Source of the DNA: Clostridia bacterium
Lineage (GTDB): Bacteria > Bacillota > Clostridia > UBA1212
DNA: 64,000 nt
Direction: 5' to 3'
NCBI GenBank assembly: GCA_017461545.1
Contig: JAFTXP010000021.1
Coordinates: forward strand, 3,624-67,623
Shown: positions 1-64,000 of the stretch, in pieces
Position numbering within the stretch: position 1 is the first letter of the stretch
How the letters are laid out: each line of letters opens with the position of its first letter
Notes under the pieces: model-generated
Told to the model about the DNA's origin: nothing
The model's input: only the letters and a program-made list of their open reading frames with translations
Databases searched by the model: none
Position numbers and translations under genes: made by a program

Positions 1-1797
1 GAATGGAAAAAAAATAATAATATTAAAGGTGTCTACATTGACAGCGACACGAAAAGATATTATCCGAACGGTTCGCTGGCTTCTCATGTAATAGGATTTA
101 CCGGAAAAGACGGTGACGGTTTGGTTTGCGGTGTCGAAGTTGCATTAAATGACGTACTTAAAGGTACTGCCGGAAGAGTTATTACAGAAGTTGATGCTTT
201 AGGTAATGAAGTGCCGACAGATGAAGTTAAACGAATTGATCCAATTGACGGATACAATGTTACGCTAACATTAGATGCCACAATTCAATACATGGTTGAG
301 GAAGCCTTGCAGGATGCAACAATTGACTTCGGTGTAGAGGAAGGATGCTGCTGTATAGTTATGGATCCGGATACCGGAGATATTTTGGCAATGGCTTCCA
401 ATCCCTCTTTTGACTTGAATTCACCTTATTCATGCCCTGACGGCATGGATCCGACAGACTGGGTAAACGGTTCTTCCGAGACTGTTGAGATACTTAACTC
501 GACAGTATGGCGTAATAAGGCCTTGACCGATACATATGAGCCGGGTTCAACTTTTAAGACAATTACAGCGTGTGCAGGATTGGAAGAGGGTGTCGTTACT
601 CCTGAAACAGAGTTCAGTGATTCGGCTGTAAATTTGTCGGGATGGACTATTCACTGCTGGCGCCGTGAAGGTCACGGTACAGAGACTTTTGCAAAAGCCA
701 TTATGAACTCATGCAACCCCATTATGGTGCGTGTATCTCAGAAATTGGGCATAAAAACTTTTTACAGTTATGTTGCTGCTTTTGGTTTTACCGAAAAGAC
801 AGGAATATTATTATCCGGTGAGGCAAACAGCGTTATTCACACAAATCCTACCGAAATAGATATGGCGGTTGCCTCTTTCGGGCAGCGTCTTCAGATTACT
901 CCGCTGCAGCTTGTTTCTGCTTACAGTGCTGTTGCAAACGGAGGATATCTTTACGAGCCGAGAATTGTAAAAGAAATAACAGATAACGACGGAAATGTCA
1001 TACAAAGATACGAAACCGAAACGGTTCGTCAGGTTATATCAAACGATACTTCCGAAAAAGTTCTCAAAATGCTTGAGGACACAGTTTCTAAAGGCGGCGG
1101 AAGCAGAGCGTATGTTTCCGGGTACAGAATAGCAGGTAAGACAGGTACATCAGAGACGACAACAACTGATACCACAGGTCGTTATGTGTGTTCTTTTGCC
1201 GGAATTGCTCCTGCCGATGACCCTGAAGTTGTTGTTCTCGTTGTAGTTGACCATCCTACTATCGGCGGTGCATCGGGCGGTGTACAGGCGGCGAGTGTTG
1301 CAGGCAGGCTTTTTCAGGAGATTCTTGATTATATGGAAATTGAAAAGCGTTATACAGAGGATGATCTTAAAAATCTTCTTTCTGCATATGAAGTCCCTTC
1401 TTTCACCGAAGGCACTGTTGCAGATGCTACATATACAATAAATCTTTCTACATTTAACTATGTAATTGTAGGAGATAAATCTGACGATGCTAAAATAGTT
1501 GCACAGTTTCCTGCACCGGGAGTAAAGGTTGCAAGAGAATCGACGATTGTTTTATATACTGATCTTGAATCAAATATTTCACAGGTGCGGGTTCCGGATC
1601 TGAACGGATTATCGCTTGAGGATGCTCATGCGACACTTGTAGGAATGGGTCTTAATATGCGAGCCTACAGTTTAGGTACTGTCGTCGGTCAGAGTATTGA
1701 GGCAGGAACTTATGTTGACAAAGGCAGCGTTATCGAGCTGGATGTTATCGATGAAGAGTCGGAAAATGCAGGTAACGATGCTGTTGTAGAGAATTAG
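1..1797 (+). CDS. Penicillin-binding transpeptidase with C-terminal PASTA domains (SpoVD/FtsI-like), 5'-partial
   Basis: Frame is open from base 1 (EWKKNN...RYYPNGSLASHVIGF). Contains the SxxK (STFK), SxN (SCN) and KTG (KTGT) motifs and two PASTA-like repeats. First gene of a murE-murF-mraY-ftsW run. Confidence 0.9.
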   Translation, partial: EWKKNNNIKGVYIDSDTKRYYPNGSLASHVIGFTGKDGDGLVCGVEVALNDVLKGTAGRVITEVDALGNEVPTDEVKRIDPIDGYNVTLTLDATIQYMVEEALQDATIDFGVEEGCCCIVMDPDTGDILAMASNPSFDLNSPYSCPDGMDPTDWVNGSSETVEILNSTVWRNKALTDTYEPGSTFKTITACAGLEEGVVTPETEFSDSAVNLSGWTIHCWRREGHGTETFAKAIMNSCNPIMVRVSQKLGIKTFYSYVAAFGFTEKTGILLSGEANSVIHTNPTEIDMAVASFGQRLQITPLQLVSAYSAVANGGYLYEPRIVKEITDNDGNVIQRYETETVRQVISNDTSEKVLKMLEDTVSKGGGSRAYVSGYRIAGKTGTSETTTTDTTGRYVCSFAGIAPADDPEVVVLVVVDHPTIGGASGGVQAASVAGRLFQEILDYMEIEKRYTEDDLKNLLSAYEVPSFTEGTVADATYTINLSTFNYVIVGDKSDDAKIVAQFPAPGVKVARESTIVLYTDLESNISQVRVPDLNGLSLEDAHATLVGMGLNMRAYSLGTVVGQSIEAGTYVDKGSVIELDVIDEESENAGNDAVVEN

Positions 1798-1813
1798 TTT
1801 CACGGAGGTATTT

Positions 1814-3289
1814 ATGAAAATCAGTGAAATTATCAGTAGAATTAATTATTGCTCCGTTTCGGGCAATACGGATATAGAAGTTTTTGATGTATGTATAGAT
1901 AACAGAATTTGTAAGGCCGGAGATGCTTTTGTATGTATCAAAGGCTTTACGCGGGACGCTCATGAGTTTGCCGAAAGCGCAATTTCGATGGGCGCTTCTG
2001 CGTTATTTGTTCAGGATGAGCAGAGGTACCGCGAGCTTTGCGAGCGGGCTGAAACAGATAAAGGCTTTTGCGTTGTGTTGGTAAAGGATTCGCGAAAGCT
2101 TCTGCCTGAATTATCGGATGTTGTGTTCGGCCATCCTTCTGCGGAGTTAAATTTAATAGGCGTTACCGGAACAAAAGGAAAAACAACCACCACATATATG
2201 ATTAAAAACATATATGACAAAATGGGTGTAAAAACAGGTCTTATAGGCACTATCTGCAATATGATAGGCGAAGAAATCATAAAGACAGAAAGAACAACAC
2301 CTGAAGCAAATGTCACACAAAAACTTCTTCGAAGAATGGTTGACTCAGATGTCAAGACTTGTGTCATGGAGGCTTCTTCTCAGGGACTTAATCTGAACCG
2401 TGTCGGCGGCTGCGAGTATAACATAGGTATTTTCACAAACCTTTCGCCTGACCATATAGGTCCCAACGAGCACAAGGATATGGATGACTACGCCGCTGCG
2501 AAGGCTAAGTTGTTCGGAATGTGCAGGAAAGGTCTTATAAATATTGACAGCCCGTACAGTGATGTGATGATTAAAAATTCATCATGTGATGTTTATACAT
2601 ACGGAATTGAAAAAGAATGTGATTTCAGAGCTGTAAATATAGAGCTCGGGTCAAGTTACGTAGAATATGATATCTGCGGAAAATGTCCTGCAAAACATGT
2701 AAAGGTTTCTATTCCGGGAAAGTTTTCTGTGTATAATTCACTTGCGGCAATTGCCTGTTGTTACCTTGACGGAGGAGATTTAGATAAAATTGTTGAGGCT
2801 GTGGGAGATGTTGTCGTTTCGGGAAAGGCGGAGAATGTTCCTACGGGAAGAGATTTTGCGGTTATTATAGACTATGCGCACAATCCTGACAGTTTCATAA
2901 ATATTTTGACTACTGTTAAGAGTTTTGCAAAAAGAACGGTATTTTTATTCGGTTGCGGCGGTGACAGAAACAGACCGCGTTCTCTTATGGGAAAGACAGC
3001 AGGAGAGTATGCGGACTTCACAATAATAACTTCCGATAATCCGAGAAGCGAAGAGCCGGAGTCGATAATAAAAGATATTGAAGTCGGAATAAAAGAGACA
3101 GGCGCTGAATATGTGTGTATTACGGACAGAGCAGAGGCTATAAGATATGCAATTTTGAATGCAAGGCCGGGCGATGTGATAGTCCTTGCCGGTAAAGGGC
3201 ATGAGACATATCAGATTTTTAAAGATAAAACCGTTCATTTTGATGAACGCGAGGTTGTAGCACAGGTGCTTGCCGAAATCGGAGGGTAA
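1814..3289 (+). CDS. murE: UDP-N-acetylmuramoyl-L-alanyl-D-glutamate--diaminopimelate ligase
   Basis: Motifs GVTGTKGKTTTT, RTTPE, MEASSQG, DYAHNPDS, DNPR and LAGKGHETYQ; GGAGG RBS; dcw context. Confidence 0.96.
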   Translation: MKISEIISRINYCSVSGNTDIEVFDVCIDNRICKAGDAFVCIKGFTRDAHEFAESAISMGASALFVQDEQRYRELCERAETDKGFCVVLVKDSRKLLPELSDVVFGHPSAELNLIGVTGTKGKTTTTYMIKNIYDKMGVKTGLIGTICNMIGEEIIKTERTTPEANVTQKLLRRMVDSDVKTCVMEASSQGLNLNRVGGCEYNIGIFTNLSPDHIGPNEHKDMDDYAAAKAKLFGMCRKGLINIDSPYSDVMIKNSSCDVYTYGIEKECDFRAVNIELGSSYVEYDICGKCPAKHVKVSIPGKFSVYNSLAAIACCYLDGGDLDKIVEAVGDVVVSGKAENVPTGRDFAVIIDYAHNPDSFINILTTVKSFAKRTVFLFGCGGDRNRPRSLMGKTAGEYADFTIITSDNPRSEEPESIIKDIEVGIKETGAEYVCITDRAEAIRYAILNARPGDVIVLAGKGHETYQIFKDKTVHFDEREVVAQVLAEIGG

Positions 3290-3296
3290 CTTTTTT

Positions 3297-4718
3297 ATGA
3301 TGTATGCGGGTGAGATTGCAGATGCAATCGGCGGAAAAATAATAGGGAATCCCGATGTGTGTTTTGAGTACGTTGTTACGGATTCACGTTTGATAAATGA
3401 AGACAATGCGGGAAAAAGCATTTTTGTTGCTCTTACAGGTGAAGTTTTTGACGGACATAATTATATTGCGTCGGTTGTCGGAAAAGGTGTTAAGGCTGTG
3501 ATGTGCAGTAAGCTTCCTGAGGTTTCATGTGACGCTGTAATTTTGGTTGAAAATACACTTGAAGGTTTGGGGAATATAGCATCCTACCACCGCAGGAAAT
3601 TTGATATTCCGGTATGCGCGGTTACAGGCAGCGTGGGTAAAACTTCTACAAAAGAGATGATTGCCGCGGTTCTTGCAAGTTCATTCAATGTCCTGAAAAC
3701 AGAGAAGAACTTCAATAATGAAATAGGTCTTCCTATGACACTGCTCAAAATGAATGAGAGACATACTGCGGCCGTTGTTGAAATGGGGATGAGGGGTCTC
3801 GGTCAGATAAAATATCTTTGCAACTTTGCTTTGCCGACGATCGGTGTTATTACAAATATCGGTGTGGCGCATATGGAGCTTTTGAAATCCAGAGAAAACA
3901 TTTTCAAGGCAAAGCTTGAAATTGCATCAAAGCTGCCGGAGAATGCTCCTCTTGTTCTGTGGGGCGACGATGAATTCCTTTCAGACAGGGCGGCAGTTGA
4001 AAAAGAGATTGAACAGTACGGAAAAAAATTTGATATAGTCTATTTCGGTACGAAAGAAAATTGTGATTTCCGCGCTGAGAATATTGAAACGGATGAAGAC
4101 AACCGGTACACTTTTGATATAGTCACACCGGAGGAAAAAAGAAAAGTAACACTAAATATTCCCGGCCGTCATAATGTAATAAATGCAACCGCTGCCGTTA
4201 CTGTGGCAATTAAATGCGGCGCGAAACTGTGCGACTGCATAAAGGCTCTTGAAAATTATTACGGCGACGGAATACGACAGAATATTATCAAAAAAAATGG
4301 TATTACAGTAATTGACGATACATATAACGCAGGCCCTGAGTCTATGAAGGCTTCATTGTCAGTGCTTGGCGCGATGAAAGGAGTCAGTCGGAAAATAGCC
4401 GTTCTCGGCGATATGCTTGAACTCGGTGACGAATCCGCAAATGCCCATGTTTCAATAGGCGAGTATGCTGCGTCGCTGGGTATTGATGTTTTGATTACTT
4501 CCGGAGAGGCTATGGCGGACGCTGCAGATGCTTTTGTACGTATCGGGGAGTTGAAAGGTATTAAAATATATGCTATAAAGACTGATGATGCAAAAATTGC
4601 AGCTGAAAAGGCGATTGAGATTGTAGAAAACGGTGATGCCGTGTTGGTAAAGGGATCTCATTCCATGCATATGGAGATTGTTACAAAGGCATTAACTGAG
4701 CAATACAGCAGAAATTGA
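3297..4718 (+). CDS. murF: UDP-N-acetylmuramoyl-tripeptide--D-alanyl-D-alanine ligase
   Basis: Motifs AVTGSVGKTSTKEMI, NFNNEIGLP, EMGM, DDTYNAGPESM, LGDMLELG and VKGS. Start moved to the ATG at 3297, which follows GGAGG. Confidence 0.95.
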   Translation: MMYAGEIADAIGGKIIGNPDVCFEYVVTDSRLINEDNAGKSIFVALTGEVFDGHNYIASVVGKGVKAVMCSKLPEVSCDAVILVENTLEGLGNIASYHRRKFDIPVCAVTGSVGKTSTKEMIAAVLASSFNVLKTEKNFNNEIGLPMTLLKMNERHTAAVVEMGMRGLGQIKYLCNFALPTIGVITNIGVAHMELLKSRENIFKAKLEIASKLPENAPLVLWGDDEFLSDRAAVEKEIEQYGKKFDIVYFGTKENCDFRAENIETDEDNRYTFDIVTPEEKRKVTLNIPGRHNVINATAAVTVAIKCGAKLCDCIKALENYYGDGIRQNIIKKNGITVIDDTYNAGPESMKASLSVLGAMKGVSRKIAVLGDMLELGDESANAHVSIGEYAASLGIDVLITSGEAMADAADAFVRIGELKGIKIYAIKTDDAKIAAEKAIEIVENGDAVLVKGSHSMHMEIVTKALTEQYSRN

Positions 4719-4760
4719 TTTGCATTTGATTTATACGTTTTTTCTAACGGAGATGGTATT

Positions 4761-5735
4761 ATGACAGGAAAAGTAATAGGAATATTTTTAGTATCGTTCC
4801 TGATAGCAGTGCTTTCAGGGCCGATTTATATTCCCTTCTTAAAAAAACTTAAATTCGGTCAGACGGTAAGAGATGACGGACCGCAGACACATTTAAAGAA
4901 AACAGGAACTCCGACGATAGGCGGCTTGATATTCTTAACACCTGCTGTTATTGTCGGACTGGTATTGTTTTTTATAGGATGGGCTCCGAAAATCCTTCCT
5001 GTTCTGCTGGTCACGGTAGGCTTTGGTTTTGTGGGTTTTTTTGATGACTATCTGAAAATCATAAAAAAGTCAAAGGACGGACTTCTCTGGTATCAGAAAA
5101 TGGGCGCCTTGCTCGTAATATCGGTTGCTTTTTCTCTGTACGAATATTTCTTCAACAAAGATGCCGCAACAATAATACTTGAGTTTTTCGGCAAAGAGCT
5201 TTCATTAAATCTAAGTTGGTTCTTCGTACCGTTTGCGATTTTTGTACTTCTCGCGTCTACAAACTCCGTTAATTTGACAGACGGACTCGATGGTTTATGT
5301 GCAGGCAATGCATTTATAGTATTCCTGTTTTTCTTCGCAGTTTCGATGCTGATTGAGCCGAATGACAGTGTTGCTCTGTTTTCAGTTATGATGGCAGGTT
5401 CTGTTTTAGGATTTTTAATATTTAACTATCATCCCGCGAAAGTATTTATGGGTGATACCGGTTCTCTGGCGCTCGGCGGTGCACTTGGGGCTTGTGCCAT
5501 TGTTCTGAACCGTCCGTTTCTGATTGTAGGTGCAGGATTGCTCTTTGTTCTTGAGGCAGTTTCTGTTTTGCTCCAAGTCAGTTATTTTAAGTTGACAAAG
5601 GGAAAAAGACTTTTCAGAATGGCGCCGCTTCACCACCATTTCGAATTAAAGGGATGGAAAGAGTTAAAAGTCACATATGTATTTTGGACATTCACTTTAG
5701 TTTGCTGCATAATTACATATTTGATTATAAGATGA
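4761..5735 (+). CDS. mraY: Phospho-N-acetylmuramoyl-pentapeptide transferase
   Basis: Motifs KTGTPTIGG, DDYLK, NLTDGLDGL, FMGDTGSLALG and MAPLHHHFE; multiple TM segments. Confidence 0.97.
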   Translation: MTGKVIGIFLVSFLIAVLSGPIYIPFLKKLKFGQTVRDDGPQTHLKKTGTPTIGGLIFLTPAVIVGLVLFFIGWAPKILPVLLVTVGFGFVGFFDDYLKIIKKSKDGLLWYQKMGALLVISVAFSLYEYFFNKDAATIILEFFGKELSLNLSWFFVPFAIFVLLASTNSVNLTDGLDGLCAGNAFIVFLFFFAVSMLIEPNDSVALFSVMMAGSVLGFLIFNYHPAKVFMGDTGSLALGGALGACAIVLNRPFLIVGAGLLFVLEAVSVLLQVSYFKLTKGKRLFRMAPLHHHFELKGWKELKVTYVFWTFTLVCCIITYLIIR

Positions 5736-5762
5736 TTGATTTTCTCTGTTAAGGGGTTTTTT

Positions 5763-6881
5763 ATGGCAGATATAAGAAAACGGCAACCTGATTTTTGGTT
5801 ATTATTAAGTGTAATATTGCTTGTGATTGTAGGTACTGTGATGATTTGCAGCGCCAGTCCTGCTACGTCCAAGAACAGTGCAGACGGTGATTCCTATACT
5901 GTTATAAAAAAGCAGCTTCTTTATGTCACAATAGGTTTTGGCTGTATGTTTGCTGCGTATGCTGCAAATTTTGAAAGATTGATTAAGAAATTTTCTATTG
6001 TGTACTTTGCTGTTACAATTTTGCTTCTTGCTGCTGTTTTCTCGCCTCTCGGGGTGGAACTTAACTATTCAAGAAGATGGATTAATCTCGGATTGTCTAT
6101 TCAGCCGTCGGAGTTTTTTAAGACCGCAATGATTTTATATCTGGCATACGTTTTTTCGCATCCTAAAATTAAAGATAAGGCTCGCGGTATGTGGGGTCTT
6201 ATGATTGTGATTGCACCTATAGCATGCGGTATGGTTTTGATTTTTCTTGAGCCTCATGTAAGCTGTCTTATCATATTAGGTATAGTTATGGTTGCAATGA
6301 TGGTTTTCGGAAGGCTGAAACCGTATATGTATGCTGTGTTGGGCGGCGGAATTGCGGCAGCCGGTGTTGCAGCGTATACATTTGTGCCGCATGTACAAAA
6401 ACGTTTAAATTCTTTTTTTGGCTCAGGTACAGCTGAAAATTCGTCAGACACGTGGCAGGCCACACAGTCGCTTTACGCTATCGGCTCAGGCGGTTTAAGA
6501 GGTGTAGGACTTGGTGAGAGTATGCAAAAGCAGCTATATTTACCGGAACCTTACAATGACTTTATTTTCGCAATTCTGGCAGAGGAACTAGGTTTTCTCG
6601 GGTGCGTAGCGGTCATTTTGCTTTTTGTAATGCTTATATGGCGCGGATTTAAAGTTGCAATGTTTGCCAAAGATTCCTATAGTGCGTTGGTTGCTGTCGG
6701 TCTTACCACTTTGATTGCAACACAATTCATTTTAAATATTGCGGTTGTTACAAATATTCTTCCGGTAACAGGTGTTTCGCTTCCGTTTTTCAGTTACGGC
6801 GGTACATCACTTATGACTATGATGCTTAATGCGGGAATTCTTTTGAACATATCAAGGGAAGCGGATTATATAAAATTTTAA
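5763..6881 (+). CDS. ftsW: SEDS family peptidoglycan glycosyltransferase (FtsW/SpoVE)
   Basis: Motifs RRWINLG.SIQPSEFFK, LPEPYNDFIFAILAEELG and LPFFSYGGTS. Start taken at the ATG at 5763. Confidence 0.92.
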   Translation: MADIRKRQPDFWLLLSVILLVIVGTVMICSASPATSKNSADGDSYTVIKKQLLYVTIGFGCMFAAYAANFERLIKKFSIVYFAVTILLLAAVFSPLGVELNYSRRWINLGLSIQPSEFFKTAMILYLAYVFSHPKIKDKARGMWGLMIVIAPIACGMVLIFLEPHVSCLIILGIVMVAMMVFGRLKPYMYAVLGGGIAAAGVAAYTFVPHVQKRLNSFFGSGTAENSSDTWQATQSLYAIGSGGLRGVGLGESMQKQLYLPEPYNDFIFAILAEELGFLGCVAVILLFVMLIWRGFKVAMFAKDSYSALVAVGLTTLIATQFILNIAVVTNILPVTGVSLPFFSYGGTSLMTMMLNAGILLNISREADYIKF

Positions 6882-6935
6882 AAAGAAGTGTGAAAAATAT
6901 GGGAAAATATTTTTCACACTTCTTTTTAAAATTTT
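6872..6935. repeat. Perfect 29-bp inverted repeat with a 6-nt loop overlapping the ftsW stop codon
   Basis: 6872-6900 aaaattttaaaaagaagtgtgaaaaatat is the exact reverse complement of 6907-6935. Confidence 0.9.
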
Positions 6936-7095
6936 TACCAAAGAGTAGCGGTACAAAGAACGGTGGAAAAATATTTTTTCACTCTGTTTTTTAAAATTTT
7001 TACCAGAGAGTAGCGGTACAGAGAACAGTGGGAAAATATTTTTCACACTTCTTTTTAAAATTTTTACCAAAGAGTAGCGGTACAGAGAATGGAGT
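6901..7095. repeat. Three tandem copies of an approximately 65-bp unit
   Basis: Unit gg(g/a)aaaatattttt(t)cac..tttttaaaatttttacca.agagtagcggtaca.agaa starts at 6901, 6965 and 7030, followed by a partial fourth start. Confidence 0.9.
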
Positions 7096-7194
7096 AAAAT
7101 ATTTTTCGCTTTTTACATTTGCGGATAAAATGTAAAATGAATTGCGGAAAATAGAGCTGTTGCGTAATATAACGGAAGGATAGGTAAGCTAACG

Positions 7195-7572
7195 GTGGAA
7201 ACAGTCGATGATATATTACTGAAATTGAATTCTTCAAAGTTTCGTTCAAGTTTTCATTTAAATAAGAAGGATATAGATTATATAAACAAAAAAGGTATTG
7301 ATACTATCCGCAACCATTGTGCGGATTTTGTAAGGCAAAGACTTGCTCCTGCGGTCATTCCCAATGATGGCAGACAGACGCCTATGAGAGGTCATCCTGT
7401 ATTCGTTGCGCAGCATGCCTGTGCATGTTGCTGCAGAGGATGCTTTGAAAAGTGGTACGGTGTGCCGCGAGATGTTCAATTATCTGGAAAACAGCAGGAA
7501 AAAGCAGTTGAATTGCTTATGGCTTGGATTGAAAGAGAGTTCAGCGAAAGCAAGCCGAGGAATGTAATTTGA
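7195..7572 (+). CDS. DUF4186 family protein
   Basis: SKFRSSFHL...NDGRQTPMRGHPVFVAQHACACCCRGCFEKW matches the family pattern from recall. Confidence 0.8.
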   Translation: METVDDILLKLNSSKFRSSFHLNKKDIDYINKKGIDTIRNHCADFVRQRLAPAVIPNDGRQTPMRGHPVFVAQHACACCCRGCFEKWYGVPRDVQLSGKQQEKAVELLMAWIEREFSESKPRNVI

Positions 7573-7585
7573 TTGCAATAAATTA

Positions 7586-7614
7586 TTGACTTGTATTTTA
7601 TTTCTTTGTAAAAT
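7586..7614 (+). promoter_or_regulatory. Sigma-A-type promoter upstream of ald
   Basis: TTGACT-17 bp-TAAAAT. Confidence 0.55.
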
Positions 7615-7659
7615 TAATCGTTATTTTTATTCTTAAACTTTTTGAAAGGTGTTGTGCGT

Positions 7660-8775
7660 ATGATAATCGGAACAACTAAAGAACTCAAAAATCACGAGTA
7701 TCGTGTAGGTCTTACCCCTGATAACGTAATGGCTTACGTTGCTAAAGGACATAAGGTTTATGTAGAAACTAATGCCGGTTTGGGTGCCGGATTTACCGAT
7801 GAGGAATATATAGAGGCAGGCGCCGCGATTCTGGCGACTCCTAAAGAAGTTTTTGACATAGCGGATATGATTGTTAAGGTTAAAGAGCCTGAGGAATGCG
7901 AGTATGATCTTTTGAGAGAGGGTCAGATACTTTTTACATATCTCCACCTTGCTCCGAATCCTAAGCTTACAGATGCCCTTATGAAGAAGGGTGTAAAAGC
8001 AGTCGCCTTTGAAACAATCACAGATAACGAAGGAAATCTTCCTTGCCTCAGACCGATGAGCCAGATTGCAGGCCGTCTTTCCATTCAGGAGGGTGCAAAA
8101 TTTCTCGAAAAAGCATACGGCGGACGCGGTGTTCTTCTCGGCGGCGTTCCGGGTGTAGAACGCGGAAAAATAGTTATCGTCGGAGGCGGTATCGCAGGTA
8201 CATTTGCGGCAAAAGCTGCTGTCGGTATTGACGCACAGGTTACATTGCTTGATATAAATGCAAACAGACTTGCATATCTCGAAGATATATTCGGTGCTTC
8301 TGTCACAACTCTTTACAGCACAGAGGCGAATATCAGAAAGTCTCTCAAAGAGGCAGATCTTGTTATAGGTTCAGTTCTTATTCCTGGTGGAAAAACACCG
8401 AAGCTTATAAGACGCGAGCATCTTTCGATTATGAAAAAAGGTGCGGTTATTGTTGATATTGCAATTGACCAGGGAGGTTGTTGTGAGACTTCGCATGTTA
8501 CTACACATGCTGATCCGGTATACATCGAAGAAGGTGTTGTTCACTATTGTGTAGGAAATATGCCGGGAGCAGTTCCGCGTACTTCGACTATTGCACTTGC
8601 AAACTCAACTTTCCGTTACGGCATGCTTATGGCAGAGAACGGCTTGGAGAAGGCTGTTGCAATGGATAAGGGTCTTGCAGACGGTGTCAATATTTACTGC
8701 GGTAAGTGCACAAATAAGAATGTTGCAGACAGCCTCGGATTGGACTACACTCCTTTAGCGGATATTGTAAAGTAA
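7660..8775 (+). CDS. ald: Alanine dehydrogenase
   Basis: Motifs IGTTKELKNHEYRVGLTP, VKVKEP, FTYLHLA, GGVPGV, DIAIDQGGC and VGNMPGAVPRTST. Start at the ATG at 7660, after GAAAGGT. Confidence 0.96.
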   Translation: MIIGTTKELKNHEYRVGLTPDNVMAYVAKGHKVYVETNAGLGAGFTDEEYIEAGAAILATPKEVFDIADMIVKVKEPEECEYDLLREGQILFTYLHLAPNPKLTDALMKKGVKAVAFETITDNEGNLPCLRPMSQIAGRLSIQEGAKFLEKAYGGRGVLLGGVPGVERGKIVIVGGGIAGTFAAKAAVGIDAQVTLLDINANRLAYLEDIFGASVTTLYSTEANIRKSLKEADLVIGSVLIPGGKTPKLIRREHLSIMKKGAVIVDIAIDQGGCCETSHVTTHADPVYIEEGVVHYCVGNMPGAVPRTSTIALANSTFRYGMLMAENGLEKAVAMDKGLADGVNIYCGKCTNKNVADSLGLDYTPLADIVK

Positions 8776-8815
8776 GATAATCTTTTCTTTTGTTATTAAA
8801 CGGAGGTTAATATTC

Positions 8816-9034
8816 ATGGATATCAAAGCAAAAATTAATGAAATCGCAGATAAAATCAAGAACGACGATAATCTCAAGGCAAATTTCAAGAATGATCCTA
8901 TTAGTGTTGTAGAAAACCTCATCGGTGTTGATTTGCCAAATGATCAGATTGAAAAGATTGTGGATGGAATCAAGGCCAAAATTTCTTTCGACAGCATCGG
9001 CGACAAGCTCGGCGGACTTTTCGGTAAGAAATAA
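8816..9034 (+). CDS. Small hypothetical protein (72 aa)
   Basis: GGAGG RBS, plausible composition and a terminator downstream. Confidence 0.7.
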   Translation: MDIKAKINEIADKIKNDDNLKANFKNDPISVVENLIGVDLPNDQIEKIVDGIKAKISFDSIGDKLGGLFGKK

Positions 9035-9058
9035 TTTCATTGAATTAATATGATTTTT

Positions 9059-9096
9059 AAAAGCGGGCTCACTTTGCACGAAGTGAGCCCGCTTTT
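9059..9096. terminator. Bidirectional intrinsic terminator
   Basis: aaaagcgggctcactt / aagtgagcccgctttt between convergent genes. Confidence 0.8.
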
Positions 9097-9154
9097 GTCA
9101 ACCAAAACTGTTTTCTGTCGCTTTCTGTTTTGTTTGCCGCCTTGCATGTCATTT

Positions 9155-10483
9155 TTACAGACCTCTGTCTTTCAGATCTTTTACCAATTCAACGTAAAAT
9201 TCTCTGATATCAAAGCCGTCAATGTTTTCACGGTTTAAATCTATCATGTCACCGTGCGAGATACCGCGTTTCTTACTGGGAGTGAGAAGGGTGTATTTTT
9301 CTCCCCACTTAAATGATTTGCTGCTTACGAGACCGTCGTTCGGTCCGTCAAAATGTTTTACAAGATGATATGAAAAGTTAAGCGGGAATTTTCCGCCTTG
9401 GGCCTTGGCTAATACAGAGCCTACGCTTTGACAGAATATTTCCGGAGGCGTTTTCATTTCGCTGTCCAATTTAGTGCAGACCCCGGCTGTCAAATCATTT
9501 ACGGCAGCGAGAAAATCAGGGTTTTTATCTCCAAACTTTCTCAGCGCGGCATTGTATGTTGATGCTACTTTGTTTTTTAAGCCGACAGAGATTTTTGTCA
9601 GCAGATAATCTGCGAACTCACAGCCTCTGTGAGGCGTGTTTATTGTGGTAAGTGATGCCACGTGAGGTGCTGCGTCAAGGTTTGATATAGCGTAGCGACA
9701 GTCAAGTCCGCCCTTTGAATGTGCTATGATATTAATTTTTTCGCAATTTAATTCTTTTACAAGAGTTTTTATGCGTTCAGATAATTCCTCGGCACTGTCT
9801 GCAATAGACGATGCCGATTGGTGATTGCCGTAATAAATTTCAGCGCCGTTTTGTTCCAGTTCTTTGGGAATTCTGCCCCAGTAGTTAAAGTATTTCGTAT
9901 CTCTGAAAAATACTCCGTGCACCATTAAAATAGGATATTTTGTCTTGCAGATATTCTGGGATTTTCTCTGCAAATTTATTTTTTGTTTTTGTGTTTCGGT
10001 TATGACCTCTTTAAAAGTAGCTTTTAATATTACGTATAGTGCTATCAGGTTTGCAATCGGAATCATGCCGCAAATAATTCCGATGATTCGCTGATTTATT
10101 CCTAATTGAACTGATGTAAGGTAGACGCAGATTATACCGTTCCAGAATACGATTGCTTCAAGGCAGATACAGAGCAGTGCACTCCAGATAAAAGTGAGAT
10201 AATTGTCAGGTATGGTTTTAAATGCCAATACGATGTGATAAACAACAGATACAGGCAGTGAGAGCATAAATGCCGACAGTAAAACATTTCCGTGACAGCA
10301 GATTTTAAGACGTTTGGATTTCGTTTTAAGAAAAAAAACACCAGCGAATATATTGATAAACAGAAACAGCGGAACGAATAAAAATAGTATCTTCGGCTCG
10401 TTTGCCAACATTGTGTAGCTATTTGCAATAATGCTTATGATGATAAAATAAATTATTATTACAAAAGTTAATGCTTTTTTCAT
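9155..10483 (-). CDS. Membrane-anchored triacylglycerol lipase-like alpha/beta hydrolase
   Basis: About four N-terminal TM helices, ILMVHGV oxyanion region, nucleophile elbow AHSKGG, NTPHRG, NDGLV and a C-terminal SHGD His. Confidence 0.85.
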   Translation of the reverse strand: MKKALTFVIIIYFIIISIIANSYTMLANEPKILFLFVPLFLFINIFAGVFFLKTKSKRLKICCHGNVLLSAFMLSLPVSVVYHIVLAFKTIPDNYLTFIWSALLCICLEAIVFWNGIICVYLTSVQLGINQRIIGIICGMIPIANLIALYVILKATFKEVITETQKQKINLQRKSQNICKTKYPILMVHGVFFRDTKYFNYWGRIPKELEQNGAEIYYGNHQSASSIADSAEELSERIKTLVKELNCEKINIIAHSKGGLDCRYAISNLDAAPHVASLTTINTPHRGCEFADYLLTKISVGLKNKVASTYNAALRKFGDKNPDFLAAVNDLTAGVCTKLDSEMKTPPEIFCQSVGSVLAKAQGGKFPLNFSYHLVKHFDGPNDGLVSSKSFKWGEKYTLLTPSKKRGISHGDMIDLNRENIDGFDIREFYVELVKDLKDRGL

Positions 10484-10639
10484 CTTTTTCCTCCGAATCC
10501 GGAATGTGTCTCATTAATTGTTTAATTATACTATCATGTAACAAAATTGTAAATTATTCCCTGAGACATGGCTACATAAAATATCTGTGCCGAGAATAAA
10601 ATTCTCGGCACAGATAAGGGTTAGTTTTTAGTTTTGAAA

Positions 10640-11293
10640 TCAATAACATTTTTTACACGGCTCGTACCCCCTGCTTATAGCTTGAGATTGTGTTACCTGA
10701 GTAGGATTTTTCATATTACTGCAATTGGACTTGCTATGATATTTTGAACCGGTTCTGGGAATCCATACCATATTTCCGATAGAATATGATGGGTCGCTTG
10801 CTCCGCAGGAAGTACATTCTCCGCTTACATAATTGTGTCCTGCGGCAGTTCCGTCTGTTATGCCGCAAGAAACACATGTTTTCGGTGAAGTGCAAGTTGC
10901 GTCTTTCCAATCATGTCCTGCGGCAGTTCCGTCTGTTATGCCGCAAGAAACACATGTTTTCGGTGAAGTGCAAGTTGCATCTTTCCAATCATGCCCTGCC
11001 GGTTTTCCATTCGTCGCGCCGCAAGAAATACATATTTGCGGTTCAGCACAGGTTGCTGATGAGTAATCATGCACATGCGGCGCTGTTGTGCTTTTATCTT
11101 GTGATGCTTCTGTATTGTTATTTACCTTATTATCATGTTCGGTTTCAGGTGAACCTTCAATGTCTCCGGAAGTGACAATTGGCAAGGATTCTGTGTTATC
11201 TACGGTATTTCCTTCATTATTCGTACTTACACACCCTGTTATAAATAAACAAAATGTCAATAAAGATATAAGAAACAAATTAAACTTTTTCAT
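10640..11293 (-). CDS. Lipoprotein with Cys/His-rich 26-aa repeats and a C-terminal Cys/His metal-binding-like domain
   Basis: Lipobox FITGC; repeats GHDWKDATCTSPKTCVSCGITDGTAA; C-terminus GSKYH..NC...GYEPCKKC. Confidence 0.8.
   Translation of the reverse strand: MKKFNLFLISLLTFCLFITGCVSTNNEGNTVDNTESLPIVTSGDIEGSPETEHDNKVNNNTEASQDKSTTAPHVHDYSSATCAEPQICISCGATNGKPAGHDWKDATCTSPKTCVSCGITDGTAAGHDWKDATCTSPKTCVSCGITDGTAAGHNYVSGECTSCGASDPSYSIGNMVWIPRTGSKYHSKSNCSNMKNPTQVTQSQAISRGYEPCKKCY
10836..10991. repeat. Two intragenic 78-bp direct repeats, one mismatch
   Basis: 10836-10913 and 10914-10991 differ only at gcgtc/gcatc. Confidence 0.92.
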
Positions 11294-11531
11294 TTTAAAT
11301 CTCCGATTCTGTAATTGTAATAACTATTTCTAAATTTGTTTATCGATTTTCTAATAGTAAATATATTTACATCCAACTATGTTATAGTTTAACAGGCAGC
11401 TATCAATAAATAAATATTTTACAGAAAAATGTAACAGAATTAAAACAGACACGGGTATATTCATGTTGATTTTTAACTTAAATTGGGATATAAAGGGTTT
11501 TGTATGTTTACTCATGTAATGTTTATGGAAA

Positions 11532-12716
11532 GTGAAAAATATGTTTAATTTACTGCTGGCATTGATTTATATATGCTTTATAAGTTTGGGATTGCCTGAT
11601 TCCTTACTCGGTTCGGCGTGGCCTGTTATGCATCAGGAAATTTCCGCTCCGGTGTCATATGCAGGTATAGTTTCCATGGTAATATCCGTAGGAACTATTG
11701 TCTCAAGTTTACTCAGCGACCGCGCCGTAAGAAAATTCGGCACGGGAAAAATTACTGCTATAAGTGTAACATTGACAGCTGTTGCATTGTTCGGTTTTTC
11801 AACTGCCGACCGGTTTTGGATGCTTATTTTATGGGCAATCCCGTACGGTATCGGCGGCGGTGGAGTAGATGCGGTTCTGAATAACTATGTGGCTTTGCAT
11901 TATAAGGCGCAGCACATGAGCTGGTTGCATTGCTTTTGGGGTGTCGGAGCTTGTATAAGCCCGTACATAATGAGTTTTTCTCTTGTGAAACTTGACAGCT
12001 GGAATTACGGTTACCTGATTGTGTCAATCATACAAATCGTATTGTCGCTTTTTATTTTTATGAGTTTGCCTCTGTGGAAAGAAAAGAAAAATACAGATGC
12101 AGATGATGGCGATAAGGAAAACGAGAGTCACATTAAAATAAGGGAGATTGTATCAATTCCCGGAGCAGTTCCGTGTTTTCTGACATTTTTCGGGTACTGT
12201 GCGCTTGAATTGACAACTTCGCTTTGGGCGAGCAGCTATTTGGTACAGGACAGAGGACTTTCTCCTGAAACAGCTTCGGCGTTTGCAAGTCTGTTTTATA
12301 TTGGAATAACCGCAGGCAGAGCGATAAACGGTTTTCTCGCAATGAAATTCAATGACAGATTTTTAATTCGCTTAGGTCTTGGAATTATCTGTGTGGGCAT
12401 ACTTTTGGTGCTTATTCCAATCAATCAGATTTTTGCTTTAATCGGTTTTGTTGTAATCGGATTAGGATGTGCGCCGGTGTATCCGTGTATCATACACATG
12501 ACTCCGGCTTTGTTCGGCAAAGATAAATCGCAGGCAATGATAGGTATTCAGATGGCGTGTGCATATTCGGGCTTCTGCCTTGTGCCGCCGCTTTTCGGTG
12601 TTATCGCAAACAATATAACTATTTCACTTCTGCCTGCCTTTTTGATGATTTTGCTGGTGTTGATTGCCGTTATGCATGAAATTGCGGTTTACAAAACTAA
12701 AAATAAAACGATGTAA
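11532..12716 (+). CDS. MFS transporter
   Basis: About 12 hydrophobic segments; FISLGLPDSLLGSAWP and MSWLHCFWGVG motifs typical of FucP-like clostridial MFS proteins. Confidence 0.88.
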   Translation: MKNMFNLLLALIYICFISLGLPDSLLGSAWPVMHQEISAPVSYAGIVSMVISVGTIVSSLLSDRAVRKFGTGKITAISVTLTAVALFGFSTADRFWMLILWAIPYGIGGGGVDAVLNNYVALHYKAQHMSWLHCFWGVGACISPYIMSFSLVKLDSWNYGYLIVSIIQIVLSLFIFMSLPLWKEKKNTDADDGDKENESHIKIREIVSIPGAVPCFLTFFGYCALELTTSLWASSYLVQDRGLSPETASAFASLFYIGITAGRAINGFLAMKFNDRFLIRLGLGIICVGILLVLIPINQIFALIGFVVIGLGCAPVYPCIIHMTPALFGKDKSQAMIGIQMACAYSGFCLVPPLFGVIANNITISLLPAFLMILLVLIAVMHEIAVYKTKNKTM

Positions 12717-12722
12717 AAGAAA

Positions 12723-12765
12723 TCAGGGAACTTTTTGAGTGAAAATCAGTAAAAAAGTTCCCTGA
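12723..12765. terminator. Hairpin after the MFS gene
   Basis: 14-bp arms tcagggaacttttt / aaaaagttccctga. Confidence 0.65.
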
Positions 12766-12944
12766 AAATATTTTAGGGTGATAATAAAATTAAAATGTCA
12801 TTGTAATCCGAACTTCCATCTGTGGCTGACAGTTCCGGCTTTGTAAATTCGTATTGAGTTAAATTTAACGAAAACCCGTTGAGTTTTAATGTTAATAACA
12901 TAACAAAAAAATGATGAGTTTGTTATTTTTGTGATATTGCCATG

Positions 12945-12987
12945 TATCAACAGTGCTGCACATCCTCCGGGATGTGCAGTAGTCACT
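12945..12987 (-). other. Left junction site of the split murA (putative attL/attR-like site)
   Basis: Minus strand reads gtgactactgcacatccc-GG-aggatgtgcagcactgttgatac. Perfect 10-bp dyad arms ctgcacatcc/ggatgtgcag. Matches 43445-43467 at 21 of 23 positions in inverted orientation. Confidence 0.75.
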
Positions 12988-13307
12988 TCGCCGCAGCGGG
13001 CGAGCAGAGCGCCTAAAAATGTGATTGAGGAGCGGAGCGAGCCTGCAAGGTCCGGAAGAATAGTTGTTGAGGTTATATGAGTGCTGTCAACTGTTATCCG
13101 GTCATTGACAAATTCAGTTTTGCAACCGAGACTTTCAAGGATTAAAAGTGTGTTTCGGACATCTGTTAAATCAGGACAATTTGTTAATACGGTGGTGCCT
13201 CCGGTGATTATTGTTGCTGCTAAAATCGGCAGTACGGAATTTTTGGCTCCGTCAATATCGATTTCCCCGGAAATAGTGTGGCCGCCTTCAATTATGTATT
13301 GTGACAT
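12960..13307 (-). pseudogene. murA: 5' half (codons 1-116) of split UDP-N-acetylglucosamine 1-carboxyvinyltransferase; the ORF runs on out of homology to 12798
   Basis: MSQYIIEGGHTISGEIDIDGAKNSVLPILAA (Lys22), LRSS (Arg92) and HPGGC (Cys116), followed by 53 unrelated residues. Confidence 0.92.
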
Positions 13308-13410
13308 AGCGTGATTCCTGCCTTGAAGATTATGTTGAATTTATATTTACATAATATGCAAACCTGCAAAAGTGTGATAAAATGTAAAGAACTTAATGTT
13401 ATAGAAGACG

Positions 13411-16131
13411 GTGGGAATTTTGGAAAAACTTTTACTTGTTGACGGAAACAGCATAATGAACAGAGCCTTTTACGGCACCCAAAGCAGTTTTATGAAAAAT
13501 GCGGAGGGACTTTTTACCGGTGCACTTTTCGGCTTTATGAATATTCTTCTTAAGTATTTAGACGAAGAGAAGCCGGAGTATGTTGCTGTTGCGTTTGATG
13601 TAAAGGCTCCCACTTTCAGACATAAGGCTTATGACGGTTATAAAGCTACCAGAAAAGGTATGCCAAATGAGCTTGCCATGCAGATGCCTATTATAAAGCA
13701 GATTTTATGCGCTATGAATATTTCGTGCATTGAGATTCCCGGATACGAGGCCGATGATATCATAGGTACGTATTCGAGACTTGCTGCCGAAAAGGGTATC
13801 GAAAGCGTGATAGTGACAGGAGACAAAGATTCACTGCAGCTTGTAAACGAATTGACAATTGTAAAGCTTCCCGTCACAAAGCAGGGCACTACCACGACAG
13901 ATACTATAGATATAGAAGCTTTTAAAAACAAGTACGGCGGACTTATGCCTATCAGACTGATTGACCTTAAGGCTCTTATGGGAGACTCGTCCGATAATAT
14001 TCCCGGAGTTCCGGGCGTGGGAGAGAAAACCGCGGTCAGCTTGCTTGCGGAGTACGGCAGCCTTGATGGAGTATATGCACATGTAGAGAACATAAAAAAG
14101 CCTGCTCTTAAGAAAAAAATAGAAGAAAACAAAGAGTCTGCGTATATGAGCTATGATTTGGCGACTATCATGCTTACCGTGCCGGTTGAGAAAACGGTTG
14201 AGGAGCTTGCAAAGGGTGAGTGGGACAAACCGGCTCTGATTAAGCTTCTTACGATGCTTGAGTTTAAGAGCATAATAAAAAAGATGAAGCTCGAAGGCGT
14301 ACCGGTGTCTGATGATAGTGAAAAAGATGCCGACGAAAAAGGCGCGGTCGTTATGTCGCTGTTTAATGTTCTTGCAGGCGAGGGTATTGATATAAATAAC
14401 ATAGAAAACGAAGCTTCTGCGGCGCCGCTTCCGGCGGTTGTTCCTAAAAATACTGTTTTCGTCATGTTTTATGAGGATCTTAAGGAGTTAAAGGCTACGG
14501 TTGAAAAAAATCCTTCCGAGGTATATATCGAATGTGACTTCAGCGGGAAATATCCCGTTGAGATGAGAGTAAATTTTGACAATGACGACACGGTGTTTTC
14601 GGTTGCGTTTTCGATACCTGACACGGAGATCAATTTCATAGATATAATGAAGCCTGTTTTTGAGAATTCCGATATCAAAAAGATTGCTTTCGACAGTAAA
14701 CCGATTATTTTGTGGCTGATGACAAACGGCTGCGGATTTGAGGGACTTTGGTGTGATTTGTCCATTGCCGCATATCTTACGGATTCGACGAGAAAAAATG
14801 ATAATTTTTCTGATGTTTGCAGACTTTTTACGGGCGAAGAGCATGTCGGCATAGAGTATATGCCGCTTGCATCTGAGATGGCTGTCAGACGGCTTGAGAA
14901 GGACGGCATGACCGCTCTTTACAGAAATATAGAATTGCCTCTTGTTCCGATACTTGCATCTTTTGAGTATGAAGGTTTCAAAGTGTCCGAAAAGGTTTTG
15001 AAATCAGAAGGTGTGCTTCTCGAAAAGAGAATAGACGAACTCACTGCGCAGATATATGAGATAGCAGGACGCACGTTTAATATAAATTCGCCTAAACAGC
15101 TCGGAGAGGTATTGTTTGATGAGATGAAGCTTCCGGGCGGAAAGAAAACCAAAACCGGCTACAAGACAGGTCAGGATGTGCTGGAGGCAATCTCTGACGA
15201 GTCGCCGATTATTCCTCTTGTTCTGGAGTACAGACAGAATGTGAAGCTTAAATCCACGTATATTGACGGATTGATTGCGGTTATAGATAAAGAAACCGGA
15301 CTCGTTCATTCGAGTTTTAATCAGACTGTTACTGCGACAGGCCGACTGAGCAGTACGGAGCCGAATCTGCAGAATATTCCGGTAAGACATGAGCTCGGAA
15401 AAAAGATAAGATATGCGTTTGTGCCCAGAAAAGAAAATCATATACTTGTAGATGCCGACTATTCACAGATAGAGCTGAGGGTACTTGCTGAGATGTCCGG
15501 TGACTACTCGATGAAAAAAGCATTTAAAGACGGTGCCGACATACATGCGATCACCGCATCACAGGTGAATAATGTTCCGTTATCGGATGTAACGCCTGCC
15601 ATGCGAAGTGCGGCAAAGGCGGTAAATTTCGGCATTGTTTACGGCATAAGCGAATTCGGATTGGCAAAAGATATCGGAATATCAAGATTTGAAGCTAAAA
15701 AATATATTAACGGATATTTTGAAAAATATCCCGGCGTAAAAGCTTATATGGACAGCGCTGTTGTATTTGCAAAAGAGCACGGTTTTGCTGAGTCACTGCT
15801 CGGAAGAAGAAGATATCTGCCGGAGCTTACTTCTTCAAAGTACCCGATCAGGTCTTTCGGAGAACGTGTTGCAATGAATATGCCCATACAGGGCACAGCA
15901 GCGGATATCATGAAAATTGCTATGATAAAAGTTTACAGCGAGATTAAAAAAAGAGGTCTCAGGGCGAAACTTATATTGCAGGTTCACGACGAACTTCTGA
16001 TAGATGCACCGTTGGAGGAAAAAGACGAGGTCATGTCACTTCTGCGTGAGTGTATGGAAAATGCATTTGAAATGGAAGTTCCGCTGCCTGTTTCGGTTTC
16101 ATACGGAAGCAGCTGGGCTGAATGTAAGTAA
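13411..16131 (+). CDS. polA: DNA polymerase I
   Basis: Motifs LLVDGNS..NRAFY, EADDIIGT, GDSSDNIPGVPGVGEKTA, TATGRLSSTEPNLQNIP, DYSQIELR, KAVNFGIVYG and LQVHDEL. Confidence 0.97.
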   Translation: MGILEKLLLVDGNSIMNRAFYGTQSSFMKNAEGLFTGALFGFMNILLKYLDEEKPEYVAVAFDVKAPTFRHKAYDGYKATRKGMPNELAMQMPIIKQILCAMNISCIEIPGYEADDIIGTYSRLAAEKGIESVIVTGDKDSLQLVNELTIVKLPVTKQGTTTTDTIDIEAFKNKYGGLMPIRLIDLKALMGDSSDNIPGVPGVGEKTAVSLLAEYGSLDGVYAHVENIKKPALKKKIEENKESAYMSYDLATIMLTVPVEKTVEELAKGEWDKPALIKLLTMLEFKSIIKKMKLEGVPVSDDSEKDADEKGAVVMSLFNVLAGEGIDINNIENEASAAPLPAVVPKNTVFVMFYEDLKELKATVEKNPSEVYIECDFSGKYPVEMRVNFDNDDTVFSVAFSIPDTEINFIDIMKPVFENSDIKKIAFDSKPIILWLMTNGCGFEGLWCDLSIAAYLTDSTRKNDNFSDVCRLFTGEEHVGIEYMPLASEMAVRRLEKDGMTALYRNIELPLVPILASFEYEGFKVSEKVLKSEGVLLEKRIDELTAQIYEIAGRTFNINSPKQLGEVLFDEMKLPGGKKTKTGYKTGQDVLEAISDESPIIPLVLEYRQNVKLKSTYIDGLIAVIDKETGLVHSSFNQTVTATGRLSSTEPNLQNIPVRHELGKKIRYAFVPRKENHILVDADYSQIELRVLAEMSGDYSMKKAFKDGADIHAITASQVNNVPLSDVTPAMRSAAKAVNFGIVYGISEFGLAKDIGISRFEAKKYINGYFEKYPGVKAYMDSAVVFAKEHGFAESLLGRRRYLPELTSSKYPIRSFGERVAMNMPIQGTAADIMKIAMIKVYSEIKKRGLRAKLILQVHDELLIDAPLEEKDEVMSLLRECMENAFEMEVPLPVSVSYGSSWAECK

Positions 16132-16170
16132 AAGATTTTGAAAATATTTTGACTGTCGGAGGAAATATAT

Positions 16171-16767
16171 ATGAAAGTTTTGGGTGTCACAGGCGGTACG
16201 GGTACGGGCAAGTCTACTGTTTGTAAAATATTGCAGGATAACGGCGCAAAGATAATTGACGCGGACAAGATTGCAAACGCTCTGCAGAAAAAAGGTACGG
16301 TTGCATTTGATGAGATTATAGAATATTTCGGAGAGGGTATTCTGGACACGGATGGCGAGCTCAACCGCAGGATTTTGGGTGCTCTTGTGTTTAATGACAG
16401 GAATGCGCTTAATGCACTTAATGCCATAGTCCACAAACATGTCTCGATAGAGATTAAAAAGCGTGTCGAAGAGTATCGCAGAGAGGGCGCGGAACTTGTT
16501 GTTCTTGATGTTCCGATTCCGATAGAGGACGGATTTTTTGATACTGCCGAGCAGGTGTGGGCGGTTGTTGCAAACGATGATTTGAGAATTGAGAGGTTGC
16601 AGTTGAGGAACGGTCTTTCGGAAAATGAAGCGGTGGCAAGAATCGGTTCACAGCTTTCTAACAGCGAGTATTCGGAGCTTGCCGATGTTACTATCGATAA
16701 CGAAGGATCTTATGAAGAGCTTAAACAGCTTGTATTATACGAACTCAGAAGATTTAAAGAGTATTGA
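16171..16767 (+). CDS. coaE: Dephospho-CoA kinase
   Basis: GVTGGTGTGKSTV P-loop, IDADKIA and follows polA. Confidence 0.93.
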   Translation: MKVLGVTGGTGTGKSTVCKILQDNGAKIIDADKIANALQKKGTVAFDEIIEYFGEGILDTDGELNRRILGALVFNDRNALNALNAIVHKHVSIEIKKRVEEYRREGAELVVLDVPIPIEDGFFDTAEQVWAVVANDDLRIERLQLRNGLSENEAVARIGSQLSNSEYSELADVTIDNEGSYEELKQLVLYELRRFKEY

Positions 16768-16793
16768 TAAAATTAAAAATGATTAAGTGCGGT

Positions 16794-16831
16794 GGCGGCG
16801 AAACCCTTTTGCGATGAGAGGTTTCGCCGCC
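16794..16831 (+). terminator. GC-rich hairpin after coaE
   Basis: ggcggcgaaacc / ggtttcgccgcc. Confidence 0.6.
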
Positions 16832-16934
16832 GATTTTAATGCGGCTTGCCGCGTGTTTTATAAATTCTTCATTTGGGAATAATTAAATTGATTAAAAAGA
16901 TTTAATAAAACTGATTTGAAATGAGGGATAAAAT

Positions 16935-17369
16935 ATGTGGCTCGGAATATTGATAGCAGTTGCGTCGGGCGCGTTGATGAGTGTGCAGGGAGTGTTTAAT
17001 ACGGAGCTTACAAAGCAGTCGGGAATATGGATGGCTGCCGGATTTGTTCAGCTGAGCGGTTTTGCTCTGTGTCTTTTGATGTGGCTTTTTTCGGGTAGAC
17101 AGGGAAGCGTCGGAGAGCTGTTTTCTGTAAATAATAAGTATATGTTGCTGAGCGGTGTAATAGGAGCGTTAATAACTTACACCGTAATAAAAAGTATTGA
17201 ACTTTCGAGCCCTGCAAAGGCTATAATGGTTATAGTGACTGCACAGCTGCTGGTGGCTTATCTTATTGAATTGTTCGGACTGTTCGGTGCGGAAAAACAG
17301 CCGTTTGAATTTAAAAAACTGTGTGGAATAATACTTGCAATAATCGGTTTTGTGATATTTAAATTGTAA
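16935..17369 (+). CDS. DMT family (YdcZ-like) membrane transporter
   Basis: 144 aa, five hydrophobic segments, SGALMSVQGVFN and IELFGLFG. Confidence 0.8.
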   Translation: MWLGILIAVASGALMSVQGVFNTELTKQSGIWMAAGFVQLSGFALCLLMWLFSGRQGSVGELFSVNNKYMLLSGVIGALITYTVIKSIELSSPAKAIMVIVTAQLLVAYLIELFGLFGAEKQPFEFKKLCGIILAIIGFVIFKL

Positions 17370-17473
17370 AGCTCGGTATATACAAATCAGGAAAAATGTG
17401 TTAAAATGTCCAAGCGTGTCGAATGGTGACATGTAATAGATGAAAAATAATATACGTTCTTTTGGAGGAATAA

Positions 17474-18547
17474 ATGGATTTTACTACTTTCTGGGGGCAG
17501 ATGACGAGCAATCCTTTACTGTTTATGGCGATAGTTCTTACTCTCGGCGTTATTTTGGTAAACGGATGGACTGATGCACCAAATGCGATTGCTACTTGCG
17601 TTGTTACAAGATGTATGTCAGCACGTGCTGCTATCTTGATGTCTGCCGTGTTTAATTTTGCAGGTGTTTTCGTGATGAGCAGAATAAGCCCGGCTGTCGT
17701 AGATACAATTACTAAGATGGTTGATTTTGGCGGTAATGAAATTCCGGGTAGCCCTGAAAATGAAAAAGCGATAATTGCGCTGAGTGCGGCACTGTTTGCG
17801 ATTGTTGTGTGGGCGACTGCGGCATGGATGTTCGGAATTCCGACCAGTGAGAGTCATGCACTTATCGCAGGTCTTACAGGTGGAGCTCTTGCTGTACATA
17901 ACAGCTTAAGAGGTGTAAACGGCGGCGAATGGATAAAAGTTGTCTACGGTCTCGGTATTTCACTTATTCTCGGCTTTGTAGTAGGTTGGTGTGTTTGTAA
18001 GATTGTTGTGCTGTTATTTAAAAATGTTCACAGAAGAAAAACCGAAAAGTTTTTCCGCGGTGCTCAGATTGTCGGTGCAGCGTCTATGAGTTTTATGCAT
18101 GGTGCGCAGGATGGCCTTAAGTTTATGGGTGTAATATACCTATGCACATTGATTATAAGTGGTAAAAGTACTTCTGGTGCTGCTTTGGATATGCCGATTT
18201 GGATAGTTGCATTGTGTTCGATCATTATGGCACTCGGAACATCGCTTGGAGGAAAAAAGATAATCAAGTCCGTAGGTATGGATATGGTAAAACTCGAAAA
18301 GTACCAGGGATTTTCAGCAGATATTTCAGCCTCCATTTGCTTGCTCTTAAGCTCTGTGTTCGGTATTCCCGTATCGACAACACATGCAAAGACAACTGCT
18401 ATTATGGGTGTAGGCGCTGTTAAACGTATTTCTGCGATAAACTTTTCCGTCGTGAAGGAAATGCTTGTCGCTTGGATATTGACCTTCCCGGGATGCGGAT
18501 TGCTTGCATTTGTTTTTGCAAAAATATTTATGATGATATTTTTATAA
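17474..18547 (+). CDS. PiT family inorganic phosphate transporter
   Basis: PiT signatures NGWTDAPNAIAT, HGAQDG, PTSESHALI and PVSTTH. Confidence 0.92.
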   Translation: MDFTTFWGQMTSNPLLFMAIVLTLGVILVNGWTDAPNAIATCVVTRCMSARAAILMSAVFNFAGVFVMSRISPAVVDTITKMVDFGGNEIPGSPENEKAIIALSAALFAIVVWATAAWMFGIPTSESHALIAGLTGGALAVHNSLRGVNGGEWIKVVYGLGISLILGFVVGWCVCKIVVLLFKNVHRRKTEKFFRGAQIVGAASMSFMHGAQDGLKFMGVIYLCTLIISGKSTSGAALDMPIWIVALCSIIMALGTSLGGKKIIKSVGMDMVKLEKYQGFSADISASICLLLSSVFGIPVSTTHAKTTAIMGVGAVKRISAINFSVVKEMLVAWILTFPGCGLLAFVFAKIFMMIFL

Positions 18548-18599
18548 AAGTTGATTTAGTAAATTTGAAAATTTGTAGTACATAGAAAGGACAATAATT

Positions 18600-19220
18600 A
18601 TGTCAAAATCAGATCGTTTTTATTTTGAAAATCTTACAACAGCTGCAGACTATTGCTGCAAGGCTGCAGACTATTTAGTAGAGTGCATGGCTTCCTACAA
18701 CCCGGAAAACATAAAGGAAATGATTACAAAGATGCATGAGATAGAGCATGCTGCAGATAAACAGAAACATGCTATGTCCACAGCTCTTGCAAAAGCATTT
18801 GTAACTCCTATCGACAGAGAAGACCTTGCGGAGATGAGCATTAATATAGATGATGTTGCTGATAATATAGAAGAAGTTATACAGCGTTTTTATGTGGATG
18901 ATGTAAGAAAAGTCACTCCCGAGGCGATTGATTTCTCGAAAAAGATTGCGGATACGGCAAAGATCATGAAGTCTCTTGTGACAGAGCTTGAAAACTTCAA
19001 AAAACCTGCAAAGCTTCATGAGCTTATCATAGAACTCAGCAATGTGGAAGAAGAGTGCGATATTATTTATCTTGAATCTACAAGAAAGATCAGACTCGAA
19101 AACGATGATGTTCTCAAAATCATTGCATGGCGTAAGATATATGAGCTTATGGAAAACTGCGTTGACGCATGTGAGCATGTTGCAGATTCCGTCGGCACGA
19201 TTGTTATGAAGAATACTTGA
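18600..19220 (+). CDS. DUF47 (PhoU-like) phosphate transport accessory protein
   Basis: EHAAD, FVTPIDREDL, EEECD and D.CEHVAD; adjacent to the PiT gene. Confidence 0.9.
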   Translation: MSKSDRFYFENLTTAADYCCKAADYLVECMASYNPENIKEMITKMHEIEHAADKQKHAMSTALAKAFVTPIDREDLAEMSINIDDVADNIEEVIQRFYVDDVRKVTPEAIDFSKKIADTAKIMKSLVTELENFKKPAKLHELIIELSNVEEECDIIYLESTRKIRLENDDVLKIIAWRKIYELMENCVDACEHVADSVGTIVMKNT

Positions 19221-19320
19221 TTTTTGTATCAAAATTTATGATGCAGAGTTTTTAAAGCCGCAGCAAATGTTGCGGCTTTTGTGCGGTTATTCGACTTGTA
19301 ATTTACGCATAGGAGATTAA

Positions 19321-20529
19321 GTGAATATGAATAAGAAAAAAATAACTGATTGGATTATTGCAATTAGTCTTTTCGTTATATATTTGTCAATAAGTATCAT
19401 TTTCAGAGCTTGGGCATATTCCTGGATTATATGGGTAGCATATGCTATTTGCAGAGTTGTAGGAAAAAAACGCAAAATGAGTAAGACGAAAAAAATTGTT
19501 ATAACATCAATAACTGTTTTTTTGACATTTTCATTATTAATGCTGCCGTTTGGCGTATTTACATATCTGTATAATGAATATTTTGGAACCCGATATGAGA
19601 CTTATGAGCCATTATCCTTTAGCATGGAAGACTTTCCGGGGTTAAAAAGAGATAAATACGAATTTAGTTCTGATAAAGGTCAAACACTGGTTGGATATAA
19701 TTACTATCATGAAAATGAAAAAACAAAAGGAATTATTATAATTGCTCATGGATTTGGCGGCGGAGGACATAATTTGTATATGGACTGTGCAAATTATTTT
19801 GCGAAAAACGGATATTATGTATTCGCCTATGACGCAACAGGCAATGATGAGAGTGAAGGCGATTCGGTAAATGGTTTGCCTCAGGGAGTTATCGATTTGG
19901 ATTATGCAATTTCATTTGTTGAAAGTCAGGAAAAGTTTAAAGATCTTCCGATTATGTTATTTGGACATAGTTGGGGCGGATACTCTGTTACAAGCGTCTT
20001 ATCATATCATCCTGAGATTAAAGCGGTAGTGTCCATGTCAGGTTTTAATGAGTCTTCTGACTTAATTAAATCGCAAGGCGAAAGTATTGTAGGAAGTTTT
20101 ATCGAAATCGGAATGCCGTATATAGAAATATATGAAAAAATAAAATTTGGAGAATACGCGATAAATACAAGTATGGATGGATTTGAAAAATCTGACGCAG
20201 GTGTAATGATTATGCATAGCGAAGATGATGATACAGTTCAAAAAAAATATGGTTATGATATTTATTATGCAAAGTACAATAGTTCAGAAAGATTTAAATT
20301 TATTTCATATGAAGATAAAGGACATGATGAGATTTATTATTCCGACACGGCTACAGAATATATTAATCAATTCAATAAAGAATTTGAACTATATTTTGAG
20401 GAACATGAGTTTTCACCGGAAGCAAAAACTGATTATATAAATGAAAATTTAGACAGAACCGTATGGACGAATTTATTGGACGAAGAATTATTTAACAGTA
20501 TCATTGAATTTTACGATTCATACATATGA
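19321..20529 (+). CDS. Membrane-anchored alpha/beta hydrolase
   Basis: HGFGGG, GHSWGG nucleophile elbow, HSEDD and GHD; N-terminal TM segments; visibly AT-rich. Confidence 0.82.
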   Translation: MNMNKKKITDWIIAISLFVIYLSISIIFRAWAYSWIIWVAYAICRVVGKKRKMSKTKKIVITSITVFLTFSLLMLPFGVFTYLYNEYFGTRYETYEPLSFSMEDFPGLKRDKYEFSSDKGQTLVGYNYYHENEKTKGIIIIAHGFGGGGHNLYMDCANYFAKNGYYVFAYDATGNDESEGDSVNGLPQGVIDLDYAISFVESQEKFKDLPIMLFGHSWGGYSVTSVLSYHPEIKAVVSMSGFNESSDLIKSQGESIVGSFIEIGMPYIEIYEKIKFGEYAINTSMDGFEKSDAGVMIMHSEDDDTVQKKYGYDIYYAKYNSSERFKFISYEDKGHDEIYYSDTATEYINQFNKEFELYFEEHEFSPEAKTDYINENLDRTVWTNLLDEELFNSIIEFYDSYI

Positions 20530-20562
20530 AAAATTTCATTGAATAACATGAGATAAATAAAG

Positions 20563-20597
20563 AGCAACTTGCAACACAACGTAGTTTGCAAGTTGCT
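20563..20597. terminator. Bidirectional terminator between the hydrolase and the tRNAs
   Basis: agcaacttgcaa / ttgcaagttgct with flanking A and T runs. Confidence 0.7.
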
Positions 20598-20604
20598 TTT
20601 TTTA

Positions 20605-20677
20605 AGCCTCTAATCGGAATCGAACCGATGACCTCATCCTTACCATGGATGCGCTCTACCTACTGAGCTATGGAGGC
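20605..20677 (-). tRNA. tRNA-Thr(GGT)
   Basis: Cloverleaf GCCTCCATAGCTCAGTAGGTAGAGC-CATCC ATGGTAA GGATG-...GTTCGATT. One C.A mismatch in the acceptor stem; CCA not encoded. Confidence 0.92.
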
Positions 20678-20693
20678 ATATGATTTTGTAAAA

Positions 20694-20764
20694 AGCGGGT
20701 GAGGGGAATCGAACCCCCGTAATCGGCTTGGGAAGCCGGAATTCTGCCATTGAACTACACCCGC
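20694..20764 (-). tRNA. tRNA-Gly(CCC)
   Basis: GCGGGTGTAGTTCAATGGCAGAAT...CGGC TTCCCAA GCCG...GGGGGTTCGATTCCCCTCACCCGC. Confidence 0.93.
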
Positions 20765-20817
20765 AAATCCTGTTGTCAACGTGCATGAATAAGCGGTCAG
20801 TATCGAGCAACAGCGGT

Positions 20818-20846
20818 ATTTTATCACACATGTACTTGTGTGTCCA
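20818..20846 (-). promoter_or_regulatory. Sigma-A-type promoter for the tRNA-Gly/Thr pair
   Basis: Minus strand TGGACA-17 bp-TAAAAT with an extended -10 TG. Confidence 0.6.
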
Positions 20847-20850
20847 GTAT

Positions 20851-21039
20851 TTATTTTTTCATCTGCGGTGACAGGCTTTTTTCGAGTTTGTTTCTCGGAA
20901 GCATTATCATGTGACCGCAGTTGCAGCATTTTATTTTAAAATCTGCACCGACGCGTATGATTTCCCACTCAAAACTGCCGCAGGGGTGTTGCTTTTTTAA
21001 CAATATATGGGAACCGAGTCCGTAATTTTCGAGTGCCAT
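20851..21039 (-). CDS. DUF951 family protein
   Basis: LKKQHPCGS.EWEI.RVGADFKIKC..CGH.IMLPR. Confidence 0.88.
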   Translation of the reverse strand: MALENYGLGSHILLKKQHPCGSFEWEIIRVGADFKIKCCNCGHMIMLPRNKLEKSLSPQMKK

Positions 21040-21182
21040 AAATTATATCCTTTTGTGTCAATGAATTATATATTAAATATTATAATAATCTTTGTCGTTT
21101 TTTGCAATGTCAAAGTCTGCACACGGGTCATATGCGCGCAGAAAAATTTTTAAAAAATATGTAGAATTTTGTCGAAAAAGGT

Positions 21183-21211
21183 TTGACAAATATATATAAA
21201 ACCACTATACT
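21183..21211 (+). promoter_or_regulatory. Sigma-A promoter of carB, with a leader of about 270 nt
   Basis: TTGACA-17 bp-TATACT. Confidence 0.75.
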
Positions 21212-21257
21212 CTTATGTCGGTAAAAGTAATAACTACGAGAAAACGAGGTATCTGTT

Positions 21258-21386
21258 TTGAAATCTTATATGATAACAAAAAAACAGAATAAGGACAAGT
21301 TCTGCGCATATTCATCGATTCAATTATCTGAGCTTTGCATGGGGGATTTGTTTCCTGTTTTTTCTTATTTAGATATCACCGCTTGA
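21258..21386 (+). CDS. Possible 42-aa leader peptide in the carB 5' UTR
   Basis: GAGGT, then TTG 7 nt later; MKSYMITKKQNKDKFCAYSSIQLSELCMGDLFPVFSYLDITA*. The stop codon lies in the 5' arm of a terminator-like hairpin. Confidence 0.35.
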   Translation: MKSYMITKKQNKDKFCAYSSIQLSELCMGDLFPVFSYLDITA

Positions 21387-21426
21387 TATTCCTTTTTTTA
21401 AAAGGTTGTATCGGCGGTTTTTTTTA
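21378..21426 (+). terminator. Attenuator-like intrinsic terminator upstream of carB
   Basis: accgc..gata..cctttt / aaaagg..tatc..gcggt followed by a T run. Confidence 0.5.
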
Positions 21427-21489
21427 AGTTAAGAATATAACCGCAGTTTTCTTTATGCCAAACATATAAATTAAACGGAGGAAAAAAAT

Positions 21490-24400
21490 ATGCCACTTGA
21501 TAAATCTGTAAAAAAAGTTCTTGTAATCGGTTCAGGTCCGATTGTAATCGGACAGGCTGCCGAGTTTGACTATGCAGGTACTCAGTGTTGCCGCGCGATG
21601 CAGGAGGATGGAATCGAGATTGTTCTTATCAACTCAAATCCTGCTACCATAATGACTGACAGCGCTATGGCAGATAAGATATATATTGAACCGTTAAATC
21701 TTGTCACAATAAGAAGAATTATCGAACAGGAAAAGCCTGACAGTGTTCTTGCCGGATTCGGCGGACAGACAGGTCTTACAATGTGTATGCAGCTTGCAAA
21801 AGAAGGCTTCTTTGATGCGCACGGTGTAAGACTTTTGGGAGTTTCGCCTGAGACGATAGACAAGGCAGAGGACAGACAGATGTTCAAAGACACAATGGAG
21901 AGCATCGGTCAGCCCTGTATTCCGTCAAAGGTTGTTACAACAGTAGAGGATGCCGTTGAGTTTACAAAGACAATCGGTCTCCCTGTTATCATACGACCTG
22001 CATTCACACTCGGAGGAAGCGGCGGCGGTATCGCATATACCGACGAAGAACTTCACGAAATCTGTGAAAGAGGTCTTAAGCTTTCCCCTATCACACAGGT
22101 ACTCGTTGAAAAATGTATTTCAGGTTGGAAAGAAATTGAATTTGAGGTTATCCGCGACCATGTAGGAAATGCTATTACTGTTTGTTCTATGGAAAACCTT
22201 GACCCGGTAGGCGTTCACACGGGTGACAGTATCGTTGTAGCTCCTGCTGTTACACTTTCAAATGTTGAATTTTCTATGCTCAGAAATGCGGCTCTTGATA
22301 TCGTTACAGCTCTCGGAGTAGAGGGCGCTTGTAACTGCCAGTTTGCTCTGAAGCCCGATTCATTTGAGTATGCGGTTATCGAGGTTAACCCCCGTGTTTC
22401 AAGATCTTCTGCGCTTGCTTCGAAAGCTACCGGTTATCCGATTGCCAAGGTTGCCGCAAAAATTGCTCTCGGATACAACCTTGACGAAATTAAAAATGCC
22501 GTTACAGGTACAACATATGCAGCATTTGAACCTACGATAGACTATCTCTGTCTTAAGTTCCCGAAGTGGCCTTTTGACAAGTTTGTATATGCTGACAGAA
22601 GAATCGGTACACAGATGAAGGCTACCGGCGAGGTAATGTCTATCGCAGACAATTTTGAAGCGGCTCTTATTAAGGCTGTCCGCGGTGCTGAGATTTCAGT
22701 TGACACAATGAATATGCCTAAGATGAAAGAGTTTAGCGACGACGAGCTGGTTGCGCTTATTTCAAAAGTGACAGACGAAAGAATTTTCGCTGTATACGAG
22801 CTTATAAAGAGAGGTACACCCATTGAAAAGCTTTATGAACTTACAATGATTGATCCTTGGTTCCTCGCAAAATTCAGAAACCTTGCAGAGTATGAGAAGT
22901 CCATCGAAAACTGTGAGCTTTCATACGAGCAGTATTTGCAGGGTAAAAAGTACGGCTATACAAATAAGGCTCTCGAAAGACTTTCAGGACATAAATGCGA
23001 ACACAGACTTACACCTGTATACAAAATGGTTGACACTTGTGCATCCGAGTTCAGCGCAGGTACTCCTTATTTCTACGGAATATTTGACGACCCGAAATGC
23101 GGCTCGCACAATGACGCTCTTGACTTTGTAAACAAGGGCGAAAAGCAGAAAGTAATGGTTATCGGTTCCGGTCCTATCAGAATCGGACAGGGTATAGAGT
23201 TTGACTACGCAAGCGTACACTGCGTACATGCTCTCAGAAAAATGGGTTACGAGACGATTATCGTAAACAACAACCCCGAAACCGTTTCAACAGACTTTGA
23301 CACAGGTGACAGACTTTATTTTGAGCCTGTCTGCGAAGAGGATGTTTTAAATATTATTGATATAGAGAAGCCTATCGGTGTAGTTGTTGCATTCGGCGGT
23401 CAGACTGCTATTAAACTCAACAAGGTGCTTGAAGGCCACGGAGTAAAGCTTATTGGTTCGTCTGCTGACACTATCGATATGGCTGAGGACAGAGAGCGTT
23501 TTGAAAACCTTCTCGAAAGCCTCAATGTTCTCAGACCGAAGGGACACACGGTTCTTAATGTAGAGGATGCTCTCAAGGCTGCAAATGACCTCACATACCC
23601 CGTGCTTATGCGTCCGTCATACGTTTTGGGCGGTCAGAATATGATTATTGCTACATCAGACGATGAAATTGTGGAGTACATGCACATTATTCTCAGCTCG
23701 AACAAGGACAACCCGGTGCTTATTGACAAATACATCAGCGGCATCGAGTGTGAGCTTGATGCAATTTGCGACGGCGATGATATACTCATTCCCGGAATTA
23801 TGGAGCATGTAGAGCGTACAGGTATTCATTCGGGTGACAGTATTGCGGTATATCCCGCACAGCACATCGAAGATGAAATGCGCGCCGTAATCATTGATAC
23901 AACGGAAAGAATCTGCCGTGGACTTAACGCAGTAGGTCTTGTAAATATTCAGTATATCGTAAAAGGAAACGAGCTCTATGTAATTGAAGTTAACCCCCGT
24001 GCTTCGAGAACAGTTCCTTATATCAGTAAAGTAACGGGTGTTCCGATGTGTGACCTTGCAACAGCGACAAGCCTCGGAGCTAAACTGAAAGACCTCGGAT
24101 ACGGTACGGGTATTTACAAAGAATCGCCTTACGTTGCAATCAAAGTTCCTGTGTTCTCGTTTGAGAAGCTTACCGACGTTGATACACAGCTCGGACCTGA
24201 AATGAAATCTACTGGAGAAGTTCTCGGTATAGGAAATACTTTTGAGGAAGCTCTATACAAAGGTCTTATCTCTTCCGGTGCAACAATGACAAAGAAGGGC
24301 GGAGTATTTATCTCTGTCAGAAATCTTGACAAGTTTGAGATCGGAGCAATCGCGAAGAAATTCAGCTCACTCGGTATGGATATTTATTCAACAGCCGGCA

Positions 24401-25542
24401 CCGCAGAAGTTCTCCGCAAAATAGGTCTTACAGTTACTGATATCGGTAAAATTCATGAAGGCCACGGCACAAACGTAATTGACCTTCTTGAGAGCGGAAA
24501 GATAAGCTACGTAATTTCAACTTCGGCAAAGGGCAGAGATCCGAAGCGTGACAGCGTTAAAATCCGCAGAAAAGCAAGCTCCTTGGGAATTCCGTGTCTC
24601 ACTGCAATCGATACTGCAAATGCGCTGGCAGACAGCCTTATGAGCCGTTACTCACTTTCAAATATCGAGCTTGTAGACATAGCGCATATGAGAAATGAAA
24701 AGCTCACGCTTAAGTTTACTAAAATGCAGAGCAGTGCGAATGACTACATTTTTCTCAACTGTATGGAAAACACAATAGCATCACCTGAGTTTTTGTCGAT
24801 TTACCTTTCTGAAAGACGTACGGGCGTAGGCGGTGACGGTGTTGTTCTTATTGAAAATTCCGATGTTGCCGATGCAAAGATGCGTATGTTCAACCTCGAC
24901 GGAAGTGAAGGAAAGATGGCGGGTAACGCTATCAGATGTGTCGCAAAATATCTTTTCGACAATAAAATTGTTGAAAAAGACCTTATGACAATCGAAACTC
25001 TCAGCGGTGTTAAGAAATGTAAAGTATTCACGATGAACGGTATTGTATCAAAGGTAAAGGTTGATATGGACAAGGTAATCCTTGATGCGAAAAAGGTGCC
25101 CACTACGATAAATGCTGACACTGTTGTCAATTATCCCGTAAAAATCGGCGAAAACGACTACAACATAAACTGTATATCGGTCGGTAACCCGCATTGCGTA
25201 ACATTCGTTGACTATGTTGACGCAGTAGATGTAAAGAAAATCGGTCCCGACTTTGAGTTCTGCGAATTGTTCCCCGAAAGAATAAATGCGGAATTTGTTC
25301 AGATAATCGACAAACACACCCTCAAAATGCGCGCTTGGGAGCGCGGCTCCGGAGAGACTCTTGCATGCGGTACAGGTGCTTGTGCTGCTGTTGTTGCAGC
25401 TTGTCTTAACGGTTTCTGCGAAAAGGGCAGTGACGTTAAAGTAATAACTCTCGGCGGCGAGCTTGTTGTCAACTATAACGACAAGCGTGTAACTCTCACA
25501 GGTCCTGCCGAAAAGGTTTACGACGGCGAAGTTGTTATCTGA
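21490..25542 (+). CDS. carB: Carbamoyl-phosphate synthase large subunit fused to a C-terminal DapF-like (diaminopimelate epimerase fold) domain
   Basis: Two ATP-grasp halves (GSGPIVIGQAAEFDY, GSGPIRIGQGIEFDY) and an MGS domain. From about 24700: FTKMQSSANDY, FNLDGSEGKMAGN, SVGNPHCV and WERGSGETLACGTGAC. Confidence 0.95.
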   Translation: MPLDKSVKKVLVIGSGPIVIGQAAEFDYAGTQCCRAMQEDGIEIVLINSNPATIMTDSAMADKIYIEPLNLVTIRRIIEQEKPDSVLAGFGGQTGLTMCMQLAKEGFFDAHGVRLLGVSPETIDKAEDRQMFKDTMESIGQPCIPSKVVTTVEDAVEFTKTIGLPVIIRPAFTLGGSGGGIAYTDEELHEICERGLKLSPITQVLVEKCISGWKEIEFEVIRDHVGNAITVCSMENLDPVGVHTGDSIVVAPAVTLSNVEFSMLRNAALDIVTALGVEGACNCQFALKPDSFEYAVIEVNPRVSRSSALASKATGYPIAKVAAKIALGYNLDEIKNAVTGTTYAAFEPTIDYLCLKFPKWPFDKFVYADRRIGTQMKATGEVMSIADNFEAALIKAVRGAEISVDTMNMPKMKEFSDDELVALISKVTDERIFAVYELIKRGTPIEKLYELTMIDPWFLAKFRNLAEYEKSIENCELSYEQYLQGKKYGYTNKALERLSGHKCEHRLTPVYKMVDTCASEFSAGTPYFYGIFDDPKCGSHNDALDFVNKGEKQKVMVIGSGPIRIGQGIEFDYASVHCVHALRKMGYETIIVNNNPETVSTDFDTGDRLYFEPVCEEDVLNIIDIEKPIGVVVAFGGQTAIKLNKVLEGHGVKLIGSSADTIDMAEDRERFENLLESLNVLRPKGHTVLNVEDALKAANDLTYPVLMRPSYVLGGQNMIIATSDDEIVEYMHIILSSNKDNPVLIDKYISGIECELDAICDGDDILIPGIMEHVERTGIHSGDSIAVYPAQHIEDEMRAVIIDTTERICRGLNAVGLVNIQYIVKGNELYVIEVNPRASRTVPYISKVTGVPMCDLATATSLGAKLKDLGYGTGIYKESPYVAIKVPVFSFEKLTDVDTQLGPEMKSTGEVLGIGNTFEEALYKGLISSGATMTKKGGVFISVRNLDKFEIGAIAKKFSSLGMDIYSTAGTAEVLRKIGLTVTDIGKIHEGHGTNVIDLLESGKISYVISTSAKGRDPKRDSVKIRRKASSLGIPCLTAIDTANALADSLMSRYSLSNIELVDIAHMRNEKLTLKFTKMQSSANDYIFLNCMENTIASPEFLSIYLSERRTGVGGDGVVLIENSDVADAKMRMFNLDGSEGKMAGNAIRCVAKYLFDNKIVEKDLMTIETLSGVKKCKVFTMNGIVSKVKVDMDKVILDAKKVPTTINADTVVNYPVKIGENDYNINCISVGNPHCVTFVDYVDAVDVKKIGPDFEFCELFPERINAEFVQIIDKHTLKMRAWERGSGETLACGTGACAAVVAACLNGFCEKGSDVKVITLGGELVVNYNDKRVTLTGPAEKVYDGEVVI

Positions 25543-25570
25543 GTAATCTGATTTTGTTTATATATGTTGT

Positions 25571-25597
25571 TCCCCTGCAACCTCAGGCTGCAGGGGA
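25571..25597. terminator. Terminator after carB
   Basis: tcccctgca / tgcagggga followed by T residues. Confidence 0.7.
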
Positions 25598-25650
25598 TTT
25601 TTGCTGCAAGAAGCAAAGCCCTGTATTTTTAAATACGGGGCTCTTTTTCT

Positions 25651-26751
25651 TTATTTATCTTCTGTTTGTTCTTTGCGTTTTTGACGTCTGACACGGTTTA
25701 TATGCCTCTCAAAATCGCCGTTCGATATGAGTTCTGCCAAAACAAATTGAATGAAAGTTGGAACGGTGCACGAATAAAATCCCAGTTTTTCTTCAAATGT
25801 CGGAACAAGATGTTTGGGAAGTACCATATATCCGACTCGAAGTGCCGGAGAGATAGTTTTGGAAAAAGTATTCATGTATATAACATTATCTTTTGCGGAA
25901 TTTGTGAAAAGAGTTTCCTCAGGTTTTTTTGAAACAGAAAACTCGGATTCAAAATCATCCTCTATGATGTATCGATTGTCTTTACTTGCCCAACGGATAT
26001 ATTCATGACGTTTAGATGCTGAGGCGGATACACCGCTGGGAAAGCTTCGGTATGGTGATACGTGCAGAATATCAGCATTACTTGCCCACATTTCAGAACT
26101 TTCAATGCCGTCATTTCCGAGCTTAAGCATATCGTATTTAACATCTGAAGCACGGTATACCTGTTCAATTTTTTTGTATGAAGGAGACTCAATGGCATAT
26201 TTCTGATTTCTGCCCAACAGTTCAACAATCAGACCGTATAGATATTCCGAACCGGAGCCGATGATAATTTGCTCTGGTTCTGCGTAGATTCCGCGGCTTC
26301 TTTTGAGGTACAGGCTGATTTCGTCACGAAGCTCCAAACAACCGGTATTGGGTGATCTGTTAAGAATTGTATCTCCCAAATCGCTCATCACTTTACGCAT
26401 GGTCTTTGTCAGCACGGAAAACGGAAATTCTACGGATTTTGAACTTGCCTGATGATAGGGGACATGTATATGCCGACTGTTTTTGTCTGCCGAAGCGGCG
26501 AAACCGTCATTGGTGCGGAAGATGACAAAATATCCGCTTCGCTCTTTGGTCTTTATATATCCTTCGTCACAAAGAAGTGCGTAGGCGTGTTCGACTGTAA
26601 CGGTACTGATCCCCAGCTCATCTGCGATCGTCCTCTTGGAAGGCAGCTTACTGTTATAAGGATAGATATCTTCAACAATGTCGTCTCGTACTTGCCGATA
26701 TAGCTGCAGGTATGCCGGTGTATTATCTGTTTTATCAAGTAAGTATTTCAT
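25651..26751 (-). CDS. GntR/MocR-family PLP-responsive regulator (PdxR-like)
   Basis: N-terminal wHTH (LPSKRTIADELGISTVTVEHAY.L..EGY), then IIEDDFESEF and TFSKTISPALRVGY; divergent from pdxST. Confidence 0.88.
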   Translation of the reverse strand: MKYLLDKTDNTPAYLQLYRQVRDDIVEDIYPYNSKLPSKRTIADELGISTVTVEHAYALLCDEGYIKTKERSGYFVIFRTNDGFAASADKNSRHIHVPYHQASSKSVEFPFSVLTKTMRKVMSDLGDTILNRSPNTGCLELRDEISLYLKRSRGIYAEPEQIIIGSGSEYLYGLIVELLGRNQKYAIESPSYKKIEQVYRASDVKYDMLKLGNDGIESSEMWASNADILHVSPYRSFPSGVSASASKRHEYIRWASKDNRYIIEDDFESEFSVSKKPEETLFTNSAKDNVIYMNTFSKTISPALRVGYMVLPKHLVPTFEEKLGFYSCTVPTFIQFVLAELISNGDFERHINRVRRQKRKEQTEDK

Positions 26752-26843
26752 CTGGTAATATAAAATTCTCCTTTTTTGACTATTTCAATATAACCAAAAT
26801 TATTATATATTCTTCCTATACCTAATGCAAGGAGGAAAATAAA

Positions 26844-27719
26844 ATGTCAGAAAATCGTTATGAATTGAATAAGAATCTTGCTCAAATGCTTAAGGGCGGC
26901 GTTATTATGGATGTCACAACGCCGGAGCAGGCTAAAATTGCAGAAGCAGCGGGTGCGTGTGCCGTTATGGCGTTAGAACGTATTCCTGCGGACATTCGTG
27001 CAGCGGGAGGTGTTTCCCGTATGAGCGATCCCAAAATGATCAAAGGTATCCAAAATGCAGTTTCCATACCGGTTATGGCGAAATGCCGCATAGGTCACTT
27101 TGCTGAGGCTCAGATTTTGCAGGCGATCGAAATCGACTATATCGATGAGAGCGAAGTACTTTCTCCGGCGGATGACAAATACCATATCGACAAAACAAAG
27201 TTTGATGTACCGTTTGTATGCGGTGCCAAAGACCTTGGCGAAGCACTGCGCCGTATCAACGAAGGCGCCGCTATGATCCGTACTAAAGGCGAACCCGGCA
27301 CCGGAGATGTTGTGCAAGCTGTCCGTCACATGAGAATGATGCAGTCTGAAATCCGTCGAATCGGTTCCATGGCTAATGATGAACTGTTTGATACTGCAAA
27401 ACAGCTTCAAGTTCCATATGAGCTTGTTTTATATGTCCACGAACATAAAAAACTTCCTGTAGTCAACTTTGCCGCCGGCGGTGTAGCTACTCCTGCTGAT
27501 GCAGCTTTGATGATGCAGCTTGGTGCGGAAGGTGTTTTTGTCGGATCAGGTATCTTTAAATCCGGTAATCCCGAAAAGAGAGCGGCTGCTATCGTGAAAG
27601 CAGTCACCAACTATACTGATGCTAAGATGATTGCAGAGTTGTCCGAGGATTTGGGTGAGGCAATGGTCGGCATTAACGAGCAGGAAATTGAACTTCTGAT
27701 GGCAGAAAGAGGGAAATAA
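26844..27719 (+). CDS. pdxS: Pyridoxal 5'-phosphate synthase lyase subunit
   Basis: Motifs [30 protein letters not shown] and [13 protein letters not shown]. Confidence 0.97.
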
Positions 27720-27722
27720 GCT

Positions 27723-28289
27723 ATGAAAGTTGCTGTACTTGCCCTGCAAGGGGCTTTCGCTGAACATAAACAGATGCTTTCCCGGCTTGGTGTTCCTTCT
27801 TTTGAAATCAGGCAGAAACGAGATTTGGATAAGCCCTTTGACGGCCTCATTATTCCCGGAGGAGAAAGTACCGTACAGGGCAAGCTCATGCGGGAATTAG
27901 GCCTTTTTGAACCTTTGAGGGAACGCATTGCAGGCGGCCTGCCTGTGTTTGGAACATGTGCCGGATTGCTTTTGCTGGCGAAAAAAATTAAAAACGATGA
28001 CAGGGTACATTTTGCCGTAATGGATATAACGGCAGTGCGTAATGCCTATGGGCGTCAACTAGGCAGTTTTTATACCGAAGCGGAATTCAAAGGCATCGGA
28101 CAAATCCCCATGACTTTTATCCGTGCGCCTTATATCGAAGATGTATCCGGAGAGGCCGAAGTACTTGCAACTGTCAGCGGACATATTGTTGCTGCGCGTG
28201 AAGGTAATCAGCTTGTGACTGCTTTTCATCCGGAACTTAACGATGATCTTTCTGTTCATAAGTATTTCATTAATATGATTAAAAACTGA
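27723..28289 (+). CDS. pdxT: PLP synthase glutaminase subunit
   Basis: Motifs VLALQGAF, PGGEST, GTCAG, RNAYGRQ and FHPE. Confidence 0.97.
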   Translation: MKVAVLALQGAFAEHKQMLSRLGVPSFEIRQKRDLDKPFDGLIIPGGESTVQGKLMRELGLFEPLRERIAGGLPVFGTCAGLLLLAKKIKNDDRVHFAVMDITAVRNAYGRQLGSFYTEAEFKGIGQIPMTFIRAPYIEDVSGEAEVLATVSGHIVAAREGNQLVTAFHPELNDDLSVHKYFINMIKN

Positions 28290-28341
28290 TTGTCAGTATT
28301 ATTTAACAGCAGACATGCCGTCTGCTGTTGCCAATATTTAG

Positions 28342-28402
28342 GTAAATTCTCAAAGTAAACGCAACTCTAAATTGCACAGTTGCATTTACTTTGAGAATTT
28401 AC
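28342..28402. repeat. Long inverted repeat (25-bp arms, one mismatch) after pdxT
   Basis: gtaaattctcaaagtaaa-c-gcaact ... agttgc-a-tttactttgagaatttac. Confidence 0.8.
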
Positions 28403-28536
28403 TGCCATTATTTACCGTCAAAAATAACGCTATATTTTATTGACTTTTTTACTTATATAAAATATTATAAAAACGAATTTTATTGTTTTATGTCGATTGG
28501 AATTTTACACGTATTTGATGTGATATAGGATTAATT

Positions 28537-30723
28537 ATGATTTACTTAAGAAAATGCGGATATAAAAATTCGGAAATTTTTAAACGAATAATATCTTTTA
28601 TGTTATGCTTGGTAATGACCTGTTTATATACGGTCAGCGGCAGGTATAATTTTACTGCGAATTCACAGACAGTTTATTCTATCGGATATGTTTATTCGGC
28701 AAATTATGGGTATCTTAATGTAAGAGATAAAGCGGGTACCGTTTCATCCACTGTAATAGATCAGCTTGACAACGGATATCAGGTGTCTGTTTTAGGTAAA
28801 TATGATGCGCCTGACGGTGCGCTTTGGTATCGTGTTTCATATTTTAAAGGCCGGACATTAAAGTACGGTTATGTTCACAGTATTAATATCAGATTTGTTA
28901 CTGCTGCTGATGATCCGGAATTTGAAGCATACCTTGAATCGCAGAATTTTCCGGAAACATACAGACAATATCTCCGAGTTCTTCATAAAATAAAGCCCGA
29001 TTGGGTGTTCAAAGCTTTTCATACTAATTTACCGTGGTCAGAGGTATATGCCGCTGAAACGGAAGACGGTCGGAGCTGTATAGAAAGCTCTGTTATATCA
29101 TCGTGGAAATCTCTTGAATTATATGATTGGGCTAATGATACATATGCTAATGTGGGCGGAAGCGGATGGACGCAGGCTTCGGATGAAATTGTAGCTTTTT
29201 ATCTTGATCCCCGAAACTTTCTAAATGACCAGCAAATGTTTCAATTTGAATTGATAGAGTATAATCCGGCAAGCCATACGGAATTGGCTGTAGAAACTAT
29301 ACTGAAAGGTACATTTATGTATAAGACGGTGTTGTACGAGGAGAAAATTCCTGCTGATTCTGCGAGCGGGACTGCTGCCGGGACAAAAACAGTTACATAT
29401 GCGCAGGCATTTATTCAGGTCGCAAAGGAACTTGACGTTAGTCCGTGTATGCTTGCAAGCCGGGTAAGACAGGAACAGGGCACAGCCGGCACAAATAAGC
29501 TTATTTCGGGAACTGTTCCGGGATACGAAGGATATTATAACTATTTCAATATAGGTGCAACAGGCAACAATGCACAAGATGTCCTTATCAACGGTCTTAA
29601 AGAGGCCGTAAGCGAGGGATGGAATTCGCCTTATAAAGCGCTTGTGGGCGGAGCAAGAAAGGTATGTAATACACATATAAAAAAAGGTCAGGACACTTTG
29701 TATCTGCAAAAGTTTGATGTAGAAGACTCGTATTACGGATTGTACTGGCATCAGTATATGCAAAATATAAGAGCTGCATCGCATGAGGGTGTTACGGTGA
29801 GAAATTCATACGCACAGTGTGATATTTTAAGCAGCGCTTTTGAATTTAAGATTCCTGTGTTTCTTGATATGCCGGAGTATGCCTGTAAGCTGCCGTCAGA
29901 AGACAGAAATCCTAACTATAAACTTTCAAATATTACTGTAAAAGGTTATTCATTGAGCCCGTCTTTTAAGACGGATACGGTTGCGTATACGCTGGTGGTT
30001 CCTTATACGGCATCAACGGTAGAAATAAGCGCGGTTCCGTATGTTTCAAAAGCTTCTGTCAGCGGAACGGGAACTGTGTCTCTGAAGGAAGGTAACAATG
30101 CAATAAAAATTATATGTACAGCCGAAAATGAGACCTTCAGAGAATATATAATAAATATAAAGAGAGAAGCTTCTCCGAACGCAACGGTTACGGCGAAACC
30201 TACTGCTACATCCGGTTCAAAGCCGACAAGTACGGCAACTGCTACAGCTACTGCAAAGCCTTCCACGACACAGACACAAAAACCGGTGACTTCTCATAAT
30301 ATAAGCCAAGTTTACACTGTTAACAACGGTTCTTATATTACAGGTGTTTCAACAAATACTAAGGCTGAATCATTTATAAATAAGATAAAGATCACAAACG
30401 GAACCGTGTTATTGCAGGACAAAGACGGTGAAGTCCTTGAAATGAGTTCTAAGGTTGCTACGGGGCAAAAAATTATTGTTAAAGATATTGATGGTAATAC
30501 TATTAAAGAATATTCCATTGTTATTTACGGAGATGTTACAGGAGACGGGCAGATAAATGCACTTGATTATGTTTATCTTAAAAGACACTTATGGGGAATA
30601 TCCGAATTGACCGGATTATACAAAAATTCTGCAGATGTGTCTCCTTCAAAAGGGGCTATCGATGCGCTGGATTTTGTATATATGAAGCGTCATCTTTGGG
30701 GAATTGCTGATATAGTACAATAA
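28537..30723 (+). CDS. Secreted SH3b / glucosaminidase-like peptidoglycan hydrolase with a cadherin-like beta-sandwich, Thr/Pro linker and C-terminal dockerin
   Basis: SH3b (LNVRDKAG...WYRVSY...GYVHS); YYNYFNIGA...GWNSPYKAL.GGA; YMQNI; duplicated dockerin repeats GDVTGDGQINALDYVYLKRHLWG and ADV....AIDALDFVYMKRHLWG. Confidence 0.82.
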   Translation: MIYLRKCGYKNSEIFKRIISFMLCLVMTCLYTVSGRYNFTANSQTVYSIGYVYSANYGYLNVRDKAGTVSSTVIDQLDNGYQVSVLGKYDAPDGALWYRVSYFKGRTLKYGYVHSINIRFVTAADDPEFEAYLESQNFPETYRQYLRVLHKIKPDWVFKAFHTNLPWSEVYAAETEDGRSCIESSVISSWKSLELYDWANDTYANVGGSGWTQASDEIVAFYLDPRNFLNDQQMFQFELIEYNPASHTELAVETILKGTFMYKTVLYEEKIPADSASGTAAGTKTVTYAQAFIQVAKELDVSPCMLASRVRQEQGTAGTNKLISGTVPGYEGYYNYFNIGATGNNAQDVLINGLKEAVSEGWNSPYKALVGGARKVCNTHIKKGQDTLYLQKFDVEDSYYGLYWHQYMQNIRAASHEGVTVRNSYAQCDILSSAFEFKIPVFLDMPEYACKLPSEDRNPNYKLSNITVKGYSLSPSFKTDTVAYTLVVPYTASTVEISAVPYVSKASVSGTGTVSLKEGNNAIKIICTAENETFREYIINIKREASPNATVTAKPTATSGSKPTSTATATATAKPSTTQTQKPVTSHNISQVYTVNNGSYITGVSTNTKAESFINKIKITNGTVLLQDKDGEVLEMSSKVATGQKIIVKDIDGNTIKEYSIVIYGDVTGDGQINALDYVYLKRHLWGISELTGLYKNSADVSPSKGAIDALDFVYMKRHLWGIADIVQ

Positions 30724-30742
30724 TTGTGAGGTTGATATTTAC

Positions 30743-32395
30743 ATGATGAAATTAAATCAAAGTATTAATAGATTGATTTGTATATTATTTGCGACAGTTT
30801 TCATTTTTGCATCTGCCGTATCGGATTCTTTTTTGATTTCATCAAATGCTGCAGATGAGGATGCTACGATAGTTGTAGCGCTTGACAGAAATACATTGAA
30901 TGTAGGAGATACGTTTAATGTTAAAGTAACTTACGAAAGTAATCTGGAATCAGGTTATCTCATGTGGGAACTTACATATGACAGTTCTCTTGTTTCGCGT
31001 GAAGGTTCTGCCGGAAAAATAATAGAAACCGAGTGGTTTGATGATACTTCTGCAAATACAAAAAATGTTACTAAGTCATATACTTTTACTGCAAAGGCAG
31101 TCGGGAAAGTGACTTTCTCAATAAATGCTACAAGTTACAAGCTTGTTCCTGATGATAACGGCGATGAAATGAGCATTCTTACGATGGGAGCATCTGCTAC
31201 CATTATGGATGTCGGTTCAAGTGATGCAAATCTGAAGTCACTTGTTGTAGACGGAGGAGAACTTGTTCCGTCATTTTCTCCCGATATTACACAATACACA
31301 GTTACTGTTCCTTTTGATATAGCTGCTTTGTATGTTTATCCTTCAACAAGTGATTCGAGAGCTACACATACGGTTGAGGGTGACGAGTTTTTGAATGTCG
31401 GAACAAAAACAAGGACTGTGGTTGTTACGGCACAGGATGGTACGGTAAAAAAATATGTAATTACAATAACACGTTTGGCGAAGCCTACGGAAGCGCCGAC
31501 GGCAACCCCTCCTGCAACAGAACGTCCGACGGAAACTGCAAAACCTTCGGTGACACCTACACAGGTATCTACGCAGACTTCTTCTCCGACAGTACCTGCG
31601 ACGACACCTCCGGTTGAGAATGATATTATTTCAGTCGATGGGAAAGAATATGAAATTGTTAATATCAACGAGAGCGTTGTGCTTCCCGAAGGATTTGAAA
31701 AGACAGATGTAGAATACAATGGTAAGAAATATTCCGGCGCAAAAGGTATTTCAAAAAATATCACACTTTTGTATCTTGAGTCAGAGGAATTCACAGGTCT
31801 TTTTGTGTATGATGATGGTAATAACGAATTTTTCAAACATGTTGATATAACTGTAAAATCAGGTATTTACACCGTTATGAAACTTCTTGACGGCGAAGCA
31901 GGGTTGAATTTGAATAAAACACAGATTTCTATCGGAGATGTTTTAGTGGATGCTTACGAGATCGATCCGTCTAACAGTGAGTTTTACATTGTAAGAGCCA
32001 TGAATTGGAACGGTGATACCAACTACTATTCATACGATACGGTCGAAAACACGATGCAGAGATATGCGGAGATAAAATTCATGTCAGGTTCTTCAGACGG
32101 TAATGATACAGATAATACTGCAACGCCTGTGCCGACGTCGACAGCGAGTCAGTCCTCTGATATGACAGTAAAACGCAGTTCGGAAAATTCAAAGTCGCAT
32201 AAGATTCTAATTATACTTGCATTTTCATCGTGTGTAATATGTTTGATTCTTGCGGCGTTTTTGATTTATTTTGCATTGAAAGAAAGAAAAACTTGCAAGA
32301 TTATGAGTTCCCCGTATGAAGAGAGCAATGATAAACTCATGGAAATTGAAAAAGAAGAAGAGACGGAACAGATAGAACATACAGAAGAAAACTAA
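30743..32395 (+). CDS. Membrane-anchored surface protein with a cohesin-like N-terminal domain, cadherin-like beta-sandwich and PT-rich linker
   Basis: Signal peptide; ALDRNTLNVGDTFNVKV...WELTYDSSLV; DANLKSL.V.GGEL.PSFSPDITQYTVTVP; PT linker; C-terminal TM helix followed by a charged tail. Confidence 0.7.
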   Translation: MMKLNQSINRLICILFATVFIFASAVSDSFLISSNAADEDATIVVALDRNTLNVGDTFNVKVTYESNLESGYLMWELTYDSSLVSREGSAGKIIETEWFDDTSANTKNVTKSYTFTAKAVGKVTFSINATSYKLVPDDNGDEMSILTMGASATIMDVGSSDANLKSLVVDGGELVPSFSPDITQYTVTVPFDIAALYVYPSTSDSRATHTVEGDEFLNVGTKTRTVVVTAQDGTVKKYVITITRLAKPTEAPTATPPATERPTETAKPSVTPTQVSTQTSSPTVPATTPPVENDIISVDGKEYEIVNINESVVLPEGFEKTDVEYNGKKYSGAKGISKNITLLYLESEEFTGLFVYDDGNNEFFKHVDITVKSGIYTVMKLLDGEAGLNLNKTQISIGDVLVDAYEIDPSNSEFYIVRAMNWNGDTNYYSYDTVENTMQRYAEIKFMSGSSDGNDTDNTATPVPTSTASQSSDMTVKRSSENSKSHKILIILAFSSCVICLILAAFLIYFALKERKTCKIMSSPYEESNDKLMEIEKEEETEQIEHTEEN

Positions 32396-32429
32396 AAAAT
32401 AATATAGTTTTGTTGAGGATGCGTTTAGT

Positions 32430-34373
32430 ATGGGTAAAATTATTTTATTGGATGAAATAACTGCAAGTCAGATCGCGGCAGGTGAGGTCATAGAAAGACC
32501 TGCATCGGTAGTAAAGGAAATGGCTGAAAATGCCGTAGACGCCGGCGCAACGATTGTCACTGCGGAAATAAAAGCAGGCGGCATTAAATATATAAAAATC
32601 AGCGACAATGGATGCGGTTTTGACGAAGACGATGCCGTAATAGCATTCGACAAACATGCAACAAGTAAAATAATGAATGCCGATGATTTGTTCGGTGTGA
32701 AGACCCTTGGCTTCAGAGGTGAGGCTTTAGCGAGCATTGCAGCTGTAAGCGATGTGACACTTATAAGCCGTGGCGAAAACTCTGACAGCGGTTTTATGGT
32801 CAACATACGAGGCGGTAAGCTTATTTCGTCTTCCGCATATGCATCGTCAAAGGGCAGTACATTTATTGTAAAAGAACTTTTCTATAATACACCTGCAAGA
32901 TACAAATTCCTGAAAAAGGATGCTACAGAGGCAGGTTATGTTGCGGATATAATGCAGAAGCTTGCGATGGCGCATCCCGACGTATCTTTTAAACTTATAA
33001 GTGACGGAAAGATTGTATTTCATTCTCCCGGAAACGGTGATATGCTCAGCTGTATTCACAGCATTTACGGAAAAGAAGTAACAAGTTCACTTTGTGTTGT
33101 TAATCACGAACAGGACGGGGCGAAGATAACCGGATATGTAGGTGTGAGAGACGCAGCTTACGGCAACAGAAACCGTCAGCATATATTTGTGAACGGCAGA
33201 TATATCAAGAGCAAAGTGATTACATCGGCGCTTGATGAAGCGTATAAGACCGTTACAATGAAAAATAAGTTTCCTTTTGCGGTTTTAACGGTGAACGTAA
33301 ATTCGCAGACTTTGGATGTCAATGTTCATCCCACAAAAACGGAAGTCAGATTTGCCGATGAGCAGATTATTTTTCGCGCTGTTTATCATGCAATACATAA
33401 TGCTCTTTTCGGAGAAGAGCCGGGAACTGTGCAATCTACGGAAAAAAATGTAAATCCGTGGAAGCGTCAGGATGATATAAAAAAGGACGACAAGCAGGAA
33501 ATTAAGAATCTACTTGATTTTGTTTCTTCAGCTCCTGTTCCGAAAGTTCCTGCGGAGAAGCCCCGGGAAGTGATGCCTGCTTTCGAACCGGTAACCATGA
33601 AGCCTGAAACAGTCGAAAAAAAGCCGGTGTTTGAGCAGAAAATTACTTATGTTAAAGAAGACCCTGCGGAATCGGAAAAAACGCCTTTAAACCCTTTAAA
33701 AGAAGAAATAAAGGCTGAAATCAAAATTGAATCTGAAGCTGAAATCAAGGAGGAAGCTCCGGTTCAATATGAAACCGTGAAAAAATACAACGATACAAGC
33801 ATATATACCGACAGCACCGTCATCGGTCAGCTCTTTGACACTTATATAATACTTGAATACAAAGACAAAATGGTGCTTATTGACCAGCATGCGGCTCATG
33901 AAAGAATTATGTATGAGAGAATAAAAACTGCGCTCGAAAACAGCGATATTCATTCACAGCAGCTGTTGCTTCCCGTGATGCTCAATCTGTCATCTGCAGA
34001 GTGTACATTTTTGAAGCAGAACATTGAATTTTTTGAAAAGCTCGGATTTGAAATAGAGGAGTTCGGGTTGAATTCGTTTGCAGTAAGAAGTATTCCGATG
34101 ATATTAGAGGGCAGTGATATTGAGGCATTTGTCGTTGACGGAATAAATAAGGCTATGCAAAACGGTAAAGGCGGATTGTATGATGACCGCACGGTATTTA
34201 CAATGGCTTGTAAGGCTGCCGTAAAAGCAAATAAACATTTGAGCGATGCGGAAATAAAAGCGTTGCTTGAAACTTTGACATCTGTTGAAAATCACGGTAC
34301 GTGTCCGCACGGAAGACCTGTTGCCGTAACGATGTCAAAATATGAAGTTGAAAGGAAGTTCCACCGTTGCTGA
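32430..34373 (+). CDS. mutL: DNA mismatch repair endonuclease MutL
   Basis: Motifs QIAAGEVIERPASVVKE, GFRGEALASI, DVNVHP.K.EVRF, DQHAAHERI, ACK and CPHGRP. Confidence 0.97.
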   Translation: MGKIILLDEITASQIAAGEVIERPASVVKEMAENAVDAGATIVTAEIKAGGIKYIKISDNGCGFDEDDAVIAFDKHATSKIMNADDLFGVKTLGFRGEALASIAAVSDVTLISRGENSDSGFMVNIRGGKLISSSAYASSKGSTFIVKELFYNTPARYKFLKKDATEAGYVADIMQKLAMAHPDVSFKLISDGKIVFHSPGNGDMLSCIHSIYGKEVTSSLCVVNHEQDGAKITGYVGVRDAAYGNRNRQHIFVNGRYIKSKVITSALDEAYKTVTMKNKFPFAVLTVNVNSQTLDVNVHPTKTEVRFADEQIIFRAVYHAIHNALFGEEPGTVQSTEKNVNPWKRQDDIKKDDKQEIKNLLDFVSSAPVPKVPAEKPREVMPAFEPVTMKPETVEKKPVFEQKITYVKEDPAESEKTPLNPLKEEIKAEIKIESEAEIKEEAPVQYETVKKYNDTSIYTDSTVIGQLFDTYIILEYKDKMVLIDQHAAHERIMYERIKTALENSDIHSQQLLLPVMLNLSSAECTFLKQNIEFFEKLGFEIEEFGLNSFAVRSIPMILEGSDIEAFVVDGINKAMQNGKGGLYDDRTVFTMACKAAVKANKHLSDAEIKALLETLTSVENHGTCPHGRPVAVTMSKYEVERKFHRC

Positions 34374-35323
34374 TAGATGAAATTCTCAGGCAAACTGAAG
34401 ATTTTGAATGCGGAAAAGCAAACGCAATAATAATCGGCGGCCCGACGGCATCCGGTAAAACTTCTCTTGCAATAGAAACAGCACTTCGTAAAAACGGTGA
34501 GATAGTTTCCTGTGATTCAATGCAGATTTATAAGCGCATGGATATCGGTACAGCAAAAGCGACTGCGGAAGAACAATCAAAAGTGCCTCATCACATGATA
34601 GATATAATTGAACCATGGATAAATTACAGTGTATTTGATTATAAAGAAGCAGCAGAAAAGTGCATTGCAGATATAATTTCACGTGGAAAGATTCCTGTAA
34701 TATGCGGCGGCACTGGTCTTTATATAAATTCTCTGATAGAGAACAGGCAGTACAATCCGGAAGAGGATCCGGCTGTGAGAGCAGAGCTTGAAACTATGGC
34801 GGATAACGGTGAGTACGATTTACTTTATGATATGCTTTGTAACTGTGACCCGGAAGCGGCGGAGATTATCCATAAGCATAATGTTAAACGAGTGATTCGC
34901 GCACTGGAACTCTATAGAATTACGGGTAAAACACAGTGTCAGAGAAATGAAGCGTCTCACTGTGTTCCGCCTTCTGTTGAATACAGGACATTTATAATCA
35001 ATATGGACCGTGAAAGGCTGTATGAAAGAATAGAGAAACGTGTTGATATTATGTTTGCGGAGGGTCTTTATAAAGAGACTGAATCCGTATATAATGAATG
35101 TAAAGAAGCTGTAGAGAAAGGTATTGCATCTTCCGGCAGCGTTGACGAATTGACATCTCTTGCCGCAATAGGCTACAGAGAGATGATCCGTCATATTTTC
35201 TTTGATGAGATGAGCTTAGAAGAAGTATGCGAAAAGATAAAAATCAATACGAGACATTATGCAAAACGGCAGATGACATGGTTCAGAAAGACGCCGGGAG
35301 CTGTTTTTATTGACGCAGAATAA
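34367..35323 (+). CDS. miaA: tRNA dimethylallyltransferase
   Basis: Motifs GGPTASGKT, SCDSMQIYK.MDIGTAK, GGTGLY and HYAKRQMTWF. Confidence 0.95.
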   Translation: MLIDEILRQTEDFECGKANAIIIGGPTASGKTSLAIETALRKNGEIVSCDSMQIYKRMDIGTAKATAEEQSKVPHHMIDIIEPWINYSVFDYKEAAEKCIADIISRGKIPVICGGTGLYINSLIENRQYNPEEDPAVRAELETMADNGEYDLLYDMLCNCDPEAAEIIHKHNVKRVIRALELYRITGKTQCQRNEASHCVPPSVEYRTFIINMDRERLYERIEKRVDIMFAEGLYKETESVYNECKEAVEKGIASSGSVDELTSLAAIGYREMIRHIFFDEMSLEEVCEKIKINTRHYAKRQMTWFRKTPGAVFIDAE

Positions 35324-35346
35324 GCTGAAGAAAGGTCGGAATCATT

Positions 35347-36888
35347 GTGGGAAAAATAAAATCGGTTATTGAAAGAATCATACAGTACGCAGGAATATTT
35401 GGTTCTTTGTTACTTTTTCTTTTGGTAATTTCTAATAATAAATTTGAGAGTGAAGGCATGTCGGTTTTGCTGGTAGGCATTACTGTTCTTTTTATATATG
35501 CAATTTTCAGAATTTTCTTTAATTTAAACAAGAAAATTAAAACTACACCGAATATAAATTCGGGTATTTTTGTTTTCGGATTTTCAATGGTTTCAATTGT
35601 TGCAGTGTTTATACGCATGATAGCTTTTATGCTGATTGATGTAGACATAATGGGAAAACGTGCGCTTATTACATATACATATACTGTTATATGTTTCATA
35701 GTAATTTATCTGGGGGGAAGGCTTCTGGGAAGTCATAAATCAGGTTTGGCTTCGTCAGTAATATATGCATTGTTTTGTCCGTTTGATATTTATCCGGCAA
35801 TGGATAATCTGCATAGCGGCGGTACAAAAACGGAATTGATAATTGATTATGCAGGTACGTTATTTATTATATTATCATTCATAATAGCAATGCTTGCAAT
35901 AAAAGCAGAAAAATCAAAAAATGCATTAATTTTAAGCACTGTATGCGGTTCTGCATTAGGTATCTGCGTAATATTGCAAAAGAACGCGGTAATTGCCGCT
36001 GTATGTATGATAATTATGTTTATGCTTACAAAGAAATCGTATAAATATGTAGGCAGAGATGCTATGCGAAGCTTGCAATATAAACCGTACAAATATGTTT
36101 TATTCTTTTTGCTTGGTTTTTCAGTATTTACGGCTGCTTCGATTGTTGCCGTGTATTCAGTAGGCCTCTTGTCGCTTATACCGGAATGGTTTATATACTT
36201 AAAAAAATTTGACTGTGCGGTCGCGGTCTTCAGATATGCCGATGAAATGTTGACTTCTATGTGGGGAGGCATATATTTCGAAAGAAATCTGTTTATAACA
36301 TACGTTTCGTTGCTTTTATATTTATTTGTATTTGTTTCATGCGCCGCAGGATGCAACAATGCTGTGAAATCAAAAAATACAAAAACAGTTTTTGCAATAA
36401 CGTTCCCGATGGCAATTTCAATTGCCGGCATATTTGAATGTGGAGGTGTATCATACATATACAATGCGATACCTTTAGTTCTTATTCTTGCAGGATATGG
36501 TGTTACAAGTGTATTTAATTATGTAATTTCTCCTGAAGGCGGATCGACGGGAAATAAAATTATTTTACCACGTGATATAGAGGAACAAGACATAGAACGA
36601 ATAGAGAAGAAGTATATTCTTCCGAAAGGATGTGCTGCTGTTTGTCTCGCTTCTTACAGTGATTCTGAAGATGATGCCTGTGACAATTTACCTGATGATA
36701 CGGAGGATTTATGCGAGGAATCAGACGAAGAAGATTGTAATAACAAGAAGAGTGAAAATGTGGTTTCCGGAAATGATTTGGACAGCATGCTTGACAATTT
36801 ATACGGTTATCCTGAAGGTGAATCGAAAGACAACGCTGTCGAAAATGATAAAAAAGATGAGTCTTCCGACGTGATTCTTTTTAAGTAG
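35347..36888 (+). CDS. Hypothetical polytopic membrane protein with an acidic C-terminal tail
   Basis: Long ORF with many hydrophobic segments and a D/E-rich tail; no family recognised. Confidence 0.7.
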   Translation: MGKIKSVIERIIQYAGIFGSLLLFLLVISNNKFESEGMSVLLVGITVLFIYAIFRIFFNLNKKIKTTPNINSGIFVFGFSMVSIVAVFIRMIAFMLIDVDIMGKRALITYTYTVICFIVIYLGGRLLGSHKSGLASSVIYALFCPFDIYPAMDNLHSGGTKTELIIDYAGTLFIILSFIIAMLAIKAEKSKNALILSTVCGSALGICVILQKNAVIAAVCMIIMFMLTKKSYKYVGRDAMRSLQYKPYKYVLFFLLGFSVFTAASIVAVYSVGLLSLIPEWFIYLKKFDCAVAVFRYADEMLTSMWGGIYFERNLFITYVSLLLYLFVFVSCAAGCNNAVKSKNTKTVFAITFPMAISIAGIFECGGVSYIYNAIPLVLILAGYGVTSVFNYVISPEGGSTGNKIILPRDIEEQDIERIEKKYILPKGCAAVCLASYSDSEDDACDNLPDDTEDLCEESDEEDCNNKKSENVVSGNDLDSMLDNLYGYPEGESKDNAVENDKKDESSDVILFK

Positions 36889-36951
36889 GCATAAAATGTA
36901 ATATAAGACATAAATATATACCGTCACAGTTTTACTGCAGGCGGTATTTTT

Positions 36952-37401
36952 ATGTCCGATTTCAGAACAAAAAGAAAAATAAAAAAAATGAGAATGGCGG
37001 CATCTGACAGCCGTTCAAGGTTGTTCTATCTCATAAGAGGTGTTGTTATTTCTTTGATAATAACATTACCTGTCATTCTTGCTACAGCAGGTGCTGCATA
37101 TTTAACAGATTTTCCGGAAGAATATATTTCGCCCGTTGCATTTGCTGCTATTATACTGTCCATTGTTTTATCAGCTTTTTTCTCGTCAGCATGGCAGAAA
37201 AACTGCGGGTGGTCAAACGGCACATTGATTGGCGGAATTTATATGTTGTTTATAATTGTATTGAAATCTTGTTTAGAAGACAGGATATGCGCGGATAAGG
37301 ATAGTTTAACTATGCTGCTATTCGGAATTTTATTAGGCTCTTTGTCGGGTTATGCCGGAGTTAAGTTCATGAAAATATCTTCGGGAAAGAAAAGCAGGTA
37401 A
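36952..37401 (+). CDS. TIGR04086-like membrane protein
   Basis: Four TM segments and KNCGWSNGTLIGGIY, resembling the family G..G...G pattern. Confidence 0.65.
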   Translation: MSDFRTKRKIKKMRMAASDSRSRLFYLIRGVVISLIITLPVILATAGAAYLTDFPEEYISPVAFAAIILSIVLSAFFSSAWQKNCGWSNGTLIGGIYMLFIIVLKSCLEDRICADKDSLTMLLFGILLGSLSGYAGVKFMKISSGKKSR

Positions 37402-37420
37402 TGTAAAAGCATAAAATAAT

Positions 37421-37456
37421 GCCCGTTTCACAGGTTCGCAACTTTGTGAAACGGGC
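37421..37456. terminator. Bidirectional hairpin between convergent genes
   Basis: gcccgtttcaca / tgtgaaacgggc. Confidence 0.7.
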
Positions 37457-37464
37457 TGTTTTTG

Positions 37465-38997
37465 TTATGATTTCTTTTTTCGACTTGTTTTTGGAATATA
37501 TCCGACGCCTCTGCTCAGTGAACGTATACGGGTCAGTATATAGAACATCGAAACCATAATACATATAGGTAATTTTTTTATAATCTCTCTTACATAATAT
37601 ATATTATCTGTAGCAGTTTTTAAATTTTGTATGTGATTGGCATATTCTTGTGCCGAGTCAAACGATTTTGTACTGTATGAATCTGTCGAATTTATAGTTG
37701 TATATGTAAAAAGCTTACCGGCTGTTGAGACTGAAAAATATGTTTTATATTTTGTGGGCTCAACAATAGTTATTTCGGAAATTGTATCCAAATTACTGTT
37801 AATAACTTCGAGATGTGTATTGAAGTATTCCGCTGTGAGATTAACGGTATTTACCGAAACAGTACAAGCTGCAAAATTGTCTTTTGTTTCAACGGATGCA
37901 GATCCTGTAGAAATTGAAGACAGTGATTTTTCAGAATCAGCTTCGTATATTTTTGTACCTAAGATGTTTCCGTCAATATCTGCTGATGCAAAAAAAGCAG
38001 AAGGGTAGGGAGACTTATTGTAGTCGTTTTCTGTTACACCTGTACGGTACAGGCTAAAAGTTTCGAGAATACATTTTTTTGAAACAGTGTCAAGTTCTTC
38101 TGAAAGGTCTATATTATTGTCTTTTATATATGTGCTGTACGCAGTCGCATCGAAAAATTTGCCATATGCGACGACAGAAACAGGAACATTGTTTTCCGTG
38201 ATAATTCTTATTTCTTCAATCTGTGAATATGTTTCCGAAAGATTTTCCTCTGCTTTTATGATGTCATTTTGTGACCATAGCAGAGAACCGTCAGTCATAT
38301 TGTATGCATTTATAAATGCTTCTGGAATTCCGGCTTCGTTATACAAGCTGCCGGAAGTATAAATCACATTATCGATAGCTACTGCATCGTGAACTACAGA
38401 ATCCTCTTGCTTTTTTATATGGAAAAGATAGTTGCCGTCAGCGTCTAAGCAAATCGTTTTATCTGAGTCAGTAGCAGTATAATACGTATTTCCGTCAAAT
38501 AAGCTTATGCCGTATTCGGTTCCGGCTTCCTGTGCAACATGTTTTGAATATCTTAAACTGACGCTATTTATAAATTTGCCTTCGTGAGAATATTCATATA
38601 TCTTTCCATAACTTTCTATATCTCCGCGTACTTCGCATATAATTGCAAAACCATAATCGGTTTTTTCTATATCATTAAGCAGGAGATTACAATTTATCTC
38701 ATTTATACCTGATGTGGCAATAAGTGTTCCGTCTGCTTTATACAATTTGAAAAAAACATTTTTGTTAGCATTTCGGTCATTGTCCGGATAGACTGATCCT
38801 CCAACGACCAGTTGATCTTGTCCGTCTGCTGATTTTATCGGTGTAAAATCAGTAAAAATCATCGAATCATATATGATATCACCGTGCGACGCTTCAAAAG
38901 TATCGCGTCTGTATTCTAAAGCATCCGTATATATGGTTGTGATAATTGTGATCAATATCAATATAACCACACATAATCTGAAAATGAAACCTTTCAC
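37465..38997 (-). CDS. Hypothetical extracytoplasmic protein with N- and C-terminal hydrophobic anchors
   Basis: 510-aa ORF with an N-terminal signal or TM segment and a beta-rich middle; GGAG RBS. Confidence 0.7.
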   Translation of the reverse strand: MKGFIFRLCVVILILITIITTIYTDALEYRRDTFEASHGDIIYDSMIFTDFTPIKSADGQDQLVVGGSVYPDNDRNANKNVFFKLYKADGTLIATSGINEINCNLLLNDIEKTDYGFAIICEVRGDIESYGKIYEYSHEGKFINSVSLRYSKHVAQEAGTEYGISLFDGNTYYTATDSDKTICLDADGNYLFHIKKQEDSVVHDAVAIDNVIYTSGSLYNEAGIPEAFINAYNMTDGSLLWSQNDIIKAEENLSETYSQIEEIRIITENNVPVSVVAYGKFFDATAYSTYIKDNNIDLSEELDTVSKKCILETFSLYRTGVTENDYNKSPYPSAFFASADIDGNILGTKIYEADSEKSLSSISTGSASVETKDNFAACTVSVNTVNLTAEYFNTHLEVINSNLDTISEITIVEPTKYKTYFSVSTAGKLFTYTTINSTDSYSTKSFDSAQEYANHIQNLKTATDNIYYVREIIKKLPICIMVSMFYILTRIRSLSRGVGYIPKTSRKKKS

Positions 38998-39038
38998 GTG
39001 TGAAATTCTCCTTAAATATTAGAATAAAAATGAGTAGA

Positions 39039-39680
39039 TCAAAGTTTTCTGAATACTCCGACTACTTTACCCAGAATAAGCAATTCTTTTGTATAGATGG
39101 CTTTCATGTATCTGTTTTCGGGCTGTAATCTGAAACAATCTCTTTCTTTGTAGAAAGTCTTTACCGTTGCTTCGTCTTCTATAAGAGCAACAACGATGTC
39201 ACCGTCTCGTGCGGTAGACTGTCTCTGTACCAGAATATAATCACCGTCCAAAATTCCGGCCTCTATCATACTTTCTCCGCTGACATGAAGCATAAAAGCT
39301 TCTCCGGAAAGAAAATCCCCGGGAACAGGGAACGTTCTCTCTACATTTTCTACGGCCAATATCGGCATACCTGCCGTTACTTTTCCGATAACAGGGACAT
39401 TTACCGAATCCTGGTCAATATCTTGCGTAAAAAAAGGATTTACCGCAGACTTTGTACCTGTAAGTCTTATACCGCGTGTTTTTGAATCATCTTTTTCTAT
39501 ATATCCTTTTTTCTCCAAAGCTGCTAAATGTGTAAATACGGTAGATGAAGAAGTGAGCCCTACTGCTGCACAAATCTCACGTATCGAGGGCGGATACCCG
39601 TTTCTTCTTATACTGTCTTCTATAAAATCAAGAATCTCCTGCTGTTTCGGTGAGGGTAGTGTTGTAGGTTTCCGTGCCAT
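39039..39680 (-). CDS. lexA: SOS repressor LexA
   Basis: GYPPSIREIC wHTH, Ala-Gly cleavage site (VTAG), Ser (GESM) and Lys (TVK) dyad. Start moved to the ATG at 39680, after GAGGT. Confidence 0.96.
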   Translation of the reverse strand: MARKPTTLPSPKQQEILDFIEDSIRRNGYPPSIREICAAVGLTSSSTVFTHLAALEKKGYIEKDDSKTRGIRLTGTKSAVNPFFTQDIDQDSVNVPVIGKVTAGMPILAVENVERTFPVPGDFLSGEAFMLHVSGESMIEAGILDGDYILVQRQSTARDGDIVVALIEDEATVKTFYKERDCFRLQPENRYMKAIYTKELLILGKVVGVFRKL

Positions 39681-39744
39681 AAAATACCTCCGTATATTTA
39701 AAAATTTTGTTTGGGTAAATTGTACCACAAATAAAAATAAATGC

Positions 39745-39756
39745 AAACTTTTGTTC
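39745..39756 (-). promoter_or_regulatory. Putative LexA (SOS) box
   Basis: Minus strand GAAC-AAAA-GTTT, about 65 nt upstream of lexA; fits the Firmicute GAAC-N4-GTTY consensus. Confidence 0.6.
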
Positions 39757-39911
39757 TCTGAAAAAATAGTTAAAAATATTTTTATGGTTTTTCCATATTA
39801 TTAATATAATAAAAAAATTTATATACGAAATAATAATAAAGCAAAATATAATTTAACATATAGTTAAACGGATAAATTTTGCAGTTAATTAAAAACGAGA
39901 AGGTGTTTTAT

Positions 39912-40136
39912 ATGTGTAAAAAGATATTAGATAATGTAATGTGTGTCAGCCGTAAAACCTGCAGAATGTATTCATGTAAATCAAAAATTGAAGGTATGTT
40001 GCTCGGTGTTATGATCGGCTCGATAGGTGGTATTGCATTAGGAATGTTTGTGAATTCAGATGCGGGAAAAAAGATGCGCAACAAAATGATGTGCAATTGT
40101 GTGAACGGAGAGTACAGTACACCTAATGATAATTAA
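39912..40136 (+). CDS. Small membrane protein, YtxH-like
   Basis: GMLLGVMIGSIGGIALGMF...GKKMRNK; AAGGT RBS. Confidence 0.55.
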   Translation: MCKKILDNVMCVSRKTCRMYSCKSKIEGMLLGVMIGSIGGIALGMFVNSDAGKKMRNKMMCNCVNGEYSTPNDN

Positions 40137-40170
40137 TCGATACGTAACAGATTATTATTTCTAAATATGC

Positions 40171-40220
40171 AAGGAGATTCTGCAGGATCGGATATAGGAC
40201 CTATATTGCAGAATCTCCTT
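40171..40220. repeat. Intergenic inverted repeat (14-bp arms)
   Basis: aaggagattctgca / tgcagaatctcctt. Confidence 0.7.
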
Positions 40221-40294
40221 TGTATATTCCGGGAAATAATATAAAAATCGACATGGGAAAAGTTTGGAAATGATATAATAGTTAAAAATAAAAA

Positions 40295-40319
40295 ATCCCG
40301 AACACATTGTGTTCGGGAT
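40295..40319 (-). terminator. Terminator of tRNA-Leu
   Basis: atcccgaacac / gtgttcgggat followed by a T run on the minus strand. Confidence 0.75.
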
Positions 40320-40322
40320 AAA

Positions 40323-40405
40323 TGCGACCGACGAGACTTGAACTCGTACGGGGGTTGCCCACACGCCCCTCAAACGTGCGCGTCTGCCAATTCCGCCACG
40401 GTCGC
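40323..40405 (-). tRNA. tRNA-Leu(GAG)
   Basis: GCGACCGTGGCGGAATTGGCAGACGC-CACGT TTGAGGG GCGTG-variable arm-GAGTTCAAGTCTC-GTCGGTCGC. Confidence 0.95.
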
Positions 40406-40436
40406 ATGGCATACTGTTTTCGCAACAGCAAGACAG

Positions 40437-40465
40437 ATTATACTCATATAAACTTAACCTGTCAA
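40437..40465 (-). promoter_or_regulatory. Consensus sigma-A promoter of tRNA-Leu
   Basis: TTGACA-17 bp-TATAAT on the minus strand. Confidence 0.8.
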
Positions 40466-40520
40466 GCGTTTTTTTACATAATTTTTGAAAAAATCCAAAT
40501 TTAATAGTATTGAAAGGCAG

Positions 40521-42242
40521 ATGAGAAAAATTTTTCAGATAGGATCTGATTATTTATACGGTTTAAATACAAAACAGGCTGACGCGGCAAATCATTTATA
40601 CGGGCCTGCGCTTGTTTTAGCAGGTCCCGGAAGCGGAAAGACATCAGTTATAACGGCAAGAGCAGTCAGTCTGATTGAGAAGCGGAGAGTAAAACCATGC
40701 AGGCTGCTCACAGTAACTTTCAGCAGAGCCGCAGCAGAAGAGATGAGAAAAAGATATATAAAAAAAGTCGGAGAAGAACGCATAACAGACTCAGATGTTC
40801 CCGAGTATTGTACATTACACAGCTTTTGTTTAAAGTCGATAAAGTATTGTAAAGCATATGGTGAGCATGAAAGAAAAATATTGTGCGGCAGTGCAGAGAA
40901 GCATAAATTGATATCGGATATCTGGAACAGGATAAATGCGTCGGAAAACAATATACTTACTTTTGAATATCTTGAATTAATATCAAATACCATAAGCAAA
41001 ATAAAATGTTTCAGCGGTACAGAAAAAGAAGCTGATTTGCGTAAAGATATACAGATAAGAAATTTTGATGAAATATTTTACGAGTATGAAAAATATAAGC
41101 AGGAAAAATATTTAATTGATTTTGATGATATGTTATCGGAAACGGCGCTGTATCTTGCGGAAGATAAGATGTTTAAGGCTCTGATATCAGAGAAATATGA
41201 TTTCGTTCAGGTTGATGAAGGTCAGGATTTGTCTTATTTGCAGATAGAGATAATAAAATCTGTAGGTTCGCATGGAAATGTTTTTATGGTTGCCGATGAT
41301 GATCAGGGAATATACGGATTCAGAGGCGCTGATGTCAAATCTCTTAAACGTTATGAGGAAGCATTCTGCGGTTGCAAACGGTATTATCTTGAGCAAAATT
41401 ACAGGTCCTGCGGTGAAATTGTTTCGACAGCATCGTCTTTTATCAGAAAAAATTCAGACAGATACGAAAAAAATATTTTTACACTTAATAGTGCAGGTGA
41501 AAAGATAGAATTAATCAGGACTCGCGACATTGTATCACAGGCAAGGTTCGCCGCCGAAATTGCACTTGCAAATTCGGCGGCGGGCTTAACCTGCGGTATT
41601 CTTTACCGGAAAAACATGTCGGCTTTAATGCCCTTGCTGCTGCTTTACGAGCTCTCACGCCGCAACGGCATAAAAGCCTCCTTCTGCATATCCGGAGACT
41701 TCATTCACCCCTGTGGATATGAAATAGTAAAAGAATACCTGGAAAAAATACTGCAACATGAGCGTCATTCACGATTCATATGCAAAAGTCCGTCTGATAT
41801 TTTCCGTGATATGGAGAGATGCGGCAAAATTGATGAATACAGGAATTTGTGCGCGCTGAAAGGACAAAGCGCGAAAGAGACTGAATATATTCTGTCTTTT
41901 ACCAAAGTCATGGGCAAAACATTGAAAAAATACGGACAAATAACGGAATTTCTCGAACAAATCAGAACTAATGAGTCGGAAAGTAATATTTTTTTCAGCA
42001 CGGTGCATTCATCGAAAGGGCTGGAATATGACTGTGTTGTAATTATCGATGCTTCGGAGGATGAATTCCCTAAAAGGACAGCTGTTGACAATGAAGAGAT
42101 TGAAGAAGAACGGCGTCTTTTTTATGTTGCGATGACAAGAGCCAAAAAGAAACTTTATATTGTAACTCCTGACAAATGCGGAAGAATAAAATGCAGTCCG
42201 GGTATATTTTTTTGTGAAACAGCATCGGTAATAAACGCATAA
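40521..42242 (+). CDS. UvrD/PcrA-like SF1 helicase, short form
   Basis: Motifs AGPGSGKT, VDEGQD, DDDQGIYGFRGA, LEQNYRS, STVHSSKGLEYD and EERRLFYVAMTRAK. Start at the ATG at 40521, after GAAAGG. Confidence 0.88.
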   Translation: MRKIFQIGSDYLYGLNTKQADAANHLYGPALVLAGPGSGKTSVITARAVSLIEKRRVKPCRLLTVTFSRAAAEEMRKRYIKKVGEERITDSDVPEYCTLHSFCLKSIKYCKAYGEHERKILCGSAEKHKLISDIWNRINASENNILTFEYLELISNTISKIKCFSGTEKEADLRKDIQIRNFDEIFYEYEKYKQEKYLIDFDDMLSETALYLAEDKMFKALISEKYDFVQVDEGQDLSYLQIEIIKSVGSHGNVFMVADDDQGIYGFRGADVKSLKRYEEAFCGCKRYYLEQNYRSCGEIVSTASSFIRKNSDRYEKNIFTLNSAGEKIELIRTRDIVSQARFAAEIALANSAAGLTCGILYRKNMSALMPLLLLYELSRRNGIKASFCISGDFIHPCGYEIVKEYLEKILQHERHSRFICKSPSDIFRDMERCGKIDEYRNLCALKGQSAKETEYILSFTKVMGKTLKKYGQITEFLEQIRTNESESNIFFSTVHSSKGLEYDCVVIIDASEDEFPKRTAVDNEEIEEERRLFYVAMTRAKKKLYIVTPDKCGRIKCSPGIFFCETASVINA

Positions 42243-42277
42243 AATGGTTATGTAAATCAGATTATACGGTCGTGTTA

Positions 42278-43429
42278 ATGACAGTGAATAACAGTTTTGT
42301 GACAAAGAAATTTTTAGGTTCCAATACAGGTGAAGGTTTTAAGGGGTTTTACGGAGATCTGCTCTCGGGGAGCGGATTCGGATACCGTAATCAGAGTATT
42401 TATATATTAAAAGGAGGCCCGGGAACAGGAAAATCAACCTTTATAAAAAAAGTTGCGGCGATGCTTGAAAAGTCTGACTGTGATGCGGAACTGCTTCTTT
42501 GCTCAGGAGACGTAAAAAGTCTGGACGGTGTTTCAAGTAAAACAGGAGGAATAACAGTTGTTGACGGAACAAATCCTCATTGTATCGAGCCGGTTTGTCC
42601 CGGAGTACGCGAAAGCATTGTAAATCTCGGTGCTTTCTGGAACCGTGAAGTCCTGAAGAAATATTCTGATGAGATTGAGAACTTATCGGAGAAAAAGGCG
42701 ATTATGTATAAGAAGGCATATCATTATTTGGCTGCGGCAAATGAAATCAATAAGGAACGGTCGGGCATTCTTAACCGGTGTATTGACAGAAGAAAGATGA
42801 AGTTGTACGGCGAATCTTTTGCAGAAGAGTTGATTCCCAAGAAGGATGATGCAGAAGTATTGGGTGTAAAAAGAAGAGCTTTTTCAACTGCTGTGACTTC
42901 TGAAGGAGTATTCGGTGCAGTTCCGGGAATGAGTGACGGTGAACTTCGCGGATATAAAATCTATTGCATCAATTCCGAACTTGGAATTTCATGTGAACCG
43001 ATACTTGATGAAGTCGCTGAAAAAGCGGTGAGCAGCGGTTATGATGTTGATTTGTATTATTGCGGATTTGACGCCGGAAAACTTGAACACATCGTAATAC
43101 CGGAATTGAATATTGCTATTGTTACTTCAAATGAATATCACCCGTACGATAAACAAAACATAGAACAGGAGATATTGCCCGAGGGTTTCTTAAAGAGTTC
43201 TGTTACAGTCAGTTCGGAGAGATGTATGGATTACGACATAGGATATGCAAAAATTCGTTTTGACGAACTTCTTGAAAGAGCATTCAGGGCGTTGCAGAAA
43301 GCTTCCGGGTATCATCATTCAATGGAGGATTATTATATAGAATCAATGGATTTTGCCTCCCTCAATGATTTTGCCGATTATGTTCTATGCGATATGGCAA
43401 AATTGATACATGAAAATGTTTTAGGATAA
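42278..43429 (+). CDS. P-loop ATPase (PRK06851-like clostridial family)
   Basis: Motifs LKGGPGTGKST, LLCSGD..SLDG and DGTNPHCIEP. The stop codon lies immediately before the right junction site. Confidence 0.75.
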   Translation: MTVNNSFVTKKFLGSNTGEGFKGFYGDLLSGSGFGYRNQSIYILKGGPGTGKSTFIKKVAAMLEKSDCDAELLLCSGDVKSLDGVSSKTGGITVVDGTNPHCIEPVCPGVRESIVNLGAFWNREVLKKYSDEIENLSEKKAIMYKKAYHYLAAANEINKERSGILNRCIDRRKMKLYGESFAEELIPKKDDAEVLGVKRRAFSTAVTSEGVFGAVPGMSDGELRGYKIYCINSELGISCEPILDEVAEKAVSSGYDVDLYYCGFDAGKLEHIVIPELNIAIVTSNEYHPYDKQNIEQEILPEGFLKSSVTVSSERCMDYDIGYAKIRFDELLERAFRALQKASGYHHSMEDYYIESMDFASLNDFADYVLCDMAKLIHENVLG

Positions 43430-43430
43430 A

Positions 43431-43475
43431 TGTGACAGCAGGGGCTGCACATCCCGGCGGATGTACAATAGGCGC
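43431..43475 (+). other. Right junction site of the split murA (putative attL/attR-like site)
   Basis: tgtgacagcaggggctgcacatccc-GG-cggatgtacaataggcgc; dyad-symmetric; inverted homolog of 12957-12979. Confidence 0.75.
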
Positions 43476-44409
43476 AAGGCCTATAGACATCCATGTTGAC
43501 GCATTAAAAGCTCTCGGAATAGATTTTTTTTCCGGAAAAGAGATAAGTACGTGCGGAAGATGCGATGATGCTTTATCTGCTGCAGGTCAGATAAAGGGCG
43601 GTCAGGTATTGCTTAAATTTCCGAGTGTGGGCGCAACGGAAAATCTGATGATTGCCGCTTCTTGCTGTGAAGAAAAAACAGTAATTATTAATGCTGCGAG
43701 AGAGCCTGAAATTTGCGATCTACAGTCTTTTCTTCAAAAATGCGGAGTCAATATAAGCGGCGCCGGAACTCCTGTTATTACTGTGTACGGAACTGTAAAG
43801 CCAAATAAAAATGTCATTCACCGTGTTATTCCGGACAGAATCGAGGCATGTACATATATTACTTGTGCTGCACTTTGCGGTGACGATGTATTTATAAAAA
43901 AATGCGATCCCCGGTATGTCTCTTTACTGATAAAAATATTGAGAAAATGCGGAGCGGCAATAGACTGCGGAAATGAATCGATACGTGTAAAGAAATGTAT
44001 TACCTCTGAATCGTATAAAAAGCAGCAGTTTATTAAAACCGGTCCGCATCCGATGGTTGCAACAGATATGCAGCCCCTTCTTACTGTGCTTGCTGCGTGT
44101 ACAGGTTGTTTTTGTGCGATAGAAGAGACTGTGTTTGCTAACAGGTTTAAACATGTTGATGAGCTTTGCCGCATGGGGGCAAAGCTATATGTATCAGGTG
44201 ATTTCATTTTGTGCGGCGGTGCATCAAAACTAAAACCGGCTATAGTATATGCCAGCGACCTCAGGTGCGGCGCTGCGCTTGTTACGGCTGCGCTATGCGC
44301 AGAAGGTGTTTCTGTGGTATCCGATCCGTGCGATTATATTATGCGAGGATACAATGCACCGGAAAAGAAGCTTGCCGGCGCGGAAGCTTATATAGTGAAA
44401 TTGCCTTAA
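43445..44409 (+). pseudogene. murA: 3' part of split MurA (from HPGGC onward); ORF track start is the GTG at 43432
   Basis: HPGGCTIGARPIDIH, SVGATENLM, AAREPEI.DL, IPDRIEA.TY, TDMQP, NRF.HV.EL, SDLRCGAALV.AAL and RGY. Lacks codons 1-110. Confidence 0.92.
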
Positions 44410-44523
44410 ACTTATTATGTCTGTTTATTATGTTTTTTAGGGTAATTTTTTAGTTCAAATTTAAAAAAAACAACAAGCAGTGTTTCAAAATCGATATCGG
44501 GCAATTTCCGGTTTTCATTTCTA

Positions 44524-44590
44524 AAAAACCACATAGCCCATGTTTCACAAAACGGTTTCGGGCGTTTTTGGAACAGGGGCTATCTGGTTT
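44524..44590. terminator. Imperfect long hairpin downstream of the murA 3' part
   Basis: aaaaacca.atagccc... / ...gggctat.tggttttt. Confidence 0.5.
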
Positions 44591-44646
44591 TTGCTGGACT
44601 TATTAAAAAAGCTGTGCAATAATTACCTCAGTTATTTTTAACGGAG

Positions 44647-45561
44647 GTGATTTGTTTGGTAGATGTTACTTTGCTCGGATGCGGAGGTTCTATTCCGCTT
44701 AAGGACCGTTGGCTGACATCGTGTCTTATAAGATATGAGGGTAAAAGTATATTGATAGACTGCGGAGAGGGTACGCAGATTGCTCTCAAATCAGCAGGGT
44801 ATACTTTCAAACCTATTGATGTTATATGTTTTACTCACTATCACGCAGATCATATTTCGGGTTTGCCCGGTTTTTTGCTTTCTATGGGTAATGCAGGCCG
44901 CACAGAACCTTTGGAGCTCATAGGACCTCCGGGTCTTGCAAAAACAGTAAATGCCCTTCGTGTCATTGCTCCGGAGATCCCTTTTGAAATAAAGTACACC
45001 GAGATAAATGGTTCCGTAGATTCTTTTAATATAGGCCCGTTTGTGATAACGGCGTACCGTGTTTTACATGCGGTTACTTGCTACGGATACCGTATCGATA
45101 TCCCGCGCATAGGCAAATTTGATGTGAGCCGCGCACTTGCTCTGGGATTGCCTAAAAATCTCTGGGGAGTTCTCCAAGACGGAAGTTCTGTGGAATTTGA
45201 AGGAAAAACTTATGTGCCGCAGGATGTTCTCGGACCGGACAGAAAGGGTATAACAATCGCTTATTGTACCGATTCACGTCCTGTCGAAAGGATAAAAATA
45301 TTGGCTAAAGACGCTGATTTATTTATTTGCGAAGGTTTATACGGGGATCCCGAGAAACAGTCCAAAACTGCCGAAAAGTACCATATGACTTTCAGCGAAG
45401 CGGCGCGTCTTGCAAAAGATGCCGATGCGAAATGTATGTGGCTTACTCATTACAGTCCTGCGGTGACGGACCCAGAGGAGTTTTTGGAGGAAACCAGAAG
45501 CATTTTTACCGAGACATATTGTGGATTTGACGGAAAGACAACGAGTCTGATGTTTGAATAA
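44647..45561 (+). CDS. rnz: Ribonuclease Z
   Basis: Motifs LLGCGGS.P, DCGEGTQ, HYHADHISG, exosite insertion, YCTDS, HMTF..AA and LTHYS. Confidence 0.92.
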   Translation: MICLVDVTLLGCGGSIPLKDRWLTSCLIRYEGKSILIDCGEGTQIALKSAGYTFKPIDVICFTHYHADHISGLPGFLLSMGNAGRTEPLELIGPPGLAKTVNALRVIAPEIPFEIKYTEINGSVDSFNIGPFVITAYRVLHAVTCYGYRIDIPRIGKFDVSRALALGLPKNLWGVLQDGSSVEFEGKTYVPQDVLGPDRKGITIAYCTDSRPVERIKILAKDADLFICEGLYGDPEKQSKTAEKYHMTFSEAARLAKDADAKCMWLTHYSPAVTDPEEFLEETRSIFTETYCGFDGKTTSLMFE

Positions 45562-45582
45562 TAATGAGTTGGCGAATAAGGG

Positions 45583-45611
45583 AGCTGGCTTGCCGTGACG
45601 GCAAGCCGGCT
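45583..45611 (+). terminator. Terminator after rnz
   Basis: agctggcttgccgt / acggcaagccggct followed by T residues. Confidence 0.75.
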
Positions 45612-45731
45612 GTTTTTCAATCTCCAAAGTGAATTTTCAGTGGAAATTCACTTTGGGGGATTAAAAAATGTGAAAATAACGGATATAATATGAAAAACGA
45701 GGCAATATAATATTGCGAGGGAGTGTTCGTT

Positions 45732-47036
45732 ATGAAATTTGAATCGGAAAATACCGAGTTTAAATTACAGGCAACTGATGATTTATATAAAGAGATTATA
45801 GCATTTGCAAATACGGACGGCGGTATAGTGTATATCGGTATTGACAATGAGGAGAACGCAGTAGGTCTTGAAAATGTTGACAAAGAATATACCCGTATAA
45901 CTAACGGTATCCGCGATGCCATCATGCCGGATGTTACTATGTTTGTAAAATATACACTTCAAGATAACGGAGTGGTGAAAATTGCTGTCGGAGAGGGCAG
46001 TTATAAGCCGTATTATCTTAAATCAAAAGGTTTGAAGCCCGGCGGAGTTTATGTCAGACAGGGAACTTCGTCTGTTCCGGCATCTTCTGAGAAGATTCGT
46101 CAGATGATAAAGGAATCCGACGGAGATACTTTTGAGGAGATTCGTTCTCTTGAACAGAATCTGAGCTTTGATTGTGCTCAAGTGATTTTCAACAGATACA
46201 AAGTAGATTTTACAAAAGAAAAGTACCGTGCGTTGGGTATTACCGACAATTCCGGCGATATGTATACAAATCTTGCGCTGATTATTTCCGACCAATGTCG
46301 GCATACGATAAAGGTTGCTGTTTTTGCGGACGAGGCAAATACGGAATTCCGCGACAGCAGGGAATTTTGCGGTTCTGTTTTCAGGCAGCTTGATGATACT
46401 TTTAATTACTTAAAACTGTGCAACAAGACACAGGCGACGTTTAAAGGTCTTGAAAGAATCGAAAGGCAGGATTACCCCGATGAAGCTGTGCGCGAGGCGT
46501 TGCTAAATGCGATTGTACACCGTGATTACGGTTTCAGCGGAAGCATCATAATAAATGTCAACGACAGAGAAATCGAGTTTATATCACTCGGCGGTCTTTT
46601 ACCGGGTTTATCGACTGATGACATACTAAGCGGTATATCACAGCCGAGGAATAAAAAGCTGGCGGAGATTTTCTACAGGTTGAGACTTATAGAATCGTAT
46701 GGTATGGGTATACGTAAAATCTTTAATTTATACAAAGACTGTGCGGTTTTGCCACGCATTGAGGTGACACAAAATACATTCAAAATTATTCTTCCGAATA
46801 TGAATAATATAATTTCTGCTGATAAGCCTGTGACAGAGAAATTGCATCTTACTGCGCAGAAAAGGAAAATTCTCGAAGCTGCGGAATATCGCGGAGAAAT
46901 TACCGAGGCAGATATTAAAGCTCTTTTAGACGTAAAAGATACCCGTGCATATATACTTATGAGAGAAATGTGCGATATGGGACTGATGAAGCAGATTGGC
47001 AGAGGTGCAGAGAAAAAGTATGTTATAAACTACTGA
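45732..47036 (+). CDS. AlbA_2 (Schlafen-like) domain + HATPase_c_4 ATP-binding domain + C-terminal HTH protein
   Basis: ESENTEFK, IIAFANTDGG.VYIG, PDEAVREALLNAIVHRDY, RNKKLAEIF.RL.LIE.YGMG and a C-terminal wHTH. Confidence 0.82.
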   Translation: MKFESENTEFKLQATDDLYKEIIAFANTDGGIVYIGIDNEENAVGLENVDKEYTRITNGIRDAIMPDVTMFVKYTLQDNGVVKIAVGEGSYKPYYLKSKGLKPGGVYVRQGTSSVPASSEKIRQMIKESDGDTFEEIRSLEQNLSFDCAQVIFNRYKVDFTKEKYRALGITDNSGDMYTNLALIISDQCRHTIKVAVFADEANTEFRDSREFCGSVFRQLDDTFNYLKLCNKTQATFKGLERIERQDYPDEAVREALLNAIVHRDYGFSGSIIINVNDREIEFISLGGLLPGLSTDDILSGISQPRNKKLAEIFYRLRLIESYGMGIRKIFNLYKDCAVLPRIEVTQNTFKIILPNMNNIISADKPVTEKLHLTAQKRKILEAAEYRGEITEADIKALLDVKDTRAYILMREMCDMGLMKQIGRGAEKKYVINY

Positions 47037-47130
47037 ACCGATTAAGTTGGATACTATAATAAAAGGGAATTTACCGGAAGTGATGAAATTATTTCCGATA
47101 AATTCCCTTTTATGCATCGTCATATTTTCT

Positions 47131-47934
47131 TTAATCCGCACAAAAATGTAAAAATCTCAGAACATCAAGGTAGTCTGTTGCGCAGAAACGGACTTTTGTG
47201 TTTGACACAAGCGCAGCGCCGGGGTAAGAGCTGTTGTGGTATGCTGTTATGTGATTTGCATATGCAATCTGAACTTCAAATTTTGCCGGCATGTCTATAA
47301 TACAATTTTCTGCCTTGCCGTTTGAGAGCGCTTCTTTTACTCCCGAATAGATTCTTTCGGCCGCATCTTCGGGATGTATTGAAACTGATGCTCCGCCGAT
47401 TCCTTCAGTGACGGGTACTGCAGTTATGTCGGGTATGAATTGTTTTGCTTCGTTGCAGATCGTTTCATCTCCGCTGATAAATATTACCGGGATTCCGAAG
47501 TATCCTGCCGTATATGCGTTTAAAATAAATTCGCTTGCGTAATTTCCGTTGATTTTTATAGATTCTATATATCTGTGCATCGTATGAGAGAGCGGATTGC
47601 CTGTGCTTTTTGCTCCGGAATGATATCCCGTGAACATGACCGCATCAAATTTTGCTCTGTCAATTCCGGTCATCATACAATATATGTCGTGCGCCCAGCC
47701 GCGCAATAATTGTGTGCCTTTAGGAAGCCCTGCGTGTTCAATATTGAGTGCACTGCCGTGTGCATCTCTTACAAGAACTTCTTTTGCGCCCGAGTCGTAT
47801 GCGGCACTTGCTGCTGCACAGACTTCTTTTGTCATCTGTGTTCCGAGCCAATGTCTGTTTGCGGGATTAAGCGCTTCATCCCAGTCGGTTGCACCGCAAG
47901 TTCCTTCTATGTCACTGCTGATAAATATTTTCAT
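47131..47934 (-). CDS. M55 family D-aminopeptidase (DppA-like)
   Basis: Motifs ISSDIEG, DAHG, TGYHS, LSHT and ISGDE. Confidence 0.9.
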   Translation of the reverse strand: MKIFISSDIEGTCGATDWDEALNPANRHWLGTQMTKEVCAAASAAYDSGAKEVLVRDAHGSALNIEHAGLPKGTQLLRGWAHDIYCMMTGIDRAKFDAVMFTGYHSGAKSTGNPLSHTMHRYIESIKINGNYASEFILNAYTAGYFGIPVIFISGDETICNEAKQFIPDITAVPVTEGIGGASVSIHPEDAAERIYSGVKEALSNGKAENCIIDMPAKFEVQIAYANHITAYHNSSYPGAALVSNTKVRFCATDYLDVLRFLHFCAD

Positions 47935-48041
47935 CTTTTACCTCCGAGTAAATTAGACATTTTTGCCATTTTAAGGATATTATATCACCTGTTTTTTATT
48001 TTAAAATAGAAAAATATGTTTCTTCTTCCGTAAAACTCCTA

Positions 48042-48070
48042 TTGTAATCGATAATTTTCATCGTTATACT
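48042..48070 (+). promoter_or_regulatory. Possible sigma-A promoter of lon
   Basis: TTGTAA-17 bp-TATACT. Confidence 0.45.
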
Positions 48071-48099
48071 ACATTCATACATCGAAAGGATTGTTGTAA

Positions 48100-50460
48100 A
48101 TGAAAAAAGATAATATGATCATTGAAAAAAAAGAAGAAAATAATATATTTACTTTTCCTGTATTTACTCTCCGCAACAGTGTTATGTTTCCGGACTGCCA
48201 TGCGGAATTCGAGGTAGGAGATGAACTTTCAATTCAGGCGCTTAAGGCTGCCGATGCAGAGGGCGGATGTGTATTGCTTTCTTCAATTAAAGATAACGAA
48301 AAGAAAGAACCGAAATATAAAGATTTACATTCGTTCGGAACAGTCTGCCGTATAGAGAAACTGACGGAAACAGTAAACGGCCGGTATTACGTAGAACTTA
48401 CAGGTAAGATGCGTGCCAGAATTGTTTCATGCGTTCAGGAAAAACCGTCTATGCTTGTTAATGCAGAATTACAAACCGATGTTGTAATTGAAGGCGATGA
48501 GGGTATTCAATATTGTGAGGAGATAAAAAAACGTGTTCAGCATTTGCTTGGCGAACGTGCAAAGCTTCTTCATATAAACGAGAAGAGGACTATAGCAAAG
48601 TTCGGTAAAATCGAAAACTTTGATAAATATTCATATCATGTCGGTGACTACCTGTCTTCTCCGATAGAAGCCAGACAGAAGATTCTTGAAGCGGACAATG
48701 CGCTTTTGCGTCTCGAAGCTTTAGCTGTTATCTTAGGAAGAGAAATTGAGTTTCTGCGCATAAATTATTTGATAAATCAGCGTGTACAGGCCGATTTGTC
48801 CCAACAGCAAAAAGAGATGTATTTGCGTGAGCAGATAAAGGTTATAAAAAGAGAGCTCGGAGAGGGAGAAGATTCCGAGATTGATAAATACAGAAAAAAA
48901 TTGAAAGACCTCTCCGGAAAAATTTCCGAAGAAGCAAAGAATAAGATTCTTGACGAGATAAAAAAACTCGAGAGGATGCCTCCGCATATGCCTGAGGCTC
49001 AGATCTCAATATCATTTATCGAACTTTTGCTTGGACTGCCGTGGGGAAATAAAAGCGTAGACAGAGATGATATTGCGGAGGCAAGGGCAATTCTTGACCG
49101 TGACCATTACGGAATGGAAAAAGTTAAAGAGAGAGTCCTGGAGTTTTTAGCAGTGCACTCTATGAAGAAGGACGGTTCAGCTCCGATTATATGCCTTTAC
49201 GGACCTCCGGGCACAGGCAAAACGTCAATTGCAAAGTCTGTTGCGGAAGCTCTTGGCAGAAAGTATGTCCAGATTGCTATGGGAGGACTTCACGACGAGA
49301 GCGAAATAAGAGGTCACAGACGTACTTATGTGGGGGCAATGCCGGGAAGGATAGTTAAAGCACTTAAAGAAGCCGGAACATGCAATCCGTTGATGCTTTT
49401 TGATGAAATTGACAAAATTTCAAAGGATATGAGAGGTGACCCGTCTGCCGCGTTGCTCGAGGTTTTAGACGGAGAACAAAATTGCCGGTTCAGAGATAAC
49501 TACATAGATGTTGCCTTTGATCTTTCAAATGTTCTGTTTATAACAACTGCAAATGATTTGTCTGCGGTGAATCCTGCTTTGAAAGACAGAATGGAGATTA
49601 TAGAGCTGTCAAGTTACACTTCAGAGGAAAAATTCTTTATAGCAAAGAATCATCTGATTCCGAGACAGCTTTCGTATCACGGTGTAAACAAATCCATTGT
49701 ATCATTCTCTGACAGTGCGATAAGAAAGCTTATTGAAGGCTATACCGCAGAGGCCGGCGTACGTGATCTTGACAGGCAGATTGCAAAGGCTGTACGAAAA
49801 TCGGTTTGCAATATAAAACTAGAGAACAAGAAGTCGTACAAAATAAATGATAAGAGATTGTCGGAGCTTATGGGACCTGCTAAAAAACGTCACAAGTTTG
49901 ACACAAAGTCGGACGGAAATATAGGAGTTGTAAACGGAATGGCGTGGACTCCCGTGGGCGGCGTGCTTCTGTCTGTTGAAGTAAATGTTTTAGATGGTAG
50001 CGGAAATATCGAACTTACCGGCAGGCTCGGCGATGTTATGAAGGAATCGGCAAAGGCTGCAATAAGCTATGTACGGTCAAGGCACAAAGAACTCGGTATT
50101 GATGCGAACTTCTATAAAACAAAGGATATCCATATCCATGTGCCGGAGGGTGCGATGCCCAAAGACGGTCCTTCCGCAGGTGTTACAATGGCTACCTCTA
50201 TAATATCTGCATTGTCAGGCAAAAAAGTCAGGGCGGATGTTGCAATGACCGGAGAAATTACTTTGAGAGGTAAAGTTCTTGCAATCGGCGGACTCCGCGA
50301 AAAGACTTTGGCGGCATACAAAGAGGGTGTAAGAACAGTTGTCATTCCTTCTGAAAACCGTTCCGATTATGATGATCTTGCAGAATCCGTAAAAGAACAC
50401 ATGGAAATTGTATATGCGGATAATATGGAAGATGTTTTAAACAGTGCACTGGTAAAATAA
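48100..50460 (+). CDS. lon: Lon protease
   Basis: Motifs LDRDHYGM.KVKER, GPPGTGKTS, GHRRTYVGAMPG, DEIDK, PKDGPSAG (catalytic Ser) and GGLREK (catalytic Lys). Confidence 0.97.
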   Translation: MKKDNMIIEKKEENNIFTFPVFTLRNSVMFPDCHAEFEVGDELSIQALKAADAEGGCVLLSSIKDNEKKEPKYKDLHSFGTVCRIEKLTETVNGRYYVELTGKMRARIVSCVQEKPSMLVNAELQTDVVIEGDEGIQYCEEIKKRVQHLLGERAKLLHINEKRTIAKFGKIENFDKYSYHVGDYLSSPIEARQKILEADNALLRLEALAVILGREIEFLRINYLINQRVQADLSQQQKEMYLREQIKVIKRELGEGEDSEIDKYRKKLKDLSGKISEEAKNKILDEIKKLERMPPHMPEAQISISFIELLLGLPWGNKSVDRDDIAEARAILDRDHYGMEKVKERVLEFLAVHSMKKDGSAPIICLYGPPGTGKTSIAKSVAEALGRKYVQIAMGGLHDESEIRGHRRTYVGAMPGRIVKALKEAGTCNPLMLFDEIDKISKDMRGDPSAALLEVLDGEQNCRFRDNYIDVAFDLSNVLFITTANDLSAVNPALKDRMEIIELSSYTSEEKFFIAKNHLIPRQLSYHGVNKSIVSFSDSAIRKLIEGYTAEAGVRDLDRQIAKAVRKSVCNIKLENKKSYKINDKRLSELMGPAKKRHKFDTKSDGNIGVVNGMAWTPVGGVLLSVEVNVLDGSGNIELTGRLGDVMKESAKAAISYVRSRHKELGIDANFYKTKDIHIHVPEGAMPKDGPSAGVTMATSIISALSGKKVRADVAMTGEITLRGKVLAIGGLREKTLAAYKEGVRTVVIPSENRSDYDDLAESVKEHMEIVYADNMEDVLNSALVK

Positions 50461-50494
50461 TAAAAATTTTAGGTAAGTATTGTTAAATATGTTA

Positions 50495-50524
50495 TTGACA
50501 GTTTTTTAAGGCGTGTTGTATAAT
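50495..50524 (+). promoter_or_regulatory. Sigma-A promoter upstream of rpsU
   Basis: TTGACA-18 bp-TATAAT. Confidence 0.75.
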
Positions 50525-50681
50525 CCTATCATTGCGTTAGATGTCAGATTAGCGGATTTGATTGATAAGCAACCCAGTAGTAAGCGACAGCCTATTTCTT
50601 GTGAAAGAGATTCAGCCGTACTGCTGAGGCAGTACAGATTTGAAATGGCGTGGTTGTTGCCATTGGAGGGAGGGAATTTAA

Positions 50682-50855
50682 ATGTCAGAGATCAGATTGA
50701 AAGAAAACGAGTCACTTGACAGTGCTCTTAAGAGATTCAAGAGATCATGCGCCAGATCAGGTGTTCTTGCTGAGGTTAGAAAAAGAGAACACTATGAGAA
50801 GCCCAGCGTAAAAAGAAAAAAGAAGTCTGAGGCAGCCAGAAAGCGTAAGTATTGA
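50682..50855 (+). CDS. rpsU: 30S ribosomal protein S21 (below the ORF-track length cutoff)
   Basis: Manual translation gives [57 protein letters not shown]; GGAGG RBS. Confidence 0.97.
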
Positions 50856-50950
50856 CATGTCTTGGACCGGTCATATATATGATACTTATACTCGCATGAG
50901 ATGCCTTTTTGTGAGGGACATCGGAGTGCGCAGTTAAAATGGACAGAGCA

Positions 50951-50980
50951 CAAAAGACCTGAAGTTCTTCAGGTCTTTTG
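50951..50980 (+). terminator. Terminator after rpsU
   Basis: caaaagacctgaa / ttcaggtcttttg followed by T residues. Confidence 0.8.
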
Positions 50981-51056
50981 TTTTACATCAGAATATAAAT
51001 AAAAAATATTAGATTACAAAGATGCAGCAAATCAGTTTGGAGGGAGGGGCGTTTAT

Positions 51057-53129
51057 ATGTTTGAGAAAAGATGGATATCTAAGAAAAATAATAACATATC
51101 GTACACGCATATAGACGGTGTTCCTGATTTCATAACTGAACTTCTCGCAAAACGCGGCATAGCAGGAGAAAAAGAAGTTTTAAATTATTTGTATCCTACC
51201 GTCGATAAGCTTACGGATCCGTTTTTACTTCCTGATATGGACAAGGCTGTAGAGAGAATTCTTGCAGCTTGTGACAACGGCGAACATATCACTATTTACG
51301 GCGATTATGATGCCGACGGTATAACTTCTACTGCAGTACTGTATCATTTTTTGTTGAATTATCTCGATGCGGATGTTGACTATTATATTCCGAACCGTTT
51401 GCTTGAAGGATACGGTCTTTCGGAAAGTTCTGTTGATATTATCGCAGAAAGAGGAACATCCCTTATTGTTACTGTTGACTGCGGTATTGCGGCTGCTGAT
51501 GAAATAAAGTATGCTATGCAAAAAGATATTGATGTTGTCGTTACAGACCATCATAAATGCGGTGAAACTCTTCCGAATTGCTGTGCGGCGGTAAATCCTA
51601 TGCGACCGGACAGTAGTTTTCCTTATCGGACGCTTGCCGGGTGCGGTGTTGCTTTTAAACTTATAGAGGCTATTGCCGTAGCTATAGGACTGGGAGAGGA
51701 AATTTTGGAGTATTTGCCCATAATTGCGGTAGGTACTGTGGGCGACGCGATGCCGCTTACGGGCGAGAACAGAATAATTGTCAGCAACGGACTTAAGGCC
51801 ATGCGAGAGACATCGTGGCTGGGTCTTTCAACTCTTTTGGACAGTATCTCCAAAGGAAGAAGTTCGGATATAGAATTATCCGCTTCGGCGATTATGTTCA
51901 GTGTAGTTCCGAGACTGAATGCCGCAGGCAGAATGGGTGATGCGGAGTGCGCGCTCAGGATGCTTCTTTGTGAAGATTATGACGAGGCTGTTTCTCTTGC
52001 CGAAGAACTGGGAAAAAAGAACACTGAGAGGCAAAAAGTCGAGCAGTCCATTGCAGAAGAGGCTGTAAAGCCTGAAAATCTGAAAACTTGCAGCACAGAC
52101 AGTTTTGTGCTTGCTTTAGGTTACGAGTGGCATCACGGTGTTATCGGAATAGTTGCGGCAAGACTTTCCGAAAAGTTTTCTAAACCTGCGATAGTTCTTT
52201 CATGTTGTGCTGATGAATGCCGTGACGGAATTATGCGCGCAAGAGGCTCGGCACGATCTGTTCCCGGATTTAACCTGCATGCGGCGCTGTCAGAAAATTC
52301 GGATTTGCTTTTGCGGTTCGGCGGTCACGAAATGGCGGCAGGGCTTACGATTGAGGTTGACAAAATAGATCGATTTATAGAAGGGATAAATAATTACGCA
52401 GAAAAAAACAAAATAGAACAAAATGTGATACAATCTTACGAAATAGACGCATTCCTCACTCCCGAGATGATTACGTTGGAAAATGCAGAAGCGGTTGCAA
52501 TGATGGAGCCTTTCGGACAGGGAAATCCTTGTCCTGTGTTCTGTACATCGGGTTTTACGGATGTATATGCATCTAAAGTAGGTGACAGCGGAAAGCATCT
52601 TAAACTGCGTTTTATTTATGATGACAACGGAAAACGTTTAGGCGCCGACGGTATATCTTTTAATGACGGTAATTATTATCCGATTGCGGCGGGCATAGAA
52701 AACTGCAGCTGCATTTACAGTATTGAGATAAATGAATGGCAGGGTAAACGCTTGCCTTCTCTAAAGATTACAGACATGATAGACTCGTACTATCCGGTGT
52801 CTGATGATTTTGAAAATTCACTTACCTTTGGCGGAGAATATTATACAGGTACTTGCTTTACGGTAGACCATAAAGATCTTACCGCATATTTTAAAGTGTT
52901 AAAGAGTTTCGGAGAGCGTTTCGGCTTTTCGGATCTGTTTCGTGCAAGAAAAATACTAAAAGACAACGGATATGATTTTTCCTGGTTTAAACTGAGACGC
53001 GGACTTGATGTTTTTGTCGAACTGGATTTTATAAAAAAATCTGCAGACGGAATTTACGAATTTAACAAAGAACCTAAAAACCGAAGTCTGGAGGACTCGG
53101 CTGTGTACAGAGAACTGAAACGGAGCTAG
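51057..53129 (+). CDS. recJ: ssDNA exonuclease RecJ
   Basis: Motifs YGDYDADG, PNR..EGYGL, TVDCG, TDHH, LAGCGVAFK, PRLNAAGR, HHGVIGIVA, GSARS and GGHEMAAG. Confidence 0.96.
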   Translation: MFEKRWISKKNNNISYTHIDGVPDFITELLAKRGIAGEKEVLNYLYPTVDKLTDPFLLPDMDKAVERILAACDNGEHITIYGDYDADGITSTAVLYHFLLNYLDADVDYYIPNRLLEGYGLSESSVDIIAERGTSLIVTVDCGIAAADEIKYAMQKDIDVVVTDHHKCGETLPNCCAAVNPMRPDSSFPYRTLAGCGVAFKLIEAIAVAIGLGEEILEYLPIIAVGTVGDAMPLTGENRIIVSNGLKAMRETSWLGLSTLLDSISKGRSSDIELSASAIMFSVVPRLNAAGRMGDAECALRMLLCEDYDEAVSLAEELGKKNTERQKVEQSIAEEAVKPENLKTCSTDSFVLALGYEWHHGVIGIVAARLSEKFSKPAIVLSCCADECRDGIMRARGSARSVPGFNLHAALSENSDLLLRFGGHEMAAGLTIEVDKIDRFIEGINNYAEKNKIEQNVIQSYEIDAFLTPEMITLENAEAVAMMEPFGQGNPCPVFCTSGFTDVYASKVGDSGKHLKLRFIYDDNGKRLGADGISFNDGNYYPIAAGIENCSCIYSIEINEWQGKRLPSLKITDMIDSYYPVSDDFENSLTFGGEYYTGTCFTVDHKDLTAYFKVLKSFGERFGFSDLFRARKILKDNGYDFSWFKLRRGLDVFVELDFIKKSADGIYEFNKEPKNRSLEDSAVYRELKRS

Positions 53130-53136
53130 ATTTATT

Positions 53137-55347
53137 ATGCATGATGAAAGCCTTTTGAAGTTAGAAAACATAATACTCGGTTATATGCCTCAGGCAGACC
53201 TTGATGTCATAAGACGCGCCTATGCGGTTGCGGAGAAAATGCATGAAGGACAGCTCAGAAAGTCGGGTGAACCTTTTGTGATCCATCCGATAGAGGTTGC
53301 GACAATGCTTGCTGAGATGAATATGGACTTGCCGTCTATTGCGGCAGGTATGCTTCATGATGTTGTGGAAGATACTTCCATGACTTATGACGATGTTGCC
53401 GCAGAGTTTGGTGTAGAGATTGCAAATCTTGTAGACGGCGTCACAAAACTTAAAAAAATTCCTACTTCTTCAAAGGAAGAGCAGCAGGCTGAAAACCTAA
53501 GAAAGATGTTTCTGTCAATGGCAAGCGATATCAGAGTCATACTTATAAAGCTCGTTGACCGACTCCATAATATGCGTACTCTCCAATACGTTACTCCTGA
53601 GACACAGATGAAAAAGGCAAAAGAAACTCTGGAAATTTATACGCCTCTTGCGCACCGGCTCGGAATAACTAAAATCAAGTGGGAACTTGAAGATCTCTGC
53701 TTTAAATATCTTGACCCGGAGGGGTATGATGATCTTGTAAAAAAGATAAATCAAAAGCGAGAAGAGCAGGAGGAATATATTAAAAGAGTTCTTGATACTA
53801 CACGCGCCAGAACTGTTGAAATGGGTATACGCGCTTTCTTTGACGGCAGACCGAAGCACCTGTCGAGCGTCAGGAGAAAGATGATAAATCAGAATAAGAC
53901 TATTGACCAGATATATGACCTGCTTGCTGTAAGAATAATCGTTGATACGGTTCCGGATTGCTATATCGTACTAGGCATCTTACACGATTTATATAAACCG
54001 ATGCCGGGCAGATTCAAAGACTACATTTCCATGCCAAAGCCGAATCAGTATCAGTCACTCCATACGACACTCATAGGTCCCGACGGATTTGTGTTTGAAG
54101 CGCAGATTCGCACATGGGAGATGCATAAGACAGCGGAGATCGGTATTGCCGCGCACTGGAAATATAAGCAGGACTATGACCCGTCCACAAAGACGACAGC
54201 TGAATTTGACAAAAAGCTTGAATGGGTCAGAAATCTCTTCGACTTACAGAAGGATATGAATGACTCTGCGGAATTTGTTGAAACATTTAAGATGGATCTT
54301 TTTACCGACGAGGTATTTGTGTTCACGCCTAAGGGTGATGTAAAGAGCTTGCCGGCAGGTTCTACTCCGATTGACTTTGCATACGAAATACACAGTGCTG
54401 TAGGTCATCGCATGGTAGGCGCAAAGGTAAATAACGAGATAAAACCACTTAACTACCGTCTTAAAAACGGCGATATAGTGGAGATTATCACATCATCGGC
54501 TCCGAACAAAGGTCCGAGCCGCGACTGGCTTTCGATAGTGAAAAGTTCACAGGCGCGAAGCAAAATCAGACAGTGGTTTAAGAAAGAACGCAGAGACGAG
54601 AATATCGATCGCGGCCGCGATCTGGTGGAACAGGAACTCAAAAAAGTCGGTTACTCATATATGCAACTTTTTAAGGGCGAGTGGCTGGAGTCTTATTTAA
54701 AAAAATGCAACCTCAACACCGCTGATGATTTGCTCAATGTTATTGGCTTCGGCGAGATAAGCGCAAAGAAAACTGTAACGAAGCTCAAAGATGATTACGA
54801 GAGAATAAATAACGTAAGCCCTGACAAAGAACTTGAGGAATTAATTCAGCAATCCGAAGAGACGAGAGATATTCCAAGAGCCAAAGAAAGAGCATCTGAC
54901 AGCGGTATCATTGTAAAAGGGATAGACAATTGCCTTGTAAGACTCGCGTGTTGCTGTAATCCTGTACCGGGTGATTCCATTATAGGATATATAACACGCG
55001 GCAGAGGTGTATCTGTACACAGAACCGATTGCCCGAATATCGTTTCGATGACAGAGGGCGAGGATAACAGAATGATTAGTGTTCGCTGGGAAAATAAGAG
55101 TACGGTGACTCATCTTGCGGAGGTTATAGTTAAAGCTGTCGATAACAGACGCTTGCTTCTTCAGGTTGCAAATCTCATAAATGATATGAGAATATCGATG
55201 AAGTCGATTAATGCCAGAACGACAAGAGATGCATATCAGATTATCGACCTGGTTATTGAAATATCGGACAAAGAACAGCTTGAAGTGATAATTAATAAGC
55301 TCAGACAGCTTGACAATGTTGTAGAAGTAAGCAGAGCAGTGAGGTAA
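53137..55347 (+). CDS. relA: Bifunctional (p)ppGpp synthetase/hydrolase (long RSH)
   Basis: Motifs RKSGEPF..HP, HDVVED, LVDRLHNMRT, KPNQYQSLHTT, EIGIAAHWKYK, TGS, CCNPVPGD and ACT. Confidence 0.96.
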   Translation: MHDESLLKLENIILGYMPQADLDVIRRAYAVAEKMHEGQLRKSGEPFVIHPIEVATMLAEMNMDLPSIAAGMLHDVVEDTSMTYDDVAAEFGVEIANLVDGVTKLKKIPTSSKEEQQAENLRKMFLSMASDIRVILIKLVDRLHNMRTLQYVTPETQMKKAKETLEIYTPLAHRLGITKIKWELEDLCFKYLDPEGYDDLVKKINQKREEQEEYIKRVLDTTRARTVEMGIRAFFDGRPKHLSSVRRKMINQNKTIDQIYDLLAVRIIVDTVPDCYIVLGILHDLYKPMPGRFKDYISMPKPNQYQSLHTTLIGPDGFVFEAQIRTWEMHKTAEIGIAAHWKYKQDYDPSTKTTAEFDKKLEWVRNLFDLQKDMNDSAEFVETFKMDLFTDEVFVFTPKGDVKSLPAGSTPIDFAYEIHSAVGHRMVGAKVNNEIKPLNYRLKNGDIVEIITSSAPNKGPSRDWLSIVKSSQARSKIRQWFKKERRDENIDRGRDLVEQELKKVGYSYMQLFKGEWLESYLKKCNLNTADDLLNVIGFGEISAKKTVTKLKDDYERINNVSPDKELEELIQQSEETRDIPRAKERASDSGIIVKGIDNCLVRLACCCNPVPGDSIIGYITRGRGVSVHRTDCPNIVSMTEGEDNRMISVRWENKSTVTHLAEVIVKAVDNRRLLLQVANLINDMRISMKSINARTTRDAYQIIDLVIEISDKEQLEVIINKLRQLDNVVEVSRAVR

Positions 55348-55352
55348 AAAAT

Positions 55353-55823
55353 ATGCGTGCAGTAGTGCAGCGTGTGACAAATTCACATGTAAAAGTTAAT
55401 AATGAAATAGTCGGAAGCATCGGGAAGGGCTTTAATGTCCTTCTCGGAGTTTCCTCAGAAGACACAAAAAAGGATGCCGATTATCTTGCGGAAAAGGTAG
55501 TCGGTCTTCGTATTTTTGACGATGCCGAAGGAAAAACAAATCTTTCTATAGTTGATAAAATAGAAGAAGGCAATGATATGGGTATGCTTATCATCAGCCA
55601 GTTTACCCTGTACGGTGATTGCAGAAAAGGCAAAAGACCGTCGTTTATAAATGCTGCACAGCCTGCAGAGGCTGAGGAGCTTTACAGCTATTTTGTGTCA
55701 AGGGTAAAGGCCATGTGTCCTGCACTTAAAATTGAAACAGGAATATTCCGTACCGATATGGAGGTTTCCATAGTTAATGACGGACCCATGACGATATTGC
55801 TCGAAAGCAAGAAAACTTTTTAA
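55353..55823 (+). CDS. dtd: D-aminoacyl-tRNA deacylase
   Basis: Motifs MRAVVQRV, SQFTLYGD and VNDGPMT; follows relA. Confidence 0.96.
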   Translation: MRAVVQRVTNSHVKVNNEIVGSIGKGFNVLLGVSSEDTKKDADYLAEKVVGLRIFDDAEGKTNLSIVDKIEEGNDMGMLIISQFTLYGDCRKGKRPSFINAAQPAEAEELYSYFVSRVKAMCPALKIETGIFRTDMEVSIVNDGPMTILLESKKTF

Positions 55824-55842
55824 AACGAGAGGTCGGTTTTAA

Positions 55843-56496
55843 ATGTATCTAACATTCAATGACGGGCTTTTAGGCTCAAATGCATATATTTTTTGGAATG
55901 ATAATGATAACGCTGATACAGAAAACGGCGGACTTCACGAAGCGTGTATAATTGACGCCGGCTGTGACGCTTCTGAGTTGATTCCTGCGTGTGAGAAAAA
56001 CTGTCTTAAAATAAAATATATAATCTTAACACATTGTCACATCGACCATATTTGTTATGCGGACGAATTGAAAGAGGCTTTTGGCGATGCTGTTACCGTG
56101 AGCCATATTGCCGACGCTGAGGCTTTCGGAGATGTTCGGAAAAACGTTTCCGTATTGCTTGGTATGCCTAAAAAAGTTAATGCCCCCATGATGACTGTGT
56201 CAGACGGCGATGTTTTGAAGGTTGGCGGTAAAAAACTCCGATTCATAAACACACCCGGTCATACATCGGGCGGCGTATGCATACTCGTCGAAGATGATAA
56301 TATTATGTTTACCGGAGACACGCTTTTTTGCAACGGTTTCGGCAGAACTGATCTGGGAGGAAGTCCGACTGAACTCAAAGCGTCAATTATAAAGCTGTAC
56401 GAAATGGCTCCTGATATAAAAATTCTTCCCGGGCACGGCGAATCTTCTACGATAGGCGAAGAGGCCGCCTGGGGCGTGCCGTCATACTTAGGTTAA
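55843..56496 (+). CDS. MBL-fold metallo-hydrolase
   Basis: THCHIDH, TPGHT.GG, FTGDTLF and PGHG; conserved relA-dtd-MBL-hemZ order. Confidence 0.9.
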   Translation: MYLTFNDGLLGSNAYIFWNDNDNADTENGGLHEACIIDAGCDASELIPACEKNCLKIKYIILTHCHIDHICYADELKEAFGDAVTVSHIADAEAFGDVRKNVSVLLGMPKKVNAPMMTVSDGDVLKVGGKKLRFINTPGHTSGGVCILVEDDNIMFTGDTLFCNGFGRTDLGGSPTELKASIIKLYEMAPDIKILPGHGESSTIGEEAAWGVPSYLG

Positions 56497-56504
56497 TAAA
56501 GAAT

Positions 56505-57944
56505 ATGATTAAATTTTATTTTCCCGAAAAACAAATACCGTTTCATTTTTTTGAAGCACTGCAAATATTCGGCACCGCTTGCGGAATGCCGACTTTTTGT
56601 GCTGAGGCGGAATCCTACCGTCTGGAATTGCTGAATGATCGCGGAGAGGTTCTGAAAAACCATGAAATCACATCGGAAATGGCAACTGCTGATGCCGGTA
56701 TACACGCAGAGGGCGTGAGCGAAACAAACCTGCTCAAAAGATACCTCTACAAGATAATGAGCGAATACACCGGTTATTCGTCACCGTGGGGCTGCATGAC
56801 AGGCGTGAGGCCCACAAAGATAGTAAATGTGCTCAAAAAGCGGGGATTGGACAATAGGGCAGTATTCAGTCATTTTAAAGAATTCTATCTGATGAATGAC
56901 GAGAAAGCAAAACTTGCGATTGAAACATCTGACATACAGACTCCGTTTTTGGAGGAGCAGATTGCACATCACGAGAATATAGGCTTTTACATAGGAATTC
57001 CTTTTTGCCCCACAAGATGTCTTTACTGTTCATTTACATCAAACTCGATAGCAAAATACAGAAAATCACTCGATTTGTACCTGGATTTACTCGAAAGAGA
57101 AATAAAAGAAAGTCTGCTGATTGCAAAACAGGCCGGATACAAAATAGAATCGGTGTATCTCGGCGGCGGAACTCCCACATCGCTTGACGAAGCCCGCTTT
57201 GAAAGATATATGAAAATAGTTACCGATAACATAGACATTTCTTCGGTAAAGGAATTTGCCCTCGAAGCAGGACGTCCTGATTCGATAACAAAAGGAAAAC
57301 TTCTTGTTGCGAAAAACGCAGGGGTAAACCGCATAAGCGTAAATCCGCAAACGATGAATGATTTTACTTTAAAGCGCATAGGCAGACTTCATACAGCACA
57401 ACAAACTGAGGAGGCCTTTTATTTGACTCGTGAAGCCGGTTTTAAAAATATAAACATGGATATCATTGCAGGGCTTCCGGGCGAAAATACGGGCGATTTT
57501 ATGCGCACATTGACAAAAATTGAAGAGTTCTCGCCTGACAGCCTCACTGTACATACTCTGAGCATCAAAAGAGCGGCGGATTTGAGGCTTGATGAAGAGA
57601 ATCGCAACCTTTTGCACGGCGACGAAGTCGGAGTTATGGTTTCGGCTGCAAGGAATACTGCTATTAAACTCGGAATGCATCCGTTTTATATGTACCGACA
57701 GAAAAATATGATGGGTAATCATGAAAATGTCTGTTACTGCAGACCGGGCTGTGAAAGCCCGTACAATATTCATATCATGGAAGAAGAACAAACGATTATT
57801 GCAACGGGTGCCGCCGGCGTCTCGAAGCGTGTCAGCGCCGGCGGCGAATCGATAGAGCGCGCCTTCAATGTCAAAGGCATCGAAGACTACATGGCGCGCC
57901 TGGATTCAATGATAGAGCGCAAGCGCGATTTGTTTTTGAAATAG
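56505..57944 (+). CDS. hemZ: HemZ-like radical SAM protein (coproporphyrinogen dehydrogenase family)
   Basis: Motifs WG.MTGVRP.K, IPFCPTRCLYCSF, GGGTPT, EAGRPD and PFYMYRQK. Confidence 0.88.
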   Translation: MIKFYFPEKQIPFHFFEALQIFGTACGMPTFCAEAESYRLELLNDRGEVLKNHEITSEMATADAGIHAEGVSETNLLKRYLYKIMSEYTGYSSPWGCMTGVRPTKIVNVLKKRGLDNRAVFSHFKEFYLMNDEKAKLAIETSDIQTPFLEEQIAHHENIGFYIGIPFCPTRCLYCSFTSNSIAKYRKSLDLYLDLLEREIKESLLIAKQAGYKIESVYLGGGTPTSLDEARFERYMKIVTDNIDISSVKEFALEAGRPDSITKGKLLVAKNAGVNRISVNPQTMNDFTLKRIGRLHTAQQTEEAFYLTREAGFKNINMDIIAGLPGENTGDFMRTLTKIEEFSPDSLTVHTLSIKRAADLRLDEENRNLLHGDEVGVMVSAARNTAIKLGMHPFYMYRQKNMMGNHENVCYCRPGCESPYNIHIMEEEQTIIATGAAGVSKRVSAGGESIERAFNVKGIEDYMARLDSMIERKRDLFLK

Positions 57945-58036
57945 AAAAATTTAAAAGTTGGTATTTTGCGGCTGAAAATATATCGAAAAAGCAGAATTTA
58001 CGCGCCCCCTGCTTAACCGGCAGGTGGCGCACCGTA

Positions 58037-58864
58037 TTATACGACCACCGCTTTTACCATTGCAGTGCTTGCGTAATCTATGTAAAAGAGCAGATATCCT
58101 CTGTAGCCGCTGTTGTTGATGAATCTGCGGCATACCATAGGGCGTGCGGGGCTTTGAGGACTGTTTGCGGGGGGCAGATTCTGAACGGGTATTCCGACTA
58201 TTACAAAGCATCTGTTTTCAACACTTGTGTATTTGCCCAGTATTGCATGCTTGAAAAATTGCATATTTGTATAGAGTGTTTTTGATACATAACCGGGAAG
58301 GTGAATATCCATCTTGTGAAGTGTGTCGCATATCCTTGTGTAGCTTTCGCATATCCACCATTTGTATGCGTGATTTGTAGTGTTGAACGGGTCAAATGCT
58401 TTCAGATCTTTGAATACTGTCTCCGGTGTTTCAAGTTGTTTTGCTTCTTCGATTCTGTCCTTTTCTTTATTCTCTTTCACTTCGTCACAGGGGACAGACG
58501 AGTGTACATCAAACAGAGGCTCATCGTTTTCTGCGGACTTGAATTTGATAAGAACTGTGTCAAAATCTTTGAGTTGAAGCCCGTCATCTAATTTTATTTT
58601 GAAATTGAGCACCGCGCTCCATGTTCCGTTTTTGCCTTTTTTGTTCAGCATAAATTCTGCAATTTTCAAGAGTTTTGTTCCGCCTTGCAGATATGCTTCA
58701 AAGACTTTGTTTTGCTTTAAAATGTTTTCTATTAACAGATTGACTTTCAATATTCCGGTGTTTTCCCAAAATGAAATATATCCGGGAGCGCCTTTGCACA
58801 ACTTTCCTCCGGAATGTTCTGTTTCATTTAGAAAATAATACTTGTTTTGAAATCCGCCTGCCAT
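58037..58864 (-). CDS. Hypothetical protein
   Basis: 275-aa ORF with plausible composition; no family confidently recognised. Confidence 0.6.
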   Translation of the reverse strand: MAGGFQNKYYFLNETEHSGGKLCKGAPGYISFWENTGILKVNLLIENILKQNKVFEAYLQGGTKLLKIAEFMLNKKGKNGTWSAVLNFKIKLDDGLQLKDFDTVLIKFKSAENDEPLFDVHSSVPCDEVKENKEKDRIEEAKQLETPETVFKDLKAFDPFNTTNHAYKWWICESYTRICDTLHKMDIHLPGYVSKTLYTNMQFFKHAILGKYTSVENRCFVIVGIPVQNLPPANSPQSPARPMVCRRFINNSGYRGYLLFYIDYASTAMVKAVVV

Positions 58865-59088
58865 GATTAAATCAACCTTTCCGGTTAAGTACTTTATGTC
58901 CTTTGCCGAGTCATCAAGGACATGTTTTATGTATATTTCAGTTGATTTGCTGTTATGACAAAGCGGTGCGAAAAAAGCGAGTGTTTTTCTTTCTTGAAAT
59001 CACTGCGTTTTATTGTATAATAATAAAGTGTTTTTATGTAAAATTTTACAGACATAAAAACTCTAAAAAAACTCGGAGGTATTATATA

Positions 59089-60513
59089 ATGGCAAAGACC
59101 GCAGCAGAGCTTATGAGCTTTATTAAAGAAAATGATATTCAAATGATCGATTTTAAGATTGTTGATATCAACGGCCAGTTCCGTCATGTGACAATTCCGG
59201 CTGCACAGTTTTCTGAAAACACTGTAAAGGAAGGTATCGGATTTGATGCATCCAACTACGGCTACGCAGTAGTTGAGAAGAGTGACATGGTATTTATCCC
59301 TGACCTTGAAACAGCAATTATCGATCCTTTCTGTGAAATAAAAACACTTTCTATCACAGGTAATGCAATGGTTATCGATTATCCTGAGAACCGTCCGCTT
59401 GCTCAGTACCCGCGTAACATCGTTGCTGCGGCAGAGCAGTATATGAAGGATTCAGGAATAGCTGATACTATGTTGATTCTCCCCGAATTCGAATTCCACC
59501 TTTTTGATGATGTTGCATGGACGGTACGTCCCGAAGAGGTTGCTATGTCGGTTGATGCTAAACAGGCTTATTGGAACAGCGATATCGAAGGTATGGGCCG
59601 CATTGTTCCCCATCAGAAAGCTTACCATGTTGCAAAGCCTCTTGATACTTCATACGAGTGCCGTTCTGAGATGTGCCTCGAACTTGAAAAGATGGGTATC
59701 GCTATAAAGTACCATCATCCCGAGGTAGGTGCGGCAGGACAGTTTGAAATCGAGCCTATGCTCGGTCAGATGTCAAAGATGGCTGACAACACAATGATGA
59801 TAAAATATGTTATCCACAACACAGCTCTTAAGTACGGCAAGGCTGCTACATTCATGCCGAAGCCGGTATACGGTGAGGCAGGTAACGGCATGCACGTTCA
59901 CATGCTTCTTTTAAAGGACGGCGAGCCTGTATTTTCTGATGACAACGGTTATTCACACCTCAGCGAGACAGCTCACTACTTCATGGGCGGATTGCTCAAA
60001 CACATCGCTTCGCTTTGCGCTCTTACAAACCCGAGCACAAACTCCTTCAAGCGTCTTGTTCCGGGATTTGAGGCTCCTGTTACCGTAGGTTACGCTACAT
60101 CAAACAGAAGTGCCGTTATCAGAATCCCTGCTTATGCTAAGACACCTAAGATGAGACGTTTTGAGCTCCGTAACCCGGATGCTACATGTAACCCGTACTT
60201 CTGCTATGCAGCACTTCTCATGGCAGGTCTTGACGGTATAAAGAACAAAATCGATCCTCATGCAAACGGTTGGGGTCCTTACGATATGAACCTCTACACC
60301 TTGCCCGAAGAGGAGAAAGCAAAACTCAAAGGTCTTCCAACGTCGCTTCCCGAAGCTCTCGACGCTCTCGAAGCCGACCACGATTACCTCACAGCCGGCG
60401 GTGTATTCCCCGAGCATTTGCTCAAAAACTTCATTGCAAGAAAGCGTGCTGAGTGTATGGAACTTTCCAAGATTCCTCATCCCGCTGAGTTTGAGAAATA
60501 TTTTAATCTTTGA
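59089..60513 (+). CDS. glnA: Glutamine synthetase type I
   Basis: Motifs FDASN, HHPEVG..GQFEI, FMPKP.YGEAGNGMHVH, KRLVPGFEAP, NRSAVIRIP and ELRNPD..CNPY. Start at the ATG at 59089, after GGAGG. Confidence 0.96.
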   Translation: MAKTAAELMSFIKENDIQMIDFKIVDINGQFRHVTIPAAQFSENTVKEGIGFDASNYGYAVVEKSDMVFIPDLETAIIDPFCEIKTLSITGNAMVIDYPENRPLAQYPRNIVAAAEQYMKDSGIADTMLILPEFEFHLFDDVAWTVRPEEVAMSVDAKQAYWNSDIEGMGRIVPHQKAYHVAKPLDTSYECRSEMCLELEKMGIAIKYHHPEVGAAGQFEIEPMLGQMSKMADNTMMIKYVIHNTALKYGKAATFMPKPVYGEAGNGMHVHMLLLKDGEPVFSDDNGYSHLSETAHYFMGGLLKHIASLCALTNPSTNSFKRLVPGFEAPVTVGYATSNRSAVIRIPAYAKTPKMRRFELRNPDATCNPYFCYAALLMAGLDGIKNKIDPHANGWGPYDMNLYTLPEEEKAKLKGLPTSLPEALDALEADHDYLTAGGVFPEHLLKNFIARKRAECMELSKIPHPAEFEKYFNL

Positions 60514-60529
60514 TAAGAACTTTTTGATG

Positions 60530-60554
60530 GCCCCGGAAGCTTGTCTCCCGGGGT
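60530..60554 (+). terminator. Terminator after glnA
   Basis: gccccgg / ccggggt followed by T residues. Confidence 0.65.
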
Positions 60555-60654
60555 TATTTTTTGTATAATTTTTCAAAGATAATAAAAAATCGTGAAACCG
60601 AATCAGTTTTTTTACGAGATATAAAGTGAAAGTATTTACAAGAGGTGATAAGGC

Positions 60655-62100
60655 GTGAGAAAACTTTTAAAGACAACAGTTGCGGTTAAATTTATTTCTT
60701 TGGTTTTGTTCCCTTGTATTGTTATGGGTTTAATTTCTTTTCCTGAGCCGTCATGCCATCCTCCCCGTTATTCATACGATGTAGTAAGAGGTACTGTCAC
60801 ATTGACCTGTCCGAAAGACATCTATCCGACGGATGAAAGCAGGGAGGTTATTTCGGAGTGGATCAAATACTTCAACTCAGTATATCCTGATGTTACCGTG
60901 CAGACTGAATTTGATGACAGAGCAAATTGGGATGTGCGTCTCGCATCGAAAGATATCGGCGATGTTTTTTGGGCTGATGATTCGCAGGTTTATGAGTTAG
61001 GTATGGAAAAGAGATATTTAATGCCGCTTGATTCCTATGCGGAGTATTTTGAGGAAAAAAGCGATTTGGGGCTTGATTTAAATGATGTATATCCTATTTT
61101 GCGCGAAATCGGAACGGCGGACGGTCAATTGTATATGATAGCAGAGCGCTCTGAAATGCAGACATTCACATACAACAAAGGTATGCTTGCAGAAGCAGGT
61201 CTTGAGTTGCCGCCAAATGATTGGACTTGGTACGAGTTTAAGGAATACATCAAAAAATTGACCGTGATGTCGGAGAACGGCACGGTCTTGCAGGTCGGCG
61301 CTGCAATGGATATTACATCTCCGCAAACATATATTTTTTTCTGTACGGGAACAGGCGGCGAACTGTTTGATCAGCTAAATGAGGAAGTAGATTTCTCTTC
61401 GAAAAATGCCGTCAGAGGTTTAAAAAAGCTTACAAAGGTTTTAGAGGATAAGTACGTTTATCCCATGAGCGAACTTACTCTTACAGGCGAATACGCATCT
61501 GCCTTTGCAGAAATAAATAACGAAAATATAATATCAAAGGCTGCTTTTATTCAGCTTGATTCATATTCAAAACTTCAGGAAAGGGCTGCATTGTATGCGC
61601 TGAACGGCATAGATTGGGATATTGTATCTTTCCCTGATTTTGAATATGCGGCATCTCCGTGCAGTTCTTGCGGCTACGGCGTTTTTTCATATACCTCCAA
61701 TCCCGCTGCCGCGGCTGCATTGTGCCTCTCTATTTGGACTATTCCCGTTCAAACGGAAATATCGCAGGGCTTAAATTGCGCAGTTCCGGTGCTTAAATCC
61801 ATGCAAGAAGATACTGTTTGGCATTATGAAGAATATTCGGAAAAGAACTATGATGCATTTCTCTATAATGTCGGCCGAGCTATTCCCGGAGATTTCAGAG
61901 GACGGGTTCCCGAGAAAGTCGCTGATATTATTGAGGACGGAATGACGAGGATTTTTATTGATTTTTACTCAGACGGGGTTTACTCTGAAGATGATGCGCT
62001 GTATTCAATTGATTTTTTGGCAAATGATACTTGGGAGTCTCTTCATAAACCTCGTCCGGTTCAAACTCCGATATATACTCCTGCTACGACAATGAATTGA
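60655..62100 (+). CDS. Extracellular solute-binding protein (carbohydrate ABC type), orphan
   Basis: FNSVYPDVTVQ, DVFWAD, LMPLD, FTYNKGMLAEAGL..P..DWTW.EF and WDIV.FP; no adjacent permease. Confidence 0.72.
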   Translation: MRKLLKTTVAVKFISLVLFPCIVMGLISFPEPSCHPPRYSYDVVRGTVTLTCPKDIYPTDESREVISEWIKYFNSVYPDVTVQTEFDDRANWDVRLASKDIGDVFWADDSQVYELGMEKRYLMPLDSYAEYFEEKSDLGLDLNDVYPILREIGTADGQLYMIAERSEMQTFTYNKGMLAEAGLELPPNDWTWYEFKEYIKKLTVMSENGTVLQVGAAMDITSPQTYIFFCTGTGGELFDQLNEEVDFSSKNAVRGLKKLTKVLEDKYVYPMSELTLTGEYASAFAEINNENIISKAAFIQLDSYSKLQERAALYALNGIDWDIVSFPDFEYAASPCSSCGYGVFSYTSNPAAAAALCLSIWTIPVQTEISQGLNCAVPVLKSMQEDTVWHYEEYSEKNYDAFLYNVGRAIPGDFRGRVPEKVADIIEDGMTRIFIDFYSDGVYSEDDALYSIDFLANDTWESLHKPRPVQTPIYTPATTMN

Positions 62101-62160
62101 TTTTAAAGCACACGAGCGGAGCCGCTTTTATTATTGTAATTTCAACTCTGGTGAAATAAT

Positions 62161-62306
62161 GAAAACCCCTTGCAGTGTAAAATTCTAAAATCTGATATCG
62201 GACAGCTTTTTACCTTTCCCAACCGCTACAACAACGAAAACCCCTCGCAGTGTAAAATTTCAAAATCGGATATCGGGCCGATTTTAATTTTACACTGCGA
62301 GGGGTT
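62161..62306. repeat. Composite palindrome: a 21-bp perfect inverted repeat plus a degenerate direct copy of its left half
   Basis: aacccctcgcagtgtaaaatt (62239-62259) / aattttacactgcgaggggtt (62286-62306), with inner aaaatcgg/ccgatttt. A direct copy of about 41 bp lies at 62161-62201. Confidence 0.85.
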
Positions 62307-62311
62307 CTTTA

Positions 62312-64000
62312 TTACTCTGCAAACTTTGCCAAAATATCGCCGGAGCGCTCGATGAAGCGTGTCAGGGCATCTGTGTCAAGCGGTTTGTGTGCGAGCATTG
62401 CAAGGTCGTAAATCTGACCGCAGACGACTTTGAGTTTTTCCTCGTCTGTATCTTTGAGAGTTGCAAGCTGTTTTACGATGGGGCTCTTGTAGTTGAGCAC
62501 GAGAGTTGTCTCTTCTGCGCCGAATCCCATTTTAGCCATATCGGTCATTCCGTACATCTTCGCAAGTTCCTGCATACGGCGTCCTTGTTCAGAAAGGATA
62601 ATCATTGCAGGCATCTTTGTTTTGATAGGCTCGACGGAAACTTTGAGCTTTTCGCTTTCGGCAACTGATCGGAATATTCCGGAAAGACTTTCCGCAAGTG
62701 AAGTCATTTCTGCTTTTGCCTCTTCGCTGCTTTCGTCCTTTATTTTGTCGGATACATCTGCGTCAACTCGTGAGAACTTAAATTTACCCGTATTTTTGTA
62801 TTCTGCGAGCTGGATGAAGTGTGAGTCAATCGGTCCATCCAAAATGACGGGATCGATACCTATTTCTTCTAAAATCTTGATGTACTGCGCCTGCAACGTC
62901 GCGTTGTCGCTGTAACTGATAGTCTTCGTTTCAGCGTCCTTCTGATACTTTTCAAGATATTCATCGCAAGTGAAGTATTCGCTCTTTGTGGTCTTGTAGA
63001 TTAAAGAATCTTTAACCTTGTCGTAGAACTTGTCGTCTTTGAGGCAACCGAATTTAACGAAAGGATTTATATCGTCCCAGTAAGTGCAGTACTGTTCTCT
63101 TTCTGTTTTGAAAAGACCGTTAAGTTTGTCTGCGACTTTCTTTGTGATATGAGTTGAAATTTTGTTTACATAGCCGTCGTTCTGCAAAAAGCTTCTTGAT
63201 ACATTGAGCGGCAGGTCGGGACAGTCGATTACTCCTTTTAAAAGCATAAGGAACTCGGGGAGAATTTCTTTTACATTGTCCGCTACGAATACCTGATTGT
63301 AGTAAACCTTGATTGTGCCTTCCAAAGTATCGTAATTGGTTTTGAGCTTCGGGAAATAGAGTATTCCTTTAAGGTTGAACGGATAATCGACATTCAGGTG
63401 AATCCAGAAAAGCGGGTCGTTGTAATCGTTGAATACTTTGTGATAAAACTCTTTATATTCTTCTTCCGTGCAGTCCTTCGCGGGTTTGAGCCAGAGCGGA
63501 GAAGTGTCGTTAAGAGCCTTGGGGGAGTTGTCCTTCTTTCCTTCGGTCTTGCCGTCTTCGTCAACATCAATAACTTCGTCTTCTTTTTCGTCCTCCGACT
63601 TTTCGTCTGCCGTATCTATGAAATAGAGATTTACGGGAAGGAATGCAAAGTATTTTTCAAGAGTTTCGCGAAGCTTGAAACTGTCAAGATATTCGACGCT
63701 GTCGTCTGCGACGTGCATCGTGATGTAAGTTCCGCGCTCGTCAAGGTCTGACTCTGCCATTTCAAATTCCATGCCACTTTCGCTTTCCCAGTGAACAGCT
63801 TTGCTGCCGGGAGACCATGAAAGTGTGTCGATTTCAACCTTTTTTGAAACCATAAAAGAAGAGTAGAATCCGAGTCCGAAGTGGCCGATAATCTGCGCAT
63901 CGTCTGTTTTGCCCTCGTACTTTTCAAGAAAGTCAACGGCGCCTGAAAAAGCCACCTGATTTATATATTTTTTAACTTCCTCTTCGGTCATACCGATTCC
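62312..64000 (-). CDS. htpG: Molecular chaperone HtpG (Hsp90), 5'-partial
   Basis: Frame is open from the window end (GIGMTEEEV..INQVAFSG); IGHFGLGFYSSFMV, G...YYNQVFV and D.PLNVSRS.LQ. Confidence 0.96.
   Translation of the reverse strand, partial: GIGMTEEEVKKYINQVAFSGAVDFLEKYEGKTDDAQIIGHFGLGFYSSFMVSKKVEIDTLSWSPGSKAVHWESESGMEFEMAESDLDERGTYITMHVADDSVEYLDSFKLRETLEKYFAFLPVNLYFIDTADEKSEDEKEDEVIDVDEDGKTEGKKDNSPKALNDTSPLWLKPAKDCTEEEYKEFYHKVFNDYNDPLFWIHLNVDYPFNLKGILYFPKLKTNYDTLEGTIKVYYNQVFVADNVKEILPEFLMLLKGVIDCPDLPLNVSRSFLQNDGYVNKISTHITKKVADKLNGLFKTEREQYCTYWDDINPFVKFGCLKDDKFYDKVKDSLIYKTTKSEYFTCDEYLEKYQKDAETKTISYSDNATLQAQYIKILEEIGIDPVILDGPIDSHFIQLAEYKNTGKFKFSRVDADVSDKIKDESSEEAKAEMTSLAESLSGIFRSVAESEKLKVSVEPIKTKMPAMIILSEQGRRMQELAKMYGMTDMAKMGFGAEETTLVLNYKSPIVKQLATLKDTDEEKLKVVCGQIYDLAMLAHKPLDTDALTRFIERSGDILAKFAE

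Follow-up and report, generated by a model that had tools for sequence, protein, structure and literature searches.

The closest described systems are developmental gene rearrangements of spore-formers. The skin element of Bacillus subtilis lies in sigK and is served by SpoIVCA, and in Clostridioides difficile skinCd is served by CD1231 and a directionality factor (PMC5025042); in both cases a late spore-formation gene is stored split and is rejoined precisely and in frame in the mother cell by a large serine recombinase, attL/attR-type hybrid sites with a short common core flank the intervening DNA, and the element is a defective prophage which encodes the recombinase itself and leaves the chromosome as a circle. 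SP-beta in spsM of B. subtilis, with SprA and SprB (PMC4191935, PMC5499854), and the gin element in gerE of B. cereus, with GirC and GirX (PMC5595907), which shows that such elements can be other than prophages, also rely on a serine integrase and a directionality factor to rebuild a mother-cell gene, and their att sites are inverted-repeat arms around a central dinucleotide; these elements are mobile or were recently so, encode their own recombinase and are excised, with no inversion and no essential host genes inside. In heterocysts of Calothrix sp. NIES-4101, nifH and nifB are restored by successive inversions and excisions (PMC11249958); this is also a terminally differentiating bacterial cell which rebuilds split genes by inversion between inverted repeats, but it concerns heterocyst development and nitrogenase genes of a cyanobacterium, the recombinase genes adjoin the repeats, and the enzymes and sites are unrelated to those described below. 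Hin, Gin and Cin also carry out serine-recombinase inversion between head-to-head sites with a 2-bp crossover, and the Hin-type enzymes, of about 190 aa, adjoin hix-type sites that are identical, depend on an enhancer and invert freely. In engineered switches, large serine recombinases invert the DNA that lies between head-to-head sites; of these switches, those built on Bxb1 or phiC31, again with a 2-bp crossover, are the closest mechanistic analogue of the locus described here, but synthetic.

The locus lies in a 64,000-nucleotide stretch of DNA (the window) from a MAG of 1.37 Mb which is only 69% complete, and the host is an uncultured spore-forming Clostridia relative from gut or rumen. 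Unlike skin, it has a housekeeping interior of 30.5 kb (polA, mutL, lexA among others), a recombinase on another contig, murA as the target, and head-to-head sites which imply inversion; unlike the Hin type, its enzyme is a large serine recombinase of 560-600 aa and its sites are non-identical hybrids. It would thus represent a new form of skin-like reassembly with regard to target, location of the recombinase, interior, and inversion instead of excision.

The two halves of murA and the segment between them

Codons 1-113 of murA are on the minus strand (13307..12967) and the remainder is on the plus strand (43456..44409), with 30.5 kb between them. The minus-strand ORF 13307..12798 encodes MurA residues 1-116, with the motifs GAKN (Lys22) and ...EVTTAHPGGC, followed by a 53-aa unrelated tail, and the plus-strand frame 43432..44409 reads ..TAGAAHPGGCTIGARPIDIH.. 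and then TDMQP, DLRCGAA, RGY and a stop. Joining the halves in silico at the common CATCCCGG gave 1293 nt in frame, encoding a 430-aa MurA which matched TIGR01072 murA over its full length with 402.8 bits and so cleared the equivalog cut-off of 392.7 bits, confirming the proposal of an earlier note on this DNA that murA lies in two opposite halves and that one inversion restores the frame. The break point is between Pro113 and Gly114, in the catalytic PGGC loop. The 5' part (12967..13307, minus strand), which has its own start codon, comprises codons 1-113 and the GG of Gly114, and in the split state its reading frame continues into a non-conserved tail (AALLIHGNITK..., 12798..12966, minus strand) that covers the left site's outer arm (b2) and a spacer; since this tail has no likeness to the matching tails of G001 and other genomes, it is effectively non-coding DNA. 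The 3' part (43456..44409, plus strand) runs from Gly114 to the stop and contains Cys115 and IGARP in addition to the three motifs named above. A second, intact housekeeping murA, the existence of which the earlier note had raised, was found elsewhere in the genome (G000:C16).

The putative invertible segment (12969..43455; 30,487 bp) contains the murA 5' part with its promoter region, polA, coaE, a ydcZ-like gene, PHO4/PhoU-like and hydrolase genes, carB-dapF, a GntR-aminotransferase gene, pdxS, pdxT, two dockerin/cadherin-like genes, mutL, miaA, two unknown ORFs, a DUF3792 gene, lexA, and genes for a uvrD-like helicase and a PRK06851-family ATPase; no recombinase or phage genes were found inside these 30,487 bp. 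The annotation showed that no recognised gene spans either junction and that the murA start and its upstream region (13308-13410) are internal to the segment, both as the earlier note had stated. The gene for the P-loop ATPase (42272..43429, plus strand) ends with a stop codon that touches the right site at its inner arm (b1). The order of uvrD-like gene, ATPase gene, junction and murA 3' half is kept in G001, G015 and G019, and other contigs, one of them an ENA metagenome scaffold derived from another sample, carry the identical C half in the same gene context. The -10-like element CATATTATG (13350..13358, minus strand), of the CATAnnnT(A) type, precedes the murA start by 51 nt, and in 9 of the 10 genomes checked a motif of the CATAnnnT form was observed 36-52 nt upstream of the 5' half. 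By its consensus, this -10 type would be that of the mother-cell factors sigma-E/sigma-K. The promoter assignment of the murA 5' half depends on one short AT-rich motif; nothing comparable to the CATAnnnT form was found upstream of the recombinase gene.

Junction sites and the unlinked recombinase

The left junction (J_N, 12943..12992) is an attL/attR-type hybrid in which the central dinucleotide joins the murA arm a1 to the non-murA arm b2, and reads in murA sense CTGCACATCC-C-GG-A-GGATGTGCAG, with GG at 12968-12967. The right junction (J_C, 43432..43481) is likewise a hybrid, with the central GG between the non-murA arm b1 and the murA arm a2, and reads CTGCACATCC-C-GG-C-GGATGTACAA. Together they contain an inverted repeat of 23 nt (12957-12979 vs 43445-43467) that is 91% complementary, and the core CATCCYGGNGGATG occurs in just two copies in the whole MAG, both at the junctions. 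Read on the plus strand, the central dinucleotides are CC at 12967-12968 and GG at 43456-43457; they are 30,487 bp apart, and this opposite polarity is the reason why inversion of the segment, not excision, would be the outcome.

Among 20 junction pairs the central GG was invariant (40/40 sites). When symmetry was scored over 24-nt arms in the 20 genomes, the reconstructed products A (in murA) and B reached 12.3 and 16.1 matches, in comparison to 9.4 and 9.35 for the existing junctions, so that the products are more symmetric than the present junctions (Wilcoxon p = 1e-4 over 20 genomes); product B is almost palindromic in G015, G019, G048 and G355. Such a pattern of attB/attP versus attL/attR symmetry has been described for serine integrases (PMC5595907), and the junctions have the look of a large serine recombinase's hybrid sites of the attL/attR type.

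The gene for a large serine recombinase that may act on these junction sites stands alone in the chromosome, on a separate contig (G000:C27:55813-57621), between tmcAL-like and guaA-like genes; its surroundings are syntenic in G001, where the ortholog is the sole serine recombinase. The enzyme carries Resolvase, Recombinase and Zn_ribbon_recom domains. Among 61 relatives, orthologs (E<=1e-83) were present in 9/9 split genomes and 0/52 others, counts which overstate the number of independent events because the genomes are phylogenetically related; every split-murA genome has an ortholog, and the two relatives with an intact murA ortholog, G013 and G018, have no serine recombinase. The link between recombinase and sites is correlative. 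For the catalytic and recombinase domains dN/dS was 0.18 (G000 vs G001), which places the recombinase under purifying selection, the catalytic Ser motif being invariant, and in the two genomes measured (G161 and G286) the gene lies 74-81 kb outside the intervening DNA. Large serine recombinases are directional, and the reverse reaction requires a directionality factor (PMC5595907, PMC12286644); none was identified here, and a small Cys-rich ORF before the recombinase gene is kept only within the genus.

Recurrence, selection and the link to sporulation

The same break in the PGGC loop (Pro-Gly, HPG|GC) was found in 29 distinct Clostridia genomes, which answers the question of recurrence in related genomes that the earlier note had posed. 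Split murA occurred in 9 of the 61 relatives; a class sample of 399 genomes contained 12 further recombinase-positive genomes, every one of them split, and named records led to 10 split genomes, two of which duplicate sample genomes. The N part ends at residues 116-120 and the C part begins at 101-112 (158-159 in G017 and G431); the protein collection also holds many MurA N fragments of 115-165 aa, from long contigs, with an (H/Y)PG(G/E)C end and unrelated tails. Where both halves are on one contig, they are direct in 9 genomes and inverted in 4, and all 4 resolvable genomes of the window's order are inverted. Direct halves, for which excision is the predicted outcome, are 11-94 kb apart in G161 (a complete genome), G286, G433 (R. 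cellobioparum subsp. termitidis CT1112), G434 (R. hungatei DSM 14427), G437 (Acetivibrio alkalicellulosi DSM 17461), G438, G439 and G441; in G431 a 2.7-kb element with the recombinase inside separates them. The excision-type systems of Acetivibrionales and Ruminiclostridium (G161, G433, G434 and G437) share with the window the breakpoint, an orthologous recombinase, the core (Y/H)-P-GG-G-C and an attP-like palindrome, but differ in having direct halves; no publication on them was found in the literature searched. Every genome and protein-collection sequence seen for the genus-level group is split (G000, G001, P0001-P0005, P0113-P0115 and further C-half contigs), and joined-orientation murA was absent from the MAG and, at >73% identity, from the protein collection. 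A scan of JGI metagenome contigs had no power, with 0 matches to the joined and 0 to the split form.

For dN/dS the reference was G001, a genome of the same genus but a different species with the same inverted layout. The values were 0.045 for the N half (0.050/1.10; N halves 92% identical) and 0.042 for the C half (0.118/2.82), and values of about 0.04 mean strong purifying selection, so that the halves are not decaying; decay was the finding the earlier note had set against its own reading. To the left of GG, Pro was retained in 20/20 N copies in comparison to 12/20 C copies (7 Ser, 1 Thr), and to the right, Gly-Cys was retained in 20/20 C copies in comparison to 12/20 (Gly) and 18/20 (Cys) N copies, with Glu or Val in place of Gly in 8/20 and, in place of Cys, Tyr or (in one copy) a stop codon in 2/20 (Fisher p = 0.003 for each comparison, 20 junction pairs). 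Constraint is confined to the parts that would enter the joined gene, a footprint of selection on the joined protein. Of the 19 genomes in which the contig extends to the upstream in-frame stop, 8 have no ATG, GTG or TTG between that stop and the His codon of the C half; G023 likewise has no start codon before the C half, its contig ending ahead of any stop, and a ribosome-binding-site-like motif is seen only in G000 (GTG with an AGGA motif). The C half thus does not appear to be a stand-alone gene.

SpoIVA was present in 9/9 split genomes, and of the 22 SpoIVA-negative relatives with any murA match, 21 have just one. All split copies lie outside the tree's housekeeping murA clade (support 100/100), and across the relatives a second murA paralog appears to be retained by spore-formers only. 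MurAB matters for sporulation in B. anthracis (PMC12700454). Rejoining would probably take place in the mother cell during sporulation.

Proposed explanation and alternatives

The locus is, in our judgement, likely to be a developmental gene rearrangement of the skin / SP-beta type in inversion form, with murA as target and an unlinked recombinase. Comparison with related genomes indicates that a dedicated recombinase encoded elsewhere may flip the DNA between the halves and so rebuild murA. The inherited chromosome would carry a spare murA cut at Pro113/Gly114 with a hybrid site on each cut end; the unlinked large serine recombinase, presumably together with a directionality factor, would recombine both sites at the central GG, and the inversion would fuse the promoter-bearing 5' part to the 3' part to give an intact 430-aa MurA, leaving as second product a palindromic attP-like site between an MFS transporter gene and the ATPase gene. 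The setting would be the terminally differentiating mother cell, where the spore cortex may need extra peptidoglycan precursor. The reading offered by the earlier note, an inversion, programmed or phase-variable, by which murA is assembled, is supported by breakpoint recurrence, the intact murA and dN/dS, and the co-inherited recombinase, the att-type site anatomy and the selection footprint on the joined protein now add to this support.

Of the two options, our results favour the programmed, developmental one, because every assembly seen is split and the enzyme is of the directional type. It is unlikely that the recombinase reversibly flips the segment while the population grows, so that murA-ON and murA-OFF subpopulations arise irrespective of sporulation: an inversion, unlike excision, loses no DNA, would be tolerable and reversible in dividing cells, and leaves the essential genes of the segment intact in both orientations, but all sequences seen for the genus-level group are split, the enzyme is not a small Hin/Gin-type invertase but a directional large serine recombinase (PMC5595907, PMC12286644), the sites are non-identical hybrids with attB/attP-like products, and the excision geometry of sister lineages is irreversible in a growing lineage without losing polA. 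We give slightly less weight still to a stranded relic, in which a chromosomal flip in this order turned the sites of an ancestral excision system head-to-head and the system no longer works, leaving this murA copy silent. Inverted geometry is indeed in the minority (4 vs 9 resolvable genomes), and the differing local contexts of G000/G015 and G017 point to secondary rearrangements; against this, G000 and G001 have diverged to a dS of 1.1-2.8 (saturated) and yet keep halves with dN/dS of about 0.04, a recombinase core at 0.18 and the invariant Ser motif, and the inverted state occurs in three families of the order with frames intact and central GG kept. Head-to-head inversion by large serine recombinases is, moreover, familiar from engineered switches.

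That the halves are translated separately, forming an active MurA non-covalently or each having a function of its own, with no joining of DNA, seems very unlikely. Both halves are open and under purifying selection, the HPGGC-coding core is on both halves in G000, and in that genome the GTG with AGGA motif precedes the C half; however, this motif is confined to G000, 8/19 genomes have no canonical start codon for the C half, and the loop residues that each separate half would require are those that degenerate. Two-piece translation also leaves unexplained the strict co-inheritance of the recombinase and the mutual palindromic partnership of the non-coding arms, and the tails are short and unconserved, with no intein-like extensions. 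A mis-join of the metagenome bin at a short inverted repeat can be dismissed almost entirely. The genome is a 69%-complete MAG, but the repeat is just 23 nt, the break recurs in 28 other genomes, among them cultured strains and a complete genome in one contig, and the C-half context is identical on the ENA scaffold from another sample; the layout shared with another species of the genus, together with this recurrence, refutes an artefact for practical purposes.

The murA halves and the predicted joined protein

The earlier note had described a murA gene divided into two opposite-strand halves that rejoin in frame, and this description proved accurate. The joined sequence measures 1293 nt and 430 aa, and its protein matches the murA equivalog model TIGR01072. 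The N piece is a minus-strand ORF at 13307..12798, which encodes MurA residues 1-116 (GAKNS, ...EVTTAHPGGC) and then 53 unrelated residues, and the C piece is a plus-strand frame at 43432..44409, which reads TAGAAHPGGCTIGARPIDIH... and continues to the MurA C terminus. Common to both junctions, in inverted orientation, is CTGCACATCCCGG-N-GGATGT, part of a 23-nt inverted repeat that is 91% complementary, and the entire 1.37-Mb MAG holds two copies of this core, both at the murA junctions. Read on the plus strand, the central dinucleotide is CC at 12967-12968 and GG at 43456-43457, with 30,487 bp in between. When the pieces are united at the shared core, neither gap nor frameshift results, and the joined protein scored 402.8 bits against TIGR01072 (curated cut-off 392.7 bits), with its residues 1-426 on model positions 1-414 of 416; a full-length match above the cut-off is beyond either half by itself. 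The catalytic residues of MurA are Lys22, the Cys115 loop PGGC.IG.RP, Asp305 and Arg397 (E. coli numbering), and the joined sequence contains GAKNS, HPGGCTIGARP, ATDMQP and DLRCGAA.

The source MAG, which is 69% complete, also carries aroA and an intact murA (contig C16, 435 aa, PGGCDIG), the second copy that had been expected if the split one is conditional. No joined-orientation k-mer was present in the source MAG and no joined form above 73% identity in the protein collection, where a search across the junction returned, for close relatives, only C halves, with intact proteins at no more than 56% identity. A scan of JGI metagenomes for the core plus a2 (the arm that follows the central GG at the right junction) gave 0 matches, and since the split form was likewise unmatched, the scan is uninformative on the joined form. 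The inversion is what we infer from assemblies in which the split state alone is seen.

The split itself recurs. Other contigs, among them an ENA metagenome scaffold that comes from a different sample, carry an identical C half in the same context (uvrD-like gene, ATPase gene, murA 3' half, metallo-beta-lactamase-fold gene), and in a second species of the genus (G001, record name Oscillospiraceae bacterium MAG) the layout matches gene for gene. In the comparison of the two species the N half had a dN/dS of 0.045 and the C half one of 0.042, with dS saturated at 1.1 and 2.8, respectively; these low ratios at saturated dS, together with the shared inverted layout, indicate that both halves have been under strong purifying selection while split and inverted, and the decay that would mark a one-off inactivating inversion was not found. 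The break was present in 9/61 relatives from five families, where the N parts end at residues 116-120 and the C parts begin at 107-112, so that the recurrence of the HPGG|C breakpoint raised by the earlier note is borne out, both here and in all 12 further genomes positive for the recombinase described below; an order-level genome survey yielded nothing beyond the set of relatives. The protein collection contains many MurA N fragments of 115-165 aa on long contigs, which end in (H/Y)PG(G/E)C plus unrelated tails, and close relatives of the C half that start immediately ahead of HPGGC. Across Clostridia genomes and MAGs, murA calls labelled 'partial' or 'pseudo' number in the hundreds, and these probably represent halves of a conditional gene that works.

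Junction sites and the associated recombinase

In an alignment of 20 junction pairs, the central GG was identical in 40/40 sites. On its 5' side Pro is encoded in 20/20 N copies in comparison to 12/20 C copies (7 Ser, 1 Thr), and on its 3' side the C copies encode Gly-Cys in 20/20, whereas of the N copies 12/20 retain Gly (Glu in 6, Val in 2) and 18/20 retain Cys (Tyr in one, a stop in another); the N-versus-C contrast in motif retention gave a Fisher p of 0.003 in each comparison. Judged from this alignment, the MurA motif is constrained only in the half-sites that a crossover at GG would unite, a pattern predicted for a functional joined protein; two halves that worked separately would need the reverse. 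In Acetivibrio alkalicellulosi DSM 17461 (G437, L184, C3:530700-531400) the Cys codon of the N-half core copy is TGA, which fits a position that is dropped upon joining.

Each site can be written as two arms around GG, with a1 + b2 for the present left junction (J_N), b1 + a2 for the present right junction (J_C), a1 + a2 for the joined murA site (A) and b1 + b2 for the reciprocal product (B). Arm symmetry over 24 nt was 12.3 for A and 16.1 for B in comparison to 9.4 for J_N and 9.35 for J_C (Wilcoxon p = 1e-4), and site B is near-palindromic in four genomes (G015, G019, G048 and G355; 18-21 matches of 22-24). The att sites of serine integrases have inverted-repeat arms flanking the central dinucleotide at which the DNA is cut (PMC5595907), and the symmetry of products versus junctions is, as far as sequence can tell, the attB/attP versus attL/attR relationship of these enzymes. 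As GG is not self-complementary, the sites have polarity, and because this polarity is opposite in the window, recombination would invert the segment and not delete it.

Two other origins of the arrangement were considered and rejected. Staggered-break duplication as the origin of the repeat does not agree with the non-murA arms, which are mutually palindromic in many genomes, nor with the recurrence of the same core together with an orthologous recombinase, and a split intein or trans-splicing does not agree with the junction tails and leaders, which are short and not conserved even among members of the genus.

When G000 (the source genome), G001, G013 and G018 were searched for genes with a serine-recombinase catalytic domain, there were two in G000, exactly one, of the large type, in G001, and none in G013 and G018, which carry an intact ortholog of the split murA. 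The murA-associated gene lies at G000:C27:55813-57621 and encodes a large serine recombinase (Resolvase + Recombinase + zinc-ribbon), orthologous to the G001 gene and to one gene in each other split genome at 40-55% identity. It is flanked by tmcAL-like and guaA-like genes, and as this synteny is kept in G001, it is a stand-alone chromosomal gene. The catalytic YVR.SRD motif is invariant, and dN/dS of the recombinase core was 0.18 in the inverted lineage, which indicates purifying selection. Orthologs (E<=1e-83) were found in 9/9 split genomes in comparison to 0/52 other relatives, counts that are inflated by common ancestry, although the distribution still requires several independent gains or losses across families. 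Among 399 genomes evenly drawn from the class, 19 were positive for the recombinase; as a test of prediction, 12/12 previously unexamined recombinase-positive genomes had murA split at the same position. Relatives of the recombinase are encoded in 193 species genomes. The link between the recombinase and the murA sites is correlative, and its action on them is put forward on that basis.

No consistent sporulation-type promoter motif was found ahead of the recombinase. Its start is overlapped by a Cys-rich ORF of 74 aa (L072:8608-8832 (+), G000:C27) with no family match, a candidate directionality factor; G001 has a counterpart there at 42% identity (range 68-74 aa), and none adjoins the recombinase in G015, G017, G048, G161 and G431, so that it is conserved within the genus only. 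In family f2 (G012 L054, G023 L047, G017 L048) a different ORF of ~30 aa, with the pattern MAK..I.FKN..DP.V...L.AL.(K/R)YYG, abuts and overlaps the recombinase start codon. A tyrosine integrase and an HTH gene lie 2 kb downstream of the recombinase locus (G000:C27, L072:11932-13977), and a second, unrelated large serine recombinase lies at G000:C19:64451-64879; both loci are probably integrated mobile elements.

Segment content and geometry across lineages

The segment between the sites (12969-43455) carries 20 ordinary genes, including polA, coaE, a phosphate transporter, carB-dapF, pdxS/T, mutL, miaA and lexA, as well as a uvrD-like helicase, a PRK06851-family ATPase, two dockerin/cadherin-like proteins and two ORFs of unknown family. 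By Pfam none of the 20 is a recombinase, and a small serine invertase (~190 aa, Hin/Gin type) is absent in and beside the segment. The two family-less ORFs (35347-36888 (+) and 37465-38997 (-), ~510 aa each) also had no NCBIfam match; they are 43-52% identical between G000 and G001 in comparison to 80-90% for their neighbours, and are thus fast-evolving genes inside the segment. A single 1350-aa ORF at 21490-25542 (+) is an in-frame CarB-DapF fusion (carbamoyl-phosphate synthase large chain and diaminopimelate epimerase), which is also present in G001 at 95% identity. The two large secreted-looking proteins at 28537-32395 (+), with SH3, cadherin-like and dockerin type I domains, suggest a cellulosome-type, fibre-degrading lifestyle.

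The arrangement of the halves differs among lineages. In G431 (L167, C17:4001-12000) a 2.7-kb element comprising the recombinase, a 65-aa ORF and a double-HTH protein lies between the halves, within a murG-murA-ftsQ cluster. Residues ~116-157, the Cys loop among them, are missing from its 3' half, and this copy may be decaying or its boundaries may differ. Direct orientation, with the halves separated by 11-94 kb, is seen in G161 (a complete genome), G286, G433, G434, G437 (90.6 kb), G438, G439 and G441. In G161 and G286 the recombinase is located outside the intervening DNA, at a distance of 74-81 kb to the N half; polA and coaE are part of the intervening DNA in G161. Head-to-head halves 30-38 kb apart were found in 4/4 same-contig genomes of the window's order (G000, G001, G015 and G017, from three families), and the carriers identified included no cultured strain of this inverted type. 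The ATPase gene has its stop codon directly at the C junction in G000, G001, G015 and G019. Relative to the N half, polA is divergent in G000, G001 and G015 and downstream in G017, G012 and G161. Since the gene sets between the sites differ among lineages, the inverted state would have arisen by ordinary chromosomal rearrangement of an excision-type ancestor and then been kept. Site spacing is ~30 kb in G000, G001 (C18) and G015 (C3) despite the different gene set of G015, which may be coincidence or a constraint on spacing.

None of the split copies groups with the housekeeping murA clade (support 100/100) in a tree of MurA sequences; they are interspersed with intact genes of recombinase-free genomes, which implies several losses or several gains of the interruption.

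Sporulation, rival explanations and known systems

The link of the split murA to sporulation is circumstantial. The sporulation marker SpoIVA was present in 9/9 split relatives; a single murA match was found in 21/22 SpoIVA-negative relatives having any, in comparison to two or more in most SpoIVA-positive genomes. In 9/10 genomes the murA 5' half is preceded, at a distance of 36-52 nt, by a CATAnnnT(A) element, which we take to be the -10 form of sigma-E and sigma-K, the sigma factors of the mother cell. In Bacillus the second MurA, MurAB, is sporulation-induced, and it is required for sporulation in B. anthracis (PMC12700454). As a separate observation, G029:C112:21738-29687 carries a distant paralog of the recombinase (31% identity) ~5 kb from its sole murA, which is intact, and SpoIVA is absent from that genome.

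The mechanism we propose would begin with an inherited chromosome whose sites are attL/attR-type hybrids. In the sporulating cell J_N and J_C would be brought together by the recombinase and cut at GG, probably with a directionality factor, as in other large serine recombinases, and strand exchange would invert the 30.5-kb segment. This would place a complete murA under its own promoter and beside the downstream metallo-beta-lactamase-fold gene, and would create an attP-like palindrome where the MFS and ATPase genes converge; the spore would retain the unrearranged chromosome. The timing and the mother-cell location we infer by analogy with skin, SP-beta and gin (PMC5025042, PMC4191935, PMC5499854, PMC5595907). 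With confidence only a little beyond even, we hold that a host-owned large serine recombinase outside any mobile element acts as a natural one-way inversion latch, which assembles an enzyme of cell-wall precursor synthesis by flipping 30.5 kb of essential chromosome (polA, mutL, lexA and others) in the mother cell during sporulation, and that the wider system, in at least 193 species genomes, has repeatedly switched between element-borne, remote-excision and inversion geometry around the same crossover dinucleotide in the catalytic-loop codons. A bolder version would make the flip reversible and have it occur outside sporulation as well, as a heritable ON/OFF switch of murA.

An assembly error is excluded by the recurrence of the split, and a stranded relic, left behind by a past rearrangement, is contradicted by the selection on both halves and on the recombinase within the inverted lineage. 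If the halves worked separately as a two-piece enzyme, each would have to be translated and to keep its motif; this is contradicted by the pattern of motif decay at the loop residues and by the C half, which in 8/19 genomes where the contig reaches the upstream in-frame stop has no canonical start codon before the Cys loop, a ribosome-binding-site-like motif ahead of it being seen in G000 only. Free phase variation would also rebuild the gene by inversion, but is unlikely, since enzymes of this class are directional, both sites are hybrids, no state other than the split one has ever been assembled, and sister lineages use excision.

The latch proposed here shares with skin/SpoIVCA, SP-beta/SprA-SprB and gin/GirC-GirX a gene in two parts that is precisely rejoined in frame at a short core, attL/attR hybrid sites with symmetric attB/attP products around a central dinucleotide, and an associated large serine recombinase (Resolvase + Recombinase + zinc ribbon). 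It differs in that those elements encode the recombinase within themselves, whereas the murA-associated gene is on contig C27 in housekeeping synteny; in that their interior is a prophage, a remnant or a mobile element in comparison to polA, coaE, pdxST, mutL, lexA and others here; and in that their direct sites yield an excised circle, whereas the murA halves are on opposite strands in the window and direct in G161 and eight other genomes. In contrast to the Hin/Gin phase-variation invertases (~190 aa, adjacent, found in both orientations), the murA case has a large-type recombinase and the split orientation only. Developmental inversions are known to rebuild genes in heterocysts of Calothrix NIES-4101 (PMC11249958). 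In the literature searched, with most subscription journals outside its scope, neither a split murA nor an inversion linked to sporulation in Firmicutes or endospore formers was found to be described, and every described sporulation-linked gene reassembly excises a prophage-like element carrying its own recombinase. If the proposal is true, what would be new is the target (the first committed enzyme of peptidoglycan synthesis, cut within its catalytic loop), a recombinase turned ordinary chromosomal gene and acting at a distance, intervening DNA made up of essential host genes, and joining by inversion; such switches could then outlive their founding mobile element and be re-wired by ordinary chromosome rearrangements. 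The family is also of interest for recombinase tools, since its large serine recombinases occur naturally, their 50-bp sites are conserved and well defined, and a substrate for inversion exists in nature.

A split murA is also present in the genomes of ten named records that were found with a recombinase alignment. Named carriers include A. alkalicellulosi DSM 17461, a Herbivorax sp., Ruminiclostridium hungatei DSM 14427, R. cellobioparum subsp. termitidis CT1112, Acetivibrio mesophilus N2K1 and Anaerobacterium chartisolvens DSM 27016, the last four being cultured carriers in which the idea is directly testable.

Follow-up and report, generated by a model that had tools for sequence, protein, structure and literature searches.

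The 64-kb window analysed here (the whole stretch of DNA, to which all coordinates without a contig prefix refer) carries a murA gene in two pieces, which lie on opposite strands at the two ends of a 30.5-kb segment. The question raised by this locus is whether the two junctions are recombination sites at which the gene can be rebuilt and, if so, by which enzyme and in which cell. We followed the junctions through the window, its own assembly (a MAG of 1.37 Mb, 69% complete; G000) and the genomes of relatives. The features discussed below are listed in Table 1.

Table 1. Coordinates of the split gene, its junctions and associated features
Feature	Coordinates	Strand	Description
murA N-terminal part	12967..13307	-	Ends ...EVTTAHPG (HPGGC with the junction); the assembled frame continues into non-coding DNA to 12798
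murA C-terminal part	43456..44409	+	From the catalytic-loop Gly-Gly-Cys to the stop codon
attL-like hybrid site	12941..12991	-	attB-type arm 12969-12991 in the murA N-half coding sequence; GG 12968/12967; non-coding attP-type arm 12941-12966
attR-like hybrid site	43430..43480	+	Non-coding attP-type arm 43430-43455; GG 43456-43457; attB-type arm 43458-43480 in the murA C-half coding sequence
Segment predicted to be inverted	12969..43455	.	30.5 kb; murA N-half, polA, coaE, PHO4/PhoU pair, carB-dapF, pdxS/T, dockerin and cadherin-like proteins, mutL, miaA, lexA, UvrD-like helicase, PRK06851 ATPase
Sigma-K-type promoter-like motif	13351..13376	-	CACAC-N13-CATATTAT, upstream of the murA N-half
Sigma-factor gene pair near C-half, G015	C3:334448-335557		
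Sigma-factor gene pair near C-half, G017	C1:112539-113605		
Sigma-factor gene pair near C-half, G042	C8:162026-163209		
Sigma-factor gene pair near C-half, G043	C3:628622-629954		

The two halves of murA and their distribution

A murA paralogue is split within the loop that bears its catalytic cysteine, and in several families both halves are conserved as open frames. In the window, the plus-strand open reading frame at the right junction starts with ...AHPGGCTIGARP and codes for the rest of MurA. The reverse complement of 13307..12967 followed by 43458..44409 gives an uninterrupted, in-frame MurA of 430 residues, with a score of 402.8 bits on TIGR01072, the murA equivalog of NCBIfam (cut-off 392.7). 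We take the loop at the break to be a surface loop of MurA and its catalytic cysteine to be the target of fosfomycin. A second, intact murA-type gene is present on contig C16 of the same genome. The same split occurs in eight of 41 relatives (40 searched with the joined protein) from four families, with the break at residues 110–118. N-halves comprise residues 1 to ~117 and C-halves ~110 to the end, and the halves are free of stops except for single stops in a few N-half matches. Twenty-five further genomes that bear the recombinase described below were tested: all have an N-half ending at about residue 117 and 24 also have a separate C-half, which was not detectable in the remaining one (G049). 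In total, 33 genomes from independent assemblies, cultured strains among them, have the split with its frames open. That the gene is mis-assembled, or is dead after a chance inversion at microhomologous palindromes or terminator hairpins, is hardly credible against this distribution, even for a window taken from a 69%-complete MAG. Recurrence in independent assemblies excludes mis-assembly, and the left and right sites have only 13 identical bases in common, too few for an assembler to mis-orient the segment.

A different reading is that the gene was split by an ancient, fixed rearrangement and is never rejoined, the two polypeptides assembling into MurA or having other roles and the dyads at the junctions being relics. 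Both halves are under purifying selection, the break falls in the surface loop mentioned above, and the C-half in the window has an in-frame GTG with a Shine-Dalgarno-like AGGA upstream. Among 20 genomes, however, the window genome alone has this arrangement, and 15 lack any in-frame start codon within 13 codons upstream of the C-half. The read-through tails of the N-halves are likewise unconserved between genomes, and the cysteine is lost in five of the 20. We consider a two-piece enzyme unlikely. A joined close relative was absent from a collection of 5.8 billion proteins, in which every match of at least 63% identity is a C-half alone and the nearest full-length proteins are at most 48% identical to the joined MurA; this absence is compatible also with halves that never recombine.

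Where both halves lie on a single contig, they are direct in nine genomes (2.2 to 90 kb apart) and inverted in four, namely the window, G001, G015 and G017, with a distance of 30–38 kb between the opposite-strand halves in the last three. G001, an independent MAG of the same genus, is colinear with the window gene for gene. The junction neighbours in G015 are those of the window (spoVE–site–N-half facing polA, and helicase–ATPase–site–C-half); the short arc of the window runs from the N-half to the ATPase gene and that of G015 is the complementary one, from the C-half to the dcw cluster. Direct halves are ~11 kb apart in Ruminiclostridium, 90 kb in A. alkalicellulosi and 2.2 kb in a Clostridiales MAG. 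Cultured strains with direct halves are R. hungatei DSM 14427, R. cellobioparum subsp. termitidis CT1112, R. sufflavum DSM 19573 and A. alkalicellulosi DSM 17461. From ORF translations, we take the Ruminiclostridium interval to encode a response regulator, a sigma/anti-sigma pair, polA, coaE, gatD and murT; the 2.2-kb interval presumably holds murT- and gatD-like genes only, with a murG-like sequence upstream and an FtsQ-like gene downstream. The coexistence of direct and inverted arrangements indicates that the sites are retained while the DNA between them changes. In most genomes, an adjacent pair of sigma-factor genes, 47–49% and 38–39% identical to B. subtilis SigK, is located 5–9 kb from the C-half (examples in Table 1). 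On these identities the pair is probably sigE and sigG, which would place the split murA at the end of a dcw/sporulation-sigma cluster, a linkage that is broken in the window.

A test of the MurA tree, in which some branches are long, rejected a single origin of the split as one clade (AU p = 1.4e-4); losses, re-fixations or several insertions are therefore part of its history. Split MurAs from Oscillospiraceae lineages have very long branches (1.24 substitutions per site for G000/G001), with intact MurAs nested between them. This may reflect faster evolution of the split copy or use of the attB site in more than one paralogue.

No recombinase or phage gene was found among the genes of 12969–43455. 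To the left of the segment lies part of the dcw cluster (SpoVD-like PBP, murE, murF, mraY and ftsW/spoVE). The left flank, the segment and the right flank have GC skews of +0.147, +0.140 and +0.107, respectively, and 83–87% of coding bases are on the plus strand in all three. This uniformity across the junctions indicates that the split orientation is the long-term replicated state.

Architecture of the junction sites

On the minus strand, in the murA sense, the left site reads GAAGTGACTACTGCACATCCC-GG-AGGATGTGCAGCACTGTTGATACATGG with GG at 12968/12967; the right site, on the plus strand, reads ATGTGACAGCAGGGGCTGCACATCCC-GG-CGGATGTACAATAGGCGCAAGG with GG at 43456/43457. Both are present as quoted in an earlier note on this DNA, which had described them as serine-recombinase sites, and the arms behave as it stated. 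All four share TGYACATCC, which occurs exactly four times in the window, always flanking one of the two GG centres (expectation ~0.75; one of 100 shuffles reaches four). Exchange at GG would yield a murA-internal site that is an imperfect palindrome (11 of 14 identical) and a reciprocal site with perfect inner arms of 11 bp. Besides the left and right sites, their assembly contains no close match to the core dyad, the other two matches having four mismatches, and an exact scan of JGI metagenome contigs gave two matches, both in unrelated high-GC coding sequence. As outer motifs, the coding arms have GTGACTAC (left site) and GCGCCTAT (right site), both at -18..-11, and the non-coding arms have GTATCAAC at -23..-16 (left site) and GTGACAGC at -24..-17 (right site). 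The two sites are inverted with respect to each other in the window, not in the direct orientation of skin-type sites.

The four arms were aligned from 20 genomes, each written 5' to the centre; a convention for aligning half-sites of large serine recombinases (LSRs) has been described (PMC12286644). The consensus is AAGTgACTATaAGcTATCCG for the coding arm on the N side, GGGCCTATTTCaCAtCCa for the coding arm on the C side, tgtGcCAATaga.TaACaCAcCCa for the non-coding arm of the C-junction and atGTg.CaATAgaGTtACaCAcCCA for that of the N-junction. The GG centre is the sole dinucleotide common to both junctions in all 20 genomes, G023 being mismatched on both sides of it. In serine-integrase half-sites, a displaced outer (zinc-ribbon-domain) motif, ~5 bp further out, tells attP from attB. 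Here, the outer motif G[TG]G[AC]C[TA]AT is found at -18..-11 in the attB-type (coding) arms and at -23..-16 in the attP-type (non-coding) arms. Comparison of the arm profiles accordingly gives the best match for the outer motif at +5 (0.434, all other offsets remaining at or below 0.306), whereas the inner motif, comprising the inner ten positions, is in register (peak of 0.543 at offset 0). The outward shift of 5–6 bp that the earlier note had seen in the window is thus family-wide, and the non-coding arms, whose lack of conservation would have told against its reading, are conserved in the relatives that bear the split. Furthermore, the attP-type arms co-vary, with an identity of 0.61 within a genome and 0.49 across genomes (permutation p<1e-4); identity falls to 0.345 in DNA beyond -27. 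As aligned, the junctions have the half-site architecture of LSR sites around a non-palindromic GG, which supports the view that the window junctions are attL/attR-like hybrids, the joined murA site attB-like and the reciprocal site attP-like. Relic sites would not keep their attP-type arms co-varying within a genome, and conserved non-coding arms with LSR-specific geometry speak against two polypeptides that are never rejoined.

The dyad can also fold as an RNA hairpin (-25.8 kcal/mol, z = -2.8), which would suit a chance inversion between terminators. However, a terminator-like T-tract is predicted at neither site, and the outer motifs, being offset by 5 bp, could not pair in a hairpin. A terminator of the ATPase gene was considered separately and rejected: the attP-type arm travels with the junction and adjoins different genes, the ATPase gene here and murT in Ruminiclostridium. 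A terminator reading of the dyads is unlikely.

An unlinked large serine recombinase

The search of the genome for LSRs that the earlier note had called for returned two, of which one (C27:55924-57612) belongs to an orthologue group that co-occurs with the split. This protein carries three Pfam domains (Resolvase, Recombinase and zinc-ribbon). Members of the group have 453–575 residues, are 40–56% identical to each other and share four invariant cysteines and an invariant R19-x-S21-R22-D23 motif at the expected place of the catalytic serine. A profile of the group scores 698–754 bits in exactly the eight split genomes and at most 289 in the other 33; the profile was built from those eight sequences, so that the informative part is the lack of orthologues in the other genomes. 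Scanning one genome for each prokaryotic species added 46 LSR loci, among whose carriers are Ruminiclostridium cellobioparum subsp. termitidis, R. hungatei, R. sufflavum, Acetivibrio alkalicellulosi and Herbivorax sp. The LSR orthologue and the murA split co-occur without exception (eight of eight split relatives, none of the 33 others and all 25 further carriers). Such perfect co-occurrence with one LSR group also argues against the ancient, never-rejoined rearrangement, which together with the evidence from start codons and arms makes that reading quite improbable. The second LSR of the window genome (C19, 573 aa) was set aside as a generic paralogue (274 bits).

The LSR gene never adjoins murA: it is on another contig or, in G047 and G043, 86–150 kb away on the same contig. 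Its neighbourhood is a conserved chromosomal context. From sequence we take the upstream neighbour to be 5-formyltetrahydrofolate cyclo-ligase and a gene ~1.3 kb downstream in eight genomes to be spoIVA; in Oscillospiraceae the LSR gene is located between what we read as TmcAL-like and tmk genes. A role as the recombinase of a skin element in sigK was ruled out, as sigK is intact in the window genome and in G001, and G001 (95% complete) has this LSR only. sigK is also intact in G015, G017, G012, G027 and G043. In R. hungatei (G042, C1:10665-13472), sigK is itself split into residues 5–116 and 98–227, ~2 kb apart and direct, so that two separate split-gene systems would coexist in this species.

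In most loci, a small co-directional ORF ends ~20–115 nt before the YVRxSRD motif of the LSR (C27 ~55.6–55.8 kb in the window genome; upstream of ~6000 in loci L055–L100). The ORF is variable: in most loci it has 30–45 aa, in which a ...EEVLIKIVKLFLD-like helix comes after a basic N-terminus, and in G000/G001 it has 68–74 aa and is Cys-rich. We regard it as a candidate directionality factor or leader peptide. A divergently oriented neighbour of 103 aa was rejected as a directionality factor, since it occurs in only 13 of the 46 loci. Inspection by eye revealed no convincing sporulation-type promoter upstream of the LSR gene.

Proposed inversion and relation to known systems

By the marker used, the window genome and its split relatives are those of endospore formers: SpoIVA is encoded in the window genome and in all eight split relatives, and none of the 16 SpoIVA-negative relatives has the split. 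A sigma-K-type promoter-like motif precedes the N-half within the invertible segment and would thus move with it. The strict form, [AC]ACA[CT]-N12-15-[GCT]CATA-N3-T, is found upstream of the N-half in ten of 19 genomes, with a background of 0.0056 per 200 nt, and a looser form, AC-N15-17-CATAnnnT, in 15 of 19. Sigma-K promoters of C. difficile have AC at -35 and CATATAAT at -10 (PMC3789822). By its match to this C. difficile consensus, the N-half promoter may be of sigma-K type, hence with expression in the mother cell. The motif is absent upstream of the Ruminiclostridium N-half. In its place, about 100 nt before the N-half, the Ruminiclostridium loci (L101, L102, L103 and L107) share the conserved leader AAGGAGGGAAAGTCGTGCAG...TAATGTCCCAGCGTGACGGAGGTG, which could be a short upstream ORF or an RNA element.

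We consider it likely that the two junctions are attL/attR-like sites of the dedicated, unlinked chromosomal LSR, which would rebuild murA by inversion, probably in the mother cell late in sporulation. LSR dimers would bind both sites, cut at GG/CC, rotate and religate; a directionality factor would probably also be needed, since the substrates are attL and attR. Because the sites are inverted, the segment 12969–43455 would be flipped, not excised. One product would be an intact murA of 430 aa under the promoter travelling with the N-half (predicted junction ...GAAGTGACTACTGCACATCCCGGCGGATGTACAATAGGCGCAAGG...), the other a near-perfect, attP-like palindrome between the MFS-transporter and ATPase genes (predicted junction ...ATGTGACAGCAGGGGCTGCACATCCCGGAGGATGTGCAGCACTGTTGATACAT...). 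The timing suggested by these features is late sporulation in the terminally differentiated mother cell, and the purpose might, at a guess, be the supply of peptidoglycan precursors for the spore cortex. In relatives with direct sites, the same reaction would remove polA and coaE, which only a cell that has ceased to divide should tolerate.

The inversion itself loses no DNA, and LSRs need a directionality factor for attL x attR but not for attP x attB (PMC12286644). The system could therefore be a reversible vegetative switch, in which inversion by the LSR with a partner switches the third murA on and inversion by the LSR alone restores the split, giving heritable phase variation in place of a terminal event. 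We regard this as improbable. In homologous direct systems, polA and coaE would be lost by excision, and dividing cells should not survive this loss; every split relative is SpoIVA-positive; the putative promoter on the N-half is of sigma-K type; GC skew places the segment in the split orientation for essentially all of its replicating time; and no joined form occurs in any assembly represented in the 5.8-billion-protein collection. It is also doubtful, though slightly less so, that the inverted form is a natural two-way chromosomal LSR latch whose joined state could be used, inherited and undone outside the terminal mother cell. As nothing is lost on flipping, the third murA would be turned on by the LSR and its partner and returned to the split state by the LSR alone. 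If so, the system would have ceased to be a mobile element and become a domesticated recombination module, its sites and LSR having outlived the turnover of the DNA between them.

The proposed rebuilding of murA in the mother cell most closely resembles the skin element in sigK, which is excised by SpoIVCA in Bacillus subtilis and by CD1231 with the directionality factor CD1234 in Clostridioides difficile (PMC5025042). In skin, as proposed for murA, an LSR acts on attL/attR-type sites within coding sequence of an endospore former to rebuild a gene, and in C. difficile a small mother-cell-specific factor sets the direction. Skin, however, has direct sites, is an excised prophage-like element and carries its recombinase gene at its edge. 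The murA system differs in having inverted sites with core chromosome (polA, mutL, lexA) between them, an unlinked LSR in a conserved neighbourhood and an intact sigK. Further intervening elements of sporulation are SPbeta in spsM (SprA/SprB; PMC4191935, PMC5499854), gin in gerE (PMC5595907) and yin in yabG (PMC10747680). All three likewise reconstitute a gene in sporulation, SPbeta by means of a serine recombinase, and gin shows that an intervening element need not be a prophage. All three are nevertheless excisions, of elements that, as far as these reports show, have their own recombinase, and none targets murA. We found no published report of a split murA; the sporulation elements found in the literature sit in sigK, spoVFB, spoVR, spsM, gerE and yabG, and all are excisions.

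Inversions do contribute to gene rebuilding in heterocysts of Calothrix sp. NIES-4101, in which nifBHDK is restored in steps that include inversions between inverted repeats (PMC11249958). As proposed here for murA, a developmental gene is thereby rebuilt in a terminally differentiated cell. The Calothrix system differs in belonging to a cyanobacterium, in having recombinase genes beside their own repeats and a nine-step cascade, and in being unrelated to sporulation or murA. Engineered inversion switches place attP and attB in inverted orientation and use an integrase with or without its RDF (assays in PMC12286644). Their geometry is the one seen here: DNA between inverted att sites is flipped by an LSR, with attL x attR dependent on a directionality factor. 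These switches are synthetic and a few hundred bases long; the murA system would be a natural, chromosomal version of 30.5 kb. It is also unlike invertons of the Hin/Gin type or those of tyrosine recombinases in the length of the segment, the lack of an adjacent recombinase and the asymmetric attL/attR-type hybrids in place of plain repeats.

Gene reconstitution in sporulation is known only as the excision of mobile-element-like inserts that carry their own recombinase. If the proposed inversion is correct, it would extend this process to a core peptidoglycan gene, cut at the loop of its catalytic (fosfomycin-target) cysteine, with essential housekeeping chromosome between the sites, a 30-kb inversion in place of a deletion and an unlinked, vertically inherited host gene as the recombinase. 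The direct and inverted versions in cultured and uncultured Clostridia would offer a natural comparison of excision and inversion within one recombinase family, and the LSR and its sites a new, well-defined LSR/att pair in which the logic of the half-sites can already be seen. As culturable Ruminiclostridium and Acetivibrio are among the carriers, the claim is directly testable.

Some further features of the window are recorded here. Within the segment, a CarB large subunit with a C-terminal DAP-epimerase domain (PF01678) is encoded in one frame of 1350 aa (21490–25542), and the same fusion is present in G001 with 95% identity. The dockerin/SH3 protein gene is closely preceded by a 25-nt inverted repeat (28342–28402; 96% complementary, 11-nt spacer). 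A 29-nt unit (AAAATTTTAAAAAGAAGTGTGAAAAATAT) recurs several times at 6872–7114, in perfect inverted repeats located just after ftsW/spoVE, the position at which murG and murA are expected in the canonical dcw cluster.

Follow-up and report, generated by a model that had tools for sequence, protein, structure and literature searches.

In a 64,000-nucleotide stretch of DNA from a Clostridia bacterium, a spore-former of the gut (the window, analysed at its full length), a spare copy of the cell-wall gene murA is present as two halves that face opposite ways and lie 30.5 kb apart (Table 1). This arrangement raises the question of whether the split layout is the normal state in which the chromosome is replicated or the trace of a recent rearrangement, and, in the former case, whether the halves are ever brought together, by which enzyme and in which cells.

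Table 1. Features of the window (positions counted from its first nucleotide)
Feature	Coordinates	Strand	Remarks
dcw genes (spoVD-like PBP, murE, murF, mraY, ftsW/spoVE)	1..6881	+	ancestral neighbourhood of the murA paralog
attL-type site (putative), end of murA N-half	12939..12996	-	central GG in murA sense (CC at 12967-12968, + strand)
murA N-half, codons 1 to ~114, ends ...GEVTTAHPGG	12967..13307	-	Pfam EPSP_synthase positions 2-116
Invertible segment (predicted), ~30.5 kb	12969..43455		housekeeping DNA
Sigma-K-type promoter-like motif, TCACA-N13-GCATATTATG	13350..13375	-	upstream of murA N-half
UvrD-like helicase (585 aa) and PRK06851-type ATPase (385 aa)	40485..43429	+	adjoin murA C-half junction
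attR-type site (putative), start of murA C-half	43428..43485	+	central GG at 43456-43457
murA C-half, Gly-Gly-Cys115 (CTIGARPIDIH...) to stop	43456..44409	+	Pfam EPSP_synthase positions 112-413

The break falls at the codons of the catalytic loop (AHPGG|C). As long as the halves are apart, the reading frame of the N-half stays open through an unrelated 53-codon tail, to position 12798; the C-half is matched by the NCBIfam murA model at model positions 112-414. When the halves are joined at their shared core, an uninterrupted in-frame MurA of 430 aa results, in which GAKNS, PGGCTIGARP and TDMQ are all present, as are the equivalents of the Cys115 loop, Lys22, Arg120 and Asp305, which presumably have the same roles as in E. 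coli MurA. Judging by these features, the joined sequence would be a full-length member of the MurA (UDP-N-acetylglucosamine 1-carboxyvinyltransferase) family. In comparison with the nearest relative (G001, same genus), the N-half had a dN/dS of 0.045 and the C-half one of 0.040 (polA, 0.06), with synonymous sites saturated (dS above 1). Both halves are under purifying selection.

The split could be explained by a recent inversion that arose by accident at a short inverted repeat, or by an assembly misjoin there, with murA now decaying. The genome of the window (G000) is a fragmented metagenome-type assembly, 69% complete, and the 13-bp inverted repeat that the preliminary description had noticed at the junctions is indeed exact (CTGCACATCCCGG; 12967-12979 on the minus strand and 43445-43457 on the plus strand, 0 chance matches expected). 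However, the low dN/dS of both halves was obtained against a congener with the same layout and saturated dS, and the identical break point is found in 25 genomes overall. Both junctions are also reproduced by independent k-mer assemblies: Logan contigs from three runs span both of them with 0 mismatches, and the N-half junction of a relative, G015, is spanned in four independent metagenomes.

The nucleotide composition is likewise contrary to an accident. The GC skew is +0.147 in the left flank, +0.140 in the segment and +0.107 in the right flank, and its sign and size continue unbroken across both junctions in the window and in the three relatives with both junctions on one contig (G001, G015, G017); a flip at the junctions, earlier proposed as the sign of a recent inversion or misjoin, occurs in none of the four. 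The murA N-half has a third-codon-position (GC3) skew of -0.60 on its coding strand, like other lagging-strand genes. In each of the eight split genomes of the order, one half and only one runs against the local G-rich strand (in four of the eight the halves are on different contigs, and their relative orientation was derived from the local skew). The GC3 skew, also named in the preliminary description and a more stringent test, is negative in every half that opposes the leading strand (8/8 genomes, -0.21 to -0.60), and the co-oriented halves (n = 27, -0.14 to +0.35) are completely separated from these (p=1.2e-5). Thus, each half has long been replicated in its split-state orientation, and the GC3 skew of the halves in the window fits their strands in the split state.

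The strand bias of genes, on which the split reading was originally based, holds with slightly different counts: 17 plus-strand versus 4 minus-strand genes in the segment, 8:2 in the left flank and 11:3 in the right flank (non-overlapping ORFs of >=100 aa), compared with 18:4, about 9:2 and 12:3 in the preliminary description. The G-rich strand holds 78.4% of ORFs genome-wide, and the bias of the segment is simply this baseline of 78%, ordinary for this genome. The informative point is that the segment is not inverted relative to the genome, as an inverted one would have only 4 of its 21 genes on the leading strand (P=1.2e-8). The three tRNA genes of the segment, for Thr, Gly and Leu, do lie on the minus strand, as had been stated, and they are anti-oriented in the congener, too.

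The previously given interval of the segment, 13411-43429, covers polA to the ATPase gene only; the murA N-half on the minus strand is also inside. From left to right, the segment comprises the murA N-half(-), polA, coaE, ydcZ, PHO4, PhoU-like and hydrolase genes, tRNA-Thr/Gly(-), a carB-dapF fusion, a GntR-aminotransferase gene(-), pdxS, pdxT, genes of a dockerin and a cadherin-like protein, mutL, miaA, a 513-aa gene, a TIGR04086 membrane protein gene, a 510-aa gene(-), lexA(-), tRNA-Leu(-), and the UvrD-like helicase and PRK06851-type ATPase genes; the four minus-strand protein-coding entries are the murA N-half, the GntR-aminotransferase gene, the 510-aa gene and lexA. The helicase and ATPase genes always adjoin the C-half junction across the order. 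By Pfam and NCBIfam profile matches, there are no phage genes in the segment and no recombinase in the whole window.

The relatives agree with the composition. G001 shares the split, inverted arrangement, murA is also split in seven more genomes of the order, and none of the relatives that have the recombinase described below combines an inverted block with an intact murA. Hence the split, inverted layout is the resident, normal replicating (germline) state, as the preliminary description had proposed, and an accident or misjoin, with the skew, the independent assemblies, the 25 genomes and dN/dS all contrary to it, is rejected as having a negligible probability.

How could the halves be rejoined? 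In the sites of large serine recombinases (LSRs), the outer (zinc-ribbon-domain) motif of an attB half-site is 5 bp nearer to the centre than in attP (PMC3783163). In 17 genomes, matches between the arms of the murA (attB-type, B) and reciprocal (attP-type, P) sites are most numerous at an offset of +5 bp (4.9-5.8 of 11, compared with ~2.7 in the background), while the P-versus-P and B-versus-B comparisons peak at 0; the outer motif is 5 bp farther from the centre in the attP-type arms in all four arm comparisons. The reciprocal site has dyad symmetry at 15.5 of 24 arm positions, compared with 8.6 +/- 1.9 in shuffled arms (17 genomes), and the attL-type site of the window contains the palindrome CTGCACATCC-TCCG-GGATGTGCAG (12956-12979). 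All sites have the central GG, yet it is coding-constrained too, being part of a Gly codon. By their geometry, the junctions appear to behave as attL and attR, with that of attB predicted for the rejoined murA and that of attP for the reciprocal product; such an architecture implies that a directionality factor would be required. The halves being on opposite strands, attL and attR are not directly oriented, and the polarity of the central GG is opposite at the two sites, thus the predicted reaction is inversion of the segment, with no excision. LSRs are known to invert DNA between inverted sites (PMC5025042).

A candidate LSR is encoded away from the sites (G000:C27:55792-57621), in a conserved chromosomal neighbourhood, where it adjoins a conserved nucleotidyltransferase (tRNA-modification-type) gene in six or more genomes. 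It has the Resolvase, Recombinase and Zn_ribbon_recom domains (length 450-610 aa); just upstream, in G000 and G001, there is a conserved Cys-rich small ORF with no Pfam match. Within the order, eight genomes from 4 families have the murA paralog interrupted at the codon of the catalytic Cys, and one LSR orthogroup is present in exactly these 8 among 46 genomes. Elsewhere in Clostridia, all LSR carriers are split at the identical codon (17/17; controls, 0/10). This co-occurrence suggests that the LSR is dedicated to the murA sites.

Apparent recombination products come from a second type of system. In six genomes (G166, G218, G294, G319, G072, G233) the halves are directly oriented, 2-12 kb apart. 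These excision-type segments of other Clostridia have the same murA paralog, break codon, LSR orthogroup and att geometry as the window; the difference is that there recombination excises the intervening DNA, while in the order of the window one half is flipped, namely the N-half in three families and the C-half in the fourth, hence the expected inversion. In the direct-repeat family f30, polA and coaE lie between the halves, and since both are essential, rejoining would be lethal in a growing cell. In the own sequencing run of the G166 isolate, contigs break at both att sites, and a 54-nt contig with depth 42 is exactly the predicted attP junction; attB was not seen in this run. Thus, a circle or a tandem duplication has been observed there, not a rebuilt murA.

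The same data bear on whether any rejoining occurs at the DNA level. The halves could instead assemble as two polypeptides into a split MurA, or serve other purposes, in which case the att-like sites and the LSR would be remnants of an old integration; the joined form of the inversion type was never observed, the N-half is equipped with a promoter region and a start codon, and the C-half in G000 is preceded by a GTG with a possible ribosome-binding site, so that it might be translated separately there. However, in most C-halves the stretch from the preceding stop codon to the core lacks a start codon (in G001, G015 and G017 there is no in-frame one upstream of the core), and the break is in the catalytic Cys115 loop, the AHPGGC codons being retained on both halves as DNA sites. 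Moreover, this explanation leaves unaccounted for the perfect co-occurrence with the LSR over many families and the conserved attB/attP geometry of otherwise useless sites, and the predicted attP junction does exist in G166. We regard it as quite improbable.

The system is linked to sporulation by its distribution. SpoIVA is present in 8/8 carriers, and 0/19 SpoIVA-negative genomes have the system; non-sporulating genera have a single murA. The intact ortholog of the split gene adjoins mraY-ftsW/spoVE. In the spacer common to the murA N-half and the divergent polA there is a motif resembling the sigma-K consensus, KCACM / GCATANNNTA (PMC3416734), with one mismatch in the -10 box and a short spacer in G000. 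Such motifs precede the N-half in 7 of 11 genus groups, compared with the 1.4% genome baseline, and are absent upstream of it in G017, G192, G269 and four f30 genomes. In C. difficile, cell specificity of the reaction comes from a mother-cell directionality factor (PMC5025042). That the joined state here belongs to the non-replicating mother cell is supported indirectly, by the spore-forming carriers, the sigma-K-type motif and the attL/attR architecture with its need for a directionality factor, and the murA of the window, as part of the whole explanation given below, is probably a second, sporulation-associated paralog kept permanently in two halves.

Alternatively, the segment could undergo phase variation, being flipped reversibly by the LSR, with or without a partner, in vegetative cells and thereby switching a second MurA on and off, possibly when the cell wall is under stress or fosfomycin-like compounds are present, and with no part for sporulation. 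No DNA is lost on inversion, which could in principle be undone, attP x attB recombination, inversion included, is performed by an LSR alone (PMC5025042), and the apparent products in G166 are abundant in an ordinary isolate run. On the other hand, only the split form is seen at the contig level in seven metagenome assemblies of two species, the skew implies that the halves were in the split orientation for practically the whole of their replicating time, rejoining would be lethal for the growing direct-repeat relatives with polA and coaE between the halves, the carriers are all spore formers, and a sigma-K-type motif is present in 7 of 11 genus groups. We consider phase variation unlikely.

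The explanation that we favour, and hold to be fairly likely, is that murA is split in the resident state, and the LSR with a directionality factor inverts the 30.5 kb, most likely in the mother cell, rebuilding the gene. We infer that the inversion occurs, its timing, and the role of murA in cortex synthesis. Against this explanation, none of the inversion-type genomes yielded a joined (attB or attP) molecule, their contigs running through the junctions without a break at 11-44x depth; moreover, the LSR is not linked to the sites, in a genome that is 69% complete. The LSR and the postulated directionality factor would recombine attL x attR, and inversion of the housekeeping segment would yield an intact murA (attB) at one end and a palindromic attP at the other. 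The setting would most likely be the mother cell, which is terminally differentiated: there the extra MurA may supply peptidoglycan precursors for the spore cortex, and it would cost the cell nothing to have polA, carB and mutL oriented against replication. With the directionality factor gone, the LSR alone would be expected to restore the split state by attP x attB recombination; the dedicated recombinase probably flips the segment only briefly. More tentatively, and with somewhat less than even confidence, we suggest that the domesticated LSR operates a developmental inversion latch, which assembles the cortex-stage murA by a flip in the mother cell, is reset by the LSR alone, and arose from an excision-type system with DNA intervening in murA, in which one gene half became flipped. 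It would have been retained in at least four families in two versions, with either the N-half or the C-half flipped.

Among known systems, Hin, Gin and the C. difficile RecV flagellar switch act reversibly in growing cells, inverting short stretches (promoter or gene) that lie between near-identical inverted repeats. The likeness is that a site-specific inversion alters gene expression. The window differs in having a large serine integrase-type protein (450-610 aa), hybrid attL/attR sites with only 13 exact bp and differing arms, a 30.5-kb segment, and a coding sequence that would be rebuilt.

A closer likeness is to the skin element in sigK, with SpoIVCA in B. subtilis and, in C. difficile skinCd, the LSR CD1231 and the directionality factor CD1234 (PMC5025042). 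There, too, a mother-cell gene is split in the germline by attL/attR of an LSR; in the window, precise in-frame rejoining is predicted from sequence. The C. difficile LSR is constitutive, timing being provided by the mother-cell directionality factor, which suits an unlinked, domesticated LSR such as the present one. However, skin is excised as a circle between directly oriented sites, is prophage-derived, carries its own recombinase and targets sigK, whereas in the window the sites are inverted, the 30.5 kb are essential housekeeping DNA, the LSR is on another contig and the target is murA. In SPbeta in spsM (SprA/SprB) and gin in gerE of B. cereus (PMC4191935, PMC5499854, PMC5595907), an LSR and a directionality factor also rebuild a mother-cell gene during sporulation, a step only predicted here, and gin illustrates that the intervening DNA need not be prophage. 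Unlike the window, both are excisions, with the recombinase encoded in the element and no essential genes. Overall, the window shares with skin, SPbeta and gin a gene interrupted within its coding sequence, with both halves intact, and, as co-occurrence suggests, a dedicated LSR; an internal recombinase, excision of a circle and prophage or mobile DNA are not found in its segment.

Inversion as such has its counterpart in heterocysts of Calothrix sp. NIES-4101, where nifH/nifB are restored by inversions (PMC11249958): gene fragments on opposite strands are joined by a site-specific inversion in a cell that has terminally differentiated and no longer divides, which for murA is a prediction. Calothrix is a cyanobacterium, its heterocysts are not endospores, and its recombinase genes adjoin the repeats; its several excisions and two inversions were shown experimentally, whereas the window is known from sequence. 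In the literature searched, neither murA as a target nor inversion is reported for the sporulation systems; if the latch suggested above is real, it would be the first natural case, in endospore formers, of a developmental inversion driven by an LSR.

The second murA paralog of the window consists of two opposite-facing pieces, the N-half and the C-half, at the junctions of a 30.5-kb segment. The AHPGGC codons (the catalytic-Cys115 loop) are retained on both pieces, and joining the halves at their common core yields a 430-aa MurA without interruption; the source genome, G000 (1.37 Mb in 27 contigs, 69% complete), of which the window is C14:3624-67623, also carries a complete housekeeping murA on contig C16. 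The 13-bp repeat of the preliminary description is an exact inverted repeat, with zero expected by chance. The bounds of the putative invertible segment, formerly placed at 13411-43429, need correction: given the crossover centres, the murA N-half belongs to the segment. There are no phage genes in the segment, and no recombinase was found anywhere in the window; the UvrD-like helicase and the neighbouring ATPase were rejected for this role, as neither is a recombinase.

Features of the split murA locus and of related loci (window coordinates unless a contig or locus is named)
Feature	Location	Strand	Remark
murA N-half	13307-12967	minus	codons 1 to ~114
murA C-half	43456-44409	plus	codons ~112 to 430
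13-bp repeat, N-half junction	12967-12979	minus	exact
13-bp repeat, C-half junction	43445-43457	plus	exact
Crossover centres	12967-12968, 43456-43457
Left flank			dcw cluster: spoVD-like PBP, murE, murF, mraY, ftsW/spoVE
Segment genes, part 1			polA, coaE, ydcZ, PHO4, PhoU-like, hydrolase, two tRNAs, carB-dapF fusion, GntR-aminotransferase
Segment genes, part 2			pdxS, pdxT, two dockerin/cadherin-like proteins, mutL, miaA, two unknown genes
Segment genes, part 3			TIGR04086 membrane protein, lexA, tRNA, UvrD-like helicase, PRK06851-type ATPase
tRNAs Thr-GGT, Gly-CCC	20605-20764	minus	minor isoacceptors
tRNA Leu-GAG	40322-40406	minus	minor isoacceptor
Counterpart tRNAs in congener G001	L013:11319-11401, L014:8349-8504		also minority orientation
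carB-dapF fusion	21490-25542		1350 aa
Two large secreted proteins	28537-32395		SH3, cadherin-like, type I dockerin domains
UvrD-like helicase and PRK06851-type ATPase	40485-43429
Schlafen AlbA_2 + HATPase_c_4 protein	45723-47036		just downstream of murA C-half and MBL-fold hydrolase
Large serine recombinase (LSR)	G000:C27:55792-57621		off-window
Cys-rich ORF	G000:C27:55608-55832		74 aa, immediately upstream of LSR gene, slight overlap
Second large serine recombinase	G000:C19:64964-65329		560-573 aa
G166 sites	L046 (G166:C1:1945001-1965000), 4223-4252 and 16571-16600		12.4-kb segment between murA halves
G233 minimal system	L047 (G233:C21:41001-50000), 2390-6459		murA N-half, XRE-type regulator (minus), LSR, C-half

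The helicase and ATPase genes adjoin the C-half junction in all genomes of the order; the ATPase is inverted in G027 and without a match in G017, and in G269 a UvrD-like gene adjoins the N-half junction too. The two genes may be left over from an ancestral element or may take part in the rearrangement. The carB-dapF fusion (carbamoyl-phosphate synthase large chain with a C-terminal diaminopimelate-epimerase domain) is 95% identical between G000 and G001 and has no adjacent carA. The domains of the two secreted proteins suggest a cellulosome-type fibre degrader; both proteins evolve fast, with 58-65% identity to G001 versus approximately 85% for their neighbours. The Schlafen-type protein had no match in the fetched G001 region.

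The split orientation could be the resident state, that is, the layout normally replicated, or it could result from a misassembly or a recent inversion. The strand bias described previously (plus to minus, 18:4 inside the segment, about 9:2 in the left flank and 12:3 in the right one) was closely reproduced by our count of non-overlapping ORFs of at least 100 aa (17:4, 8:2 and 11:3, respectively). This bias in itself is ordinary for G000, where 78.4% of ORFs genome-wide are on the G-rich strand; if the segment were inverted, only 4 of its 21 genes would be on that strand (P = 1.2e-8). The three segment tRNAs are indeed on the minus strand, and run against the gene flow in G000 and G001 alike. 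As the G001 counterparts share the minority orientation, this counter-orientation is old and provides no argument against the resident split state.

The GC skew does not change its sign at the junctions (+0.147 in the left flank, +0.140 in the segment, +0.107 in the right flank), with negative values in 2 of 30 one-kb windows within the segment versus 2 of 32 outside. The same continuity is seen in G001, G015 and G017, each of which has the two junctions on a single contig. From lon through the dcw genes, G001 matches G000 in gene order and in gene orientation, and synonymous sites between the two genomes are saturated (dS at least 1.0 in every gene). The Logan contigs from three sequencing runs, of 20-36x depth, cross both G000 junctions without a mismatch, and the N-half junction of G015 is spanned in four metagenomes from four different studies. 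Thus, misassembly and recent inversion can be rejected, since the skew does not flip, independent assemblies concur and the break point is conserved. Nor are the halves pseudogene debris, as dN/dS between G000 and G001 is approximately 0.04 for each of them (polA, 0.06; lon, 0.03). In annotation, such murA halves should not be labelled pseudogenes, nor the layout a misassembly. A split intein, suggested by the break at a cysteine, can be rejected: the AHPGGC codons are DNA repeats on both halves, the tail of the N-half comprises 53 non-conserved residues, and no terminal His-Asn-like residues precede the C-half.

For all 35 murA halves in 18 genomes, we determined whether the half runs with or against the local G-rich strand and compared this with the GC3 skew of its coding strand. 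In all eight split genomes of the order precisely one half is anti-oriented to this strand, the N-half in G000, G001, G015, G019 and G027, and the C-half in G012, G017 and G023. The GC3 skew ranges from -0.21 to -0.60 in the 8 anti-oriented halves and from -0.14 to +0.35 in the 27 co-oriented ones, which include both halves of genomes with directly oriented halves; the two groups thus separate completely (Mann-Whitney p = 1.2e-5). Thus, each half bears the mutational imprint of its strand in the split state, and hence the split layout is the one that gets replicated. Together with the skew continuity and the G001 layout, this strongly supports the split orientation as the resident state, as initially proposed, and leaves us in very little doubt about it. 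In family f2 (G012, G017, G023; loci L019-L025), where the C-half is against the leading strand, the N-half junction directly abuts polA. As N-half-flipped and C-half-flipped layouts both exist, more than one flipping event is implied.

Among the 41 relatives searched, 8 (5 genera, 4 families) have this paralog split at an identical codon, every junction contig of these genomes showing the split form. Exactly one member of a single LSR orthogroup (40-63% identity; Resolvase, Recombinase and Zn-ribbon domains) is present in each of the 8 split genomes, and the remaining 38 of the order lack this orthogroup; the gene adjoins a conserved nucleotidyltransferase gene and is not in a mobile element. 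In a class-wide sample (399 genomes) there were 17 further carriers, all 17 with murA split at residues 101-120, the split being observed in 0 of 10 controls. Tyrosine recombinases are uninformative as candidate agents, occurring in every genome, split or not, and other LSRs are not orthologous across the carriers. One of the latter, the second recombinase of G000, belongs to a different orthogroup that is not common to all carriers, and could be part of another integrated or intervening element. In the murA tree, all split genes are outside the 99%-supported housekeeping clade and group with the intact second paralog of LSR-negative spore formers, which directly adjoins mraY-ftsW/spoVE. A single origin of the split is unsupported, the tree requiring at least 2-3 changes.

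The reciprocal site, composed of the left arm of the C-junction, GG and the right arm of the N-junction, forms a dyad with 15.5 of 24 arm matches (17 genomes; shuffled arms, 8.6 +/- 1.9). Relative to its position in the murA arms, an outer motif (GTGNCAAT-like) is displaced 5 bp away from the centre in the arms of this site: the peak is at +5 in each of the four comparisons of B with P arms, and at 0 in the P-versus-P and B-versus-B ones. Such an offset is the published feature by which the attP and attB sites of large serine integrases can be told apart (PMC3783163). By this criterion, the intact gene is equivalent to attB and the reciprocal product to attP, and the two junctions of the resident state represent attL and attR. 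Sites of the latter kind are inert to integrase alone and require a directionality factor (PMC5025042), which accounts for the stability of the split state. The central dinucleotides in the window are opposite in polarity, hence the predicted reaction is inversion; the LSR of C. difficile has been shown to invert a plasmid segment flanked by inverted sites (PMC5025042). Small ORFs upstream of the LSR gene are conserved only within genera, with no family match that would reveal a directionality factor, other families having different ORFs at this position. The Cys-rich ORF of G000, retained in G001 (68 aa; ...ELCxxCERxxYCxPxNCxxCExxTxCTYVYExF) and lacking a Pfam match, may be a partner or directionality factor.

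Outside the order, halves sharing a contig are directly oriented and 2-12 kb apart. Between them lie host DNA including polA and coaE in family f30, only gatD-murT in G072, and the LSR gene itself in G233; the latter minimal system, with three stop codons in the C-half, may be a decaying copy. The f30 layout would become that of the window if the murA N-half, together with its site, were flipped where it stands. In an isolate run (X5) of G166, also of the direct-repeat type, k-mer contigs end exactly at both att sites, and a 54-nt contig of depth 42 leads from the right end of the segment to the left one across the common CAGGTG core. This is the predicted attP junction, which suggests that recombination occurs at these sites in vivo. 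The attB contig was sought in the same run and not found, and the segment depth is 90 versus 81 and 66 in the flanks. An attP without attB and the high segment depth would be compatible with circles that growing cells retain, or with a tandem duplication, rather than with simple excision, since cells that lost polA and coaE would not survive. No joined molecule was seen for any inversion-type genome, and the assembled contigs of G000 and G015 contain the split form alone.

All 8 carriers encode SpoIVA, and the system is present in 0 of 19 SpoIVA-negative genomes of the order. There is one murA copy in non-sporulating genera and usually two or more in spore formers. In the region preceding the N-half, a sigma-K-type motif (AC-N15-18-CATAnnnTA; consensus from PMC3416734) was found in 6 of 16 genomes with the strict and 9 of 16 with the loose search, the genome baselines being 0.6% and 1.4%. 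The motif is represented in 7 of 11 genus groups; the f30 group and three further genomes lack it at this position.

The best explanation, which we favour with moderate confidence, is that an LSR-driven inversion would rebuild murA, probably in the mother cell. If so, terminal differentiation would enable bacteria to switch genes one way by inverting parts of the chromosome, murA, responsible for the first committed step of peptidoglycan synthesis, would join the set of developmentally assembled genes, and the LSR with its sites would be a natural pair inverting between attL and attR, a kind that genome engineers need. In the searchable literature we found nothing on murA as a target, on a murA-intervening element or on a sporulation-linked inversion. 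Inversions are described for nif genes in a cyanobacterium (PMC11249958). In all known sporulation-linked repairs (sigK, spsM, gerE and yabG) a dispensable element is excised, whereas in the window, with its sites in facing orientation, an enzyme of this class would have to invert a stretch of DNA that carries essential genes.
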